From a virus (taxonomy: Duplodnaviria > Heunggongvirae > Uroviricota > Caudoviricetes): a DNA stretch of 48,701 nucleotides. Below the pieces are notes generated by a model. That model had not been told where the DNA came from. It saw nothing but the letters and a program-made list of their open reading frames with translations, and did no database searches. Below are positions 1 through 48,701 of this stretch, in pieces; within the stretch, counting starts at the first letter, position 1; each line of letters opens with the position of its first letter. The stretch lies in the IMG/VR virus record IMGVR_UViG_3300046460_000418; one strand, given 5' to 3'. Position numbers and translations under genes: made by a program.

Positions 1-510
1 TTAGGTGAGAACCGACTGAATAATCGCGGAAAATGCCGTATTGGCAGCGGCGAAAGCATCTTCGAGTTGATCGCCAACGACCTTGTTCTCATAATCCGGT
101 GGAGCTTTCATGACAAAGCCTCCCTGGCGGCGCTCCCAGACTGCAAAGGTTCCGATAATCGACTGGGCAATATAGGTCTGCTCGTCACCTTCTCCATGGA
201 GAGTGAAGGTAAGTGGCTTGACTGCTGGCGACACTACTGGAGCGCTGAACAACGGAACGTCATCTGGCATCTCCGGCATTTCCAGGAATTCACGCACACC
301 ATCGCAATCGCGTTCCGACCAGAACGCAGCCGAAGAACCGTTCTGCTCATCGACCAATATCGCGATCTGGCTTGGTTGTGTCCATCCGACGAGGCGAGGC
401 GCATAAGAACGAACGAAGGCCGCTGAGAACTTTTCAAGTGCCGCATCATCGAGAGGCGTAAGTCCTGATGAAATGAAAGCTTCTCCGATGGCCGATTTTA
501 GCTGCCTCAT
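1..510 (-). CDS. Hypothetical protein (likely start MRQLKS at 510; ORF track extends to 552)
   Basis: Open frame ending in TAA at 1-3, globular-looking composition, co-oriented with 543..890; no recognisable motif. Confidence 0.6.
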   Translation of the reverse strand: MRQLKSAIGEAFISSGLTPLDDAALEKFSAAFVRSYAPRLVGWTQPSQIAILVDEQNGSSAAFWSERDCDGVREFLEMPEMPDDVPLFSAPVVSPAVKPLTFTLHGEGDEQTYIAQSIIGTFAVWERRQGGFVMKAPPDYENKVVGDQLEDAFAAANTAFSAIIQSVLT

Positions 511-542
511 TGGCTCAGTCCTTGAATTTCCCGCCGACAATT

Positions 543-890
543 CTACGAACATGCTTCGATGGCAAGGTCGACACGGGTCGTCGCGACATGGATTGCAATC
601 TTTCGCGCAAGCACCTGAGGCTGGTTCATCGGTTCGCGGAAAAGGATATTGGTAATCATGCTCTCAGTTTCGCCATCAATTGCCATCGTCGGGTAGCGGA
701 TCGTGCATTCCCACACCCTGTCGCCGTTGAACAGTTTCAACGAAACCTGAATTCCTGCAAACGGCAGCGCGAACCCACGTTCGACTGCAAAGATGGCAGA
801 AAGTTCGTCCACGCTCACCCCGACAGCGGCCAGTGTCGCTTTGGTTTGTCTCAACAAATGGTCGATTGGGTCGTTCTTTTCTTTAGCCAA
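543..890 (-). CDS. Hypothetical protein, 115 aa
   Basis: ATG start preceded by GGAG-like SD; divergent from thyA; no motif recognised. Confidence 0.6.
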   Translation of the reverse strand: MAKEKNDPIDHLLRQTKATLAAVGVSVDELSAIFAVERGFALPFAGIQVSLKLFNGDRVWECTIRYPTMAIDGETESMITNILFREPMNQPQVLARKIAIHVATTRVDLAIEACS

Positions 891-1025
891 GGTTTCATTC
901 TCCTGAACCGGTCAAGGAAATTATAGCTTTAAGGCGCTTTCCATTTAAAGAGCTGTTGGAGGTTGCAGGTCGCGAAAGATCGACGCTAAAATTTCGAAGT
1001 CGATTTCCTTGCCCGAGGCTCAGCC

Positions 1026-2012
1026 ATGACAGACCGCTTGCCGGAACACCAATATCTCGACCTGTTGCGGTCGATTAGAGACCAGGGCGACTTGCGCATC
1101 GACCGTACAGGGACCGGGACGCTGGCGAATTTCGGCACGCAGTTGCGTTTCGACCTGTCCGACGGATCGTTTCCGATGATGACGACCAAAAAGGTATTCT
1201 GGAAACTCGCCGTCAAAGAAATGCTTTGGTTTCTGACTGGCGGAACAAACATCCGCGAACTGCTTCAACAGAACGTCCGCATATGGTCTGATTGGCCACT
1301 CGCAAACTACCGCAAGGTCACGGGCGAAGCCATTTCCCAGGAAGCGTTCGAAGCCAAGGTGCTCGAAAGCGAAGAGTTTGCCCATCAATGGGGCGATCTG
1401 GGACCCGTCTATGGAAAGCAGTGGCGGCGATGGCTCGGCCCGGACGGCAAGGAACATGACCAGATCGGCTCCGTCCTGAAGGCGTTGAAGACAAGCCCTG
1501 CAAGCCGCCGCATTCTATTCCATGGCTGGAACGTTGCTGATCTCGACAAGATGGCGTTGCCCCCGTGCCACCTGCTTTATCAATACTTTGTTTCAGACCT
1601 GCCCATCGAGAACGTCGACCAACTGTCGGCAGACAAGCAGGAAACCATCAATAAATATCGCCCAAATCACGGCGAAAAGAAACGGCCCAAACTCAACTCG
1701 GTGTTGTATCAAAGAAGTTGCGACAGCACGCTTGGATTGTGCTTCAACCTGACCTCGCAAGCCGCTCTTATGGCTATCCTTGCACAGCAGGCCAACCTTG
1801 AACTCGGCGAATTGATCTGGTTCGGTGGTGACACACACCTGTATCTCGACCACCTTGAAGGTGTTGAGACCCAGCTGGCGCGTGAGCCTTTCCCGTTCCC
1901 GAAGTTGAAGCTACTGCGCAAGCCGGACAGCATCGACGGATATCGCATCGAAGATTTCGAAGTCACCGGATACCAGTCGCATCCACACATCGAATTTCCG
2001 GTCGCGGTGTAG
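1026..2012 (+). CDS. thyA: Thymidylate synthase (long, L. casei-type insert plus an extra insertion of about 30 aa)
   Basis: Motifs DRTGTGT, TTKKVFWK, GDLGPVYGKQWR, SRR, LPPCH (catalytic Cys), YQRSCD, FN (dUMP-specifying Asn), GDTHLY. Confidence 0.97.
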   Translation: MTDRLPEHQYLDLLRSIRDQGDLRIDRTGTGTLANFGTQLRFDLSDGSFPMMTTKKVFWKLAVKEMLWFLTGGTNIRELLQQNVRIWSDWPLANYRKVTGEAISQEAFEAKVLESEEFAHQWGDLGPVYGKQWRRWLGPDGKEHDQIGSVLKALKTSPASRRILFHGWNVADLDKMALPPCHLLYQYFVSDLPIENVDQLSADKQETINKYRPNHGEKKRPKLNSVLYQRSCDSTLGLCFNLTSQAALMAILAQQANLELGELIWFGGDTHLYLDHLEGVETQLAREPFPFPKLKLLRKPDSIDGYRIEDFEVTGYQSHPHIEFPVAV

Positions 2013-2018
2013 AGTCCC

Positions 2019-2471
2019 ATGAACCTTGTCATCATAGCAGCAGCCGATGCTCAATGGGGCATCGGAAACCAGAACCGGTTGCCCTGGAATGCTCCGGCCG
2101 ATCTCAAGCGCTTCCGCGAGCGGACCATGGGCAAACATCTCATCATGGGGCGACGGACCTTCGACGGATTGCCGGTTCAATTAAAGGGCCGTCATATCCA
2201 CGTCGCGAGCCGGTCTGAAACCGGGAATGCCGTTTCCATCGAAAACATCATCGATACCGGCATCGATCTTGGACTGGACGAAATGCTGGTCGCAGGCGGT
2301 GCTGAAATCTACCGGTCGATGGAACGGTACTGCAGCTTCGCTGAGATCACACGGATTCCAGGCACGCACACTTGCGACACCTACCTCGTCAATCTGGCTG
2401 AACGTGGTTGGACACGCTTCGCCGAAAAATCCCTTACCCACGACATCGTTGTCGAATACTGGAGGAAATGA
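2019..2471 (+). CDS. folA: Dihydrofolate reductase
   Basis: GIGNQNRLPWNAPADLKRFRERTMG..IMGRRTF, VAGGAEIY; directly downstream of thyA. Confidence 0.93.
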   Translation: MNLVIIAAADAQWGIGNQNRLPWNAPADLKRFRERTMGKHLIMGRRTFDGLPVQLKGRHIHVASRSETGNAVSIENIIDTGIDLGLDEMLVAGGAEIYRSMERYCSFAEITRIPGTHTCDTYLVNLAERGWTRFAEKSLTHDIVVEYWRK

Positions 2472-3007
2472 ACAATATGACCAAGCTTGCTATCGAGTTC
2501 ATCGTTACAAACCCACTGCTGGAAGAGTTGCACGGCGTGCCGGAGCACAAGACCACTGGTTCGGGAGCGATGGACCTCATCGCCTGCATCGACAAGGAAA
2601 TCATCCTGAAACCACAGGAGCAGATCATCCTCGACATGGGCTTCAAGATGCACATCAAGGACCCGCGTTTTGCTGGCGTTGTCATGCCACGTTCAGGAAT
2701 GGGTTCCAAGGGTCTCGTTTGCGGAAACACCGTCGGCTTCATCGATAGCGACTATCAGGGCCCCCTCAAGTGCGTCGTGTGGAACCGCTGGATGCCGGAC
2801 ATCTATTACAAGGAAGAACTGCTCTTCAAGGGCGGCGATGATATCGTCATCAAGCCAGGTGATCGAATCTGCCAGATTGCCTTCATGCGTGTCGAGCAGG
2901 CGAAGATCGTTTCCGTCACCTCATTCGACGAAGCAACGGCTCGCGGCGAAGGTGGCTTTGGATCGACCGGAACTGGGGCTCCACAGAATTCCATGCTGAA
3001 AATTTGA
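2468..3007 (+). CDS. dut: Trimeric dUTP diphosphatase with an extra C-terminal tail
   Basis: Motifs GSGAMDL, MPRSG, GFIDSDYQG, GDRICQ, RGEGGFGSTG; ATGA overlap with the folA stop sets the start at 2468. Confidence 0.95.
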   Translation: MNNMTKLAIEFIVTNPLLEELHGVPEHKTTGSGAMDLIACIDKEIILKPQEQIILDMGFKMHIKDPRFAGVVMPRSGMGSKGLVCGNTVGFIDSDYQGPLKCVVWNRWMPDIYYKEELLFKGGDDIVIKPGDRICQIAFMRVEQAKIVSVTSFDEATARGEGGFGSTGTGAPQNSMLKI

Positions 3008-3026
3008 TTTCGGGTAACGGACACGC

Positions 3027-3069
3027 TGAAAATGCGCGGTTCGACATTCAGATCGGCCGCGCATTTTCA
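3027..3069. terminator. 13-bp inverted repeat between convergent dut and sigma genes (bidirectional terminator-like)
   Basis: TGAAAATGCGCGG (3027-3039) / CCGCGCATTTTCA (3057-3069), 17-nt loop. Confidence 0.6.
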
Positions 3070-3085
3070 TATAAAGAAATCATTA

Positions 3086-3838
3086 TTATTCCCACAGGCC
3101 GCCGCTCAGGCCCGCATGTGTCAGAGCATCACGCATCTTTTCTATCGCCTGAACCTCAATCTGGCGCACACGTTCTCTTGTGATCAGCAGGTCGCGAGCG
3201 ATATCTTCCAGGGTCTCGGGATATTCGGTCAGCCTGCGGCGAAGAATGATCTTGCGTTCGCGTTCGGTAAGGCTGTCGAGTGCGATGGAAACCTGGCGCT
3301 CGGCTTCCTGCTGTGTCGATGCCGCGATAACGATATCTTCCGGGCCAGGGCTCGTATCCTTGAGGCGACTGACAATCGAATCACCGCCCTCGTCGTGCAG
3401 CAGAGTGGCATCGAGGCGAGTGGAGGGGAGAACTGCCAGACGGGCAGAATCGTTCTTGCCCTCGGGAATGCGGCCCATTCGCGCATCCATATAGGCTCGG
3501 GCCGGAATTGAGACGTCCGACATCGTCTTTGCCGTGGCGGCCGAAATGAAGGTTTGTATCCAGGGGCGCATATAGGTTGAAAACTTCACGCCTCGGGTTG
3601 GATCATAATTGATCATCGCCCTGGCAATGCCAAAGGACCCCTCTTGTGCGAGTTCCTTGATGTCTTCAACATTATCCGAATAGCTCGATGCCATACTGAA
3701 ACAAACACGATAATACGCGTCAGTGACACGGCGTAACGCCTTTTCACTCAGTGTTTCCTTGTATTCGGCTATCAGCGCCTTCTCCTCGGAAGGAGACAGC
3801 ATAGGGCGTGAAAGAGCCGAAGTGCGGGTTATGACCAC
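3086..3838 (-). CDS. Sigma-70 family sigma factor, RpoH/sigma32-like architecture, divergent
   Basis: Region 2 ELAQEGSFGIARAMINYDPTRGVKFSTY; region 4 LTERERKIILRRRL..ETLEDIARDLLITRERVRQIE; RpoH box not evident. Confidence 0.85.
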   Translation of the reverse strand: MVITRTSALSRPMLSPSEEKALIAEYKETLSEKALRRVTDAYYRVCFSMASSYSDNVEDIKELAQEGSFGIARAMINYDPTRGVKFSTYMRPWIQTFISAATAKTMSDVSIPARAYMDARMGRIPEGKNDSARLAVLPSTRLDATLLHDEGGDSIVSRLKDTSPGPEDIVIAASTQQEAERQVSIALDSLTERERKIILRRRLTEYPETLEDIARDLLITRERVRQIEVQAIEKMRDALTHAGLSGGLWE

Positions 3839-3921
3839 GGTGCTCCCTCCCAGCTATTCCTTTCAGAATTAGTGAGAGGCCTTGGCCGAAATAAGTCAAA
3901 TTTGTGGATTCCGCCGATAAG

Positions 3922-4158
3922 TCAGCCGCGCAGGCGCTGAATCGTTTCGATGGTTTTCCTTAAATAGAGGTTCATCAACTCCATTTTTGTATAGGAAACC
4001 TCGACGGATGGAGATAGGTCGCATGCTGTCATCAGCTGTCCCTCTGTCGCGTTCGTGGCCAGATATTTCAGGTGCGCCAGGATTTGCGCGTCGCTCTTTC
4101 CTTCGAACTTATCGAGATCGAGGACAAAATCGGCATAGGAAAGCTGTGGCCGTGGCAC
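3922..4158 (-). CDS. Small hypothetical protein (about 78 aa, GTG start just after the PBP1A stop)
   Basis: ORF 3922..4272 overlaps PBP1A; the GTG at 4158 follows the PBP1A TGA (4160-4162) by 1 nt and gives a helical-looking domain. Confidence 0.5.
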   Translation of the reverse strand: MPRPQLSYADFVLDLDKFEGKSDAQILAHLKYLATNATEGQLMTACDLSPSVEVSYTKMELMNLYLRKTIETIQRLRG

Positions 4159-4159
4159 G

Positions 4160-6448
4160 TCAGTCGGGCTGTTCGTCCTCGTCGGGATATGAGGCGGGTG
4201 TTCCCTCATCGGCGGCGGGCTGTATGCCTTCTTCGGAGCTTTGTTCTGCTGGTCGTTGTTGTGTTGGCTCACGAGGTTCCTCTCCTTCTCTTATGATTTC
4301 GACCACGTCCCCGTTGGGGTCGACCTGGCCGGTCAAACGGTCAGCCGTAATGGTGGTCGCACCAGGCGGCAGCGTAAAGTCAGAAAACTCTATCATGCCT
4401 TCGGAGCGGTCGAGAATACGCCGAACAACAGGAGCGACGGTCTCACCACCGGCAGCACCTTTATGGAGTGGGCGATAGTCGTCATGGCCAAGCCAGGACA
4501 CGATCACATATTTCGGACCAAAGGCGGCAAACCAGACATCTCGCGATCCATTCGTCGTCCCGGTCTTGGCAGCTATCGGATGCTTGAAGCCGGAAAATGC
4601 ACGGCTGGCCGTACCTGCATAGGTGACGCCTTCGAGGATCGAGGATAGCTGCGCGACAGCAACAGGATCGAAGTTGACGCCGGGATCGCTATGCACTGGC
4701 ATATTGTGCTTGAAGAAGCTTGCCCGGACCGGTTGACCGCCATTGGCGATTGCCGAATAGGCTACAGCGACATTGAGCGGCGACATTTCGACCGTTCCAA
4801 GCGCCATCGCGTAGGTGGCCTTCTCGGGCATCTGGAGGCCGACCTTGACGGCAGTCTCTCGAACCTTCTCCTCCCCCACATCGTAAAGAAGGCGGACGGT
4901 GGCGTGGTTGCGCGACTTCTCCAGCGCCCGGCGTAGCGTGATCAGTCCGAGACCCTTTTCATTCTGCTGGGGCCGCCAAACGGGAGCGCCGTCACCGCTG
5001 TCCAATTCGATGGGGCTGTCGAGAACGGGAGACATGGCATTGTAGCCCATCTCAAGGGCCGTCAGATAGACGAATGGCTTGAAAACCGATCCTGGCTGCC
5101 GCTTGGCTTGGGTCGCGCGGTTGAACTCGCTCTGTTCGGAACTGAACCCGCCGTCCATTGCCATGACGGTCCCGGTCGTCGGCTCCATCACGACGACAGC
5201 GCCCTGAACGTCCGGGACCTGCAGGATTTCCAGTCCGTCACCAATATCACCGACCAACACGGCATCGCCCAGTCTGATCAAGGACGATGCCTTGCGACCT
5301 GTCCAGGAAAGAGAGTTGATAGGCACAGAGACGACACCAGTTTCCGTTTCAAGCGCGATGGCTTTGCTAAGGCTGCGAACGACAGCAACCTTCCAGCTCT
5401 CTGCACCGGCCGGGGACTTGAGGCGATCATCATCCCAGTCGATGGAACCGGAGATGCCGCGAGCCAAAGTGCCGTGCCAACCGGTCTTCCGGTCTTCCAT
5501 CACCAGACCTCGGCGCAATTCCTCGTGAACTACCTTTTGCAGTGGGGCCTTGAGGGTTGTCTTCAGATCGCCACCATCGCTGTAGAACTTGTCAGAGCCC
5601 ACTTCAGCGATCTGAAGTCGTCGGACAGCTTCTTCGGCATAGCCATAGGCAGGGTCGCTGATCCCGGAAACCGGATCGGAACCCTTGGCCGTCACGAGCG
5701 GCAGGCCGCGATACCTGGCAGCGTCTTCCGGTGTGACATAACCAAGCTTCGCCATACGGTCGAGAACGTAATTGCGGCGCTCGGTGGCCTTACCGATGTT
5801 GGAGAACGGGTTCCCGGCAGATGGAGCCTGCGGGAGTCCGGCAAGCACAGCCGCTTCGCTTGGCGTCAGCTGATCGAGTTGCTTGCCGAAGTAGCGGTTC
5901 GCAGCTGCTTTGACGCCATAGACGCCCGACCCCAAGTAGATTTCATTCAGGTAGATTTCGAGAATTCGATCCTTGCCGATCTCTTTATCGATCTTCAGCG
6001 CCAGCAGCGCTTCCTGAATCTTTCGCTTCATCGTGCGTTCAGGGGTGAGAACGACGTTCTTGATCACCTGCTGATCAATTGTCGAACCGCCACTGATGCG
6101 GCCACCCTTGAGATTGGAAATGAAGGCCCGAGCGACGCCGACAGGATCGACGCCCTTGTGCTTCCAGAAATTTCCGTCTTCCGCCGAAAGGAAAGCAGCG
6201 ATGACAAGGGGCGGAATTTGATCGAGGGCAACGAATTCCCGGTATTCCTTCGCATGCACCCCAAGGACCGTACCGTCGTCGCCCAGGATGCGGCTGCCCT
6301 CTTTCGGCTGCCATTGACCGATCTTGCTGATGTCGGGCAAATCCTTCGACATTTCCTTGACGTAGGAAAGTGTGATCGACGCGCCAAGGATCGATGAGAC
6401 GACAGCCAGCACTGCTGTCCCTGACAGGATAGTTTTTGGAAGGCTCAT
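4160..6448 (-). CDS. mrcA: Class A penicillin-binding protein (PBP1A family, transglycosylase + transpeptidase)
   Basis: N-terminal TM; GT51 motifs AEDGNF, GGSTIDQQVIKN, RKIQE; transpeptidase SVFK, SRN, KTGT. Confidence 0.93.
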   Translation of the reverse strand: MSLPKTILSGTAVLAVVSSILGASITLSYVKEMSKDLPDISKIGQWQPKEGSRILGDDGTVLGVHAKEYREFVALDQIPPLVIAAFLSAEDGNFWKHKGVDPVGVARAFISNLKGGRISGGSTIDQQVIKNVVLTPERTMKRKIQEALLALKIDKEIGKDRILEIYLNEIYLGSGVYGVKAAANRYFGKQLDQLTPSEAAVLAGLPQAPSAGNPFSNIGKATERRNYVLDRMAKLGYVTPEDAARYRGLPLVTAKGSDPVSGISDPAYGYAEEAVRRLQIAEVGSDKFYSDGGDLKTTLKAPLQKVVHEELRRGLVMEDRKTGWHGTLARGISGSIDWDDDRLKSPAGAESWKVAVVRSLSKAIALETETGVVSVPINSLSWTGRKASSLIRLGDAVLVGDIGDGLEILQVPDVQGAVVVMEPTTGTVMAMDGGFSSEQSEFNRATQAKRQPGSVFKPFVYLTALEMGYNAMSPVLDSPIELDSGDGAPVWRPQQNEKGLGLITLRRALEKSRNHATVRLLYDVGEEKVRETAVKVGLQMPEKATYAMALGTVEMSPLNVAVAYSAIANGGQPVRASFFKHNMPVHSDPGVNFDPVAVAQLSSILEGVTYAGTASRAFSGFKHPIAAKTGTTNGSRDVWFAAFGPKYVIVSWLGHDDYRPLHKGAAGGETVAPVVRRILDRSEGMIEFSDFTLPPGATTITADRLTGQVDPNGDVVEIIREGEEPREPTQQRPAEQSSEEGIQPAADEGTPASYPDEDEQPD

Positions 6449-7083
6449 TACTGCTTTTTACCTTGGCCACTCGGTTTGGGGGGCGAAAACATCGGCGGAA
6501 GCGTGGATGCCAAGGAAAGCAAAAGTGTGGCATCCGGCGCTTTACCGTTGATGCGCACGACTGGCTCCAGTGAATGCGTTTTCTGATACAGTAGCAAGAG
6601 CTTCACGGCATCCCCGGCGAAAGGAATTGCCTTGGAAAGGCTGCGCCAGCCGTCGATTGCTGCCCGCCGGGCTCCTTCATGAAACACAGCGCCTGCGGTC
6701 ACCAGAGCAACCTCGCAACCAGAAAGTTCTCGCTTGAAGGCCGCAAGCTTCGGGTCATCCATCCGAAGACCGTCCACTTTCGGCGCGACCTGATGGATCA
6801 ATTCGAGCTGATCGGCGAATTCAAGGACCGCGTCGTAGCGCTGATCGACCTTCGGTTCATCTTTCAGATCGAGTGCCATCGGCGAATGGGAAAATCCTCG
6901 GCCGTAAATGAAGCCGCCAGCCACCATGAAGGCGTTTGAAACGGCCAGAACCTGTGCTTTTTCAATCGGCGATAGCGTGGTCAGTCGGGGAACGACACGC
7001 GGAGCGATTTCGCCAAGGGCAGCAAGGACTTTTTTCTGCTTAACAAAGGAAAACATGGATGTGCTCCAAAGGAATTTATCCAT
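6448..7083 (-). CDS. Hypothetical protein, about 200 aa
   Basis: TAATG stop/start overlap with PBP1A implies an operon; no motif recognised. Confidence 0.7.
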   Translation of the reverse strand: MDKFLWSTSMFSFVKQKKVLAALGEIAPRVVPRLTTLSPIEKAQVLAVSNAFMVAGGFIYGRGFSHSPMALDLKDEPKVDQRYDAVLEFADQLELIHQVAPKVDGLRMDDPKLAAFKRELSGCEVALVTAGAVFHEGARRAAIDGWRSLSKAIPFAGDAVKLLLLYQKTHSLEPVVRINGKAPDATLLLSLASTLPPMFSPPKPSGQGKKQ

Positions 7084-7189
7084 AATCCACGGCTTTTAAT
7101 TCTTTCTCAATAGATTGTTTTTAAGATGAATTTGACTCTGGGAATAATAGTTGACATATTTCCCTTGGAAGGGTGCTTTGCGAGGGAAA

Positions 7190-7738
7190 ATGCAACCCGA
7201 TGACAGTTTTAAGAAAGAGTTGGTAACTAGCCTTCCGAAGTTGAGGCGATTTGCCATGGTTTTGACCCGGAACCGTGAAGTTTCCGAGGACCTGGCCCAA
7301 AACACCGTAGAACGGGCTTTACAGCATTGGCGGCAGTATGAACCGGGCACTTCGATGATCGCCTGGCTTTACACGATCATGAAAAATGCTCACATCGAGG
7401 ATTATCGGAAAGATAAGTCCAGACGGAAGCAGTTTGAAGGATTTAAGCTCGATCTGCGCACGGACCCCTATTTTTTCCAGACCGCTCCCGAAGGAATTGA
7501 CCGGCTTATGTTGAAGCAGACCGGCATGATCATCGAAGCGATGCCTACGGCGCAAAAGGAAGCCTTGTACCTTGTTGGGCTGGAAGGTTATTCTTACGAA
7601 GAAGCCGCTGTCGTCTTGAAATGCGAAGTCGGAACAGTTAAGAGTCGGGTATCGAGGGCAAGGGAACGACTATCTCAGGTGTTCGACGAGGAATTCAAGA
7701 CAGGGCCGAAAAAGCCCCTGAAGTTTGAAATGGTTTGA
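7190..7738 (+). CDS. ECF sigma factor, EcfG/SigT (alphaproteobacterial general stress)-like
   Basis: LPKLRRFAMVLTRN..EDLAQ..YEPGTSMIAWLYTIMKN and EGYSYEEAAVVLKCEVGTVKSRVSRARERL; ATG 7190 after GAGG SD; TTGACA at 7151. Confidence 0.88.
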   Translation: MQPDDSFKKELVTSLPKLRRFAMVLTRNREVSEDLAQNTVERALQHWRQYEPGTSMIAWLYTIMKNAHIEDYRKDKSRRKQFEGFKLDLRTDPYFFQTAPEGIDRLMLKQTGMIIEAMPTAQKEALYLVGLEGYSYEEAAVVLKCEVGTVKSRVSRARERLSQVFDEEFKTGPKKPLKFEMV

Positions 7739-7822
7739 AAATGCTGCGATTTGTAATGCTCAAGCGAAAATCCCTGCACCGGGTAACACCTGGCTAGGAT
7801 TTCTGCTGCCTGCATTATCTGC

Positions 7823-7854
7823 AAGGGCCACGGGAAATCCGGCGGCCCTTTTTT
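7823..7854 (+). terminator. Rho-independent terminator after the ECF sigma gene
   Basis: AAGGGCC...GGCCCTT stem followed by a T run. Confidence 0.65.
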
Positions 7855-7935
7855 GTTGCCCGGTGCCGAAAACTTCCAAGGAAATCAGGAGTTCGGGACC
7901 ACGACCAACGCGTGGATCGGGCTTCTTCGTGATTT

Positions 7936-8007
7936 AAGCTAAGCCATTGAAAATAAACAGAAAAAAGTATTTTTGTTGTTGACTTTGTTTCTCGAAGGCG
8001 CTATCTT
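7936..8007 (+). promoter_or_regulatory. tRNA cluster 1 promoter: conserved upstream block, -35 TTGACT, 17 bp spacer, -10 TATCTT
   Basis: -35 at 7979-7984, -10 at 8002-8007; upstream block nearly identical to 46516-46563. Confidence 0.75.
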
Positions 8008-8030
8008 TAAAATCATCGAGAACGACATAC

Positions 8031-8107
8031 GGGTGCTTAGCTCAGTTGGTTAGAGCATCGGCCTTTTAAGCCGAGGGTCCAGGGTTCGAGCCCCTGAGCA
8101 CCTACCA
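8031..8107 (+). tRNA. tRNA-Lys(UUU)
   Basis: Canonical cloverleaf, anticodon arm TCGGC-CTTTTAA-GCCGA, GGTTCGAGCCC T-arm, encoded CCA. Confidence 0.95.
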
Positions 8108-8123
8108 TCGTTTTCAAGGAAAT

Positions 8124-8201
8124 GGGTGCCTGCCTGGAAGTGGGAATCAGGGCTGCCTCTTAAGCAGCGACATGTCGGTTCGATCCCGACGGCACTCACC
8201 A
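8124..8201 (+). tRNA. tRNA-Lys(CUU)
   Basis: Acceptor GGGTGCC/GGCACTC, anticodon arm GCTGC-CTCTTAA-GCAGC, T-arm GTCGG-TTCGATC-CCGAC, ACCA end; atypical D-arm. Confidence 0.88.
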
Positions 8202-8217
8202 TCCTTCCCTAATTCGA

Positions 8218-8304
8218 GAGAGTATGACCGGAGCGGCGACTGGTGCGGCCTTTTAAGCCGTTTGCGAAAGCACAACGTGGGTTCGAGTCCCACTGCTCTC
8301 ACCA
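8218..8304 (+). tRNA. tRNA with UUU (Lys) anticodon and long variable arm (class II body)
   Basis: Acceptor GAGAGTA/TGCTCTC, D-stem ACCG/TGGT, GCGGC-CTTTTAA-GCCGT, variable hairpin TGC-GAAA-GCA, T-arm GTGGG-TTCGAGT-CCCAC, ACCA. Confidence 0.85.
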
Positions 8305-8309
8305 TTTCA

Positions 8310-8612
8310 TTATTGATCCTCAAGTCCGGCCAATAGTTCGTCGAGATCAGCCTTAGACATCTCGTCGATCCTCGCAGCCTGACGCTTGGAATTGACGCTC
8401 GAACCATCTGGCAAATATGCCAGAACGGACTGTGCAATGGCGTCAGCTTGCGAAAACTCGGCACCCGGGCGGTTCACGATAACACTCACCAGGTCCGGGC
8501 GGTCTATAGCAGCAACGGTGGCTTCAAAACCCGCTGCGAGCATATCTTCCCGGATTTTGTCGGGGCTCCAGTCAGTCGAGGGCATCTCAAACAGGGTTTC
8601 GAATAGGGGCAT
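8310..8612 (-). CDS. Hypothetical protein, 100 aa
   Basis: Clean ORF convergent on the tRNA cluster, co-oriented with upstream genes. Confidence 0.65.
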   Translation of the reverse strand: MPLFETLFEMPSTDWSPDKIREDMLAAGFEATVAAIDRPDLVSVIVNRPGAEFSQADAIAQSVLAYLPDGSSVNSKRQAARIDEMSKADLDELLAGLEDQ

Positions 8613-8709
8613 GAACGGGCTTCTTCGGAGGTTTCAGCGAAATCTACCCGAGCATCCTAAATGCGGCGGGTTGGAAAGGAAAGATGCTCTAGCCAGGGAC
8701 ATCGCGCCA

Positions 8710-9354
8710 TTACGCCACGGCCACGAACAATTCGAGTTCATCGGCATCTTCATCAGCCTCAATGTCCCGCTTCATCAGGTCGACGATGTACGCCTGGATG
8801 TTGCGCTCAGCGATGTCCTTATCCGGATACTGGTATACGTCGCCAGGAGGGCAATGAACTTGAAGGTTGGGTACTCGGCCACACCCGACGACAGCGATGG
8901 CTCCGAGTTTGGTCAACGAGTCCTTCCAGTCGGTCGGCCGGGCGTCCGGGGCGCAATCGAAGTCGATCTCCCAGGTGTTGTAATCCGGAACGAGCGCTCC
9001 TGCCTTGGCAAGGTCGGACGCCTTGGCGGCAAAGAGGACGGGAAAGCCGGTTTCGGTCCCGGCTTTATTCAGCGCAAATTTCAACGACATGTCGACACTG
9101 CTGGACCAGTAGGCGCATTGCAGAATGTCACCGCCGGAATGGTCCGGACCGGGCCCGGGACGGTAGACATAGGATTTCTTGGCGTCGAAGCCGTTTTCAA
9201 CAATCGAGATGGCAGATTTCTGCGATGTGCCATGGAAAAGCCAGGGATCGTTGGCCTCGGATGTTGCTTCCATCTCCCGGAACAGTGTCTCGATAGCGGC
9301 CCAATTTCGAATTTGGTCGGTATCCATCAATGTCGAGGGCGGAATAACGAACAT
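8710..9354 (-). CDS. ADP-ribosyltransferase-fold protein (H-G-T / Y motif)
   Basis: WLFHGTS..ISIVENGFD and AYWSSSVDMSLKFA resemble strands 1-2 of HYx-clade ARTs. Confidence 0.6.
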   Translation of the reverse strand: MFVIPPSTLMDTDQIRNWAAIETLFREMEATSEANDPWLFHGTSQKSAISIVENGFDAKKSYVYRPGPGPDHSGGDILQCAYWSSSVDMSLKFALNKAGTETGFPVLFAAKASDLAKAGALVPDYNTWEIDFDCAPDARPTDWKDSLTKLGAIAVVGCGRVPNLQVHCPPGDVYQYPDKDIAERNIQAYIVDLMKRDIEADEDADELELFVAVA

Positions 9355-9445
9355 GGCATTCTTCCAACGGTGTCGGGCTCATATTTCCCGACACCGTTGC
9401 CAGCCGCAAACCAATTGTGCAACAGGCTGTTGCACAATTGTGCGG

Positions 9446-10537
9446 TCAGACTTCTTCCCGTTCGCCCCAAGGCACTGTCGCTGGAATAGCTTCAATCCGC
9501 TCGATCTTTTGGCTGCAGACCCGGCGAAGTAGCTCCGACAAGCCACTCGTATCCTTGCCGACGCGCAACACGAGGCCTTCGCTCCGGACCATCCGCTTGC
9601 TATCACCGCCTTCCTGGTACCAGAAAGAGGAATATCCGTCAGATGCCGCAAAGCTCAGAACTGCCGTGTCGGTCATGACGCTGAAGCGATTGCAGGGGAG
9701 TTTCTTGAAGAAGTTGTCGATGCGGGAATAGAACTCGCGTGCATCGTAAGCCATGATCGAGAGGATCACCGCCTGCTGCATCGGGTGAAACGGGAAATCG
9801 TCTGGTTCTGGCTGGGATTCGCTCAAAAGCCAGGTGAGGGCTCCTCTCCACATGGCGGCGACGAGCAACTCATAGGATTCCTCCTCATCATGGTAATTGT
9901 CCTTCGTCCAGCGTGGGATGAACGGCGTCTTACCGATAGCGACGGCATCTTGAACCTCCAGCAGCGCCGCCACTGACAAATGGGCTCGGGCCGCGATGGT
10001 GCAGACGCGATAGGGCAGGCGACGTGGGGCAATCATCACCCGATCCCTGTTGTAGTCCCCCCACCAGAATGTGTAGACGCTTCGGAAAGGTTCAGTTGCG
10101 CAACGACCATGGGCCTTGTGTTCCTCCGTCGCGTCTTCTTTCTTGAGCGGCCAACCTCCGGGTGGGCAGCGATCCGGTGGGTAATAGATCAGGTCTTCAC
10201 CCTTTCCAGGAGCCAAGTTGCTGCGACCGCGATCCTGGAGCCAGACATCGACGCCTTGGAGGCATGCACCCCAGATGTCGGCGAGGCAAGCGATGACGAA
10301 GGCTTTCTGGACGCCGAAGCGGGCAACCAGCCCTTCTTCGAGGAAAAGATCGGCCCGGTCGCGCTCGTCATCGTATTTTTCGAAATAGTCCCAGAGTTGG
10401 TCGCCCTCGCGGAAAACGTCGGTGGTTTCAGCGGCCGCGATCATCATGCCGAGGGGCGGCACAATCGGGACTGCGATAAACTGGTCTTTGGAGTGTTTTT
10501 CAGCGCGTTCGCGCAAAGTTTGATAGAGAGTGGTCAT
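9446..10537 (-). CDS. Hypothetical protein, about 363 aa (likely start MTTLYQ)
   Basis: Long ORF with AAGGA SD upstream of the ATG at 10537; no family recognised. Confidence 0.75.
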   Translation of the reverse strand: MTTLYQTLRERAEKHSKDQFIAVPIVPPLGMMIAAAETTDVFREGDQLWDYFEKYDDERDRADLFLEEGLVARFGVQKAFVIACLADIWGACLQGVDVWLQDRGRSNLAPGKGEDLIYYPPDRCPPGGWPLKKEDATEEHKAHGRCATEPFRSVYTFWWGDYNRDRVMIAPRRLPYRVCTIAARAHLSVAALLEVQDAVAIGKTPFIPRWTKDNYHDEEESYELLVAAMWRGALTWLLSESQPEPDDFPFHPMQQAVILSIMAYDAREFYSRIDNFFKKLPCNRFSVMTDTAVLSFAASDGYSSFWYQEGGDSKRMVRSEGLVLRVGKDTSGLSELLRRVCSQKIERIEAIPATVPWGEREEV

Positions 10538-10752
10538 TGTGTGATCCTTTGAATGAGTGCTGTTAGAAACGGAGGCACAAGGATCAGGGCGGGGCACGGG
10601 CCCGGCGCAGATGCAGGATATTTGAGCTGTCGGTTAGAACCGAACGGACGACCCGTTTGGAAGAGCTACTTGAACTTGTTCATGCGGGCTCGCAATTGAA
10701 CGGCGATGCGTTACCTTTGATGCTGTTCCAAACTCGGCTCGCTGTAAAGAAA

Positions 10753-11172
10753 ATGTCCAAGATCGATCTCGAAACACCCGTGATGACCATCGAAATACAG
10801 GAAAACATGGTCGTTCCGCGCATTGTTGCGCCCTACCACAGCGGCGAATTCGTCGCCGTTAGGCCGATCAACAAGGATAAGAGTGAGGAAAAGACCTACT
10901 TCGGCATAATGCTGGGTGACATGAATATCGGATTTGGGCATCGTCTCGATGGTGACACCATCACCGTCACGGGGCACATCGGCAACCCCGCCATTTTCGT
11001 GCCCAAGCTTGCACAGATCGTCTATGGCGCTGAATCGTTCTGGAAACTCATCCAGTCGGAGGAGCAACTGACCGCTATCGAGGATGACGATCTGAAGCGC
11101 TGGGCCTCTCAAATCGCTGAACAGATCACCAAACGCCAGGAAATGCGCGAGAAAATCCTCGCTGAAAATTGA
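10753..11172 (+). CDS. Hypothetical protein (phage/plasmid-type)
   Basis: GEFVAVRP..KTYFGIMLGD..NPAIFVP..IVYGAESFW has the look of a conserved mobile-element hypothetical; start uncertain. Confidence 0.7.
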   Translation: MSKIDLETPVMTIEIQENMVVPRIVAPYHSGEFVAVRPINKDKSEEKTYFGIMLGDMNIGFGHRLDGDTITVTGHIGNPAIFVPKLAQIVYGAESFWKLIQSEEQLTAIEDDDLKRWASQIAEQITKRQEMREKILAEN

Positions 11173-11226
11173 TCCTTGCGTCGGTCGATGTTCCCATTTT
11201 CCTATACCAACGGATTTGGCATCGAC

Positions 11227-12390
11227 ATGAAAATCAACAGCGCAGGGCAAAGCTCACCCGAAATGGATATTGCGCGAGCCAAGCTTTCAGGCGGCGCTCC
11301 GCTGATCACAATGGTCGACGAAATCGTCAGCCACGACACCGTAAAAGCGCAACTGATCGTCGATGCCTTTGGCACAAAGGCAGGCATTCGCATTACCTTG
11401 AAGCAATCGATGGCCTCGCCCGACTTCCGTTCGCTATCCACGGCGATCAAGGGCAACGAGTTCTCTGCTCCTTTGCGTAAGGGCGATGTCCTATGTTTCA
11501 ACCAGGTTTATGCGGATACCGTTGACGGCCTGACAGTCGCGATGGTTGGGCAGGTGACCGCTCGGACCAACGACAAGCTTCGTGGTGACGTGCAGCTACT
11601 GACCGCTATGGCCCGGCCATCGAAAAGCTCGAACAAGAAAGCCAGTGGCGCAACCCAGTACCTGACGATTGTCGAAGCGACAAAAGCCATGAGCGTCGGC
11701 TCGTTCGACGACGTCAAAAAGGCATGGGATGTCGTCAAGGGTCTCAAATCCCCCGGCGGGTCGGCTGGGTTCGTGATCCGCGACCGGTTGGCCAAGCAAG
11801 GCGGTGACTGGTTCGAGAAAAAGGGCGAGTCGATCCAGGTATTTATCGACGAGCTGGATCAGCAGGATGCGTTTGTCGGAGATGCGCTGATTGAACTGAT
11901 CCCTGCATGGTCAGTCAAGATGTCGAGGGACCAGGTCGCTCAGGATATCGACCTGCGTAACGAGACAACTCCGACAATCGGCCGGGTCGGCAAACTGTTC
12001 GACTTCGGAGACAAGAAGGGCATTCTGGGCTTTCACCCCTGCGCAATCATCATTGCCGACGAACCGGAGACCGGCTTCAACAGTTCCTTGACGGGCAACG
12101 TCATTCGGGCCGTGGCGGGAATACAGCCGTGCTACCAACGTAAGGCGGTCAACTTCCTGGCGCTTCCAACCAACCTGCGTGAGTTTGACGGAAAGCCGAA
12201 TCGCGTTGCGAACTACTGGACCGATGAACAGGTCTCGGCTTTGAAAGCAGAGCGCGTTGGCAGACGTGGGCCGGATGCACCGATTGCCAAACCGACCACG
12301 GCAGCTGGAAGCGACGCCAAAGATGAATTTGAAGCACCCGATGCTGGCTTCTCCGGAACTCGACCCATTCGCATGGGTGGCCGGGCTTAA
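11227..12390 (+). CDS. Hypothetical protein, about 387 aa
   Basis: Long ORF, codon usage consistent with neighbours, followed by an inverted repeat. Confidence 0.75.
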   Translation: MKINSAGQSSPEMDIARAKLSGGAPLITMVDEIVSHDTVKAQLIVDAFGTKAGIRITLKQSMASPDFRSLSTAIKGNEFSAPLRKGDVLCFNQVYADTVDGLTVAMVGQVTARTNDKLRGDVQLLTAMARPSKSSNKKASGATQYLTIVEATKAMSVGSFDDVKKAWDVVKGLKSPGGSAGFVIRDRLAKQGGDWFEKKGESIQVFIDELDQQDAFVGDALIELIPAWSVKMSRDQVAQDIDLRNETTPTIGRVGKLFDFGDKKGILGFHPCAIIIADEPETGFNSSLTGNVIRAVAGIQPCYQRKAVNFLALPTNLREFDGKPNRVANYWTDEQVSALKAERVGRRGPDAPIAKPTTAAGSDAKDEFEAPDAGFSGTRPIRMGGRA

Positions 12391-12404
12391 GCAAGGTCTC
12401 CAGA

Positions 12405-12445
12405 ATATCTGATCCCGCCAACGCGAATTCAACGGGATCAGATAT
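12405..12445. terminator. 13-bp inverted repeat between convergent genes
   Basis: ATATCTGATCCCG / CGGGATCAGATAT, 15-nt loop. Confidence 0.55.
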
Positions 12446-12683
12446 GAGCGGCCTCTGATGCGTTGCCACACGACGGGGTATTTGCAAATACCGCGTCAAT
12501 GGGAGTTCCTTTCGCAACAACTTGATCGACGATTAGTTGCAACGAATAGGCAAGGGCGTCGATGATCACCTCGGGCGCTGTACCATGGGTACATCGGTGA
12601 GCAACTGGGCCAACTCAGCGAATCTATTCTCCACTCCAGTTGTCGAGCTTGTCAAATTTCGAGGCGACAACGACTTTCACCAG

Positions 12684-14324
12684 TTATGAGCGTTCGAACA
12701 ACTTCGCGAGTTGCTCGTGCGTCAGGAAAGCGATGGTTGGACGGCCATGGTTGCATTGAGAAGCATTTGGTGTGGCCTCGATTTCCCGGAGCAACTGAGC
12801 CCCACGCTCGGGCGTGAGTGTGTTTCCTGCCTTGATGGCTGCCTTGCAGGCAGCCGTGGCCAGACGCTCCCACAAGGCATCCTCCATCAGCCCTGAGACA
12901 CTTCCTGTCGAGCAATGCTCGATAATGAGGTCAAGCAACTGCTCGTGCGCGATACCTGAAAGAACGGCGGGGATCGTATTGAGGGTAACCGAGCGAATGT
13001 CGGTCGCCATTCCAAAACCCAATGATCCCAAAACACTTTCACAATCCGCGACTGCGGCTGCAATCTCGGCACCGACCGGGCGTTGAACTGAAAGAGCAAG
13101 CCTGGTAATTTCGTCCGGAAATCCCGCAGCGGCCTTTTTCAGCCGTTCGAGAATGACCCGTTCATGTGCCGCATGTTGGTCGATGATGACCATCCCCTCT
13201 GCCGTCTCACCCAGGAGCCAGGACGAGTGCAATTGCGCCACATACCGGCCGAGAGGCAGTCGACGAGGGTCAGACAGTGTCGCTTCATTGACGTTGGCCA
13301 GATCACGGGCAAGATTTGCAATGCTTGACGGCGAGCGAAGTCCGCTTTGCGATAGAGCGAGCGAGACGGCTTGGCGGAGTGCTTCAGCCACATTGACGCC
13401 TTCGCGAAAGCGGACTTCGGCTTTCGTAGGATGGACGTTAAGGTTGACCATGCGCGGGTCGAGACTGACGTAAAGAGTGGCAAATGGTCGGGTGGCGGTG
13501 CCAGTAAGGTTCTTGTAGACCGACTGCACCGTCGCGGTCAGGCTCCGATCCTGGATCAGCCGCCCGTTGACGATGATATCGAGGTGACCGCTTCCGGCAT
13601 TATCCATCACGGTCGGCAGGGAGATCAGGCCGCAGACCCGGATTGTCCCGTCATCATGGGAGACTCGAATGCCATTTTTGCTGAGCGGCTCGCCACGGAC
13701 TTCCCGAATGCGAGACGCTTCATCCGGTTGCGCCCGGTATGTCGTCACTTGATTGCCATTCCGCAATGTGAACCGAACGCCAGGATGCGCGAGCGCAATC
13801 GCATCGAGGACGGACAACACCTGTGCGAATTCTCTTTTGAAGCTCTTCAGGAACGCTTTGCGGGCAGGGTGAGCGTCAAACAGTCCTTCGATCTCTACTC
13901 TGGTGCCAAAGCCACCTGCAGACGGCATGACCTTGCTCGCCACTCCATCAACAATCCTGGAAATGAATGCCACGTCCTGATCGGCTGGCCGAGACACAAT
14001 GGTCAGGTTCGCCATCTTCGCGATTGAGGGCAGCGCTTCGCCGCGAAAACCAAGGGTCTGGACGTTGAAGATGTCGTCAGTGACAAGTTTCGATGTCGCA
14101 TGGTTCAAATGTGCAAGCGCAAGGTCTTGCGGGTTCATGCCACGGCCGTTGTCGGCAACGATTATCCGGGTCAGCTGCTTGTTCTGGAATGTGATGTCGA
14201 TGCTGGTGGCCCCGGCATCCAGGGCATTGTCGAGAAGCTCCCTGACAACGGAAGCGGGACGTTCGATAACTTCTCCAGCCGCGATCATGGCCGAGATGTG
14301 TGGAGGAAGAACACGGATGCTCAT
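12684..14324 (-). CDS. mutL: DNA mismatch repair protein MutL (with C-terminal endonuclease motifs)
   Basis: AAGEVIERPASVVRELLDNALDAGAT, DNGRGM, LGFRGEAL, NVHPTKAEVRF, DQHAAHERVILE, ACKAAIK, CNHGRP. Confidence 0.96.
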   Translation of the reverse strand: MSIRVLPPHISAMIAAGEVIERPASVVRELLDNALDAGATSIDITFQNKQLTRIIVADNGRGMNPQDLALAHLNHATSKLVTDDIFNVQTLGFRGEALPSIAKMANLTIVSRPADQDVAFISRIVDGVASKVMPSAGGFGTRVEIEGLFDAHPARKAFLKSFKREFAQVLSVLDAIALAHPGVRFTLRNGNQVTTYRAQPDEASRIREVRGEPLSKNGIRVSHDDGTIRVCGLISLPTVMDNAGSGHLDIIVNGRLIQDRSLTATVQSVYKNLTGTATRPFATLYVSLDPRMVNLNVHPTKAEVRFREGVNVAEALRQAVSLALSQSGLRSPSSIANLARDLANVNEATLSDPRRLPLGRYVAQLHSSWLLGETAEGMVIIDQHAAHERVILERLKKAAAGFPDEITRLALSVQRPVGAEIAAAVADCESVLGSLGFGMATDIRSVTLNTIPAVLSGIAHEQLLDLIIEHCSTGSVSGLMEDALWERLATAACKAAIKAGNTLTPERGAQLLREIEATPNASQCNHGRPTIAFLTHEQLAKLFERS

Positions 14325-14755
14325 TAAACGGTGTCCGGTAGCCGGGCGCAGTGATTGTCGAAGAAGACGAGAAGATTGCAGATTTCCCGGTTCGCCTTGG
14401 TGTTCGATTTCAGAGCGTGTTGCACTGCGCGATCCAGATCGCTGCCCTTTTTCGTATATCGAAGAATGCCGTTGCGGCGGTCGCTCGGGTCCTGTCGGCG
14501 TTCGATATAACCTTGCTTGATAAGGGAGTTTATGGCGTAGGTCGCATTGGAACCGACATATCGACCGTCATTGACGATGTCATTCACATGGGCGTCGCCG
14601 GGGCCGATGTTGAGAAGGAAAAGCAGAAGGGGTGTGGAAAGATCGGCATTATGGCGGGCAAGGATAGGCTTGACGAAGTCACCAAAAACGCGCTGGCTGC
14701 GGTCCATGGCGATCATCGCTCCGATCCAGCTGTTATCCGCCGCCTTCCCAGCCAT
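14324..14755 (-). CDS. MarR-family regulator, LdtR-like
   Basis: LLLFLLNIG..GRYVGSNATYAINSLIKQGYIERRQDPSDRR resembles Rhizobiales LdtR (GYYLGSNVSYNLKKL..DRRS, from memory); TAATG overlap with mutL. Confidence 0.75.
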   Translation of the reverse strand: MAGKAADNSWIGAMIAMDRSQRVFGDFVKPILARHNADLSTPLLLFLLNIGPGDAHVNDIVNDGRYVGSNATYAINSLIKQGYIERRQDPSDRRNGILRYTKKGSDLDRAVQHALKSNTKANREICNLLVFFDNHCARLPDTV

Positions 14756-14912
14756 CAGTCCCTGCCGATTATTGTGTGCATCAATTAGGGTCCGGTGGCG
14801 GCGGATTTAAATCAACAAAAATCCTTTGAAATTCGAATTTCTTTTCGACACCTTCCGACTTGCACCCGCCCGGCATATCCTTGAAAAAATTCCTTTGGAA
14901 AGGTTGAAAACC

Positions 14913-15695
14913 ATGACGGACGATATCGGCAGTAAGGTCTTCGTCGACGTTCAAATCGGCGGCGAAATCAAGAGCTGTGAACTACTGCAGGACCTTTGCG
15001 AAAACATCCGCATGTATTTCTACCTCGACGATCCGGCCTTTGACGGACCTGATGGCATCAAGCTCATGGCGCAGCAGGTCAACGGCAACGCTGGGTACAA
15101 TGAAAGCATCCATATCCAGGGACTGATCAACCGTGACAGCCTGTTCAGCGCGAAAACCAGCACCCGTTACGTTGTCGAGGGCCTGGACGAGGGAAACATG
15201 TATCGCACAGATGCGGAGGGTGCTCCCTTCCGAATTTTCGACATCGAGACCCAGGATTGGCTCCCGACACCCTTCGAAGTGCGAGCGATAGCGCAGCTAT
15301 CCTGTGACCAGCTCAATAAGGCTGCAGCGAAGATGACGCACACGGCGATGAGCGACCTGCATGCGGTCTGCGTCATGGGAAATCTTCCATACCAGATTCT
15401 GGAAGCCAATCCCGAACAGGAAGGTTACAACACCATGATCACCTGGGAACCGGGCACGGATTGGGACGATAAGCAGCAGTTTGTCGATCTCGTCGGTGAA
15501 ATGGAACCCGGCATCTCGCTTGGAGACCTCCGCAAGGCGCAAAAAGAAGGCAACACGCTCGAAGACATCACTGCCAAGCTCGGCAAGGTAACGACCGTCG
15601 CTCTACGCCACAACCGCATTAAAATGGACGAGAGCATCTATCTCGAACTGCGCGATGCTCTTGATCAAGAGCAATCATCGTCACTGAAAATCTAA
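14913..15695 (+). CDS. Hypothetical acidic protein ending QEQSSSLKI
   Basis: Long ORF; ATG 14913 downstream of GAAAGG. Confidence 0.75.
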   Translation: MTDDIGSKVFVDVQIGGEIKSCELLQDLCENIRMYFYLDDPAFDGPDGIKLMAQQVNGNAGYNESIHIQGLINRDSLFSAKTSTRYVVEGLDEGNMYRTDAEGAPFRIFDIETQDWLPTPFEVRAIAQLSCDQLNKAAAKMTHTAMSDLHAVCVMGNLPYQILEANPEQEGYNTMITWEPGTDWDDKQQFVDLVGEMEPGISLGDLRKAQKEGNTLEDITAKLGKVTTVALRHNRIKMDESIYLELRDALDQEQSSSLKI

Positions 15696-15712
15696 CGCCG
15701 AGAGACAAAACA

Positions 15713-16327
15713 ATGCTAATGACACAAGAAGCCATCGAAGCCGAAGCCCCGATTCACGCCCTCATCCGCGAGAAGATGAGTGTCTTCTCATTGCCCAGCG
15801 AACTCGACCTCATGACCGCACGAGAAGATTGGGAAGATGTCGAGGAGGACTACGCAGACGTCGTAACTCCGGAGCTGATCGCAAAATTTGGCGGCGAAGA
15901 ATCTGGTGGAGAAGGTTTCCTTGCCACCTTGAACGGCAAAATTGGGCAATGGGTCGAAATGGAATATGCCAGCACTCATCGCGATGACAGCCTCACCCTT
16001 GATGAAGCATACAACGGCGAAGTGCCGCCGTCGCCGACCGAGCTAATTGCCAGGGCTGCCTGGGCTGCCATTCTTCTCCAGCAATCGTATCCTGAAGCAA
16101 GTTTCCGTGTTTCGGAGGGTTCGCATGCCTGGGGAGGGAGAGTATCATTCGGCGCTTTCCTTCCAGAAGGCATACCGAACCGTGAGGAAATCATCGACAC
16201 GTTCTACAAAACAGAGCTGCCGAAACTGGATATCAGCATCGTTAAGCAGCTTTATGGCGACGCATACGATAAGGTGAACGACTACTTTGATAGCATTTCA
16301 CCGCCTTCATCAGGGTTGAAAATGTAA
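15713..16327 (+). CDS. Hypothetical acidic protein ending SPPSSGLKM
   Basis: Clean ORF 17 nt after the previous stop, followed by a terminator. Confidence 0.75.
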   Translation: MLMTQEAIEAEAPIHALIREKMSVFSLPSELDLMTAREDWEDVEEDYADVVTPELIAKFGGEESGGEGFLATLNGKIGQWVEMEYASTHRDDSLTLDEAYNGEVPPSPTELIARAAWAAILLQQSYPEASFRVSEGSHAWGGRVSFGAFLPEGIPNREEIIDTFYKTELPKLDISIVKQLYGDAYDKVNDYFDSISPPSSGLKM

Positions 16328-16334
16328 TTCCGGC

Positions 16335-16374
16335 ATAAGAAAGCCCGCCAAAACACAACGGCGGGCTTTCTTAT
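16335..16374. terminator. Bidirectional rho-independent terminator
   Basis: ATAAGAAAGCCCGCC / GGCGGGCTTTCTTAT 15-bp stem between convergent genes. Confidence 0.8.
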
Positions 16375-17165
16375 TTTTGGTCGTGAAAACCTTCCGGGAA
16401 TTCAAATTGAATGAAGCTCGAAGCCTTTTCCATGTTCGCATAACCGCCGAAGAAACAGGTATCGCTCGATCCGTAAGGATTAATCTCGATCAGTAGAAAG
16501 CTTCCGTCGTGACGCACAAAGATGTCGAAAACGACGGTTTCCAGATGAAGCGTTGGCTTCAGCACATCCTTGAACCAGGCCTCAATCCGGGTGCGAAGGT
16601 CCCGCCCGCCATCTTCAGGAGGTTTGATCGGTTTCTGGTAGTCGTAATGGGTGACCGCGATGAGATCGCCAGCCTTCACGAAGCAGCGGAATTCTTTCGA
16701 AGGTGTCATTCCATAGACGATGTCACGCAGGCAAACGTAAGCAGGCTGCTCTGGCAGATAGCTGAACTCCTGCAGATCGTCGAGAACCCGCATCGAGCAG
16801 GATAAAATCGATAGGGCCTCCTTGCCAGAGAGCGTCATTGGAGACTCAAAGGGCCACGGCGAATCTTTCGGTGAGCGGCTGTTCAGTCTGATGAACTTCC
16901 GATCCCAACCGAGTTCCGCGTCAAGTACGGGCGCGAACGCGTTCATGATCGGACCTGGGACATTGCCGTCATGGAGGTCACAGAACTCTTCGTAAAGACC
17001 ATCGGGTACCTGGACGAGCTTGGTCGGCATAGACAAAGCTGCCAAATCGGCTGGCCAATGGTCAATCAGAGTTGGCTGGTTCCACTTGAGCCACTTCAGC
17101 GATGTTGCCCTGTGCTGCTCCAGGGTCGGCATTTTAGGCTCGGGGATCGATTTCAGAAATGACAT
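16371..17165 (-). CDS. R2K-clade (Cdc123/D123-like) ATP-grasp protein
   Basis: KFIRLNSRSPKDS, SMRVLDDL, EFRCFV..LIAVTHY, VVFDIF, LIEINPYG..DTCFF match the Cdc123/R2K motif order. Confidence 0.8.
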   Translation of the reverse strand: MSFLKSIPEPKMPTLEQHRATSLKWLKWNQPTLIDHWPADLAALSMPTKLVQVPDGLYEEFCDLHDGNVPGPIMNAFAPVLDAELGWDRKFIRLNSRSPKDSPWPFESPMTLSGKEALSILSCSMRVLDDLQEFSYLPEQPAYVCLRDIVYGMTPSKEFRCFVKAGDLIAVTHYDYQKPIKPPEDGGRDLRTRIEAWFKDVLKPTLHLETVVFDIFVRHDGSFLLIEINPYGSSDTCFFGGYANMEKASSFIQFEFPEGFHDQK

Positions 17166-17184
17166 GGACACTTCCCTTGCCTGA

Positions 17185-17871
17185 TCAGGCGGCCAGCTTG
17201 GCAAGATCGGAGGTGAAGAATTCCTTCACCCAACGGGTATGGGTCTCGAAGGCGGTTTCGACCGGCTTATCGGTGGTCAACACTTCAAGAATTTCCTGGT
17301 CGGCATCGCGTGTCAACGGATCGTCGACGCGGCCCTGGTAGACGGCAAACAGCAGATTGACCTTACCGCCTTCGACTGTCTCGGTCGCCACCGACTTCAG
17401 CAAAGCAGGGTCGAGAACAATACCGGTCTCTTCGAAAACCTCACGGCAACCGGCATGCTGCCATGTTATATCCGCGACCTCCTGGTACCCGCCAGGAAGT
17501 GCCAGCTTGCCGTGCGTGTCGCGAGCAGCGCGACGGACGAGAAGAAGGCCGGACGCGACCGGCACCAACACAACGACCACGGTAGGCGGATTGTGGAAGA
17601 CGATTTCGCCCGGGAGGGGGCGAACGCTGCCGTCGAAGGGCTTCCAGTAGTTGAAGCCGTCGGCGAAGTGGATGGCCTCACCGTCATGCGCCCGGAAGAA
17701 GAAATCCGGATAGTCAGGTCCAACGAGCCCGAGCACAAATTCTGATGTTGCCGGATTGAAGAAGGCGTAGAGACGGCGCTGCTCGGTCGGCTGGTTCGAA
17801 CCGGCAATCAGTTCAGACCAACCGTTTTGCGTTCCTGCTTCATAAAGTGCATGGCGTTCTTCAGGTGTCAT
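17185..17871 (-). CDS. Nudix hydrolase
   Basis: NPPTVVVVLVP..LLLVRR and Nudix box ALPGGYQEVADITWQHAGCREVFEETG. Confidence 0.85.
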   Translation of the reverse strand: MTPEERHALYEAGTQNGWSELIAGSNQPTEQRRLYAFFNPATSEFVLGLVGPDYPDFFFRAHDGEAIHFADGFNYWKPFDGSVRPLPGEIVFHNPPTVVVVLVPVASGLLLVRRAARDTHGKLALPGGYQEVADITWQHAGCREVFEETGIVLDPALLKSVATETVEGGKVNLLFAVYQGRVDDPLTRDADQEILEVLTTDKPVETAFETHTRWVKEFFTSDLAKLAA

Positions 17872-17886
17872 AGGAAAATCCTCGGA

Positions 17887-19857
17887 TTAAAAATCGAACG
17901 GGTCGATATGAACATCTTGGTTGATGTCGAAGCCGAACTCGAAACTCTGCTTCATCATCGGTGCGCTCGACTGCTTGTCGGCCTTGAAGTTATCGATGAT
18001 CGCGGCCTGAAACTGCGATTCCTGTGCCAGCACACCCTGGAAGCCGGTGCGTGGACGCGTAACAAACAGGTGCTTCTTCGGCCGGGTCATGGCAACGAAC
18101 AGAATGCGCTTCTCCTCTTCGATCTCGGCGGCGTCCTTGGCCATGACAGACGGCATATGCCCCTCGATGAAGGAAGGAATGTAAACGCACTCCCATTCAA
18201 GGCCCTTCGCAGAATGGACAGTCGAGACCGTCAGTGGGCGTTCGCTGTCATCGGCAGGGGTACCGGCTTCACTCATCTTGTCGACCGATAGATCGATGGT
18301 CAGCATGGCAATATAGGCGGCCAAGTCTTCGAATTTCTCAGCCATCGAGATGATCGCCTCGACGTCCTGCTTGCGCCACTTCCACTCACGCGGGCCATAT
18401 TCCTCTTCCAGCAAAGGCTCCAGACTGGTTAAAGCGCTTTCGAGAAGGACAACGGGGTTGCCTTCTTTGCACAGCGTCTGGCGGGCCGTCATGATCATCC
18501 GGACGTGGTCGGAATTCTTTGTCATCTTCAAGGCTTGCTCGGTCGGATCAATCGCAAACAGACCGCCCGAGCGGATGGCGTTGAAGACGGCGATTGCCTT
18601 CTTCTCGCCGACACCCTTGGCGAGCGTCAACGCCCGCAACCACGCCGGTTCATCGAGAATATTGACGGCGCAGCGCACCAGACTGAGGAAATCTTTTAGG
18701 TGTTTCGCTTCGCTTAGGCGGATGCCCCCGGTTACTTTGTAGGGAATTCTCTTCTCCGTCAGAGCACCCTCCACAAGGCGTGCGGCGTTCATGGTACGAA
18801 CGAGGACTGCCTGCTCATGCAGCGGAATGCCGTTGTCCTTGGCGGCCAGAATGCGGTCGACGATCAGCGAGGCCTCATCGAAACCATTCCAGATCGCAAC
18901 GAATTCCGGCATGATCCCGCTCGCGCCGCTTGCTGAAACAAGCGTTCGGTCAAAGCGCTCGATCATCATCGCATCAATCGCATTGGCAACATCGATGATC
19001 TCGGTCGATGAACGATAGTTCTGGTTGAGCTTGATCATCGTCGCATTTTCATGGGTTTCCATGAATGCAAACATAGTGCGCGGGGCCGAACCACGGAAGG
19101 CATAGATCGACTGTGCCGGATCGCCGACTGCCATGACGTTGGGGCCAAGACCGTCGATGATGGCGCACTGCAGGGCATTGCTGTCCTGGTGCTCGTCGAC
19201 GAGGACGTAATCGAAGCGGTCCCGGATCGACTTGCCCACCAGGGGGTGCTGCAGCATCTTCACCCAGAGAACGAGAAGATCGTCATAATCGAGCAGCATG
19301 CGTTCGCGCTTGTAGGCCTTGTACTCATCAGCCATTTCCTTGATGAAGCTCAACGCGTAGACATATTGGGTATGCCGTTCGTAGATGACGTCTTCGAGCG
19401 GCATCTGCGTGTTGACCGAATAGGAAACGGCCTTGGCAATTGTCTTGAACGGCGGCATGTTTTCCGACTTATTGGCCTTTTCGGCGAACAGGCGCTTGAA
19501 AATCTGATTGACGTCAGCCGGATCGAGAATGGACAGGCTTTCCGGTAGCTTGAAAATAGACGAGTTTTCCTTGATCAAGCGATGCGCGATGCTATGAAAC
19601 GTGCCGCCATTGACCTCGGCCGCTGCCGGTTCCAGGCGCTTGGCGCGGTCGATCATGCTCTGGGCTGCTGAGCGCGTAAATGTCAGGATCAGGATACGAG
19701 ATGGGTTCACACCCTTGCGGATCAGGTTGGCGACGCGGCGCGTGATAACCGTGGTCTTGCCCGAACCAGGACCTGCGACAAGCAGACAAGGACCCTTGTC
19801 GAAGTCGACCGCCTGACGCTGTTCCGCATTCAGGCCTTCGTAAATCTTGTCGCTCAT
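17887..19857 (-). CDS. SF1 ATP-dependent DNA helicase, UvrD/PcrA/Rep family
   Basis: LNAEQRQAV, AGPGSGKT, LTFT, VDEHQD, VGDPAQSIYAFRG, QNYRS, STVHSAKGLEW, FVAMTR. Confidence 0.95.
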   Translation of the reverse strand: MSDKIYEGLNAEQRQAVDFDKGPCLLVAGPGSGKTTVITRRVANLIRKGVNPSRILILTFTRSAAQSMIDRAKRLEPAAAEVNGGTFHSIAHRLIKENSSIFKLPESLSILDPADVNQIFKRLFAEKANKSENMPPFKTIAKAVSYSVNTQMPLEDVIYERHTQYVYALSFIKEMADEYKAYKRERMLLDYDDLLVLWVKMLQHPLVGKSIRDRFDYVLVDEHQDSNALQCAIIDGLGPNVMAVGDPAQSIYAFRGSAPRTMFAFMETHENATMIKLNQNYRSSTEIIDVANAIDAMMIERFDRTLVSASGASGIMPEFVAIWNGFDEASLIVDRILAAKDNGIPLHEQAVLVRTMNAARLVEGALTEKRIPYKVTGGIRLSEAKHLKDFLSLVRCAVNILDEPAWLRALTLAKGVGEKKAIAVFNAIRSGGLFAIDPTEQALKMTKNSDHVRMIMTARQTLCKEGNPVVLLESALTSLEPLLEEEYGPREWKWRKQDVEAIISMAEKFEDLAAYIAMLTIDLSVDKMSEAGTPADDSERPLTVSTVHSAKGLEWECVYIPSFIEGHMPSVMAKDAAEIEEEKRILFVAMTRPKKHLFVTRPRTGFQGVLAQESQFQAAIIDNFKADKQSSAPMMKQSFEFGFDINQDVHIDPFDF

Positions 19858-19915
19858 GAGAAATCTCGATCTTAGGAAAATGTCGAGGAATACTGCGCGG
19901 GCAAGGTCAGTTATG

Positions 19916-20293
19916 TCAACCAGTTTTAGCGGATTTTTGGTATTGTTTCCTTGCGCCGGTAACCGACTTCATTTCATAGCGCTGCATGTCTGTGCGAAAG
20001 GCGTCATTGATTTCCTCGATCCGATAAGCCAAGGAGCCGCCGAAGTAGACGCAGGCTTCGACGCCGTGAATGACGATAACCGTCAGGGCCGTGGTCATGG
20101 CCGATCCACCGATGCCGTCAAATCCGAGTGCGGTCGAGCCCCAGGTCTGAGGAAACGAATAGACTTCGAGTTCGGAAAGGTCGGGACGGCGAGTGACTTC
20201 GGCTTTATCCTTGGACCATGTGCGGACCTCGACCACATCCTTCAGGTCGCGATGAATGGCGCTATAAGCCGCTGCCGCATATTGCTCGATCAT
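19916..20293 (-). CDS. Hypothetical protein (phage-type, FPQTWGSTALGF motif)
   Basis: YSFPQTWGSTALGFDGIGGSAMTTA..VYFGG pattern; likely start MIEQ. Confidence 0.7.
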   Translation of the reverse strand: MIEQYAAAAYSAIHRDLKDVVEVRTWSKDKAEVTRRPDLSELEVYSFPQTWGSTALGFDGIGGSAMTTALTVIVIHGVEACVYFGGSLAYRIEEINDAFRTDMQRYEMKSVTGARKQYQKSAKTG

Positions 20294-20373
20294 TCCGGTC
20301 TTCCTACTGCATGTCCTGCATACAGTGTTGATGCACGTTCCCCGGAAATCCACTATTTTCGGGGAGAAAAGCT

Positions 20374-21219
20374 TTAGATCGTGATGGCAGTAGCAAACGG
20401 TCGGTCGGCGACCCTGGGCGTTGCGTTGTTGAAGACGAACTCAGTCAAATTCTCAAGCACAGCCAGAGCAGGCATGTTTGGAACACGATCAATGGTCATC
20501 GTCATGACCGGCTTTTTCGGACGATACTCCTCAGGGATTCTTGCGAGCACCTCGGGATCGAGCGGACGTTCGATTCGATAGCGCCGCACGAAGCTGCCGC
20601 GCCGGACATGTTCCGGCAAGGCATCGAAGTCGATGCCCTTGGTGGCCAGCATGGCTTTGCGGTCCACGCTCGACTTTCCGCTGAGATCATTGGCGGCGAA
20701 GTGCTTGAGGGCAACCGCCTCAACAGTCGACTTACGCGCAATGGTTTCGCGCCATAGAAAGAATTTCGCGGCCACTTCCTCGCTCGGAAAGGCAAAGGAC
20801 CGAGCAATGAACTGCGGGAGCACCAGCTTGTTGTTCGGATCACGGAACATGGCGGGGAAACGTTGATGGGCGAAATGAACGACCGCTGCCGACAAGGTCG
20901 ACGCAACCGATACCGACATATCGCCATGACTGCCCATTGATTTCCGCTGGCTGTCCCTGAAGCGCATCAAAAGCGAAACCTCGCTCGCGTGGCTGTATGT
21001 GATGAGCCCGGAGTAGCTCTCAATCAGGTGCTTGGTCGCATCGATGATGACGTCAGTGAACGCGGCGCGGTTCTCCGGAGCCAGAGAGCTGATGATTTTC
21101 TGCAGGTTCTGGCCTTCGAGATGAACGATAACTGGCACTTCGTTCTCGATGGCAGTTGTTCTGTCATCGATCAAAAAGCGGGAGAGTGCTTGTCCGAGCC
21201 CGTCGCTAACAATTGCCAT
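20374..21219 (-). CDS. tRNA(His) guanylyltransferase Thg1-like protein with altered catalytic carboxylates
   Basis: VIVHLEG, YSHASEVSLL, PQFIARSF, FFLWRE, KGIDFDALPEHVRRGSF follow the Thg1/TLP layout. Confidence 0.75.
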   Translation of the reverse strand: MAIVSDGLGQALSRFLIDDRTTAIENEVPVIVHLEGQNLQKIISSLAPENRAAFTDVIIDATKHLIESYSGLITYSHASEVSLLMRFRDSQRKSMGSHGDMSVSVASTLSAAVVHFAHQRFPAMFRDPNNKLVLPQFIARSFAFPSEEVAAKFFLWRETIARKSTVEAVALKHFAANDLSGKSSVDRKAMLATKGIDFDALPEHVRRGSFVRRYRIERPLDPEVLARIPEEYRPKKPVMTMTIDRVPNMPALAVLENLTEFVFNNATPRVADRPFATAITI

Positions 21220-21237
21220 TCGATAGTCTCACATTGG

Positions 21238-23127
21238 CTAATAAACATAAACGGTTGAACCCGCGTCCATTTCGAACGGGATATAATCCCGCTCAGCACC
21301 TGGACCAAGCCATTGATCCGGCGGCTGGGCGACACGTCCAGGAACATCCCTTCGGTGTCGATAGACCATGGAACGTAGATCGTTCCGCCCTCCCACGCCA
21401 TTCGCGACGAGCTTGGGTCGAAGGCGTTTCCGCTTCGACGGCCTATGCGCAGCATGCGCTCCGTTGAATGCGCGGCTGACCTCGCTCCATACCGACCATA
21501 CATGCCTCGACTTCGGAGCTTGCTCCGATTTTTCCTTCCTTACAGGTAGGTCAAGGGTGACAGGGTGGGCATTGTTGAGCGGGAGCGTGACTTTGCGCTC
21601 CTGATCAACTGAACGAGGCAATCGTTCACTCAGACCCATTGCCCTGCGGGCAATGGAAACAGCAGCGGCCGCGTGCACAGTGAGCCCGTAGCGGGCTGCA
21701 AACTTCGTGCGACCGATAATGGAGGTGTAAGCCGGGTTGACCCGGGCATGATAAACGCCTGAGCGTGCGCAGGCTGACGCAAGCGCTGCATCGAAGGCAG
21801 AATATGCGAAGGACGAAAGCATGCGAGCGTAACGTGGGCCGTCTTCGGCACTCAATCGGTCCTTTTTGCTGGAAAAGTCCAAACGCTCCGAGACGACGGG
21901 TAGATCATGCTCCGCAGCATATGCGGCAATCTTCGTGGCCGCTTTACGAAGCGCGTCACGGGATTGCTGCTCGCTCTTTCCGTAAGTCACACAAGGAATA
22001 TCGAAGCTCTCGACAACATTACCATGCAGGTCGATCCGGCTGACCGAAAAGAACCCGACGTTAACATCCACGCCGACCGCGCCAGACCGATAGTCGCGGA
22101 TTGCCTTCGGCGTAACCTGGTTGACCGTCACCATCAACTTCCACGACGTATCGTCGCGGTGAAAACGGACGCTGATCGGTTTCCTATCGTTTAATGCTTC
22201 TGCAATCGCGTCAGCGCCATGATGGAAAGATAGGCCTTTCAGCCTGACCGAGCGGATCGTTTTGCCTTTTGCAGCGACCGCCTTTGTGGCGAGCTGTTTC
22301 AGCGCCTCCGGCAGGCGCAACTCCAGATCAAGCAGACCATTTTTGGAAAGCTTTAGCCGAGCAAACGGATTGCCGCTTTCTACAGACGCATCACCTTCGA
22401 ACATAAAGGTTTTGAATCGAGACCATTTCCATTCTTCAAGCCAGGCGGAATGGCTGGGAATGTCATTGTCATCGAGATTAAATTGCTTTCGAAAACGCTT
22501 TTTCGAGCCGAAGCAGATTGAGGGATTGTCGATCTGCAATTCTGTCATCGCAAGCTTGTGACGGAGAATGTTCAGCTTGCGCATGTGCTGGTGAAGATCG
22601 CGCTTCAAACGCCTGACTAAAGTCATCGACGCGCCAAGTTTCAGTTCAGCCTTGTGGAACTTGTCGAAAGCCGTCTTCAACCGCGCCAGGATTTTGTCGC
22701 GCTGTGATGGTTTCGCCGAGTCCAGCTTCACTTTCAATTCGTCGATCAGTCTAGAAAGCTTATCGATCTTTCCAGCCAGCGTTTTCTGCTCTTTCCGCTG
22801 TGCACTGACCGTCTTTCGCTTGTTCGCGATCACGCCGATCTTCGCCTTGGTCTTCACATCCAGCTTATTTTTGCGCTGTTTTGCAAGCTCAGAGATCGAC
22901 GAGAGCTGGCCTTGTAAAGCGCGGTACGCATGAAGAAGATGTGTCGAGGTGATGTCAAAATCGCGGTATAAGCTTTTGTGCAGATCACCGGTCCAAACCC
23001 GACCTGACTGAAGTTTCGCATGAAGCGTTCGTTGGACTCGGTTCATCAGATCGGCATATGCATCGAGAACTGGCGCAAGGTCATCCTTGTCGCGAAAATC
23101 CAGTCGTGTCTCGAAAGTACGGATCAA
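21238..23127 (-). mobile_element. tnpB: Stand-alone IS200/IS605-family TnpB-like RNA-guided nuclease gene (629 aa, TTG start)
   Basis: RuvC-I GVDVN, RuvC-II VVSERLDF, VNPAYTS, RuvC-III region YGLTVHAAAAVSIARR; no tnpA in the window. Confidence 0.8.
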
Positions 23128-23219
23128 ACGAAATTACTCAATACAAACGTTCTTGCTACGTTCACAATACCGGTTTAGATGAATATGTCAACACTTCAAC
23201 CAGGTATGACCAACATCCC

Positions 23220-23609
23220 TCACATTTTGCCAATTGGCCGCTTCACATACGGCGAGAATTTACGCGCATAAAAGCTCTTCGTCCGAACCTGCACTGTAGG
23301 CGTGCAATGCCGAAATGGGTCCGGAACAAATGGTCCCTTTTTCTTTGTTTCACCGAGGTGCCCACGAAGGCGGTTGAGAGGTCCTGGAAATTGGTCAAGT
23401 GTCGGGACGTTACGGCACGGCTGCCTCGAATACCACCTGAGCTTACGCAAATTGACAAAGGGGAACGGTTTGGCGGTCCGGGGGTCATAACGCCGCTTAT
23501 TGACGTAGTAGAGAGGCAATCCTTCGAAATCGATGCCGAAAGGATACATTTCATAGGGTGGTGTGTAGCCGTGGTACTGTTGATAATTTCGCATTCTCGA
23601 TTGCGGCAC
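23220..23609 (-). CDS. Hypothetical basic Tyr/Pro/Arg-rich protein
   Basis: ORF 23220..23699 with GAGGAG SD before an internal GTG near 23609; TTGACA upstream at about 23699. Confidence 0.4.
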   Translation of the reverse strand: MPQSRMRNYQQYHGYTPPYEMYPFGIDFEGLPLYYVNKRRYDPRTAKPFPFVNLRKLRWYSRQPCRNVPTLDQFPGPLNRLRGHLGETKKKGPFVPDPFRHCTPTVQVRTKSFYARKFSPYVKRPIGKM

Positions 23610-23717
23610 TGCCGCTCCTCTTTGTTGCCGTGCCCGTGCACGACGCGTGATTATTTCTTTGAGTGAGAATACGGTTGGCCAAGAGAGAATGAATGTCAAC
23701 AGAGGGAGTCAGACGGT

Positions 23718-24215
23718 TTAGATTGAAAATCCCGAGGGTTCCAAGGCCGGTAATTCAATCCCAAATTCGGCCGCGATCATCGAAAGATTGATAATCGCCG
23801 CCACAGGAACTGTTGTCGTATAGGCAACCTGATTGCTGGTCGAAAGGCTCAATTCCCATGGAACGTCTTGCCAGCGCTTGAAAGGCCGGAGGCGTTCGTC
23901 GATCTCAAGGTCGGAGGGCTCGACACCCCGGGCATCGTCATCGATGTCTCCATGGATATCCTTGAGCCTGCCGACCAGGTCGTAGTCGTCGGGTTCGAGA
24001 TGGGACCGGTCGACCATATCCGGATCGATTTCAAGGACGACTGCACGACCGCCGCGCCGATCACAGCTCAACACCGAATATTCGTCCGCATGGTTTTCGC
24101 AGTCGGTCAGATAGATCGCCGTCCGTGTTTCATTGTCTGTAGAGACCTGCGGAACGAGGCCATCCCTGATGATCGCTTTCAGTCGCGCAGTCGTGGTGCC
24201 ATGGTAGAACTTCAT
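23718..24215 (-). CDS. ADP-ribosyltransferase-fold / Tpt1-KptA-like protein ending EPSGFSI
   Basis: MKFYHGT..AIIRDGL, AIYLTD..HADEY, VVLEID, VPVAAI resemble small HYx ART domains. Confidence 0.65.
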   Translation of the reverse strand: MKFYHGTTTARLKAIIRDGLVPQVSTDNETRTAIYLTDCENHADEYSVLSCDRRGGRAVVLEIDPDMVDRSHLEPDDYDLVGRLKDIHGDIDDDARGVEPSDLEIDERLRPFKRWQDVPWELSLSTSNQVAYTTTVPVAAIINLSMIAAEFGIELPALEPSGFSI

Positions 24216-24282
24216 GGAAATGTCTCATGGTCGTTTCGATCAGCTTGCACGATGAATCCGCAAATGCAAAAACGACTAGGTG

Positions 24283-24311
24283 TTGACATTTTCTAGATGG
24301 TATGGCGTTAT
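24283..24311 (+). promoter_or_regulatory. sigma70-type promoter for the metG leader (TTGACA-17-CGTTAT)
   Basis: TTGACA 24283-24288; candidate -10 at 24306-24311; leader ATG 6 nt downstream. Confidence 0.55.
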
Positions 24312-24317
24312 GACCAC

Positions 24318-24365
24318 ATGAACAAAGTGCTTTTGAACAATCAGGTGATGATGCGCCCCATTTAG
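24318..24365 (+). CDS. metG leader peptide MNKVLLNNQVMMRPI (tandem Met codons)
   Basis: ATG at 24318, ATG-ATG at 24348-24353, TAG at 24363-24365, followed by alternative hairpins and a terminator. Confidence 0.75.
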   Translation: MNKVLLNNQVMMRPI

Positions 24366-24403
24366 GGGTCGATCTTCTGTGCTCAAAGCTCAAGGAAGTC
24401 CAC

Positions 24404-24426
24404 CCCGCCACTCCGGCGGGTTTTTT
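24404..24426 (+). terminator. Attenuator terminator upstream of metG
   Basis: CCCGCC-ACTCC-GGCGGG followed by TTTTTT, 45 nt before the metG ATG. Confidence 0.85.
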
Positions 24427-24471
24427 ATTGCCATGGCCCGCCGTCCAACTTCATTGAAAAGGACCACGACC

Positions 24472-25986
24472 ATGACGAACACACTCTACCTCACGACGAC
24501 AATTCCCTACGTCAACGCCAGCCCGCATGTGGGCTTTGCACTCGAACTAATTCAAGCCGATGTCATTGCCAGGTCTCACCGCGAGCGCGGCTATGATGTC
24601 CGGCTGCAGACTGGCTCCGACGAAAACAGCTTGAAGAATGTCCAGGCGGCCGAGAAGGTTGGAAAGTCTACGGAAGAACTGGTCGCAGAGAATGCACAGC
24701 ACTTTCTCGCCCTGCAGCGGGCGCTTAACATCTCGGCTGATGATTTCATTCGCACCAGCACCGATCCGCGCCACCGGCCTGCCGTGGAAAAACTCTGGTA
24801 TCAATGCGAGGAGAGCGGCGATCTCTATCAGAAAACCTATTCCGGGCTTTATTGCACTGGTTGCGAGCAGTTCTATCAACCAGGAGAGCTGTCCTACGGC
24901 TGCTGCCCGGAACACGGTACCCATCCGGAAGAAGTAACGGAGACCAACTGGTTCTTTCGGCTGTCGCGCTACGGAGACAGGTTGAGGGAGCTGATCGAGA
25001 CCAGGGAGCTGGACATCACACCAGAAAGCAGACGCAACGAAGTCCTGGCATTGATCAGGGCAGGCCTGGAAGATTTCAGCGTCTCACGCAGCTCGACCAG
25101 AGCCAGAGGATGGGGCATCCCGGTCCCCGGCGATGCCGACCAGACGATCTACGTCTGGTATGACGCTCTCGGAAACTACCTAAGTGCCCTGGGGTATGGC
25201 TCGACGGATGTCGATGTGGATCGGTTCTGGAACAATGCCGAGCGGCGCGAACATCTGGTTGGGAAGGGCGTCACACGCTTTCATGCTGTCTATTGGCCCG
25301 CGATCTTGGTCTCAGCGGGCTTGCCATTGCCAACCCGTATTTACGTCCATGGTTATGTCACCGTCGATGGCCGAAAGATCGGCAAGTCGAACGGCAACGC
25401 GATTGACCCGGTGCCGCTTGTCGAGCGGTTCGGAGCTGATGCTGTGCGCTATTACCTCCTTCGCCATATCCGGGCAACGGAAGACGGCGACTTCACACTT
25501 GAGCGACTGGAGCAGGCTTACACCTCGGAACTGGCCGGGCAGCTCGGCAATCTTGCGCATCGACTGCTGGCGATCACCCAGAAGATCGACGGTCAACTAA
25601 TACTGAGCATAGCCAGCCTGGATCATGCAGAAGTCGAGGCCGTCCGTGAGCGAGTTGCCTATGCGGTTCAAAAAGGTGAATTTCATGAAGCTCTTGGCTC
25701 GATTTGGACTCTGGTTGCTTTCGCAAACAAACATGTCGCGGATCGGCAGCCCTGGGCAATTGTGAAAAAGATCAGCCAGGAAACCGATGAAAGGGAACGA
25801 TGGATTTTGCAAAAGGCTGCAAACGCCTGCCTCGGCGAGTTGCTTGGTCTCGTCAATGAGATTTCTTCCCTGCTCACACCCTTCCTGCCCGAAACAGCCG
25901 GTCGGCTCAAAGAGCAATTGGCGCGTGCTGTTGAAGGAGGGGAGGCCCGTGACAGCTTCCATCCTGTTTTCCCAAAGCTTGCGTAG
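24472..25986 (+). CDS. metG: Methionyl-tRNA synthetase (short form)
   Basis: YLTTTIPYVNASPHVGF (HIGH), TGSDE, CTGC..CPEH knuckle, YVWYDAL, GKGVTRFHAVYWP, KIGKS (KMSKS), LGNLAHR. Confidence 0.95.
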   Translation: MTNTLYLTTTIPYVNASPHVGFALELIQADVIARSHRERGYDVRLQTGSDENSLKNVQAAEKVGKSTEELVAENAQHFLALQRALNISADDFIRTSTDPRHRPAVEKLWYQCEESGDLYQKTYSGLYCTGCEQFYQPGELSYGCCPEHGTHPEEVTETNWFFRLSRYGDRLRELIETRELDITPESRRNEVLALIRAGLEDFSVSRSSTRARGWGIPVPGDADQTIYVWYDALGNYLSALGYGSTDVDVDRFWNNAERREHLVGKGVTRFHAVYWPAILVSAGLPLPTRIYVHGYVTVDGRKIGKSNGNAIDPVPLVERFGADAVRYYLLRHIRATEDGDFTLERLEQAYTSELAGQLGNLAHRLLAITQKIDGQLILSIASLDHAEVEAVRERVAYAVQKGEFHEALGSIWTLVAFANKHVADRQPWAIVKKISQETDERERWILQKAANACLGELLGLVNEISSLLTPFLPETAGRLKEQLARAVEGGEARDSFHPVFPKLA

Positions 25987-26109
25987 ACGAGGGGAATGTC
26001 GAATTGGCGGAGTTTGCCTCTAATCACGCCAAAAACTACAATGATAATCGGCAAAATGGCAGCGGGGAGTTGCCTGGCACTTCGCCATGGATCAAGCCGG
26101 GGAGTTTTT

Positions 26110-28056
26110 ATGATCATCACCAAACGCGTTCTTCCAGCCCTTTTCTTCGCCCTCGTTTCAACAACGGCCTTCGCTGCCGTCAATGGCCCAGTGAAATCCG
26201 TGACCTTGTCGTCCGGTGGCCTTGCCGAGATCGTCAGGTCAGCCGAGATCGGCAAAGACTCCGAAATCACGATTGAAGTCCCACTCGACCAGATTGACGA
26301 TGTCCTGAAAAGCCTGGTCGTCCGTGACGAGAAGGGGCAGGTAAAGAACCTGTCGCTTGCGGGTCCAAATCCGCTGGAAGAGACCTTCCGGACGCTTCCG
26401 TTCAAGGCTTCGGACCTGTCCTCCATGCCGAAGCTGCTGGATGCCATCAAGGGAGCGCGGGTCAAGGCAGGTGACAAAGAAGGTGTCGTTCTCGGCGTAA
26501 CCGCCAGCGAAGGCGAAAAGACGGCCAAGACCTGGCAACTATCCCTGATGACGGATGACGGGGAAATCGCCATGGCACCGGTACCGGGAACAAAGGTCGA
26601 AATCCTCGACGCCACGGTCAAGACCAAACTCAAGACGGCGATGGATGTGATCGCCAAAGGCAATACCGACGGCGCACGAACCGTGACCTTGAAACTGGAC
26701 GGCGCGGTCGCGCGGGAGGTTGATATCTCCTACGTGGTTCCAGCACCGATCTGGAAGACGTCATACCGGCTTGTAACCAGCAAGGAAGGTGAGGTTAGGC
26801 TGCAGGCTTGGGCCGTTTTCGAGAATGCCTCTGGAGAGGACTGGAACGACGTGGGCGTGACACTCTCCTCTGGCAAGCCGGTGACCCTCAAGCAGGCGCT
26901 GCACCAACATTTCATGCGAGATCGCACCGAAGTGCCCGTCGACACGGCAGCGGCGAACCTGCCAGTTGGGGCGATGGCAAAGCCGATGATGGCTAAGCGC
27001 AATTTCGGCATCTCAAATCTGGCGGAAGCAGCGCCAATGGCAGATATGATGGCTATGGAGGCCCCGTCTCCAGCTCCTTTCGCGATGGCTGGTGGCCAGC
27101 AGGCAAATGCAGCTGAGCAGGACGTGACGTCGACTTTCGCTCTGAAAGGTACCTACGACATCAAGAATGGCGACACGATCTCTGTTCCGATCATCGACCA
27201 GGGTGTGAAGGCTGAGATGGTGTCGCTTTACCGAGCGGGCATGGCAAGCGGGCATCCGGTCGCCGCCGCTCTGATCGAAAACAATGCCGGGATCAGCCTG
27301 CCGCCGGGCATCATGACCGTTTACGACGATAACGTCGGATATGTCGGCGACGCGCAGATCAATGGCCTTCCCCGCGACGAGAAACAGTCGGTGAGCTTTG
27401 CGGTCGACCAGAAAGTCAACGTCGACGCGTCGGTGAAGACCAGCCAGAACATTGTCAGCCTCAAGGTGGTCGATGGCATGATCCATACCAAGTCGTCGAC
27501 TGTCGAGGCGGCGGCCTACGCGATAACCGGTGCTCAGGACGGCGAGCGGACGGTCGTGCTCGAAGTTCCCAAGCGCAGTGGCTGGACATTCAAGGCCGAA
27601 GCGCAGGACGAGGCGACCGTCAGCGACTATCGGATCAAGACCAAATTGAAGGCGGGTGAAAAGAAGACTGTCGAAACACGGTTCGAGTTGGTCAATGACG
27701 AGACCATTTCATTGATCGACGCGGACGCCTTCACCTTGGTGGCTTGGCAAAAGGCAGCAGCCGATAGCGATACAAAGGCGAAGCTTGCCGAGTTGGCAAA
27801 GGCTCGACGTAGCCAGAACGATGCCCAGGTGAAGCTGCAGGTGCTCGATCAGGACTACAGCCGAACGGCGGAAGAGCAGGGTCGTGTTCGGGAAAATCTG
27901 CAGGCAGTCGGTGACGGCGACACGAAAAATCGCTTCGATAAGCAGCTCAACGTGTTGGAAGACAAGCTCTCCTCAATCGAGGATCAGCGGGTCGAGCAGC
28001 GCAAGGTTCTGGATGACTTCACGGCAAAGGTGGGCAACATCATCAGGACCTTCTAA
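26110..28056 (+). CDS. Exported DUF4139/DUF4140-like protein
   Basis: Signal peptide MIITKRVLPALFFALVSTTAFA; DDVLKSL, WKTSYRL, ENASGEDWNDVGVTLSSG; C-terminal coiled coil. Confidence 0.8.
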   Translation: MIITKRVLPALFFALVSTTAFAAVNGPVKSVTLSSGGLAEIVRSAEIGKDSEITIEVPLDQIDDVLKSLVVRDEKGQVKNLSLAGPNPLEETFRTLPFKASDLSSMPKLLDAIKGARVKAGDKEGVVLGVTASEGEKTAKTWQLSLMTDDGEIAMAPVPGTKVEILDATVKTKLKTAMDVIAKGNTDGARTVTLKLDGAVAREVDISYVVPAPIWKTSYRLVTSKEGEVRLQAWAVFENASGEDWNDVGVTLSSGKPVTLKQALHQHFMRDRTEVPVDTAAANLPVGAMAKPMMAKRNFGISNLAEAAPMADMMAMEAPSPAPFAMAGGQQANAAEQDVTSTFALKGTYDIKNGDTISVPIIDQGVKAEMVSLYRAGMASGHPVAAALIENNAGISLPPGIMTVYDDNVGYVGDAQINGLPRDEKQSVSFAVDQKVNVDASVKTSQNIVSLKVVDGMIHTKSSTVEAAAYAITGAQDGERTVVLEVPKRSGWTFKAEAQDEATVSDYRIKTKLKAGEKKTVETRFELVNDETISLIDADAFTLVAWQKAAADSDTKAKLAELAKARRSQNDAQVKLQVLDQDYSRTAEEQGRVRENLQAVGDGDTKNRFDKQLNVLEDKLSSIEDQRVEQRKVLDDFTAKVGNIIRTF

Positions 28057-28072
28057 GGTCGAGAAACCATGC

Positions 28073-29722
28073 TCAAACTTCGGGGCGAGGTGTCGGGATC
28101 GGCATCTTGCTCGAAACAGCTTCGGCAGCGAGATTTGCCGGGGCTTTATTCGCAATGCGCGACGTAAAAGGGCGCGGGGCGGGGAGGCCGGTCGAAACCG
28201 CGTCCCATATTCGGGTGTTTCTCAGGATGTTACCGAGAACCTGCATGCCCGGCTGAACGGCTATCGCCTTTTCAAGAACAACCGCATAGACACCTGTCTG
28301 GCTTATCGACCGAAAAGCGTCCGTTGTCGTGACCGGGTTGCCCCATAGGAGCGCCATGGCTGTCACGGATGCGAGGACCATGCCACCGAAACCATACTTG
28401 CGCTTACTGTAAGCGTTCGTCATGTGACCGCGCATGAAGCCGAAAGCCTGGAACAGATAGGACGACAGCTTGAAGATATGCAGTGCGGCACCGGCCAGTG
28501 ACAGTAGGATCGCAAGCGAGGGAAGCGTAGCAGCCTGATAGGCGCTGCGGCCCTTTGCACCGGCAACGGCACCGTCAAAAGTGGTCGCGTCGCTGGCCAT
28601 CTTCACGAAGTCGTTGCGGATAGATGCCACGGCTGGATTGAAGATGATCGACTGGAAGGCCGCATCCGACATCGAAGGCGAAATGGTGCCCGGACCAAAC
28701 TTGAAGCCGAGCGTGTGCGTGATCTCATCGCGGAGCCTGCTCTGAATGACAGGATTGGCGAGGAAGGCGTCGAACGACTGGGCAGGTTCGATGAAACCGT
28801 CACCACCAAGGACAGAGTTCACCTTGTCGGCGTAGCCCCTGCGAATTTCAGCAGAGGCTTTCTGAGTGTAGGCAATCATGAAGCCGTTCTTATCAACAAT
28901 ATTCCAGTTGCTGGAGATGCCAGGTAGTCGAGCAATTACTTCGTTGCGGATTGAAGCGGTCGTCCAGCCACGTAGGGGAATGCCCTCGGGGTACTTCTTG
29001 TTCAGGTCGTTGATATAGTCCGTCCATTCGGCCTCGCCGTCCTTGTAGATGGACTTCGTGCGCTTGACGTATTCGTCCGAACCATCAGCGTATTGATTAT
29101 AGCTCTCACGGACACGGTTGAAGTTCATACCGAAGAAAGCTTTGCGGAAATCGGACATTGTACCGATGGAACGGTCCGCCTCTTCAAGGGCCAGGCTTTC
29201 GATGGATGTCGACAGGCTGTTGGCAAACAGAGTCGTGTTGGCAGCCATCGGCGCGGTAGCAACAAGGGCCCGCCAGGCTGCATTGTCGTTTTGCGGTGTC
29301 AGGTCGCCTATACCGAATGTCGCCAGCTTCTGGCGGGTTATGACGCCGACATAGGCGCTGCGCATATCCTCGTTCGAAGCAAGATCAGCCGAAATTTCTG
29401 CATAGGCCTTCAGTGAGCCGTAAGTGACGCCAACCGCTGCTATGGCAGCAAAGCCGCCCGTCAGAACCTGATTGCGAAAAGAACGACCCTGATATTTGAA
29501 CTTCGGAAGCAACTGACCAAGTACGGCGATGGCAACCGCGATACCGGTCATCATCCGGCCAAATTCCTCGACGCTCTGCATTTCAGCTGCAGTGGAAGAA
29601 CCGGACATGAACATGTTGAGATAGACGCTGAAGGGAATTTCGACCGACAGATAGGCGAAAGTGACGACAATCATGAAGCGGATGTAGCCTGGAATCCATT
29701 TGATGTCAGATATCAGTTTCAC
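28073..29722 (-). CDS. Hypothetical membrane protein (N- and C-terminal TM clusters around a large soluble domain)
   Basis: Hydrophobic segments at residues about 15-110 and 400-460; 549-aa ORF. Confidence 0.75.
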   Translation of the reverse strand: MKLISDIKWIPGYIRFMIVVTFAYLSVEIPFSVYLNMFMSGSSTAAEMQSVEEFGRMMTGIAVAIAVLGQLLPKFKYQGRSFRNQVLTGGFAAIAAVGVTYGSLKAYAEISADLASNEDMRSAYVGVITRQKLATFGIGDLTPQNDNAAWRALVATAPMAANTTLFANSLSTSIESLALEEADRSIGTMSDFRKAFFGMNFNRVRESYNQYADGSDEYVKRTKSIYKDGEAEWTDYINDLNKKYPEGIPLRGWTTASIRNEVIARLPGISSNWNIVDKNGFMIAYTQKASAEIRRGYADKVNSVLGGDGFIEPAQSFDAFLANPVIQSRLRDEITHTLGFKFGPGTISPSMSDAAFQSIIFNPAVASIRNDFVKMASDATTFDGAVAGAKGRSAYQAATLPSLAILLSLAGAALHIFKLSSYLFQAFGFMRGHMTNAYSKRKYGFGGMVLASVTAMALLWGNPVTTTDAFRSISQTGVYAVVLEKAIAVQPGMQVLGNILRNTRIWDAVSTGLPAPRPFTSRIANKAPANLAAEAVSSKMPIPTPRPEV

Positions 29723-29748
29723 GCGGCGCTTCCTTGCTTCGTCTCAAT

Positions 29749-29798
29749 AATGTCAACATTACACAAAGAGGCGACTCACACAAAGAGAAATGTCAACA
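29749..29798. repeat. A-B-B-A arrangement of two 10-bp direct repeats
   Basis: AATGTCAACA at 29749 and 29789; ACACAAAGAG at 29761 and 29778. Confidence 0.7.
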
Positions 29799-29986
29799 CT
29801 TTCGCCATACGGCTCCCTTCTTCACGACGAAGGTTAACGCGAGGTAAACACGCTCCATCCATGCCTTCGACGTGTTGCAACAATCAAAATGGCGGCATTT
29901 GACGCCCATTTGGCCTTCTACCTGTCCCTGGCTTGTTGTCGGCAAAATCCCCGGTATATAAGGGGCTGGTTGAGGGAGTGGATGAC

Positions 29987-31021
29987 ATGAAGATCGGCGA
30001 TCTAAAAAAGGCGGTGACCGCCGCCAAGTCGAATTGGACGCCAACGGGCTCATGGATGGGTTTTACGCCCGAGAACGGCGATCTTTATTCGCGCAATTCA
30101 TGCCAGAGCACCATCCAGCGACAATTCGGTGATGGCTACGTGCTCGAATATATAACCGGCCAATATGGGGAGCCCAACAAGGGCTTCGAAGACCACCCTC
30201 GATACCTGGAGCACAAGGCACAGCACGGTGAGGTCGCTGGCAAGCTGTTGGCAATCCACCGCCTCTACACCACCTCCAAGCCCTTGGAAAAGATGATCCC
30301 GGCTGACGAATTCGAGACACTGCAGGACATGTGGGCGGAAGGCAGCAAAAGGCATCGTTGGGCCGTCGCGTTCCCGGTCGTCGAAACCTACAGGATCGTC
30401 GGACAGCCAGTTGCAAGTGAGGTGTTCGGCAATCGCTTCCGGCATTTCGCCGGACATCCGGCAGCAACGCTCCGGCCGTTGAAGGACGAGGATCGAGCCC
30501 TACTGTCTTCGCTTGAAATTGAGCGGGTCGCCACCGCGAATGCATGGATCGCCATGGATGACGAGTTCGTCAAAGCCGAAGGCAGTCAGATCGACCCTCG
30601 TATCGACCGCTCCATCGAAGATGATCTGCGCCAGAACGCACTCGAAGGCTTCACTGAAGAGGTCAAAGGCAAAATCAAACGACGGGCGAAATGGCTGGCT
30701 GACCTGTTTGTCCGTAAACGACAGAGGTCAAAGACGCTGTTTTGTGACGACTGTGGATTCGATCCTGTGCAAGCAATCGATTGTAGCGTCGTGAAGCCGC
30801 GCAGCCTCTTGGACGTCCACCATCTCCATCCGCTAGAGGAGGGCGTCAGGATTACCAGTATCGAAGATTTCGCGCTTCTTTGCCCGACCTGCCATCGGGT
30901 CGAGCATGCAAGGCTACGGGCAAACCTGCCTAAAAGGGTGATGGAAACACAAACTGGGGGATCACTCATATGTTTTAGCTCGCGTTTTACCCGGCACCCT
31001 TTGAGGGGTGGCGGTTTGTAA
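29987..31021 (+). CDS. HNH endonuclease with uncharacterised N-terminal domain
   Basis: C-terminal CDDCGFD..LDVHHLHPL..FALLCPTCHRVEH; GAGGGAG SD before ATG 29987. Confidence 0.85.
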   Translation: MKIGDLKKAVTAAKSNWTPTGSWMGFTPENGDLYSRNSCQSTIQRQFGDGYVLEYITGQYGEPNKGFEDHPRYLEHKAQHGEVAGKLLAIHRLYTTSKPLEKMIPADEFETLQDMWAEGSKRHRWAVAFPVVETYRIVGQPVASEVFGNRFRHFAGHPAATLRPLKDEDRALLSSLEIERVATANAWIAMDDEFVKAEGSQIDPRIDRSIEDDLRQNALEGFTEEVKGKIKRRAKWLADLFVRKRQRSKTLFCDDCGFDPVQAIDCSVVKPRSLLDVHHLHPLEEGVRITSIEDFALLCPTCHRVEHARLRANLPKRVMETQTGGSLICFSSRFTRHPLRGGGL

Positions 31022-31130
31022 ACGAATTTAGTTTGCGCTCAACGGTCGCGTGTTCCCGCAAATCGGAGCCAAAGAAAATGGGGCCCCGGTAAGGAGCCCC
31101 ATTGGCATCTTTGAAGTCGTGGCGGTCGGA

Positions 31131-32291
<1,161 letters not shown>

Positions 32292-34448
32292 TTACAAGCT
32301 GCAGGAGACGCAACCCTGGACTTCCGTGCCTTCGAGCGAAGACTGACGGACGCGCCAGTAGTAGACGGTCTTGCAACCCTTGGCCTTGGCGTAAACCGTG
32401 GCGCGGGTCAGATCGCGAGTGGATGCCTTCTCGGTGACGAACAGTGTCAGGGACAGGCCCTGATCGACATGCTGACCAGCCTCGGCATAGGTGTCAATGA
32501 TCCGCTTCGGGCCGACATCAAACGCGCTCTCGTAATATTCGAGATTGTCGTTGGTCATGAACGGAGCCGGGTAATAGCAGCGACCGGTCTTGCCCTCCTT
32601 GCGGGTCTCGACCTTGTCGATGATCGGATGGATCGATGACGTCGAGTTGTTGATGTAGGAAATCGAGCCGGTCGGCGGGACAGCCTGAAGGTTCTGATTA
32701 TAGAGACCGAACTTCATGACGCTGGCCTTCAACTCCTGCCAGTCTTCCTGGGTCGGAATATGGATGCCTGCGTCGGAGAAGATTTTCTTGATCTTGTCGG
32801 TGCGCGGACGCCAGATGCCGTTCGTGTACTTGTCGAAATATTCGCCGGAAGCGTATTTCGAATTGCGGAAATTGCGGAAGGTTGTGCCGCGCTCCTTGGC
32901 GATCATGTTTGAGGCGCGGATGGCGTGGAACGTGACCGTGTAGAAGTACATGTTGGTGAAGTCCAGGCCTTCTTCCGAGCCGTAATAGATGCGCTCGCGA
33001 GCAAGGTAACCGTGCAAGTTCATGCCACCGAGACCGACCGCATGAGCACCTTCGTTGCCGTGGCGAACAGAGGGAACTTCTTCGATGCTGGACTGGTCGG
33101 ACACGGCTGTCAGGGCGCGGATCGAAGTTTCGATGGAGAGGCCGAAATTCGGGCTGTCCATGGTCTTGGCAATGTTCTGGGAGCCAAGGTTGCAGGAAAT
33201 GTCGATGCCGGTGACGTTGTGCGAGCCATCGCGATTGAAGGTGCTCGCGCTGTTGACCTGCAGGATTTCCGAGCAAAGGTTGCTCATGTTGATGCGACCC
33301 TCAATCGGGTTCGCACGGTTGGCGTTGTCTTCGAACAGCATGTAGGGATAGCCGCTCTCGAACTGCAGCTCATGCAGGGTTTCGAACAGCTTGCGAGCGC
33401 TGATCTTCGTCTTCTTGATCCGACGGTCATCGACCAGCGTGTAGTACATCTCCGTGATCGAAATGTCCGACATCGGCTTTCCGTAGACGCGCTCGATATC
33501 GTAAGGTGAGAACAGATACATATCCTCGTCCTTGGCAGCCAGTTCGAACGTGATGTCCGGAATGACGACGCCGAGCGACAGGCGCTTGATGCGGACCGCT
33601 TCGTCGGCATTTTCGCGCTTGGTATCGAGGAACTTCATGATGTCGGGATGGTGGACGTTGAGGTACACAGCGGCAGCGCCATCGCGGGCACCAAGCTGGT
33701 TGGCATAAGAGGAGTCGTTTTCAAAAATCTTCATGACCGGAACGACGCCCGATGCCTGGTTTTCGATGCGCTTGATCGGCGCGTACTGTTCGCGAAGGTT
33801 CGTCAGCAGGACGGCAACACCGCCACCGGCCTTCGATAGGTCGCGGACAGCATTCGAAGCTGCGTTGATCGACTTCATGGAGTCTTCGACGCGGATCAAG
33901 AAGCAGGAAACGAGTTCGCCGCGCTGCTTCTTGCCAGCGTTAAGGAAAGTTGGTGTCGCAGGCTGAAAGCGGCCGGAAATGATCTCTTCGACGAAGTTCT
34001 GCGCCAGGCGCTCATCGCCAGCGGCCAGTGCAAGAGCGACCATGCAGACGCGATCCTCAAACCGTTCCAGGTAACGCTTGCCGTCAAAAGTCTTGAGGGT
34101 GTAGGAGCGATAATATTTGAACGCGCCGAAGAACGTTTCGAAACGAAATTTCTTCGCATAAGCCTGCTTGAACAGCGACTTGATGAACGAAAAGGAATAC
34201 CGGTCAAGGACCTCCTGCTCGTAATATTGATTTTCGACCAGATAATCGAGCTTTTCCTTGAGGTCGTGGAAAAACATCGTGTTCTGATTGACGTGCTGAA
34301 GGAAATACTGGCGAGCAGCTTCCTTGTCAGCGTCGAACTGAATCTTGCCGTGCTCATCGAAGAGATTGAGCATTGCATTCAGTCCATGAAAGTCGAGGTC
34401 CATGCCGTCAAATCGGCTAGGCTGTTTTACTTTTCTTGCGAGTTCCAT
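32292..34448 (-). CDS. nrdE: Class Ib ribonucleotide reductase alpha subunit
   Basis: [46 protein letters not shown]-terminal CVSC. Confidence 0.97.
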
Positions 34449-34840
34449 TCTTCCGTTTCCATCCCGTGTTTCACATATTGGACGTCTTCGTCCGTTCCAA
34501 GCAGCTCAAAACGATAGAGAAGCGGAACATTGCATTTCTCAGCGACGCGTTTGCCGCCAATCCCGTACATTCGGCCGAAGTTTGTGTTCCCGCCCGCAAT
34601 GACACCGCGAAGGAGATCGCGGTTCTTTTGTTCGTTCAGAAAGCGGACGACCTGTTTCGGGACCGCACCTTTCCCATCGGCCCCGGCAAAGGTCGGAGTT
34701 ATCAGGACAAAGGGAGCATCGACTTCAGGGTCTTCTTCCTTTGGCGAGATCGGTATCCTCTTTGCGTTCAGTCCAAGACGCTGGACGAACCGATGCGTGT
34801 TGTTGGATTGACTAGAAAAATACACGATCTCGCTTGGCAT
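34427..34840 (-). CDS. nrdI: Flavodoxin-like NrdI
   Basis: [38 protein letters not shown]. Confidence 0.95.
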
Positions 34841-34851
34841 TTCACAATGCC

Positions 34852-35076
34852 TTAGGCAGCGATCTTGTTGATCATGTCCGGACGGAAACCGGCCCAATGC
34901 TGCGTGCCAGCCATGACGACCGGAACCTGCTGATAGCCCATACCCTTAACCAGCGCCATCGCATCGGCATCCTCGCTGATATCAACCTTCTCATAGGCGA
35001 TACCCTTCTTGTCGAGAGCCTTCATGGTAGCGACGCACTGGCCGCAGGACTTGGTGCTATAAACGATAACCGACAT
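34852..35076 (-). CDS. nrdH: Glutaredoxin-like NrdH
   Basis: CGQC motif, [14 protein letters not shown]; first gene of nrdHIEF. Confidence 0.95.
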
Positions 35077-35459
35077 TTTCTTTCCTTACTTTCCTGTTCG
35101 CTGTCATCCGAAAGCGGAGAGGGTGCCTCATCCCATCCAGGCAGTACCTGTGGGTCTAAAGGGCGCACAAAACGCTTCCGATGATTTAACCTGCCCCGAC
35201 AGGAGCAGGTATTGCAGACCTCTTGGGTCCCGAGTGGATTAATGTTCTAGGCCGCCTTCGCATCGGTCAATTGCCTTCTTTGCAAGTCAGTTAGGAAAAC
35301 TTAGCAAGACGGTTGACCCCGATACGGGTGGGCGGGCTCGGTAAAGATATTGCCTCCACAAAAATAATTGTGAAAGACTTATGACAATTTTTCTTGACAC
35401 TCAGTAATCCCCTGCAAATCCCACAGTTTGTAGAAATTCGCGCCAAAAAAGCTTTCGGC

Positions 35460-35475
35460 CGACTAGATGTAGTAG
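35460..35475 (-). promoter_or_regulatory. Candidate NrdR box upstream of nrdHIEF
   Basis: Minus strand CTACTACATCTAGTCG fits the acaCwAtATaTwGtg consensus core; weaker copy TTTCTACAAACTGTGG at 35421-35436. Confidence 0.45.
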
Positions 35476-35679
35476 GTGAGTGTGGCCAGAGGAAATTAAA
35501 AAATAAATCTGTTGACTAAGGAAATGTGTCCGACATTTTTCGAACGCTCTGATCTTGCTGGTAATTCTATGCAATCCTGGTGACAGGCTGCACCCCATAT
35601 CTCAATGCGTCGGTTTTCTCGACAAGAGACCGCGCCGAAGTGTCATCCGTACCGATGCCCTAACATATGGTTTCGGCAC

Positions 35680-35976
35680 TTAGTCTGCGAAGACGATTGG
35701 ACACCCAAGTGCTTGTGCGGCGCGGGGGGACGGAACCGGAATGTTGGATATCGACCGAGCGCCACCACTGGATCGACCGCCAACATCTGGAGCGTAGACA
35801 GCAGGTGCCCGGGAAGGTGCAACAGCGACACCTGGAGGCGGAGCCAACTCACTGCGGCCGACAGCCCCGACCGGAGCTGCAACCCCTGGAGCGGCGCGGG
35901 TAATCGTTGCCTCGAACGCAAAGGACGGGACCGCGCAAACGGCAGCGAGTGCGAAAGCAAGAATGATGATTTTCAT
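35680..35976 (-). CDS. Small secreted Ala/Pro-rich protein
   Basis: Signal peptide MKIIILAFALAAVCAVPSFA; ATGA overlap with the upstream gene stop. Confidence 0.6.
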   Translation of the reverse strand: MKIIILAFALAAVCAVPSFAFEATITRAAPGVAAPVGAVGRSELAPPPGVAVAPSRAPAVYAPDVGGRSSGGARSISNIPVPSPRAAQALGCPIVFAD

Positions 35977-36527
35977 TTCGACGCCCGGGAAATGGATTGA
36001 TCGAAGACTTCCTTGAGAAACCGCACACCGGCTTCGGCGCGGCCCGTGTGACCATGCTTCAGCCTTGCGGCCGTGAATATTTCCTCGCCCGCTGCGCTGT
36101 TGAGCCCAACAAGGCGCTGGAGACGTGTCAGTGAGAGGATTTCGTAGGTTCTCGGACGCTTGGCAGCCTTGTGCAACATATCGAGCCAGAGCGTGTCGTG
36201 CTCGACTGCATCGGTAAACACCACGCGCTTCTCCATAAAGTGCTGAAGGTGAGCGGCAACCGAGAGCACATCGTGGCCGAAGCGTTTCAGATCATGGATG
36301 GAAAGGCCGTGCATGCATTCGGCGACTTCGTCCCAGTGGTTCTGGTTCCAGGCGGCATCGGGCTTCACGACATAGGTTTCAATTTTGTCGCGATAATCGA
36401 AGGGGCCTGGCTCAAATACCAGCCAGCCGATCTCGACCGGGAACGAACCCGACATCAGGCCGGATGCTTTCACGTCAATCAGCGCGGTCTGCTTCTTGAT
36501 AGTATCGATGTCGACCATTTTGCGCAT
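35973..36527 (-). CDS. DEDDh 3'-5' exonuclease-like protein with degenerate ExoI motif
   Basis: LIDVKASG..FPVEIGW, HGLS, FTDAVEHD.LWL, HTGRAE; AAGGA SD before ATG 36527. Confidence 0.7.
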   Translation of the reverse strand: MRKMVDIDTIKKQTALIDVKASGLMSGSFPVEIGWLVFEPGPFDYRDKIETYVVKPDAAWNQNHWDEVAECMHGLSIHDLKRFGHDVLSVAAHLQHFMEKRVVFTDAVEHDTLWLDMLHKAAKRPRTYEILSLTRLQRLVGLNSAAGEEIFTAARLKHGHTGRAEAGVRFLKEVFDQSISRASK

Positions 36528-36618
36528 ACTTTCCTTATAGACATGATTACAGCGGCAATGACACAATCGGTCAACACCTTCGCGAGCTGTCAAAAACGTG
36601 ATTTCAAGGAGCCATGCC

Positions 36619-36999
36619 ATGCCCGATCAAGACCCGATTGATGTTGCCATCAAGGAAATCGCTTATATCGCGGGCACCACGTATGGCCTTCAGTCCATCA
36701 TGGAAGAGCACAGCGACACAAATGCCTTCAACTATCACGCCAAGGAATATTATCGCGGGCTTGCTCAGACCTATCAGAGTGCCGCCCGTAAAGCGCTTAC
36801 GGCATTGAAAGATGCAAAAGCGGCAGCGCCGGTTTCCGAAGAAGCAAGCGGCCTGACGGATGATCGAGAGATAAAGCAGCCAATCCCGACCTTCGCCAGA
36901 CGGATCGAGCCGGTCATACCAGTCACACGCGTCCGCATCCGGCGGGTCGGCGAAAAGTTTACGGCCGAAATTATTGACCGAAACGGGGCTGAAAAGTGA
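36619..36999 (+). CDS. Hypothetical protein
   Basis: AAGGAG SD upstream of ATGs at 36614/36619; in-frame ORF. Confidence 0.55.
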   Translation: MPDQDPIDVAIKEIAYIAGTTYGLQSIMEEHSDTNAFNYHAKEYYRGLAQTYQSAARKALTALKDAKAAAPVSEEASGLTDDREIKQPIPTFARRIEPVIPVTRVRIRRVGEKFTAEIIDRNGAEK

Positions 37000-37630
37000 A
37001 CTCGCTGGTACGAGCTGGTTTGAGAGACGGCATGTTTTCGAACGAATAGCCGACCACGTCGACAACGGCTTGACGATAAAGCGGGCCATTGACGAGATGA
37101 CGTGGGTCGTCATCGTGGTTTTGCGCGAAAATGCCCTTACCGACCTGGCGAAGCATGCCTTGCGTGATTTCGCCTGCGGTCAGCATCTTGCCATCGTGTC
37201 CGATAAAGAGGGCAACAGGCAGCGTTGCGCTGTCGTCGCCCATCAGCTTGATAAAACGGCGAACATCCGCTCTTCCACCGCTGGCAGCAACGATACCAAC
37301 CTTACGATCCTCGCCGATCTGAACGAACAGAAACGGGGTGCGTAGCGGGCCGTTTGAGTGGTTGACGTTGTTCTCGTTGATCAGCGGAGTAAGGCTATTG
37401 AAGGTCTTTGCCTTCATTTCCGTTACTGCACCGTAGTAGCCGACGGTGGCGACCTTTTCTTCAAATCCAAGATCGCCACCGGTACGCTCCGGTTCACGAC
37501 GGCCAGCATTGTTGAATTCGATCTCATTGATGAAATATTCGCCCGTCTGAACAAATGAGCGCGAAAAGTCGAGCGAGCCGTCATCGCGAAGAATTTGCAG
37601 CAGTGGAATTCGATAGCGGTTCGTTTGCAT
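36971..37630 (-). CDS. Hypothetical protein ending EFTFQPRFGQ
   Basis: 219-aa ORF, GAGGG SD; convergent 29-bp overlap with the previous gene. Confidence 0.7.
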   Translation of the reverse strand: MQTNRYRIPLLQILRDDGSLDFSRSFVQTGEYFINEIEFNNAGRREPERTGGDLGFEEKVATVGYYGAVTEMKAKTFNSLTPLINENNVNHSNGPLRTPFLFVQIGEDRKVGIVAASGGRADVRRFIKLMGDDSATLPVALFIGHDGKMLTAGEITQGMLRQVGKGIFAQNHDDDPRHLVNGPLYRQAVVDVVGYSFENMPSLKPARTSEFTFQPRFGQ

Positions 37631-37904
37631 GGACTTGCCCTCGGAGGTGTCTTATCAAACGCAATGACTGCGCGACTGACAAGAACGAGTTTCGCCCACA
37701 ACCTGCAAGCCGATAAGGACTTCGGAACTGCGCCTCGGCGTCGAAAGCTTCAAATACGTGCAGGCTGGATTAGAGGCGCTTGCCTGGTCGGGGCGAGCAA
37801 TGGCGCTGCCGATTATTTCGTATCCAGTCTTCCTGGATACTCCGGTGGTGCGTCTCTCACTTTTCCTTAAGCGGCGGCTTTATGCCTTCCTTGAGTGGGC
37901 GACA

Positions 37905-37946
37905 TTCAACGAAGAAGCGGCACCCTGGTGCAGCTTCTTCGTTGAA
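37905..37946. repeat. 42-bp near-perfect palindrome
   Basis: TTCAACGAAGAAGC-G-GCACC-CT-GGTGC-A-GCTTCTTCGTTGAA. Confidence 0.85.
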
Positions 37947-38049
37947 ATTGGTCTGATAAATCAATGCTACCAGGAGGTAAAAGGAAACGCTTTGAAGTCG
38001 ATACGAATTGACGTTTTTTCGGCCGAACCCTACAGTAATCCTACATAAT

Positions 38050-41000
38050 ATGTGGGATTTACCTATGTTCAGGTCGGTGTTTGGGGCGAGCCTTATTCTT
38101 TTCAACTCTTTTTCCTTCGGCCAGGCCGCCAGCTTCGACAACGGTCAATATTTTTTCCGATACTCCACGAGCAGTGTCCAGAAGGGCGAGGACGACTCCG
38201 AAGCTTCGAAAGATATCACCGCTTTCTTTGCGGGCGGTGTCGGAATTGCTTTCTCTCAAAAAATCCCGATGCGCCCGGAATGGGAAAACGACAATTGGGT
38301 CCTTACCTCGGGCAAGCTACCTGCGGGGATTTCATTCGACAGTTCCACCGAGACATTTTCAGGGAAGCCGACGGCGGTCGTCAGCAACAGAGAAGTCGAG
38401 CTGGTCGGATATGACAAGTCCGGCTCCGAAGTTGCGACGGCAAGCGTCACCTTCGACATTCTCCAGCTTCCAATCGGTGCGACATTCCACGTCGATCTTT
38501 ATGCTCATACCGGCAAATACTCATTCAACCAGTTGGCGGTTCCGGCGGGCATTACGGTAGACAAGTGGACTGTACTTGACGCCCCGCCACCCGGCGTGAA
38601 CATTATCGGGCGAAATCTCGATGGGACACCGACCAAGCCAGGTACTTACCGATTGCTGATCCAGGGTTTGGATTTTCTTGGCAAACCAGTTGTGGCCTTT
38701 GTCGGCACTTTCACGGTCGAAGACGCGCCGGTCTTCCCGCTGGTAGCGGATAAGCTAATCAACACCGACCTGCAGTACCAGCCATCCGTAAGAGTTGATT
38801 TTGCGACCACGAAGGTCAAACGAGCTATCGGAAAGCCGCGTTATTATGTCGAGGTTGAAGGTGACAATCCTCTGCCGGGAAACCTCTACGTTACCAATGA
38901 TGTCTTCAACCCGCATGTTACCGGATACATTTTCAAGAACTATGACCAAGCGACGCTGCGCTACAAGGCTGTGGATTCCGACGAGACGGTAGCCTATTCG
39001 AATTGGTTCAAGGTCGGGACACTTGGCCCGGCACCGAATTGCGGAACCTATACAACGAACCCGGTCCCTATGAACCTGGACGGATATGTCGGAACCGCAT
39101 TCCCACCCTATTACATTCCAACGACGAATTCAGCCGGGAGCCGAACCTACGCCCTCGTAGATGGTCAATTGCCGAAGGGATTGTCGCTTGATGCAGCATC
39201 CGGTCTCATTTCTGGTACACCACAACAAGAAGAGACCCGTGAGGGGATCGCTGTCCGGATTGATGTCAGCAATAGCGGCAATGTCGACAGCACGACCTGC
39301 GGCCCCTACACATTTCGAATCAATCCTGCCCGGTTCGATCTGAGTGCCAGCGTCTCTCCGAAGGACTTCCATGTTGGAGGCGCTGTAACGGGCGTCTTGA
39401 AAACGTCCGGCGGAATATTGCCGGGCTGGTCAGTTGCTCTCGACAGCGCTTCCGCTCTTCCTAGCGGTGTGACTTTTGATAAGAACGCCTTGTCGTTTTC
39501 CGGCACTGTCAATGTGGCCGGAACATACCAGCCGACCTTCACCTTGACGAACGGAGACGGCAGGCAGGTGAAAGCCGCCACGACATTCATCGCAAGAGAG
39601 CAACTTGCATTAGGCGAGCCCGCCCTGAAATCAGTGGCTCAATTCGAGCTTCTGGACGATCTTGCGAGTGCAATCGTTGATGGCGACACGGTCGTCGGAG
39701 CTGCCAAGATGACCGTCGAGGGTGGTTCATTACCGCCAGGCATGTCTTTTGCATTTGACGGTGTAAAAGGTTCAATTTCAGGCGGAACCAAGCTATCACC
39801 ACAGTCCTTCGGTCCATACACGTTCAAGGTTACCGATGACGAGGGCCAGATCGCGAACTCCGCGCCATTCTACCTTCAGGTTACAGACCGCAAAGACTTG
39901 GTGGCATCCCAGCCCGTTTCGCCGAACTTTACGATCAAGAAGTTCTCAAGCCTCAAACCGGTCACGGTCGCGCTGCCACCATTGGGAGACAGCCTTGTTC
40001 TGAGCTATACGCTGAATGGTCCGGCTCTTCCCGAAGGCCTGACTTTCGACAAGGACACAGGCACAATCAGTGGCACTCCTTCGGCAAAGATCACGCTGAC
40101 GAATTACACGATAACTGTCACTGATGGGCAGAAATCAGTGACATCGGCACCATTTCCGGTGACCGTCGGTGATCCGGCTGCCATCCCGCCAATTATCCTC
40201 GGATCAATCACCAAGAATGTAACCGGCCAGGTCGTATCCTTTCTAACGACACCGGCCCCAGACCTCTCGACCGTAGCTGATTTCATGGTTGGCGACGTCA
40301 AGGACGCCAAATTCACCTCAATCACGCCGTCGGTTCCAGGTCTATTCCCAGAACTTTCAAATGGCACGCTCTCGGGCAATCCGACAACGCCATTCGATGG
40401 GGATGTATCGATCAGTTTCGAGGATAGCGCGGGACGGGAGGGTAAGGCGGTCGTGCATTTGATCATCTTGCCATATCCATCGATCAGCGTAGGCCAGGCA
40501 AGCTATTCACTGTCACGCCTTGCCGATGCGTCGAAAATTGGCTTTAACCTTTCACCCAATAACGGCTTTATCGGCTCGATCCAGTATAGTCTTGCAAGCG
40601 GCTCCAACCCTTTGCCATCCGGGATCACGCTTACCTCCCAGGGTACTCTGTCAGGATCAACCACCGTGAACCCGCAAACGTTCGGTGGGATTATTGTCAA
40701 CGCCAAGGACTTGAGCACCGGTATCGAGGTGCAATCCGGAGCCTTTGCCATCAAGATCGATGAGCAGACGGGGCTTACCCTGGCCCTTCCTCAAAAGCAG
40801 CTCACCTACCGTCTGTTCAATGGCACATTCGCTATTTCGTCAGCAGACGTCTTCAATCCGGCACCAGCACCGACCGGCTCGCGTGTCCAACCACTCAAGT
40901 GGTCCATCGACGATGACGGTGGTTCGGGTCTTTCCATTTCTTCATCCACCGGCCAGCTTACAGGCACGCCGGGGCGTCTTGGAAGCTGGCCAATTACGCT

Positions 41001-44000
41001 CCGCGTCACCGACTCTGACACGCCGCCGAGTTCCACTACCGATAATGTGACGGTAAAGGCGACCTTGCAGGGTTGGGTCGTCACTGAGCCAGGCGGACAA
41101 GCTATTGGACCATTGCGGGTTGGAGAAAGCTTTACCACTCTGTCCCAAACGCCTTCGAACTACGTTGGCAACCCGGTTTACAGCGATCTGAACAATACCG
41201 GCTTGTCACTCAATCCATCCACTGGTCAATTCAGCGGAAGCTTCGATGCGCCCGGAACGTCGACCTGGAAATTGCAGGTAACCGACAAAGATGGTCGCAC
41301 ACTGCAGAATCCGGCGACCTTCTCGGCGGACATAGTTGAGCCGCTACAATTTGATCAGAGTGGCACGCCAAGCACCGTCATCTCCAAGCAGTTCGACAGC
41401 GCTGCCCGCGTCACCATGCAATTCAAGCCTGCCACACATTCGATGGGGAAGGTCTCCTACGCCATTTCCGACAATCTTCCTGGCACACTGGTCTACAAAT
41501 TCTATCCCAATGATGATTTGTCGGCAAAGCCGGTCTTCTTTCATTACGATGCGCAAGGCAGTGCGATGGAACTTGCGGCGGATGCGCTGCCAGACGACGC
41601 ATTCGTCTTTGATACGGTGAACCTGACGCTGACAGGCGTTCCTTCAGCCTCAGGGTCGTTCGGGCAAATCTTCCTCTACGCCAGTGATGACCATCAGGAT
41701 GACTACCAGAGCCCGAACGACCCGACCCGCGTATCGAATAACACAGCCGTGGCTGGCCCCTTCACGATCAATGTGGCAGCTGCCGATGGTCTCGTCGCTT
41801 CAAATAATCTGAGCAGCGAGGTTATCTATCAGTACACAAGCCAACCGACGATCCGTTCGACTGTTCTGAACGGGGCTTATGGAAAACCGATAAAATTCGA
41901 GCGCAAAGCTGGAACATTACCAACGAACGTAACCGCGAACGGGTCCGGAAATATCCTGACCTATCAGGGTTATTCTACCGCAATCGGGACGCAATCGGGT
42001 ATTATCTACCAAGCGACCGACGCGGTCGGTCGCTCTATCGATCTTCCGGTCGTAAGTATCGAAACCAAGGCCCGTGAGCCACTCGTACTCGAAGCCTCCA
42101 GCAACCCGCAGGGTATGGTTGTTTTTGAGGACGACGCAAATTTGATCGTATCTGCGAAGAACGTTCCATTTGGCGGTTCCATCGCGAGCGACAAGTGGAC
42201 CCTCACCGGTCTTTCCAACCTCCCGGCGGGTGTGACCTCGCAGATCGAAAACGGCCATGTTTCCTTTTCCGGGACGGCCTCGGTCATCGGCACGTATAAG
42301 GATATCATTGTTTCCGCTGTCGACAGTCTCGGCGGATCGGCCTCTGTAAGCCTCACCTTCAAGGTGATTTCGAGCAGTGATCCGATTGAGGTCAATGTGT
42401 CGAACATCACGACAAAGGTCGGCATGCCAGTCAAGATGGAGCCTCCATTTGCGGCGGCACCGATTTCCACGGGCAATACCTATGGCACCATCCGGTTCTC
42501 GTCCGCAGATATAGCCACCCTGTTCCCAGGCGTGACGCTAGATTCCTCAACGGGTGCTTTGAGTGGTAGCCTTTCCTCTGTCCAGGAAAACACCTTCAAC
42601 CTGAAGGTCAATGACGGCACAAATCGCCTGACGTCAAAATCGGTGAAGATTTCGGTAATTCCGAACCTAAGGATTGTCGCTCCGACGCTAATCACGACCA
42701 CGCAGGGTGCTGACGCCAATGTGGCGGTCGATACCAGCTTCAATATTGGAACGGTCTCTTACGTCGGCAAGGGAACCTGGCCTGCCGGGTTGAGTGTCAA
42801 TCCTGCCACTGGCGCAATCAAGGGCTCGGCGGCGGCGAGCACCGGGACCTATCCCGGTCTCACCATCGAAGGTGTCGATGCATCTGGCGACCGTCAGTCG
42901 TCGAACGTGTTTTCGATCAAGGTCGATCCTATCGATGCCTTGCCCATCATTGCAAACGTCCCATTGAATAAATGGCCGTTCGGAACTGTCGAAATCCCGA
43001 TCCAGAACTTCACTTCAACCGTAACAGACAACGTCAAGGGTAAAGCCTGGCCGGGTCCGCTGACCTTTACGCTCAATCACGATATCGCAGATGCCGGACT
43101 GACCTTCGACAGCAAGCTCGGCGTGATCAGCGGCACGGCTACCAAGCCGTTCCTTTACAAGGACCTCATTGTCACTGTGAGGACTGAACGGGGGGACACG
43201 GTTTCGACTGCACCGTTCTGGTTCGGCGTCCAGCCGAAAGATGCCATCGTCATCGCAGCAGGCCAGAAGAGCCACTACACAGTCCGTGTAGGGTCGGGTT
43301 ACTCGACAGACCCGCTGATTTTTCTGAATACCTTTGGGAATGTCACGTTCACGAATGTCCAGGCATTGGTGAAACCGATCAATCCCACAAACGGCGTGTA
43401 CTCCGAAGCAACTGTCACGGCATCAAGCATGACAGGACAACCCCAGGGAGGCTGGCCGGAAGATGCGGTCGTGACCGACGAGTTCGGGCGCACCGGCACG
43501 TTCAGGACTTCCCTGGAGGTAGCTCCCGCAGTTACGCTCACGCCACCGGCAACGGTCTCGTTTGAGATTGCCTCGCCATCAAAGACCAGTGACAAGCCAG
43601 TTGTGGCTGGTGTTGTCGGGACACCAACCTGGTCGACGCAAGGCATGCCATCCTGGCTAACGTTCAATGCGGATGGATCATTCACCGGGAGTGCGCCGAC
43701 CGGCACGCCCGTCGGCGATGTGTCGTTCAGCGTCACCGTTACGGACCCCTCCGATGGTGCTTCGAAGACGGCTACCTATACGGCAAAGGTGTACACCATC
43801 AAATCCTATCGCGTGGTCCTAGACGCCTGGGTTGCGCACCCGACCATTGCAACATGTGTCGGCATGTCTGAGTTTTATGTGATGAACGGAACATCTGATA
43901 TCACGTCCCTTTCGGGCGTTGTTCCTTCATCATCAGACAAAGACTACCCAGCGAAGAACCTGACCGACGGAGTGGTCTCGACAGCTTCAATGTGGTTCCT

Positions 44001-44217
44001 GACCGATGGATCGGCTGCAAAATGGATCAAGTTCAACAGGATCGCCAACAACAAGGCGACAGCGGTCAAGTGGATTACCCGCGCGGATAACTTCTTGCCG
44101 TGCAATCCAACACAGTGGCACATCCAAATGAGCCCCGATGACGTGAACTGGACGACAATTGGCACCGGCTCTTCAACTGGGGCAGTTGGAACATACACCA
44201 CACAAATACCGCAATAG
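38050..44217 (+). CDS. Giant exported Ig-like (He_PIG-type) repeat protein with C-terminal discoidin/F5-8-like domain
   Basis: Signal-like N-terminus; many LP.G(L/I)(S/T)FD..TG.ISG.P repeats; C-terminal YPAKNLTDG..W..KWIKF..IQMSPDDVNWT. Confidence 0.9.
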   Translation: MWDLPMFRSVFGASLILFNSFSFGQAASFDNGQYFFRYSTSSVQKGEDDSEASKDITAFFAGGVGIAFSQKIPMRPEWENDNWVLTSGKLPAGISFDSSTETFSGKPTAVVSNREVELVGYDKSGSEVATASVTFDILQLPIGATFHVDLYAHTGKYSFNQLAVPAGITVDKWTVLDAPPPGVNIIGRNLDGTPTKPGTYRLLIQGLDFLGKPVVAFVGTFTVEDAPVFPLVADKLINTDLQYQPSVRVDFATTKVKRAIGKPRYYVEVEGDNPLPGNLYVTNDVFNPHVTGYIFKNYDQATLRYKAVDSDETVAYSNWFKVGTLGPAPNCGTYTTNPVPMNLDGYVGTAFPPYYIPTTNSAGSRTYALVDGQLPKGLSLDAASGLISGTPQQEETREGIAVRIDVSNSGNVDSTTCGPYTFRINPARFDLSASVSPKDFHVGGAVTGVLKTSGGILPGWSVALDSASALPSGVTFDKNALSFSGTVNVAGTYQPTFTLTNGDGRQVKAATTFIAREQLALGEPALKSVAQFELLDDLASAIVDGDTVVGAAKMTVEGGSLPPGMSFAFDGVKGSISGGTKLSPQSFGPYTFKVTDDEGQIANSAPFYLQVTDRKDLVASQPVSPNFTIKKFSSLKPVTVALPPLGDSLVLSYTLNGPALPEGLTFDKDTGTISGTPSAKITLTNYTITVTDGQKSVTSAPFPVTVGDPAAIPPIILGSITKNVTGQVVSFLTTPAPDLSTVADFMVGDVKDAKFTSITPSVPGLFPELSNGTLSGNPTTPFDGDVSISFEDSAGREGKAVVHLIILPYPSISVGQASYSLSRLADASKIGFNLSPNNGFIGSIQYSLASGSNPLPSGITLTSQGTLSGSTTVNPQTFGGIIVNAKDLSTGIEVQSGAFAIKIDEQTGLTLALPQKQLTYRLFNGTFAISSADVFNPAPAPTGSRVQPLKWSIDDDGGSGLSISSSTGQLTGTPGRLGSWPITLRVTDSDTPPSSTTDNVTVKATLQGWVVTEPGGQAIGPLRVGESFTTLSQTPSNYVGNPVYSDLNNTGLSLNPSTGQFSGSFDAPGTSTWKLQVTDKDGRTLQNPATFSADIVEPLQFDQSGTPSTVISKQFDSAARVTMQFKPATHSMGKVSYAISDNLPGTLVYKFYPNDDLSAKPVFFHYDAQGSAMELAADALPDDAFVFDTVNLTLTGVPSASGSFGQIFLYASDDHQDDYQSPNDPTRVSNNTAVAGPFTINVAAADGLVASNNLSSEVIYQYTSQPTIRSTVLNGAYGKPIKFERKAGTLPTNVTANGSGNILTYQGYSTAIGTQSGIIYQATDAVGRSIDLPVVSIETKAREPLVLEASSNPQGMVVFEDDANLIVSAKNVPFGGSIASDKWTLTGLSNLPAGVTSQIENGHVSFSGTASVIGTYKDIIVSAVDSLGGSASVSLTFKVISSSDPIEVNVSNITTKVGMPVKMEPPFAAAPISTGNTYGTIRFSSADIATLFPGVTLDSSTGALSGSLSSVQENTFNLKVNDGTNRLTSKSVKISVIPNLRIVAPTLITTTQGADANVAVDTSFNIGTVSYVGKGTWPAGLSVNPATGAIKGSAAASTGTYPGLTIEGVDASGDRQSSNVFSIKVDPIDALPIIANVPLNKWPFGTVEIPIQNFTSTVTDNVKGKAWPGPLTFTLNHDIADAGLTFDSKLGVISGTATKPFLYKDLIVTVRTERGDTVSTAPFWFGVQPKDAIVIAAGQKSHYTVRVGSGYSTDPLIFLNTFGNVTFTNVQALVKPINPTNGVYSEATVTASSMTGQPQGGWPEDAVVTDEFGRTGTFRTSLEVAPAVTLTPPATVSFEIASPSKTSDKPVVAGVVGTPTWSTQGMPSWLTFNADGSFTGSAPTGTPVGDVSFSVTVTDPSDGASKTATYTAKVYTIKSYRVVLDAWVAHPTIATCVGMSEFYVMNGTSDITSLSGVVPSSSDKDYPAKNLTDGVVSTASMWFLTDGSAAKWIKFNRIANNKATAVKWITRADNFLPCNPTQWHIQMSPDDVNWTTIGTGSSTGAVGTYTTQIPQ

Positions 44218-44234
44218 AAGCTGTAGGTCATAAA

Positions 44235-44275
44235 CAAATAAGGGCGACACCCAACACAGGTGCCGCCCTTATTTG
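44235..44275. terminator. Bidirectional terminator-like inverted repeat
   Basis: CAAATAAGGGCG-A-CACC / GGTG-C-CGCCCTTATTTG between convergent genes. Confidence 0.75.
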
Positions 44276-44304
44276 TGTCGACGTGACACTTTGGTCTAGT
44301 TTTT

Positions 44305-44682
44305 CTACCGCATTCCAGGGGTAGACGGCTCATCATCAATCTCGATTTTACCGGTGACGATGTCGAGCACAAGCTTCTCTGCATCCTCGTAGAAGAGGTG
44401 CTGTTCACAAGCCCAGTCGATATACTCCCTATAGCTGCTGCCTTTGGCGGGTGGTGGTGATGACCACCTGTGCTCGGCCTGAGCTGCCGACTTGGCCACA
44501 ACTGGCTTCGCAGGGGCGACACGGGGTGGCGCTGCAGCAGGAACGGGAGGGCGTGTTGCCTGGACTTGCGGCCGAGGCGAGAACCCCGGTCGAGCGGGCG
44601 CACCGGGGCGAGCGGCAGGCGAAGGTGTGGGGGATGCGGTGTGCCCGGCGTTCGACTGCCCTCCACCAATCTTAAATGCCAT
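44305..44682 (-). CDS. Hypothetical protein, Pro/Ala-rich N-half, small C-terminal domain, ends DDEPSTPGMR
   Basis: Overlaps the CCA gene end by 11 bp, same strand. Confidence 0.65.
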   Translation of the reverse strand: MAFKIGGGQSNAGHTASPTPSPAARPGAPARPGFSPRPQVQATRPPVPAAAPPRVAPAKPVVAKSAAQAEHRWSSPPPAKGSSYREYIDWACEQHLFYEDAEKLVLDIVTGKIEIDDEPSTPGMR

Positions 44683-45853
44683 AGCTGGGTTTCTCCTCGA
44701 TATCAGCCGACATTTCGACCAGGTCGTCCTTGGAAAGTGTGAATTCGCTGTCCTTCCATGCCCTGGTCAATCGCCTAAGCTCCTGCCCCAGTTCAACGCC
44801 GGGCTGATGACCAATAGCAAGCAGATCGCGTGCGTGAAGCGGAAAGACCGGGACATCTGCAAGCATTGCTTGGGCCGCTTCGCTGCGGTTGGTCACCTTG
44901 AGCACAGGAATGGCCGTTGCGCTGTCGAGCCCCTCGACCTGCTTGCAGCGCCAGTAGTGGGGCGAACGCGTCAGATCGGCTTGCACGGCCGCTGCCGTCG
45001 TTACTCGAAGCCGTTCCGTATTCGACAGCTTCCAGGACGACGCGAAGGCCTCGGCCGAAGCAGGGTCGTCAAAGAACGATCCCAACAGAATTGCGGCATC
45101 ATTGGTTGCTTTTCGAATTCTGGAGAACTTCAGATTTCGTTGGATGTCGAATTCCGGCAAGCCAATAGCCTTGGAGACACCGAGCATCTCCATCAGGATC
45201 AATTGCTTCTCACCCGTCTGCGAAGACAATATCTGGCTGGTCTCCTTCCAGATACGCTCAGCTGAAATCTGGCCGAGCCCCGGCGCATGGTTGGCAATCG
45301 CTGCCAGAGAATATCCATCATCCGACGACGCATTGCCAAAACGGGCGCGGAAGCGGAAGAAACGAAGGATGCGCAGGTAATCTTCCTGGACGCGTTCCTC
45401 AGGATCGCCAACGAACTTAACGCGGCCCATCTTGAGGTCGTCAGCACCACCGAAATAGTCGTGCAGCTGACCCGTGTGATCGGCCGACATCGCATTGAAG
45501 GTAAAGTCGCGGCGGGCAGCATCAAGACGAAAATCCTTGATGAAGCTCACATCGGCCCAACGGCCATCCGTATTGCTATCGGTACGCAGGGTCGTGAACT
45601 CGTATCCTTCGCCCTCGTGGACGACAGTGACGGTCCCATGCTTCAAGCCAGTCGGGATTACCTTCAGGCCATGATTGTCGGCGATTGCCATGACGTCCTC
45701 GGGCAATGCATCAACCGCGAAGTCGAAGTCTTTTGGCTGGAGGCCCAGGATGCGGTCCCGGACAGCCCCGCCAACCGGACGTGCTTCGACACCCTCGCGA
45801 GCATAAAGTGCTGCAAGCATTTCAACACTGCGATTTCCGAAATCTATCCGCAT
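44672..45853 (-). CDS. cca: CCA tRNA nucleotidyltransferase (class II)
   Basis: VGGAVRDRILG, DFDFA, EFTTLR, DAARRDFTFNAM, EDYLRILRFFRF; likely start MRIDFG. Confidence 0.93.
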   Translation of the reverse strand: MRIDFGNRSVEMLAALYAREGVEARPVGGAVRDRILGLQPKDFDFAVDALPEDVMAIADNHGLKVIPTGLKHGTVTVVHEGEGYEFTTLRTDSNTDGRWADVSFIKDFRLDAARRDFTFNAMSADHTGQLHDYFGGADDLKMGRVKFVGDPEERVQEDYLRILRFFRFRARFGNASSDDGYSLAAIANHAPGLGQISAERIWKETSQILSSQTGEKQLILMEMLGVSKAIGLPEFDIQRNLKFSRIRKATNDAAILLGSFFDDPASAEAFASSWKLSNTERLRVTTAAAVQADLTRSPHYWRCKQVEGLDSATAIPVLKVTNRSEAAQAMLADVPVFPLHARDLLAIGHQPGVELGQELRRLTRAWKDSEFTLSKDDLVEMSADIEEKPSYGI

Positions 45854-46331
45854 AGCGCTGCGCGAGCCCTTTCCTTGAGTTTCTTTTCCACCCAGAGGCG
45901 GAACACATCGTCTGCCTTCATATATTCCTGCAATTGAGCGGCCGACAGCTGCTCCGTGAGGAAGCATTGAAGAAGAAGATCGTAACGATTAACCACTGAG
46001 GCGACCCGATGCAAGGAAATTTGAAAAAAGGATGACAGGGTTCAACGAGAGAGAGAATAGCCGAGAAGACGTGACAAAGAAATGGCAGGCGTGATCGGGA
46101 CATGGTCCTGCACGATGGGCGACAATGTTGACGTTTGCCAACGCAGTTGCTAGGTTGTTGTGGTCGCTCTTAATGGGCGTGGATTGAAACAACGATGAGG
46201 GACGACATGTCTTTCGTGCTGAACATCGCTGTACGTGATGAACGTTCTGAAGAGGATATCTTCAGGCGGCGCTAGCGTATGCAGGGCCGCCAGAGAAGGC
46301 GGCCATCGTTGAAGATCGAAAAGATTTCACC

Positions 46332-46362
46332 AAGGGCCGCTGTAACAGCGGCCCTTTTCTTT
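46332..46362 (+). terminator. Rho-independent terminator
   Basis: AAGGGCCGCTG-TAA-CAGCGGCCCTT followed by TTCTTT. Confidence 0.7.
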
Positions 46363-46398
46363 GCCTGCACGACTAAAACGAAATGAAAGGAGACGACT

Positions 46399-46500
46399 AT
46401 GCCGGAAGACGGCGACGATAGCGACGAACGCGACGACGAACGGTTCGCACGGCCAGCAGATTTGCACCTACCCGGCATGCTCCTCAAGGAGCATGAATGA
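46399..46500 (+). CDS. Putative 33-aa acidic small protein MPEDGDDSDERDDERFARPADLHLPGMLLKEHE
   Basis: AAAGGAG SD 6 nt before the ATG; below the ORF-track cutoff. Confidence 0.35.
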   Translation: MPEDGDDSDERDDERFARPADLHLPGMLLKEHE

Positions 46501-46515
46501 TAGCGGCTTACCATC

Positions 46516-46587
46516 AAGCTAACCCATTGAAAATAAATAACTTTTTTGATTTTTGTTGTTGACGGCCGAAAAAGGATATGCGATAAC
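46516..46587 (+). promoter_or_regulatory. tRNA cluster 2 promoter, paralogous to 7936-8007
   Basis: AAGCTAACCCATTGAAAATAAA-N11-ATTTTTGTTGTTGAC; -35 TTGACG at 46559-46564. Confidence 0.7.
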
Positions 46588-46595
46588 TTTAATCA

Positions 46596-46676
46596 CAGAC
46601 ACGGAGACGGTTGATTGCGGTCGCGGCCTGAGGGCTCTGACTGATTGAAACTCCTGGCCAGGGCGTCTCCTGTCTG
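46596..46676 (+). ncRNA. Structured RNA at the 5' end of the tRNA cluster transcript
   Basis: CAGACA-(C)-GGAGACG pairs with CGTCTCC-TGTCTG; inner GGCC/GGCC and AGG/CCT helices. Confidence 0.45.
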
Positions 46677-46718
46677 CCGCCTTTACCTTGGCTCCGGGCC
46701 GTCCGGATAAGGTTACGT

Positions 46719-46793
46719 GCCCCTATCGAATATGGGTTAGTTCAGCAGCTTTTCACGTTGCTAAAGAGAGTTCGAGTCTCTCTAGGGGTACCA
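46719..46793 (+). tRNA. tRNA-Glu(UUC)
   Basis: Acceptor GCCCCTA/TAGGGGT, GCAGC-TTTTCAC-GTTGC, GAGAG-TTCGAGT-CTCTC, ACCA. Confidence 0.85.
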
Positions 46794-46817
46794 TTCGTTT
46801 GGACATTTTTGAGAATT

Positions 46818-46894
46818 GGTGCTGTAGTTCAGCTGGTTAGAACATCCGCCTGTCACGCGGAAGGCCGAGGGTTCAAGTCCCTTCAGCATCGCCA
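46818..46894 (+). tRNA. tRNA-Asp(GUC)
   Basis: Canonical cloverleaf, TCCGC-CTGTCAC-GCGGA, GCCA end. Confidence 0.95.
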
Positions 46895-46911
46895 CAATTT
46901 GAAGAATACCT

Positions 46912-46990
46912 TGCGCCGCTTCCGTAGTGTTGTGGTGAAGCACCCGGGTCTCCCGGAGGGTCGAGTTCGAATCCGACCGGTTGCGGCGCA
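46912..46990 (+). ncRNA. tRNA-like RNA with collapsed anticodon arm and extended acceptor stem
   Basis: D-arm GTGT-TGTGGTGAA-GCAC, CCGGG-TCT-CCCGG, GTTCGAATC T-loop, TGCGCCGC/GCGGCGCA outer stem, no CCA. Confidence 0.6.
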
Positions 46991-47005
46991 AGGTAACGAA
47001 GGTCT

Positions 47006-47080
47006 GGGCTATTCGTCTATCGGTTAGGACATCTGGTTCTCAGCCAGAAAAGAACGGTTCGATTCCGCTATAGCCTACCA
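47006..47080 (+). tRNA. tRNA-Glu(CUC)
   Basis: Acceptor GGGCTAT/ATAGCCT, TCTGG-TTCTCAG-CCAGA, GGTTCGATTCC, ACCA. Confidence 0.9.
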
Positions 47081-47102
47081 AACCTTCAAGGAAATACTCG
47101 TG

Positions 47103-47215
47103 AACCCCGTCGTCCAAGTTTCAGGACACCATAGGTCACGCAGACGGCGCAGTGTGCATGCGTAAAGAACCTGCGGCTGACAGTGAAATCAGGGTGTGAA
47201 ATCCCTGCGGGATAT
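47103..47215 (+). ncRNA. tRNA-like RNA with greatly enlarged anticodon region
   Basis: D-arm GTCC-AAGTTTCA-GGAC, T-like arm CAGGG-TGTGAAAT-CCCTG, CCCG/CGGG partial acceptor, nested helices in between. Confidence 0.5.
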
Positions 47216-47219
47216 AGAA

Positions 47220-47309
47220 TTCGAATGCAGCGCCGGTCGTCTATCGGTTAGGACGCCCCCGGTCAGGGGGTAAGATGGGTTCGATTCCCATCCGGAAGCT
47301 GCATTCGAA
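47220..47309 (+). ncRNA. tRNA-like RNA with 5-nt anticodon loop and 12-bp acceptor extension
   Basis: D-arm identical (18 nt) to tRNA-Glu(CUC); CCCCC-GGTCA-GGGGG; ATGGG-TTCGATT-CCCAT; TTCGAATGCAGC/GCTGCATTCGAA. Confidence 0.65.
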
Positions 47310-47317
47310 ACCAGATT

Positions 47318-47391
47318 GGCCACGTCGCCCAGTGGTAGGGCACCTCACTGTCGATGAGGTTCTCGGGAGTTCGCTCTCCTCGTGGCCGCCA
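47318..47391 (+). tRNA. Variant tRNA-Asp(GUC) with 6-nt T-loop
   Basis: Acceptor GGCCACG/CGTGGCC, CCTCA-CTGTCGA-TGAGG, GGGAG-TTCGCT-CTCCT, GCCA. Confidence 0.75.
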
Positions 47392-47480
47392 TTTCCTCGT
47401 AGTTCACCATTGACGACAGCTTACGAGTTGTCCCTCGACAGTATCCGGCAAACTACGTTCTGCGCGAAAGCATTATACGA

Positions 47481-47516
47481 CGGCACCCCATAAATTACTT
47501 GGGGTGCCGCTTCTTT
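47481..47516. terminator. Terminator closing tRNA cluster 2 (probably bidirectional)
   Basis: CGGCACCCCA / TGGGGTGCCG stem followed by CTTCTTT. Confidence 0.75.
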
Positions 47517-47533
47517 CTGGCCTGTGACCTGCC

Positions 47534-48701
47534 TTATGGCTTGGTTCGGTTTGCGGTGACCGTTCTTGGCCCGTTGCCGCCATTGATTACGGTGAACGAC
47601 GGGAGATATTCCCAGTTAAAGCCATCGTTAGAATATCCGACCGTCACCGCTGTCAGGCCTCGGTCTGACGCGCTCGTCTGTACAAAGACGATGGAGTTAA
47701 GGTTTTGAGGCGACGTAAATTTAACATCATTATTGGTTCCTAGATTGAACCCACTGTTGGTAGCTGAGTTTTGGTCAAACAAGTTCGTATTCGTGGTCGT
47801 TGCGATCAATGAATTTATGATTGCACCCGAGCTGTCGTACAGTGTCGCACCTGGGCCACTAGCGTTGTTAAGGCCCGTATTTATCAACCGCCAATACAGG
47901 TGGGTTGTCGTATCAACATTGAAAGTGGTAATGGCGCTCCCAGTTGCCCCGTCAAAGTCATCCGTCACCGATAGAGTCACACTAAAGCTCTGTCCCGTGG
48001 AACCATTGGTGATGGTTGGCGTGCCTGCCAGCTGGCCAGTAGTCGCGTCGAAGGTCAGGCCGGGGGGCAAAGCTAGATAGTTGTAAGTCAGATTTCCGAT
48101 TTTGCCGACTGAAGTTGGTATCGCCAGCTTTCCTGTTCCAGAACTAGGGTAGGAGACATCGGTGTAGAGTTGGACCCCGCCAGCCACCCATGACGGCTTC
48201 AAGGCCGCGTTTAGTGTTACGGTGTAAGTAAATGTACCTTTTCGTCCGAAAGCGTCGGTGACAGTCACAACTACCGTGTATGTTCCTGTAATCGTCGGGT
48301 TTGAGCCCGTGACTTTGCCAGTTGTTGATCCGATTCCAGTCCCGGTTGGCAGTCCTGTTGCGGTGTAGGTTAGAGTCCCGAAAGCATTTTCGAAAAGCGG
48401 AGCTTCGGAAGTGAAGGTCGTCGAAATTCGGCCGATGTAGGCAAGCTTCTGACCCACGACAGCAGAAATAGTGCCAACTGGCGTGATGCCAAACCAGAAT
48501 GGCGTCGTTTGAGCAGAATCGCCCGCACCTGAGGTCACCTTAATCACCATGTCAGTAAAGACGATAGGAGTTGTAGGTGTTCCGGAAATAGTGCCCGTGG
48601 CTGTGTCGAACGACAGGCCATATGGGGAGAGATCGTGATTAATGCTGTAGACGGTACCGGCGTAAATCCACGGCTTACTATTCTTGCTGTCGACCACTGT
48701 C
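47534..48701 (-). CDS. C-terminal part of a second Ig-like repeat surface protein (5'-truncated by the window edge), paralog of 38050..44217
   Basis: KPW..SINHDL..GLSFDTATGTISGTP..PFWFG aligns with KAW..TLNHDI..GLTFDSKLGVISGTA..PFWFG of the first protein. Confidence 0.88.
   Translation of the reverse strand, partial: TVVDSKNSKPWIYAGTVYSINHDLSPYGLSFDTATGTISGTPTTPIVFTDMVIKVTSGAGDSAQTTPFWFGITPVGTISAVVGQKLAYIGRISTTFTSEAPLFENAFGTLTYTATGLPTGTGIGSTTGKVTGSNPTITGTYTVVVTVTDAFGRKGTFTYTVTLNAALKPSWVAGGVQLYTDVSYPSSGTGKLAIPTSVGKIGNLTYNYLALPPGLTFDATTGQLAGTPTITNGSTGQSFSVTLSVTDDFDGATGSAITTFNVDTTTHLYWRLINTGLNNASGPGATLYDSSGAIINSLIATTTNTNLFDQNSATNSGFNLGTNNDVKFTSPQNLNSIVFVQTSASDRGLTAVTVGYSNDGFNWEYLPSFTVINGGNGPRTVTANRTKP

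Follow-up and report, generated by a model that had tools for sequence, protein, structure and literature searches.

Do unrelated proteins encoded on one stretch of DNA carry a common label at their C-termini? The question concerns a window of 48,701 nucleotides (the whole stretch of DNA that was analysed), in which the initial annotation had listed eight proteins with a shared short tail and had proposed that the tail tags them for delivery into other cells. All eight C-termini are present in the sequence, exactly as they were listed. Gene calling by codon usage gave 39 likely genes in the window, and six of them end in [LFMIYVW]-[KRSTG]-[IM]. In detail, these six proteins end in a small residue or Ser, followed by a hydrophobic residue, one of K, S, T, or G, and a terminal I or M. 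The six genes, which are spread across 43 kb, are as follows.

2468..3007, + strand: dUTPase, 179-aa form (Pfam PF00692, E = 1.8e-24), ending ..SMLKI
14913..15695, + strand: acidic orphan of 260 aa, no family match, ending ..EQSSSLKI
15713..16327, + strand: acidic orphan of 204 aa, no family match, ending ..PPSSGLKM
20374..21219, - strand: Thg1-like tRNA 5'-end guanylyltransferase of 281 aa (PHROG 4717, E = 1.7e-21, residues 19-229), ending ..RPFATAITI
23718..24215, - strand: Tpt1/KptA-like protein of 165 aa, NAD-binding lobe only (weak NCBIfam matches and PHROG 13493), ending ..EPSGFSI
44672..45853, - strand: CCA-adding enzyme, 393-aa form with the ORF open to 45967 (Pfam PF01743, E = 7.9e-28), ending ..EEKPSYGI

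A common ending was thus found for five of the eight listed proteins; the Thg1-like enzyme, labelled tRNA(His) guanylyltransferase in one source, is a sixth carrier absent from that list. The last three residues are LKI in the dUTPase and the 260-aa orphan, LKM in the 204-aa orphan, and FSI, YGI, and ITI in the Tpt1-like, CCA-adding, and Thg1-like proteins, respectively, so that three of the six tails end in L-K-[IM]. We considered whether the 3' ends of the genes share a DNA repeat, a terminator, or a promoter motif and rejected this, as their common octamer is rare and non-specific. Because codons and stop codons differ between the tails, the likeness is at the protein level, with no underlying DNA repeat. 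The three listed proteins that do not match the pattern are the following.

44305..44682, - strand: small protein rich in Pro and Ala that overlaps the stop codon of the CCA gene, ending ..EPSTPGMR without hydrophobic-x-[IM]
36971..37630, - strand: orphan protein with a good coding score, ending ..FQPRFGQ
23220..23699, - strand: ORF, doubtful as a gene, ending ..RPIGKM

The first of these is annotated as a gene of 64 or 125 aa in other assemblies, where its end is conserved, and the end of the second is conserved among its close relatives. The third was not picked by the coding score, and its exact sequence is absent from the protein collection. Its GC content is flat over the codon positions (0.54/0.47/0.53), its composition is odd, and its GC3 is 0.53 versus 0.66 in known genes. 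Judged by these sequence properties, it is probably not a gene.

The window is part of a giant Rhizobium-type plasmid, and its replicon family comprises tRNA-rich, extrachromosomal replicons of about 1.3-1.4 Mb in Rhizobium-type hosts. Plasmid pRlX5 of Rhizobium leguminosarum, a distant relative, was the sole complete relative replicon compared. A phage origin was rejected: the phage collection gave no DNA match, and IMG/VR has no member of the dUTPase clade. Relatives of the CCA enzyme in huge-phage contigs showed only 33-39% identity, and the best identity in a sample of 401 Alphaproteobacteria was 46%. A Planctomycete origin, prompted by MutL matches, was also rejected, since the orphan is missing in 401 Pirellulales genomes and other markers lead to Rhizobium-associated replicons.

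The full pattern was found in none of the 347 other six-frame ORFs of at least 40 aa, compared with six of the 39 genes (Fisher P = 7e-7). With the simpler pattern of terminal hydrophobic-x-[IM], the same 6/39 genes compare with 2.0% of the internal tripeptides of the same proteins (P = 1.2e-4), 2.1% of 1006 ORFs of unrelated loci, 1.7% of 1272 pRlX5 proteins, and 0.5% of 644 proteins of the control plasmid pRlX4. For L-K-[IM], three of the 39 window genes have this end versus one of 2922 control proteins; after correction for all 32,674 degenerate tripeptide patterns tried, the empirical P was 0.003 with pRlX5 as the null and <0.0033 with a composition-matched null. The pattern was post hoc, fixed after the data had been seen, and the sample is small; furthermore, the window was chosen from about 250,000, and therefore a P near 0.003 is not decisive. 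In pRlX5, an [LFM][KR][IM] ending occurs in 4 of 1272 proteins, which is no enrichment.

As six unrelated proteins share the ending above chance expectation, the tail may be a docking label. Our best reading, which we hold tentatively, is a lineage-specific C-terminal docking motif with a putative reader. According to this proposal, some accessory proteins of the replicon lineage (the dUTPase, three tRNA-end repair-type enzymes, and the two fast-evolving acidic orphans) would end, at the free C-terminus, in a short linear motif: a flexible spacer rich in Ser, Gly, and Pro, a hydrophobic residue at -3, K (or S, T, G) at -2, and a terminal Ile or Met. One cytoplasmic partner would bind the tail as a docking peptide through the terminal carboxylate and the side chains at -1 and -3, in a mode like that of class II PDZ ligands, or of C-terminal degrons for AAA+ unfoldases or their adaptors, and the tagged proteins would thereby be handled as a group. 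The class II PDZ ligand is hydrophobic-x-hydrophobic-COOH, and all six tails have this arrangement at the free carboxylate with a flexible spacer before it; however, bacterial PDZ proteins are mostly periplasmic, whereas the tail bearers are cytoplasmic. We infer a single reader for the tails and an outcome of its reading, for which turnover or recruitment would rank above export.

The set has its solid core in the three L-K-[IM] tails. In the 260-aa orphan family, five homolog clusters end in LKI, LKI, FKI, MKI, and PTI; [LFM]-K-I is present in five of six clusters, and positions -4 and -5 are variable. On a near-identical contig of 1.43 Mb, the allele of this orphan is only 77% identical, and that of the 204-aa orphan is 62% identical and ends in ..AAALKM. 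Thus the two orphans are 62-77% identical between strains, versus 97-99% for their neighbour genes, and retention of the three terminal residues at this divergence weakly suggests constraint. In 43% relatives of the 204-aa orphan, the ending is absent. The AF2 model of the 260-aa orphan was poor (pLDDT 46). That of the 204-aa orphan reached pLDDT 83, falls below 50 over residues 199-204, and has no secondary structure past residue 194; the tail of this protein, the sole well-modelled carrier, is thus predicted to be disordered. Neither orphan has a Pfam, PHROG, or NCBIfam match that would indicate a function, the ESM Atlas contained nothing for them, and fold searches with the 204-aa orphan (Foldseek, VIA-align) gave nothing above noise.

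The Pfam match of the dUTPase stops at motif V (residue 188 of 199), after which comes an 11-residue tail. The initial annotation had placed the tails of the dUTPase and the CCA enzyme beyond the normal end of the fold; this holds for the dUTPase, but only partly for the CCA enzyme, all of whose alphaproteobacterial relatives have a comparable extension. The dUTPase tail is restricted to relatives with at least 93% identity (..STLKI); in the 93% variant, three residues of the spacer are altered and L-K-I is kept. In a sister lineage, a relative with 87% identity carries an extension of another kind, which closes with I-S-I (..GGISI). At 64-85% identity the tail is absent and the stop lies 2-6 residues past motif V, and the pRlX5 ortholog ends directly after motif V. 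By these alignments, the dUTPase tail is a recent, lineage-specific gain.

The endings of the CCA, Thg1-like, and Tpt1-like proteins may be members of the set or look-alikes. In the CCA enzyme, the ending is P-x-[YH]-G-[IL] in the clade with at least 74% identity, W-[HR]-L-K at 64-65%, and ..HGL at 52-54% (including Rhizobium sp. MHM7A), and farther Rhizobiaceae-type relatives end in ..GPRP, GLRP, or GLRR. The Thg1-like ortholog of pRlX5 (32% identity) has a homologous tail ending in ..FAASVAL, and one close variant ends in ..ITV. By sequence comparison, the CCA tail is an old family feature and the Thg1-like tail an old homologous segment of its family, each with a drifting ending. The Tpt1-like protein, which has weak NCBIfam matches to RNA 2'-phosphotransferase (E = 1.6e-3, residues 3-68), carries a C-terminal extension of about 20 residues with a tail identical in relatives of at least 90% identity; pRlX5 has no homolog of it.

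These histories bear on the second explanation, which is quite possible: there may be no common system, the three L-K-[IM] ends being a coincidence from a very large scan and the others ordinary protein-specific hydrophobic-x-hydrophobic C-termini. It would account for the ancestral, clade-specific endings of the CCA tails, the homologous Thg1-like tail in pRlX5, the loss of conservation of the dUTPase tail beyond about 93% identity, the failure of three of the eight cited cases, one of which is probably not even a gene, and the lack of enrichment in pRlX5. It is opposed by the pattern-corrected P for L-K-[IM] of 0.003 or lower, by the 6/39 genes against 0/347 other ORFs, and by the ending retained in hypervariable orphan alleles. 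If coincidence is the answer, the finding is ordinary. If the docking label that we prefer is real, the dUTPase, three tRNA-end repair enzymes, and two diversifying orphans form one co-handled set on a poorly understood class of very large replicons, the last three residues provide a simple handle for finding the reader, and any role of these replicons in the export, assembly, or timed turnover of their counter-defence enzymes becomes accessible to study.

A type IV translocation signal, Dot/Icm-like (type IVB) or read by another coupling protein, would send the proteins to a recipient or target cell. The features listed for Dot/Icm substrates include small residues that precede a hydrophobic one at -3 or -4 (PMC3052360), and the tails resemble them: the residues at -3 are L, L, L, I, F, and Y, and two to six of the seven positions from -11 to -5 are small. 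Like the signals of Legionella and Coxiella effectors, the tails form an unstructured C-terminus in which small or polar residues precede the hydrophobic -3 position, and ..QSSSLKI is close to an optimal synthetic Dot/Icm signal that ends in ..SSLLSSLKL (PMC5802825), with ..SSLKL there and ..SSLKI here. In addition, the two hypervariable orphans behave like effector-type genes, and the host of pRlX5 has another, conjugative plasmid of the MPF_T type. However, Dot/Icm-type criteria are loose and fit many tails, and the Glu-rich block (E-block) of those signals is lacking, as the six tails have only 0-2 Glu at -17 to -10. Signals of the MPF_T/VirB type are positively charged, whereas the six tails are mostly neutral to acidic; a net-positive, Arg-rich end of the VirB/VirD4 type (T4ASS) was not found, the charge of the last 20 residues being 0, -2, -1, -3, and -4, and +1 in the Thg1-like enzyme. 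Domains of type IV secretion machinery were absent from the window ORFs scanned, and pRlX5, which is typed as non-mobilizable, has no match for VirB4 or for a VirD4-family coupling protein (T4CP), the families searched there being PF03135 and PF02534. Moreover, the cargo would be housekeeping-type cytoplasmic enzymes, for nucleotides and tRNA, of a Rhizobium-type megaplasmid rather than effectors of an intracellular pathogen. We therefore regard a type IV signal as improbable. Of the original proposal, the idea of a common label gains some support from the enrichment in genes, the last three residues kept in fast-diverging alleles, and the modelled tail predicted to be disordered, while the Dot/Icm-like delivery tag is unsupported.

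Next to the orphans lies an enzyme that could act on protein ends.

16371..17204, - strand: D123/CDC123-type (R2K clade) ATP-grasp enzyme (Pfam D123, E = 2.4e-17; R2K_3, E = 5.6e-8; R2K_2, E = 3.3e-6)

This gene is convergent (tail-to-tail) with the two L-K-[IM] orphans, and, speculatively, its product is a candidate reader or modifier of C-termini. The tails might then be acceptor or docking sites for this ATP-grasp enzyme, which would extend or modify C-termini as RimK and the tubulin ligases do. In conflict systems, enzymes of the R2K clade have been predicted to attach peptide tags to proteins (PMC4431377). The ATP-grasp gene is absent from pRlX5, as are the two orphans and the Tpt1-like gene, and this plasmid itself lacks the enrichment. 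The argument rests on adjacency and this one co-absence, though, and no substrate is known for any R2K enzyme; those C-terminal ligases that are known use acidic ends and not Lys-Ile, and the tail-bearing genes are scattered over 43 kb. Such a role is very improbable. A broader proposal is that the replicon family uses lineage-specific C-terminal labels of two to four residues, here hydrophobic-K-I/M, by which a single dedicated reader would recognise the family's accessory enzymes and rapidly evolving orphans; that reader might be the adjacent R2K ATP-grasp ligase or a machine for export or turnover. This would amount to an addressing system new to the literature, and we consider it rather doubtful.

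Least credible of all is that the tails load cargo into a protein shell, whether an encapsulin-like one or a phage-type capsid. Targeting peptides of family 1 encapsulins have a flexible linker and a small-small-Leu-Lys/Arg core near the C-terminus (PMC7925596), both shared by the window tails, but they have two hydrophobic anchors and adjoin the shell gene, whereas the tails have one hydrophobic anchor pair, at -1 and -3; the kinds of cargo are not alike, such enzymes are not known as cargo, and neither pRlX5 nor the window ORFs scanned gave an encapsulin shell (Linocin_M18; PF04454 in pRlX5) or HK97 capsid match.

For the docking motif that we favour, the degrons of ClpX provide a further comparison. 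Both the ssrA-like x-A-A and the MuA classes are very short signals at a free C-terminus on unrelated proteins, as the tails are; the MuA class, ..RRKKAI, has basic residues and then an aliphatic Ile (PMC8138137). None of the six tails ends in A-A, and three have K at -2 with I or M at -1; they differ from the degrons in lacking a basic cluster and in having a hydrophobic residue at -3. Two other proteins of the window (Pfam matches PF00293 and PF00462) do end in Ala-Ala.

17185..17871, - strand: NUDIX hydrolase, ending ..KLAA
34852-35076, - strand: NrdH, ending ..KIAA

As a separate observation, x-A-A ends are frequent across Rhizobium plasmids: they make up 8.8% of the proteins in pRlX5 versus 4.5% in pRlX4, an excess of just twofold.

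Six proteins encoded in the window, when aligned at their free ends, share a short C-terminal run in which a small residue or Ser is followed by a hydrophobic residue, then by K, S, T or G, and finally by I or M:

2468-3007 (+), dUTPase, ..SMLKI
14913 (+), acidic orphan protein of 260 aa, ..SSLKI
15713 (+), adjacent acidic orphan protein of 204 aa, ..SGLKM
20374-21219 (-), Thg1-like enzyme, ..AITI
23718-24215 (-), Tpt1-like protein consisting of the NAD-binding lobe only, ..SGFSI
44672-45853 (-), CCA-adding enzyme (CCA), ..SYGI

The initial annotation had quoted eight C-termini as variants of one tail. All eight are present in the window sequence, and the common ending holds for five of the proteins listed (dUTPase, 14913, 15713, 23718 and CCA); the other three, 44305 (..PGMR), 36971 (..RFGQ) and 23220 (..IGKM), do not have it, and the Thg1-like enzyme was missing from that list. 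ORF 23220 lacks a codon-position signature and the protein collection does not contain its sequence; for these reasons it was not counted as a gene. No DNA repeat was found at the tails, whose codons and stop codons vary; the similarity is at the protein level only.

Among the 386 ORFs of at least 40 aa in the six frames, the ending falls in real genes in 6/6 cases and in 0/347 other ORFs (Fisher P = 7e-7). A hydrophobic-x-[IM] end is carried by 15% of the window proteins, whereas 2.0% of the tripeptides inside these proteins fit the pattern (P = 1.2e-4); the background is 2.1% in a set of 1006 ORFs taken from unrelated loci, 1.7% in pRlX5, a distantly related plasmid (1272 proteins), and 0.5% in the control plasmid pRlX4 (644 proteins). 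The L-K-[IM] end occurs three times in the window (dUTPase, 14913 and 15713), compared with 1 of 2922 control proteins. The post-hoc choice of pattern was corrected for with 32,674 degenerate patterns of the last three residues, the best P being compared with 300 random draws; it was matched by 1/300 draws when the null was built from pRlX5 tails and by 0/300 when it was built from composition-matched tripeptides. The enrichment is significant but not overwhelming, since the window itself was picked from a very large scan.

The dUTPase relatives, in twelve clusters at 64-99% identity, group as one clade that shares an internal insertion, and the tail is found only in those of 93-99% identity. 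The 93% variant keeps L-K-I with three spacer residues changed, one relative at 87% identity carries another, shorter extension that ends in I-S-I, and the remaining ones end 2-6 residues past motif V. Five homolog clusters of 14913 end in LKI, LKI, FKI, MKI and PTI, each after an invariant E-Q-S; for 15713, the 62% homolog ends in ..ALKM and the ending is absent from the 43% homologs. In a near-identical strain (1.43-Mb contig), the dUTPase, Tpt1-like, Thg1-like and 36971 proteins are 97-99% identical, whereas identity falls to 77% for 14913 and 62% for 15713; these two are therefore hypervariable, and the ending is nonetheless kept. One allele of the pair (14913-16327 (+)) has an internal deletion of about 55 residues. 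All alphaproteobacterial relatives of CCA have an extension of 10-15 residues past the last conserved helix, ending by clade in P-x-[YH]-G-[IL] (..YGI), W-[HR]-L-K (..WRLK), ..HGL or ..GPRP/GLRP/GLRR. The Thg1-like enzyme has a homologous tail in pRlX5, ending in V-A-L, and one close variant ends in I-T-V. Because of these conservation patterns, the L-K-[IM] trio behaves like a constrained, portable ending, whereas the endings of the Tpt1-like, CCA and Thg1-like proteins may be look-alikes.

The AF2 model of 15713 is confident (pLDDT 83, pTM 0.82), and its fold has no match among solved structures; the model of 14913 was unusable. The tail of 15713 is predicted to be a free, flexible end, because the last helix stops at residue 194 and residues 199-204 have pLDDT <50. 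With its free carboxylate, its flexible spacer and its hydrophobic side chains at -1 and -3, the tail has chemistry typical of peptide-in-groove recognition. A shared reader is tentatively the most economical account of the core set, at a likelihood somewhat short of even. The initial annotation had instead proposed Dot/Icm-type translocation signals. Like the tails, Dot/Icm substrates have a hydrophobic residue at -3 preceded by small residues (PMC3052360), and the optimal synthetic signal ends in ..SSLKL (PMC5802825); however, these criteria are loose, the tails have no E-block, no type IV secretion domain turned up in the window ORFs scanned, and pRlX5 gave no VirB4 or VirD4-type match. That proposal is not supported and is rated unlikely. 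Among very short C-terminal signals already known, ClpX degrons come closest, with classes such as x-A-A and the ..KKAI of MuA (PMC8138137), and they match the tails partially. Encapsulin targeting peptides (PMC7925596) resemble the S-S-L-K core, but a shell gene was found neither among the window ORFs scanned nor in pRlX5. VirB-type signals are positively charged, unlike the window tails. As for the shared reader, a speculative candidate is the R2K ATP-grasp enzyme adjoining the orphans, from a clade whose predicted activity is the ligation of peptide tags to proteins (PMC4431377).

Codon usage points to about 39 likely genes in the window (48.7 kb, 55% GC). Besides the six proteins, they include thymidylate synthase, DHFR, RpoH-like and ECF sigma factors, a class A penicillin-binding protein, MutL, a MarR regulator, UvrD, DUF4139 and HNH proteins, the class Ib ribonucleotide reductase set NrdHIEF and a 2069-aa Ig-repeat protein; seven tRNA genes form two arrays. 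Others are:

8710-9354 (-), protein with a weak PARP-like match
16371-17871 (-), overlapping D123/R2K ATP-grasp enzyme and NUDIX hydrolase
21238-23127 (-), 629-aa protein whose C-terminal region is TnpB-like (RNA-guided endonuclease family)
24379-25986 (+), MetRS

The overlapping ATP-grasp and NUDIX genes, with the lobe-only Tpt1-like protein and the weak PARP-like protein nearby, make up a combination that is typical of conflict systems based on NAD/ADP-ribose and tRNA repair.

Relatives of the window proteins lie on contigs of 1.16-1.46 Mb in several assemblies, some of them named Rhizobium sp. MHM7A and Agrobacterium rubi; no close-relative DNA was found in the collections scanned. In the plasmid collection, pRlX5 (NZ_CP140867.1; circular, 1,323,531 bp, Rhizobium leguminosarum TP16) carries CCA (46%) and dUTPase (43%). 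A tblastn comparison of the whole record with the window revealed inverted synteny at 30-70% protein identity, in the order ThyA-DHFR-dUTPase-sigma-PBP1A ... MutL-MarR ... UvrD-Thg1 ... CCA, and the TnpB-like protein has a 48% identical homolog elsewhere in pRlX5. This plasmid has 57 tRNA genes covering all 20 amino acids, is typed as non-mobilizable, and gave no match to 16S rRNA, VirB4, a VirD4-type coupling protein, an encapsulin shell or the HK97 capsid. It looks like the window and pRlX5 belong to a family of giant tRNA-rich replicons. By tblastn, pRlX5 has neither orphan, nor the Tpt1-like protein, the ATP-grasp enzyme or MetRS (the sole, weak MetRS match is to another class I synthetase-like ORF); its dUTPase ortholog has no tail, and hydrophobic-[KR]-[IM] ends (4/1272) are not enriched. 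It follows that the tail is confined to the narrower lineage of the window.

In both replicons, an over-long tRNA-Lys(UUU) (87 nt at 8218-8304 (+) in the window; 91 nt at 144413-144503 in pRlX5) adjoins a normal tRNA-Lys(CUU), and the odd tRNA is thus conserved across distant relatives. pRlX5 also has a C-terminal bias of its own: compared with the co-resident pRlX4, Ala-Ala ends make up 8.8% versus 4.5% of proteins and [RK]-Pro ends 3.1% versus 0.8%, and G-P-[RK]-x ends number 6 against 0.35 expected. This bias is at the protein level, because the codons differ.

Follow-up and report, generated by a model that had tools for sequence, protein, structure and literature searches.

The gene at positions 8218-8304 (plus strand, like all the features of the tRNA operon described below) is a real, conserved, and structured tRNA gene, which combines the anticodon UUU with a long variable arm. 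It lies in a stretch of 48,701 nucleotides from a rhizosphere metagenome, hereafter called the window, and is a member of a covarying family made up of long-armed tRNA-Lys (UUU and CUU). This family is associated with phages and mobile elements, and the anticodon stem is not that of the host. Lysine is most likely the amino acid with which the tRNA is charged, and we assign a probability of about 0.8 to the reading of 8218-8304 as a Lys-accepting tRNA of phage type. The fuller statement, in which this Lys-charged tRNA would also be of likely benefit under attack by tRNA-Lys nucleases, seems to us somewhat probable, and selection of the gene for nuclease escape is a tentative proposal to which we would give slightly less than even odds. 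Textbooks and current reviews limit the long variable arms of bacteria to the tRNAs for Leu, Ser, Tyr, and Sec. A full-text search, with most subscription journals outside its coverage, found no description of a class II-shaped tRNA-Lys, and the long-armed tRNA-Lys family is apparently undescribed.

ARAGORN called 8218-8304 as a tRNA-Lys(ttt) of 87 nt, and the Rfam tRNA model (RF00005) matched it with 42.2 bits (E=5.5e-7), above the gathering score of 29; in the Rfam alignment, the extra bases form an insertion in the variable region. The unconstrained RNAfold structure is a cloverleaf with a fifth hairpin (-31.9 kcal/mol). The acceptor stem pairs GAGAGTA (8218-8224) with TGCTCTC (8294-8300), including U6-G67, and across the long-armed family this helix is 99% paired, with covariation at 7/7 pairs. 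The T arm (GTGGG-TTCGAGT-CCCAC, 8277-8293) has a helix that is 100% paired in the family. With its 7-bp acceptor stem and 5-bp T stem, the tRNA has neither the 8/4 nor the 9/3 configuration. The 3′ end is formed by the discriminator A73 (8301), as noted in the initial annotation, and by an encoded CCA (8302-8304).

The anticodon arm (8245-8261) consists of the stem GCGGC/GCCGT, whose 3′ strand carries G39, C40, and C41, and of the 7-nt loop CTTTTAA (8250-8256), in which the anticodon TTT (8252-8254) is accompanied by U33 and A37. Its 15-nt core, CGGCCTTTTAAGCCG, recurs unchanged in the tRNA-Lys at 8031-8107, and the long variable hairpin is also present as it was first described. The variable region (T, TGC, GAAA, GCA, CAAC; 8262-8276) counts 15 nt, and a region of at least 10 nt that forms a stem-loop is what defines the class II architecture. 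The stem TGC/GCA (8263-8265 and 8270-8272) closes the loop GAAA (8266-8269). Among 27 relatives, pairing in this helix reaches 94.9%, with covariation at 3/3 pairs.

The D arm required a choice of register. The initial annotation saw no spare N26 before the anticodon stem, a reading that needs the D stem ACCG/TGGT; among 19 homologues, the outermost pair of this stem (columns 10-29) forms in only 42%, whereas the register CCGG/CTGG (columns 11-14/25-28) is 81% paired, with two-sided changes. When 27 sequences were aligned to the model, the inner three pairs of the D stem hold and the fourth forms in 16/27. Because family pairing and covariation favour CCGG/CTGG, we read the arm as a connector TGA (8225-8227), a D stem of 3-4 bp (CCGG at 8228-8231 with CTGG at 8240-8243), and U26 at 8244. 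An extra base before the D stem is also found in the Tyr tRNAs of Caulobacterales and Methylobacterium. The D loop AGCGGCGA (8232-8239) has A14, G18G19, and A21 at their usual places and is of the Tyr/Ser type, as was originally claimed; it goes with a short D stem (3 bp). Indeed, the mean identity of the D-arm region to host tRNAs is highest for Tyr (0.645) and Ser (0.639), followed by Lys (0.575) and Leu (0.545).

The cloverleaf is conserved well beyond the window. Across the family, 94.4% of the cells are paired, versus 70% in shuffles, with two-sided changes in 21/24 pairs, and the pairing collapses when the partners are slid by 1-3 columns. Compensatory changes occur in every helix of the homologues, which places the feature far beyond chance. 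On the family model R1, 8218-8304 scores 95.9 bits, a value that is partly circular since the gene is among the 19 sequences from which the model was built; family members score 75-98 bits and host Ser/Tyr tRNAs at most 78. Independently of R1, the gene is 79-80% identical to the copies L001 and L003. Its nearest neighbours are long-armed tRNA-Lys (0.71-0.80), with long-armed tRNAs for Asn, Cys, Tyr, and Ser coming next (0.72-0.74), and the best class I tRNA-Lys reaches 0.66.

The closest copies are those of the T4-like Rhizobium phage RHph_I1_18 (89 nt, annotated as tRNA-Lys), of a 480-kb phage contig, and of a 1-kb metagenomic tRNA array. More distant ones, all of 87-91 nt and deposited as tRNA-Lys, are found in the Caulobacter phage phiCbK and its relatives (CUU and UUU), Brevundimonas phage Kikimora, Rhodobacter phage RcXuper, Ruegeria phage V10, Mesorhizobium phage Cp1R7A-A1, Xanthomonas jumbo phage XacN1, and a Microcystis phage. 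In general, long-armed Lys and Asn tRNAs extend to phages of Xanthomonas, Pseudomonas, and Microcystis, and with their sister tRNAs for Asn, Thr(UGU), and others, they are spread over hundreds of phage contigs. The copy of the 480-kb phage has a variable region of 11 nt and no obvious stem, so the hairpin is not strictly required. The view of 8218-8304 as a chimera, with a Lys anticodon arm on a class II body, stands as far as the architecture is concerned; the gene is, however, not a local one-off but part of an old, diversified, phage-associated family.

The distribution of the design was assessed by pattern, by model, and by gene calling. The combination of UUU anticodon loop, CGAAAG hairpin core, and T loop occurs in 87 viral contigs, its CUU version in 34, and its Asn GUU version in at least 120; on 188 fetched viral loci, ARAGORN confirmed 116 long Lys and 78 long Asn tRNAs, counts that come from patterns chosen here and from related phages that are not independent samples. 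The UUU hairpin pattern had no match in 401 Pseudomonadota genomes, and a lineage-specific pattern had none in 185,579 species-representative genomes. Model R1 found nothing above 78 bits in 151 Rhizobiaceae and 151 Alphaproteobacteria genomes, where all the matches of at least 75 bits were 90-nt tRNA-Ser. The initial annotation held that commonness among ordinary genomes would speak against its reading; no copy was present in the cellular genomes searched. The long-armed tRNA-Lys is a design of phages and mobile elements, with none in the about 700 cellular genomes sampled. Among isotypes for which the patterns did not select, long arms were found on Thr(UGU) in 11/65 cases and on Thr(GGU) plus Thr(CGU) in 0/51 (one-sided Fisher p ~0.001, with related phages not being independent).

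These data bear on the possibility that the extra arm is a neutral accident, i.e., that 8218-8304 is a working Lys tRNA whose arm brings no benefit. Such an arm could be the legacy of a class II tRNA whose anticodon switched (from Tyr GUA through Asn GUU to Lys YUU), or of a hairpin that entered the variable loop; since this region goes unread by LysRS, EF-Tu, and the ribosome, the arm would be tolerated. Long-armed Lys tRNAs indeed have a mixed set of nearest neighbours (29 long Asn, 28 short Lys, 17 Tyr, and 12 Leu), which suggests several origins and an easy gain of the arm. The arm also varies in sequence and length (11-18 nt, including the stemless copy), and long arms occur at low frequency on many isotypes. 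Against neutrality, the design is present in hundreds of phage contigs and absent from the cellular genomes searched, the covariation of the arm helix indicates selection on structure, the specificity for Thr(UGU) concerns an isoacceptor rather than an isotype, and the gene has been retained between the window and the plasmid pRlX5 (see below) at 36-53% protein identity. We consider an arm without benefit rather unlikely. A single origin from tRNA-Tyr was also considered and set aside: the nearest neighbours are mixed, and D-arm similarity cannot separate Ser from Tyr.

The gene at 8218-8304 is the third of a predicted promoter-led operon of three different tRNA-Lys, with two UUU tRNAs of unlike build. 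A promoter-like site of sigma-70 type (TTGACT, 17-nt spacer, TATCTT; 7979-8007) is the sole match of the consensus scan within 7700-8800, and its function is putative. The first gene is a class I tRNA-Lys(UUU) of 77 nt (8031-8107; ARAGORN, and 72 bits in Rfam), with 97.6% identity to the tRNA-Lys of the Sinorhizobium jumbo phage Phosso. The second is an odd tRNA-Lys(CUU) of 78 nt (8124-8201; ARAGORN) with an 11-nt D loop, GAAGTGGGAAT, which falls below the Rfam tRNA threshold and adjoins a long-armed gene in L002 and L003 as well. Neighbouring genes are separated by 16 nt, and CCA is encoded in each.

The window belongs to a large Rhizobium megaplasmid-like element. It encodes ThyA, DHFR, dUTPase, two sigma factors, PBP1a, MutL, UvrD, MetRS, NrdE/NrdI, and a CCA-adding enzyme, plus many orphan genes, and it is syntenic with pRlX5, a 1.3-Mb plasmid of R. 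leguminosarum TP16. The proteins shared with pRlX5 are diverged (53% identity for PBP1a, 36% for the next hypothetical gene, and 36% for the ECF sigma factor), and on the plasmid, an odd tRNA-Lys(CUU) and then a 91-nt long-armed tRNA-Lys(UUU) likewise come after the ECF sigma factor gene. A tRNA-Lys cluster shared at this level of protein identity implies long retention on such replicons. A scan for relatives based on PBP1a returned distant homologues only (at most 49% identity).

A relationship of the window to known jumbo phages was considered and rejected, as a megablast of 20 kb matched the tRNA only. Neither UvrD nor PBP1a of the window was matched in Phosso, in Atu_ph07, in RHph_I1_18, or in the 480-kb phage contig, and by the same comparisons, the window is close to no deposited phage. 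Two ORFs bearing Thg1-like (20374-21219) and Tpt1-like (23718-24215) labels had no Pfam match, and these labels were not relied on.

Could 8218-8304 be a pseudogene in decay, or a sequence that resembles a tRNA by chance? Its Rfam score is 42 bits versus 72 bits for the neighbouring canonical gene. All its helices, however, are intact, compensatory changes accompany them in the homologues, the gene is identical in the DNA of two further metagenome runs, and it is conserved in pRlX5 despite strongly diverged flanks; decay or chance is hardly credible. In X22, the only RNA library to share sequence words with the window, the matches were to the class I tRNA-Lys and to the odd tRNA-Lys(CUU), each in another sequence context, and nothing covered 8218-8304, in contigs that cannot show transcripts.

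The amino acid carried by the tRNA can be approached from its identity elements. Lys identity resides in the three anticodon bases and A73, a transplanted UUU anticodon confers Lys acceptance, and for class I LysRS, N73 is marginal (PMC9976931). In 8218-8304, U33 and A37 border U34-U35-U36 within the 7-nt loop, and position 73 is A. LysRS would recognise U34-U35-U36 and A73, neither of which is touched by the extra arm, and the gene product would act as a functional elongator tRNA charged with Lys, decoding AAA and, by wobble, AAG.

The discriminators of the viral loci add to this picture. Among CCA-encoding tRNAs, long-armed Lys tRNAs carry A73 (n=43) or U73 (n=21) and never G73 (n=0), whereas long-armed Asn tRNAs carry G73 in 45/46 cases; Tyr and Leu tRNAs always have A73, and Ser tRNAs mostly G. 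G73 is a determinant of Asn identity. If the identity were set by the body, the Lys and Asn versions would be expected to share one discriminator; the discriminator instead tracks the anticodon, which favours the Lys reading.

The initial annotation left room for a missense tRNA inserting Leu or Ser at AAA codons. In its broader form, this alternative holds that the class II body draws TyrRS, LeuRS, or SerRS and gives the tRNA a second identity, Tyr above all, so that Tyr, Leu, or Ser would be inserted at AAA and the element would program a non-Lys residue at some AAA codons. SerRS and LeuRS largely ignore the anticodon. The D arm of 8218-8304 is Tyr/Ser-like, and G1-C72, A73, U35, and the long variable arm are bacterial Tyr determinants (PMC9976931). 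As to Tyr, however, 8218-8304 has U at positions 34 and 36, where tRNA-Tyr has G and A, and all three bases of the UUU anticodon are Lys determinants (PMC9976931). For Ser, whose identity calls for G73 and an arm stem of about 5-7 bp, A73 and the 3-bp arm are unsuited, host tRNA-Ser having G73 and arms of 6-7 bp; for Leu, whose identity involves A73 together with a D arm and core of its own type, A73 is present and the D region is the least similar to that of the host tRNA. U73, found in 21/64 long-armed Lys tRNAs and in about half of the close relatives, would suit neither TyrRS nor LeuRS, and the tracking of the anticodon by the discriminator stands against body-set identity in general. Furthermore, of the 26 tRNAs of phiCbK, none but two long-armed ones is a tRNA-Lys. 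Finally, AAA accounts for 109/416 Lys codons (26%) in the window genes, including thyA, metG, mutL, and nrdE, so a missense reader of AAA would damage conserved enzymes of the element itself. A missense or dual identity is disfavoured and, in our judgement, very improbable; some minor, partial tyrosylation may occur, as G1-C72, A73, U35, and the long arm overlap the bacterial Tyr determinants.

A different alternative denies decoding altogether: 8218-8304 would be a decoy or sponge titrating tRNA-Lys nucleases or toxins, or another tRNA-like regulatory RNA. The redundancy of the operon, with two UUU tRNAs of different build, and the phage/mobile-element context are in keeping with it. On the other hand, the features needed for translation are kept and covary (7/5 helices, TTCGAGT, G18G19, U33, A37, and the encoded CCA), and in phiCbK, the phage's own tRNA-Lys can be supplied only by the long-armed genes. 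We regard a non-decoding role as quite improbable and retain Lys charging as the best reading.

Class I LysRS leaves the variable region facing the solvent, and it is the only LysRS in Caulobacterales, in Roseibium, and in 74/101 Rhizobiaceae (73/100 without the unpublished genome G084, which was part of this set). A class I LysRS as a necessary condition for the tolerance of the arm was nonetheless rejected: Ensifer has a class II enzyme, and phages of Xanthomonas, Pseudomonas, and Microcystis carry the design. Xanthomonas and Pseudomonas use class II LysRS. The genome G084 is probably also in the Rhizobiaceae sets used for R1, for the anticodon arm, and for DUF4435, and no conclusion rests on it.

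A Lys-charged tRNA of unusual build would have a plausible use, and the nuclease-resistant tRNA-Lys that the initial annotation proposed suits the phage and mobile-element setting and the non-host anticodon stem. tRNA-Lys(UUU), a target of PrrC and RloC, is the tRNA most often attacked by bacterial defence nucleases (PrrC, RloC, PARIS, and Schlafen). AriB of the PARIS system cuts tRNA-Lys(UUU) between positions 40 and 41, its targets in E. coli being Lys(UUU), Asn(GUU), and Thr(UGU), and changes at 39 and 41 in the T5 tRNA-Lys lead to AriB resistance (PMC12409363). A bacterial Schlafen cuts the same tRNA at 30/31 (PMC13056530).

The host anticodon arm, CTGACTTTTAATCAG, reads U39-C40-A41, which is also the E. 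coli motif, and was found in 41/61 Rhizobiaceae genomes. The arm CGGCCTTTTAAGCCG, present in both UUU tRNAs of the window, reads G39-C40-C41 and differs from the host at 39 and 41, the relevance of these positions to escape being taken from the E. coli AriB data. This arm is common to the Rhizobium-linked phage copies and occurs in a tRNA in 1/101 Rhizobiaceae genomes. The change at position 39 is limited to the Rhizobium-linked group, U39 being kept in 18/27 close relatives. The isoacceptors prone to long arms, Lys(UUU), Asn(GUU), and Thr(UGU), coincide with the E. coli AriB target set. The AriB-type domain DUF4435 is encoded in 5/101 Rhizobiaceae genomes. In RHph_I1_18, the genes next to the long-armed tRNA-Lys are those for RNA ligase A and polynucleotide kinase, and the main tRNA arrays lie elsewhere.

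This suggests how the gene might work. An element with its own MetRS and CCA-adding enzyme would host the three-tRNA-Lys operon, and Lys decoding could continue while the ordinary tRNA-Lys is attacked by a nuclease of the PrrC, RloC, PARIS AriB, or Schlafen kind. The non-host stem with G39 and C41 would make 8218-8304 a poor nuclease substrate, and the extra arm, which emerges immediately 3′ of the anticodon-stem strand, could hinder an enzyme that clamps that stem.

Some observations do not fit a simple AriB account. In the viral loci, long arms are also found on the tRNAs for Cys, Trp, and His, which are no known AriB targets, and for Ile(UAU); most relatives have U39, and one arm is stemless. 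Two further ideas were examined and dropped. An attack-and-replace model, in which the window itself would encode the tRNA nuclease, found no candidate, as Pfam recognised no nuclease gene within the window. The impression that RHph_I1_18 has only two tRNAs was false, since 27 are present, and of this argument only the adjacency of the long-armed Lys gene to the repair genes stands.

A large, conserved set of Lys tRNAs, with Asn, Thr(UGU), and others, breaks the textbook rule on long arms, and these tRNAs hardly occur outside large phages and the rhizobial megaplasmid-like element. What is new here is the occurrence on such a replicon, for which a cultured strain supplies an ortholog; the operon of three genes, all for Lys, in which a non-host anticodon arm changed at 39 and 41 is shared; the statistic by which the discriminator follows the anticodon; and the Thr(UGU) specificity. 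The long-armed genes offer a direct and cheap way to learn if the arm, with the 39/41 changes, protects in general against nucleases that attack the anticodon arm. The extent to which a class II body is tolerated by LysRS, EF-Tu, and the ribosome can also be read from them, and they could be of use in the design of orthogonal or nuclease-proof tRNAs. The consequence for annotation is modest: pipelines label these genes correctly by anticodon, and checks with isotype models will flag the mismatch.

Among known systems, the T5 tRNA-Lys is similar in that a tRNA-Lys(UUU) is encoded by a phage or mobile element beside that of the host, with an anticodon stem that differs at 39 and 41; moreover, the trio Lys, Thr UGU, and Asn GUU of the T5/AriB system comprises the isoacceptors most often remodelled in phages. 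The T5 tRNAs, however, have a class I shape and escape by point changes, whereas 8218-8304 adds an arm and a class II-type D arm, and its resistance is proposed by analogy. T4 Pnk/Rnl1 repair counters the cleavage of tRNA-Lys by PrrC. The problem addressed, the supply of tRNA-Lys under nuclease attack, would be the same, and the long-armed copy of RHph_I1_18 adjoins genes of this kind; T4 repairs the cut tRNA, whereas 8218-8304 would supply an alternative, and no repair gene was confirmed in the window.

With bacterial tRNA-Tyr and tRNA-Ser, 8218-8304 shares the long variable arm with a short stem, the D stem of 3-4 bp, and a GAGYGG-type D loop, and with tRNA-Tyr also A73 and G1-C72. It departs from them in the anticodon, which is UUU and not GUA, in the family discriminator, which is A73 or U73, and in an arm shorter than that of tRNA-Ser; unlike bacterial class II tRNAs, the family members are Lys isoacceptors in phage tRNA arrays. 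The long tRNA-Lys of phiCbK (JX100813) are comparable in length (87-91 nt), have an extra hairpin and both the CUU and UUU anticodons, align with 8218-8304, and score 79-98 bits on R1. They differ in U73, in the anticodon stem, and in being phage-borne rather than located on a plasmid-like replicon. The phiCbK genes were deposited simply as tRNA-Lys, with the shape unremarked (Gill et al. 2012, PMC3556154). Lastly, the allo-tRNAs and the (8/4) tRNA-Ser and tRNA-His of alphaproteobacterial phages combine 8/4 or 9/3 helices with Sec-like D arms, and Ser is the amino acid they presumably accept (Mukai et al. 2017, PMC5389517). Like the family described here, they have long variable arms, occur in phage tRNA clusters, and in some cases carry anticodons unexpected for the body; unlike them, 8218-8304 is a normal 7/5 tRNA.

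Long variable arms in phage tRNA arrays are restricted to certain isoacceptors, as shown by the counts per isoacceptor taken over the 188 viral loci (L152-L339) fetched after pattern scans of the anticodon loop and hairpin for Lys and Asn. Across these loci, Thr(UGU) tRNAs comprised 11 long and 54 short genes, and the Thr(GGU) and Thr(CGU) tRNAs taken together included no long gene and 51 short ones. Long arms were also present in 10/25 Ile(UAU) tRNAs, an arm of the CAGATTAG type recurring in about seven of the ten, and in 10 of the 40 Cys(GCA) tRNAs.

Two other loci also carry long-armed genes. One is a 113-nt copy of a long-armed tRNA-Lys(CUU) (L094:4601-4713), in which an intron-like hairpin insertion of ~26 nt lies directly past the anticodon loop; it scored 75 bits with the covariance model of the long-armed phage tRNA-Lys family. 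The other belongs to the phiKZ-like jumbo phage PA1C of Pseudomonas, which has one tRNA-Asn(GUU) only (87 nt, L150:591-677), with a Tyr-like D arm (CCCGAGCGG), an extra hairpin (GGCGAAAGCC), and discriminator G73.

The first gene of the window's tRNA-Lys trio, the “canonical” tRNA-Lys(UUU) at 8031-8107, is itself phage-type. Its anticodon stem was found within a tRNA in only one of 101 Rhizobiaceae genomes, and its identity to the tRNA-Lys of the Sinorhizobium jumbo phage Phosso is 97.6%. The Phosso tRNA region that holds this tRNA-Lys also contains a tRNA with anticodon CUA (L007:8589-8664), labeled tRNA-Pyl in the record, which is a candidate amber suppressor.

The middle gene of the trio, tRNA-Lys(CUU) at 8124-8201, is peculiar in a different respect: its D loop (GAAGTGGGAAT) is 11 nt long, and the gene did not reach the Rfam tRNA threshold, its sole match being tRNA-Sec with 20 bits. 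It adjoins the long-armed gene also in the Rhizobium leguminosarum plasmid pRlX5 (L002:2994-3069), and the same neighborhood is kept in a 480-kb phage contig (L003:4873-4950). Furthermore, an identical copy of this tRNA-Lys(CUU), with different flanks, occurs on one contig of a plant-metagenome RNA library.

Elsewhere in the window, a second tRNA cluster, in the order Glu(UUC)-Asp(GUC)-Glu(CUC)-Asp(GUC), spans 46719-47391 and is adjoined by a gene for a CCA-adding enzyme (44672-45967). For the putative Thg1-like ORF (20374-21219) and the putative Tpt1-like ORF (23718-24215), the Pfam search returned no match at E ≤ 1e-5.

Finally, the stretch 4160-11709 is syntenic with a region of pRlX5 (NZ_CP140867.1, 141460-147588), a 1.3-Mb plasmid of R. 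leguminosarum TP16. The two share PBP1a, a hypothetical gene, an ECF sigma factor, the tRNA-Lys cluster, and one further ORF, with protein identities of 36-53% across the syntenic stretch. This unusual “parallel housekeeping” element therefore has a relative in a cultured strain, TP16.

Follow-up and report, generated by a model that had tools for sequence, protein, structure and literature searches.

Control of gene expression by ribosome-mediated attenuation at a leader peptide is textbook knowledge for Trp, His, Phe, Leu, Thr and Ile/Val, and for pheST; to our knowledge, Met is missing from this list, as it is from Rfam. In the classic example, the E. coli trpL leader, the peptide ends in WWRTS directly ahead of the stop codon, and the leader has a Shine-Dalgarno sequence, unlike the uORF described here; we know of no fifth strand in trpL that is coupled to a downstream ribosome-binding site. 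Related control logic is also reached by other means: thrZ of B. subtilis is a T-box-controlled back-up synthetase gene induced by uncharged cognate tRNA, and TRAP sequesters the trpE Shine-Dalgarno sequence in transcripts that have escaped termination by read-through. Attenuators ahead of synthetase genes include the E. coli pheM-pheST attenuator and those predicted ahead of Streptomyces trpS and leuS (PMC1262725). According to Vecchione and Sello (2010), as cited in PMC4787780, an auxiliary indolmycin-resistant TrpRS of Streptomyces coelicolor is under ribosome-mediated attenuation. In Sinorhizobium meliloti, the trpL leader ORF is leaderless, its start codon opening the transcript, and its peptide is 14 aa long (PMC10117765).

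Here, we analyzed the leader of a methionyl-tRNA synthetase (MetRS) gene, metG, in a virus-derived stretch of DNA of 48,701 nucleotides (IMGVR_UViG_3300046460_000418; hereafter, the window). As judged from its sequence and modeled folds, this leader is most likely a ribosome-mediated attenuator by which an accessory MetRS gene is controlled according to the supply of charged elongator tRNA-Met. Its elements, their conservation, their exclusive linkage to one MetRS clade and a predicted structural switch were all obtained by computation.

Organization of the metG leader

All features of the leader lie on the + strand. It opens with a -35 box, TTGACA (24283-24288), inside a 14-nt motif, GTGTTGACATTTTC (24280-24293), which presumably functions as a promoter element; the motif is identical at 14 of 14 positions in four related loci (L002-L005), in which its flanks have diverged. 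Motifs resembling it also precede two other genes of the window. A putative -10 hexamer, CGTTAT (24306-24311), lies 17 nt past the -35 box and 6 nt ahead of the uORF ATG. Its position was deduced from conserved spacing, its sequence being weak and unconserved, and because of this weakness the promoter of the window's uORF was not called by the promoter scan. With the -10 hexamer at this position, the transcription start would fall on A24318.

The uORF (24318-24365) consists of 15 codons and a stop, encoding MNKVLLNNQVMMRPI; it begins with the ATG at 24318, ends with the TAG at 24363-24365 and has no Shine-Dalgarno sequence. The -35 hexamer stands 28-30 nt from the uORF ATG in the loci of type A (one of the three leader types described below), and the type B layout is analogous (17 + 6 + 8). 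Given this constant spacing and the precedent of the leaderless S. meliloti trpL (PMC10117765), the uORF is probably leaderless, in agreement with the first-pass annotation, which was made from the DNA letters without database searches. An upstream in-frame ATG at 24297 was rejected as the uORF start, being located within the promoter spacer and unconserved. Tandem Met codons, ATG ATG (24348-24353), are the proposed sensing codons and stand 3 codons ahead of the stop; they are invariant across all aligned leaders, the relatives having either MM or MMM at this place.

The remainder of the leader is built from pairing strands. Strand 1, GCCCC (24355-24359), has GGGGT (24365-24369) as its partner, and the two form the 1:2 hairpin in the free RNA fold. 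Strand 2, GGGGTCGATCTTCT (24365-24378), pairs alternatively with strand 1 or with strand 3 in minimum-free-energy folds. An inner hairpin, GCT-CAA-AGC (24381-24389), is located in the loop of the antiterminator, its own loop being variable among relatives. Strand 3, GGAAGTCCACCCC (24394-24406), is the 3' arm of the antiterminator, and its last three bases also start the terminator stem. The intrinsic terminator, made of strands 3 and 4 (24404-24426), was found by a terminator scan and consists of CCCGCC (24404-24409) and GGCGGG (24415-24420) around an ACTCC loop, followed by a T6 tract (24421-24426); among relatives, its stem is conserved and its loop variable. The uORF with its ATG pair, helices 1:2 and 2:3 and the terminator with its T6 tract are thus all found where the first-pass annotation had placed them.

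A conserved stretch of 45 nt separates the T6 tract from the metG ATG. It includes strand 5 (24432-24446), a candidate anti-initiation segment with the core GGCCCGCC at 24435-24442, and most of the metG translation initiation region (24459-24474), with an AAGGAC Shine-Dalgarno sequence and the ATG at 24472-24474. The metG gene itself (24472-25986) encodes a 504-aa product, its start being placed behind AAAGGA. An alternative metG start at the ATG at 24433 was rejected, as it has no Shine-Dalgarno sequence and relatives start at the downstream ATG.

The metG product and its carrier

The metG product scored 399.6 bits against TIGR00398 (cut-off 336.35) and also received Pfam and NCBIfam assignments. 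Its class I signature motifs have the variant forms HVGF and KIGKS, which extend across the whole leader-linked clade. In 60 Rhizobiaceae-family genomes, the one housekeeping MetRS is only 37-44% identical to this protein. Among the protein matches listed, roughly 100 are 53-60% identical. In the phylogenetic tree, the leader-bearing MetRS genes cluster together, with support of 98-100 for each of types A, B and C and of 83-84 for their union. By sequence, we classify the metG product as an accessory MetRS belonging to a clade distinct from the housekeeping enzyme of the host family. The gene is carried by a large element with many tRNA and tRNA-repair genes. Phage records (blastn, tblastn) and two IMG/VR scans gave no close relative of this element, the best phage MetRS in these searches being 38% identical.

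Conservation across the accessory MetRS clade

The leader architecture was detected ahead of 19 out of 20 examined relatives of the accessory MetRS clade; in the same family, 0 out of 30 housekeeping metG genes had it, and reverse-strand controls gave 0. An automatic detector, defined as a uORF with ATGATG plus a terminator, gave a match at 17 of 18 loci in the clade, at none of 30 Rhizobiaceae housekeeping metG genes, at 1 of 76 diverse metG genes and at none on reverse strands. A protein search of genome contigs returned mostly distant MetRS, which were used as controls. The carriers of the leader are syntenic Rhizobium-associated elements, Rhizobiaceae megaplasmids, and the chromosomes of Neorhizobium, Chelativorans and a Reyranellaceae MAG. 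The linkage between the leader and the MetRS clade is kept through at least five unrelated genomic contexts.

Close relatives, with MetRS 88-95% identical, have leaders that are 91-94% identical, compared with 33-46% for the promoter spacer and ~61% for the DNA upstream of the -35 box. In distant relatives (MetRS protein 52-70% identical), the architecture is retained and the sequences are different. Three types were distinguished. The type A leader peptides are MNTKRLNNQVMMRPS, MNRSNFFFAEMMMPPT and MSNEIDIHKSMMRPC; those of type B, found on Rhizobiaceae megaplasmids, are MHTNPINVTMMMLRS, MNRSFANSTMMMLRS and MNRSLANATMMMPRS; type C, from Neorhizobium, Chelativorans and Reyranellaceae, has leader peptides with MM(M)PLS.... 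The peptides have diverged, and a run of 2-3 Met codons is the sole feature common to all types; in types A and B, it is located exactly 3 codons ahead of the stop. In the Agrobacterium pusense locus, the stop is displaced by 12 codons and the T tract is weak.

Strands 1, 2 and 3 read GCCCC, GGGG and CCCC in type A; GCTGCGCT, AGCGTGGCGG and CCGCC in type B; and GCCGCTTTCC, GGAAGCGGC and GTCGCTTCC in type C. The sequences of strands 1-4 thus differ among the three subtypes, and the double complementarity of strand 2 and the competing pairings are kept. A scan for the terminator plus strand 5 pattern gave 0 matches in metagenome contigs, and the same pattern gave one match in 401 Rhizobiaceae-family genomes, located within a coding region and not in a leader. 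A covariance model (R1) run on 151 genomes of the family returned three weak matches, all of them ordinary gene-end terminators. The leader is rare among species representatives. Taken together, the sequence comparisons indicate that the leader architecture is not due to chance and that it represents a leader family distributed over Alphaproteobacteria. This family, the accessory MetRS clade and the fifth strand leading to the ribosome-binding site are additions to what the first-pass annotation had described.

A predicted switch driven by ribosome position

From this layout, we infer where transcription starts, that the uORF is translated and how the leader responds to Met-tRNA, as follows. 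Transcription would begin at or beside the first base of the uORF ATG (24318); the leaderless mini-ORF would then recruit a ribosome. With ample Met-tRNA, the ribosome would reach the TAG (24363-24365) and cover strand 2; the 3:4 terminator would then form and RNA polymerase would halt in the T6 tract, 45 nt short of metG. With scarce Met-tRNA, the ribosome would stall at ATG ATG (24348-24353), covering strand 1 and leaving strand 2 free; helix 2:3 would take three bases of the terminator stem, so that the polymerase would continue into metG. Without a ribosome, 1:2 and 3:4 would form and transcription would halt. The features of ribosome-mediated attenuators that are found here include a uORF with cognate codons, a terminator, the mutually exclusive helices 1:2, 2:3 and 3:4, and the stall geometry.

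Folding was used to follow these states. Helix 2:3 (24365-24378 with 24394-24406) is seen in the minimum-free-energy fold, and the folding energy of the whole leader is ordinary (z = -0.69). In masked folds, the ribosome was taken to cover the RNA as far as the A site + 12 nt, i.e., to 24360-24363 in a Met stall and to 24375 at the stop. The Met-stall mask covers strand 1, which ends at 24359, and leaves strand 2, which starts at 24365, free; the stop-codon mask covers strand 2. In the window, the free RNA folded into 1:2 plus the terminator, the Met stall gave antiterminator 2:3 and the ribosome at the stop gave the terminator. These are the three states expected of the trp-type geometry that had been read from the sequence at first pass, and the Met-Met pair, the competing helices and the terminator are kept in diverged relatives.

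Across the leaders folded, 1:2 plus the terminator formed in the free RNA in 13 out of 13, and the ribosome at the stop likewise gave the terminator in 13 out of 13. With the ribosome at the Met codon, the minimum-free-energy fold was the antiterminator in 9 out of 13, the window included; in the type A loci L087, L095 and L097, and partly in L093, this stalled-ribosome fold retains the terminator. In the type C locus L105, the antiterminator formed with the ribosome at Met and the terminator with the ribosome at the stop; the free RNA of this locus had 1:2 and no simple terminator hairpin.

Pairing of strand 2 was found in 84% of cells across type A, compared with 40-63% at slid registers. 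When strand 2 was shuffled, an invading helix persisted in 11 out of 300 cases for the window and in up to 50 out of 300 for relatives, so that the antiterminator by itself reaches only modest significance. The first-pass annotation had proposed conservation and covariation in homologous metG genes as a check: a uORF with a Met run is present in 19 of 20 loci and the helix topology is kept, but double-sided covariation within type A helices amounts to 0 pairs, since these helices are conserved in sequence. RNAalifold gave almost nothing on a mixed A+B alignment because the types cannot be aligned. Support for the helices comes from one-sided compatible changes and from the comparison between types, which are not alignable base by base.

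The folds and leader sequences suggest that the accessory MetRS is most likely switched on when charged Met-tRNA is short; as a speculation, the triggers might be a MetRS inhibitor or a tRNA-cleaving toxin. As a counterpoint, the sensing codons number just two in the window. Low MetRS activity would also reduce the charging of initiator tRNA, and uORF initiation could therefore fail, leading to termination rather than to read-through.

The same RNA switch would operate if what the leader senses were its nascent peptide or general translation stress instead of Met-tRNA, a reading that we regard as improbable. Here, an antibiotic, a metabolite or a lack of EF-P would be the cue, and the conserved C-terminal motif (MMRP, MMMPP, MMMLR, MMMPR or MMMPL) would bring about ribosome arrest of the tnaC or ermCL kind. 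Most variants do have Pro or Arg after the Met run, one subgroup has Pro-Pro directly ahead of the stop, and accessory synthetases are often drug-induced, the auxiliary Streptomyces TrpRS being an example in the account given in PMC4787780. However, the post-Met residues differ by type (RP, PP, LR, PR, PL) and can be explained by RNA pairing, as the C-rich strand 1 encodes them. The peptides are otherwise unconserved, and the one feature that they all keep is a run of codons for the amino acid of the regulated enzyme, the classical signature of control by tRNA charging.

A possible second, translational tier

Strand 4 plus TT (24415-24422) can bind the core of strand 5, GGCCCGCC (24435-24442), in a predicted 4:5 duplex of -17.7 kcal/mol, which none of 300 shuffles equaled. 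In an alternative pairing, CATGG, CG and GTCC of strand 5 bind the metG start codon and Shine-Dalgarno region; this duplex reaches -14.9 kcal/mol, and 3 out of 300 shuffles were equally good. The predicted probability of the metG AUG being unpaired is 0.92 with strand 4 free versus 0.00 when the terminator holds strand 4. The core is retained in all type A leaders, and in types B and C it changes in step with strand 4. Accessibility of the initiation region switches strongly in the lineage of the window, but not uniformly family-wide (Wilcoxon p = 0.06).

This choice of partners, strand 4 or the metG ribosome-binding site, suggests a second, translational tier acting via strand 5, whose chance of being real we put slightly below even on the modeled duplexes. 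After read-through, the freed strand 4 would bind strand 5 (24435-24442) and the metG initiation region would be left open. Otherwise, strand 5 would bind the metG Shine-Dalgarno sequence and AUG, and only transcripts in the antiterminated state would be translated.

The stretch that holds strand 5 also bears on whether the leader belongs to metG at all. Promoter, 15-codon ORF and terminator make up a complete small transcription unit, which could be an independent sRNA or micro-protein gene, with metG on another promoter and uncontrolled by this unit; in S. meliloti, the terminated trp attenuator RNA and its peptide are reported to act in trans (PMC6614838, PMC7298713). Yet the unit follows the MetRS clade through at least five unrelated contexts and precedes 0 housekeeping metG genes, the conserved 45-nt stretch from the T tract to the ATG pairs with strand 4 and the metG initiation region, and the promoter scan finds no second promoter between the T tract and metG. 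A trans role would, moreover, supplement control in cis and not replace it. An independent gene is therefore highly improbable.

If control of metG by Met-tRNA supply is combined with the strand 5 tier, a two-tier switch with conformational memory could be envisaged, in which terminator strand 4 has a second role as an anti-anti-initiation strand, one stall gates both transcription and translation of metG, and the mobile HxGF/KIGKS MetRS is a back-up that rescues translation. This extended model is doubtful as a whole. If true, the back-up MetRS would counter an attack on the housekeeping MetRS or on tRNA-Met charging, for instance one by a natural inhibitor or by a weapon of host or phage, which would account for the presence of the gene on a large mobile element rich in tRNA genes.

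Comparison with known systems

No curated Rfam cis-regulatory family reached its gathering score in 24150-24550, and nothing relevant was found there at E <= 10; across the whole window, only tRNAs pass the gathering score. The best sub-threshold match was Trp_leader RF00513, with 19.8 bits versus a gathering score of 41 (E = 0.14), so the leader of the window is not a member of that family. The least probable reading takes the leader for an attenuator made of RNA alone (a riboswitch, or a leader that binds tRNA or protein), the short ORF being incidental: SAM-II riboswitches do serve methionine genes in Alphaproteobacteria (PMC9373788), and a terminator with an alternative helix is riboswitch-like, but no Rfam family matches at gathering score, no relation to SAM or T-box families appears even at E <= 10, no core resembling a ligand pocket is conserved among types A, B and C, whose sequences differ completely. 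What is kept is the reading frame with its start, the run of Met codons, the promoter-to-ATG spacing and, for types A and B, the place of the stop.

A Met-tRNA-sensing leader would be a special case, as its ORF needs initiator tRNA that is charged by the same enzyme. The idea is directly testable, since the conserved Met-codon leader occurs in cultivable, genetically tractable relatives of Rhizobium and Agrobacterium; Rhizobium sp. MHM7A, R. lentis, R. bangladeshense and Rhizobium sp. CCGE532 are cultivable carriers. The leader also marks a mobile module of regulator and accessory MetRS, which moves among chromosomes, megaplasmids and a large element with many genes for tRNA and tRNA repair, and it would provide a small natural reporter of Met-tRNA charging. 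If the strand 4:5 relay is real, it couples transcriptional with translational control in a simple way.

The leader resembles E. coli trpL in its four-strand 1:2/2:3/3:4 design, its leader of 14-15 codons, its intrinsic terminator and its adjacent pair of sensing codons, which three further codons separate from the stop; in E. coli, however, Trp is sensed and biosynthetic genes are controlled. As in pheST and Streptomyces trpS and leuS, a leader-peptide attenuator with cognate sensing codons stands ahead of a synthetase gene, but those systems sense Phe, Trp and Leu and belong to other phyla, and none is described for Met or metG. S. meliloti trpL (rnTrpL) comes from the same bacterial family and has a leaderless leader ORF (PMC10117765), as is probable here, with the differences that Trp is sensed, trpE(G) is controlled and the terminated RNA and the peptide have functions in trans. 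The first-pass annotation knew of no characterized Met leader peptide for metG, and our literature search likewise found none published.

Three further systems share the logic rather than the sensed amino acid. The S. coelicolor TrpRS is reported to be a second, divergent synthetase that is kept silent and induced through a leader peptide when cognate tRNA charging fails; it concerns Trp and Actinomycetota, and drug resistance was shown for the S. coelicolor enzyme (PMC4787780). T-box control of thrZ follows the same logic of inducing a spare synthetase, with a tRNA-binding RNA as the sensor, whereas here it would be the ribosome. The silencing of escaped trpE transcripts has its likeness in the proposed translational tier, with the TRAP protein replaced by the strand 4:5 relay. 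Overall, we consider the metG leader to be a trp/pheST-type attenuator tuned to Met-tRNA, i.e., a known kind of attenuator with a new specificity for Met.

The metG leader and its elements

On the plus strand, the leader of metG opens with a -35 box, TTGACA (24283-24288), followed by a short upstream ORF (uORF) that runs from an ATG at 24318 to a TAG at 24363-24365, encodes MNKVLLNNQVMMRPI* and contains a tandem ATG ATG at 24348-24353; these elements were read directly in the sequence. Complementarity allows GCCCC (strand 1, 24355-24359) to pair with GGGGT (24365-24369, the start of strand 2) as hairpin 1:2. The long 2:3 helix, in which strand 2 (24365-24378) can pair with strand 3 (24394-24406), is present in the minimum-free-energy fold, and the 3:4 terminator stem, CCCGCC (24404-24409) with GGCGGG (24415-24420) and a following T6, was recovered by the terminator scan. 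The metG ORF, a methionine–tRNA ligase (MetRS) gene on the same strand, starts at 24472 behind AAAGGA, and its product matched the TIGR00398 profile with 399.6 bits (cut-off 336).

Every feature listed in the first-pass annotation is thus present, with the scan and the fold agreeing for the stem and the 2:3 helix; its observation is confirmed, and its reading of the region as an attenuator is supported at the sequence level. The whole-leader folding energy was ordinary (z = -0.69). The promoter scan of the window did not call the leader promoter, because its -10 hexamer is weak, and no Rfam family matched the leader, the top sub-threshold hit being Trp_leader (19.8 bits; gathering score, 41).

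Conservation and sequence types

Four contigs encode a MetRS 88-95% identical to that of the window, and on these the leader is nearly unchanged. The -35 box region is identical at 14/14 positions and the stretch from the Met codons to strand 5, an additional segment beyond the terminator, at 90-93 of 99; the spacer between -35 box and ATG retains 8-11 of 24 positions, and DNA 5' of the -35 box is about 61% identical. The few helix substitutions all allow pairing to persist: 24378 is T or C facing G24394, 24398 is G or A facing T24373, and 24405 changes from C to T facing G24419. Free variation is seen in the terminator loop and one bulged base. The uORF peptides of the window and these relatives are MNKVLLNNQVMMRPI*, MNKEFLNNQNMMRPS* and MNKELLNNQNMMRPS*.

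A leader of the same design precedes every retrieved gene of the clade with enough intact upstream sequence, in three sequence subtypes (types A, B and C; the window is type A). Distant type A relatives (MetRS 61-70% identical) encode MNTKRLNNQVMMRPS*, MNRSNFFFAEMMMPPT*, MNKTYFFSADMMMPPH* and MNKSNFFFAEMMMPPA*; Rhizobium lentis and R. bangladeshense, where metG lies among ordinary metabolic genes, encode MSNEIDIHKSMMRPC*. Type B (52% identical) is megaplasmid-borne in Sinorhizobium sp. RAC02 and Rhizobium spp. SSA_523, T136, CCGE532 and ACO-34A, with peptides MHTNPINVTMMMLRS*, MNSTFSTVEMMMPRL*, MNRSFANSTMMMLRS* and MNRSLANATMMMPRS*. Type C (56-57% identical) comprises loci from Chelativorans, a Reyranellaceae MAG and the chromosome of Neorhizobium petrolearium; here the uORF is longer, spanning 25-26 codons in Neorhizobium and Chelativorans, and carries MM(M)PLS at mid-length. 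A Myxococcales relative has MSMPM. At two loci the module of leader and metG is decaying or variant: L101, on Agrobacterium pusense plasmid pr1, is an aberrant leader whose uORF stop has moved 12 codons downstream and whose T tract is poor and interrupted, and L104, on a Rhizobium sp. T1473 plasmid, lacks the leader and the first ~86 codons of metG. In the MMMPP subgroup of type A (L087, at 700-1200; L095 and L097), the DNA immediately 5' of the -35 box holds an extra short ORF together with a perfect palindrome (GGAGAGCATGATGCTCTCC-like), which may serve as the operator of a further regulator.

The first-pass annotation had called the uORF probably leaderless, and the comparison favors this view. 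Type A leaders have 28-30 nt between the -35 hexamer and the uORF ATG (17-nt spacer, 6-nt hexamer, 5-7 nt), and type B has the order -35, 17 nt, 6 nt, 8 nt, ATG; the expected transcription start thus falls at the A of the ATG or immediately 5' of it. In the window, the uORF ATG lacks an upstream Shine-Dalgarno sequence. The Sinorhizobium meliloti trpL leader is a documented leaderless mRNA beginning with its AUG (PMC10117765) and therefore offers a precedent within the same family. The extended -35 motif of this promoter, GTGTTGACAT(T/A)TTC, recurs elsewhere in the window with 1-3 mismatches, including minus-strand copies at 23181-23194, 29786-29799 and 29746-29759 upstream of a TnpB-like gene and a 549-aa gene. 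The 11 matches at ≤3 mismatches (4.3 expected) were reached by no shuffle, and the motif may represent an element-specific promoter class.

Ribosome position and the predicted switch

Each leader was folded to the end of strand 4 with ribosome-covered bases masked, the mask reaching 12 nt past the first base of the A-site codon. Free RNA formed hairpin 1:2 and the terminator in 13/13 leaders, and the terminator stayed in all 13 with a ribosome at the stop codon. With the ribosome at a Met codon, the antiterminator formed in nine of the 13, among them the window (-21.9 kcal/mol, with three of the six bases of the terminator 5' arm captured). In the window, a Met stall masks to 24360-24363, between the end of strand 1 (24359) and the start of strand 2 (24365), and a ribosome at the TAG masks to 24375. 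Stalling at the Met codons would thus cover strand 1 and leave strand 2 free for the antiterminator; a ribosome reaching the stop would cover most of strand 2, giving the terminator. The Neorhizobium type C leader likewise folded into the antiterminator with the ribosome at the Met codons and the terminator with it at the stop; its free fold showed hairpin 1:2 and no simple terminator hairpin.

Covariation in the regions upstream of metG homologs had been proposed as a check. Pairings are kept across types: strands 1-3 differ in sequence among the three, and strand 2 is complementary to both neighbors in all of them. Within type A, however, no double-sided changes were found, although 84% of cells in the helices pair (40-63% at slid registers). 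Because the type A helices are simply conserved, cross-type complementarity is the strongest structural argument available. The antiterminator alone is only modestly significant, since 11/300 shuffles of strand 2 of the window still produced a helix that invades the terminator stem.

A candidate translational tier

All leaders carry a copy of strand 3 located 8-14 nt past the T tract (strand 5; 24435-24442 in the window), with the type A form GGCCCGCC, a CCGCCTTGAGGG-like type B form and the type C form CCGCCTC, and changing in step with strand 4 across types. In 19/20 loci, hardly any shuffle equals the 4:5 duplex (-17.7 kcal/mol and 0/300 shuffles for the window). The segment has an alternative partner in the Shine-Dalgarno sequence and AUG of metG, which it can contact in the window through CATGG (24432-24436) with CCATG (24470-24474), CG (24439-24440) with CG (24467-24468) and GTCC (24443-24446) with GGAC (24461-24464). 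This second duplex ranges from -12 to -23 kcal/mol across loci, falls in the best 5% of shuffles in 10/20, and overlaps the 4:5 bases in 19/20 (by at least 9 nt in 18). The window metG AUG is predicted to be unpaired at 92% with strand 4 free and at 0% with strand 4 locked in the terminator; across the family, this effect is uneven (p = 0.06). From these models, we tentatively propose strand 5 as a second, translational tier, in which transcripts leaking past a formed terminator would stay untranslated and antiterminated ones would be open.

The leader-linked MetRS and its genomic setting

A detector requiring a short ORF with in-frame ATGATG, then a hairpin and T run, upstream of the gene was positive for 17/18 members of the leader-linked MetRS clade, 0/30 housekeeping metG of the same bacterial family, 1/76 metG of diverse phyla (the Reyranellaceae locus) and none of the reverse-complement controls. 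A relaxed version gave 1/45, 0/30 and 0/30, with one Chloroflexota locus flagged. A single MetRS match was found in 60 of 61 sampled family genomes, only 37-44% identical to the window enzyme. In the maximum-likelihood tree, types A, B and C each have support of 98-100 and join with the Myxococcales sequence (union support 83-84), on a deep branch shared with actinomycete, Chloroflexota and CPR enzymes and far from the housekeeping alphaproteobacterial branch. H[VI]GF and KIGKS occur throughout the leader-linked group, including the window enzyme (24472-25986), and the canonical HIGH and KMSKS in 30/30 housekeeping Rhizobiaceae MetRS. Taken together, detector counts, identities, tree and motifs indicate an accessory MetRS that takes its own regulator from replicon to replicon.

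The metG gene order (UvrD, two small genes, metG, DUF4139 protein, 549-aa protein, HNH) is shared with metagenome contigs. A 1.46-Mb contig of Rhizobium sp. MHM7A and a 330-kb contig from a different assembly share the part from UvrD to metG, and on the latter contig metG is followed by a giant Ig-domain gene. Rhizobium-like bacteria are therefore the hosts of the element. With the queries used, neither the phage collection nor IMG/VR yielded a similar element.

The window encodes UvrD, a Thg1-like protein, a CCA-adding enzyme, a TnpB-like protein, giant Ig-domain proteins and seven tRNA genes (three tRNA-Lys, two tRNA-Glu, two tRNA-Asp). The tRNA genes, the homolog of Thg1-like tRNA-His guanylyltransferase (phrog_4717) and the CCA-adding enzyme cluster around metG (8031-8304, 46719-47391 and, on the minus strand, 20374-21219 and 44672-45967), which suggests an element equipped for repair or replacement of host tRNA functions. 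Unusual cargo for a mobile element includes thymidylate synthase (1026-2012), a class A penicillin-binding protein (4160-6448, minus), MutL (12684-14324, minus), a class Ib-like ribonucleotide reductase (32292-34448, minus) and a 2069-aa He_PIG Ig-domain protein (38008-44217). A 629-aa protein (21238-23127, minus) weakly matched the TnpB/RNA-guided-endonuclease profile NF040570 (35 bits, under its cut-off). In three close relatives (L002-L004) its place is taken by just a gene of about 125 aa, so the 629-aa gene has the look of an element-specific insertion.

Comparison with known attenuators

The first-pass annotation knew of no characterized Met leader peptide for metG, and our full-text literature search likewise found no Met-codon leader peptide and no metG or metS attenuator. 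The core mechanism is most likely a methionine-specific leader-peptide attenuator. Overall, the evidence, all of it from sequence analysis, supports a methionine-specific, probably leaderless attenuator belonging to a mobile accessory-MetRS module, possibly with a built-in translational relay.

The leader is built like the E. coli trp attenuator, even in having two sensing codons, three further codons and a stop. In preceding a synthetase gene it is like pheM-pheST and, in Streptomyces, the predicted trpS and leuS attenuators (PMC1262725). A similar logic is seen in Streptomyces, where an auxiliary TrpRS that is antibiotic-resistant is reported to be under ribosome-mediated attenuation (study cited in PMC4787780).
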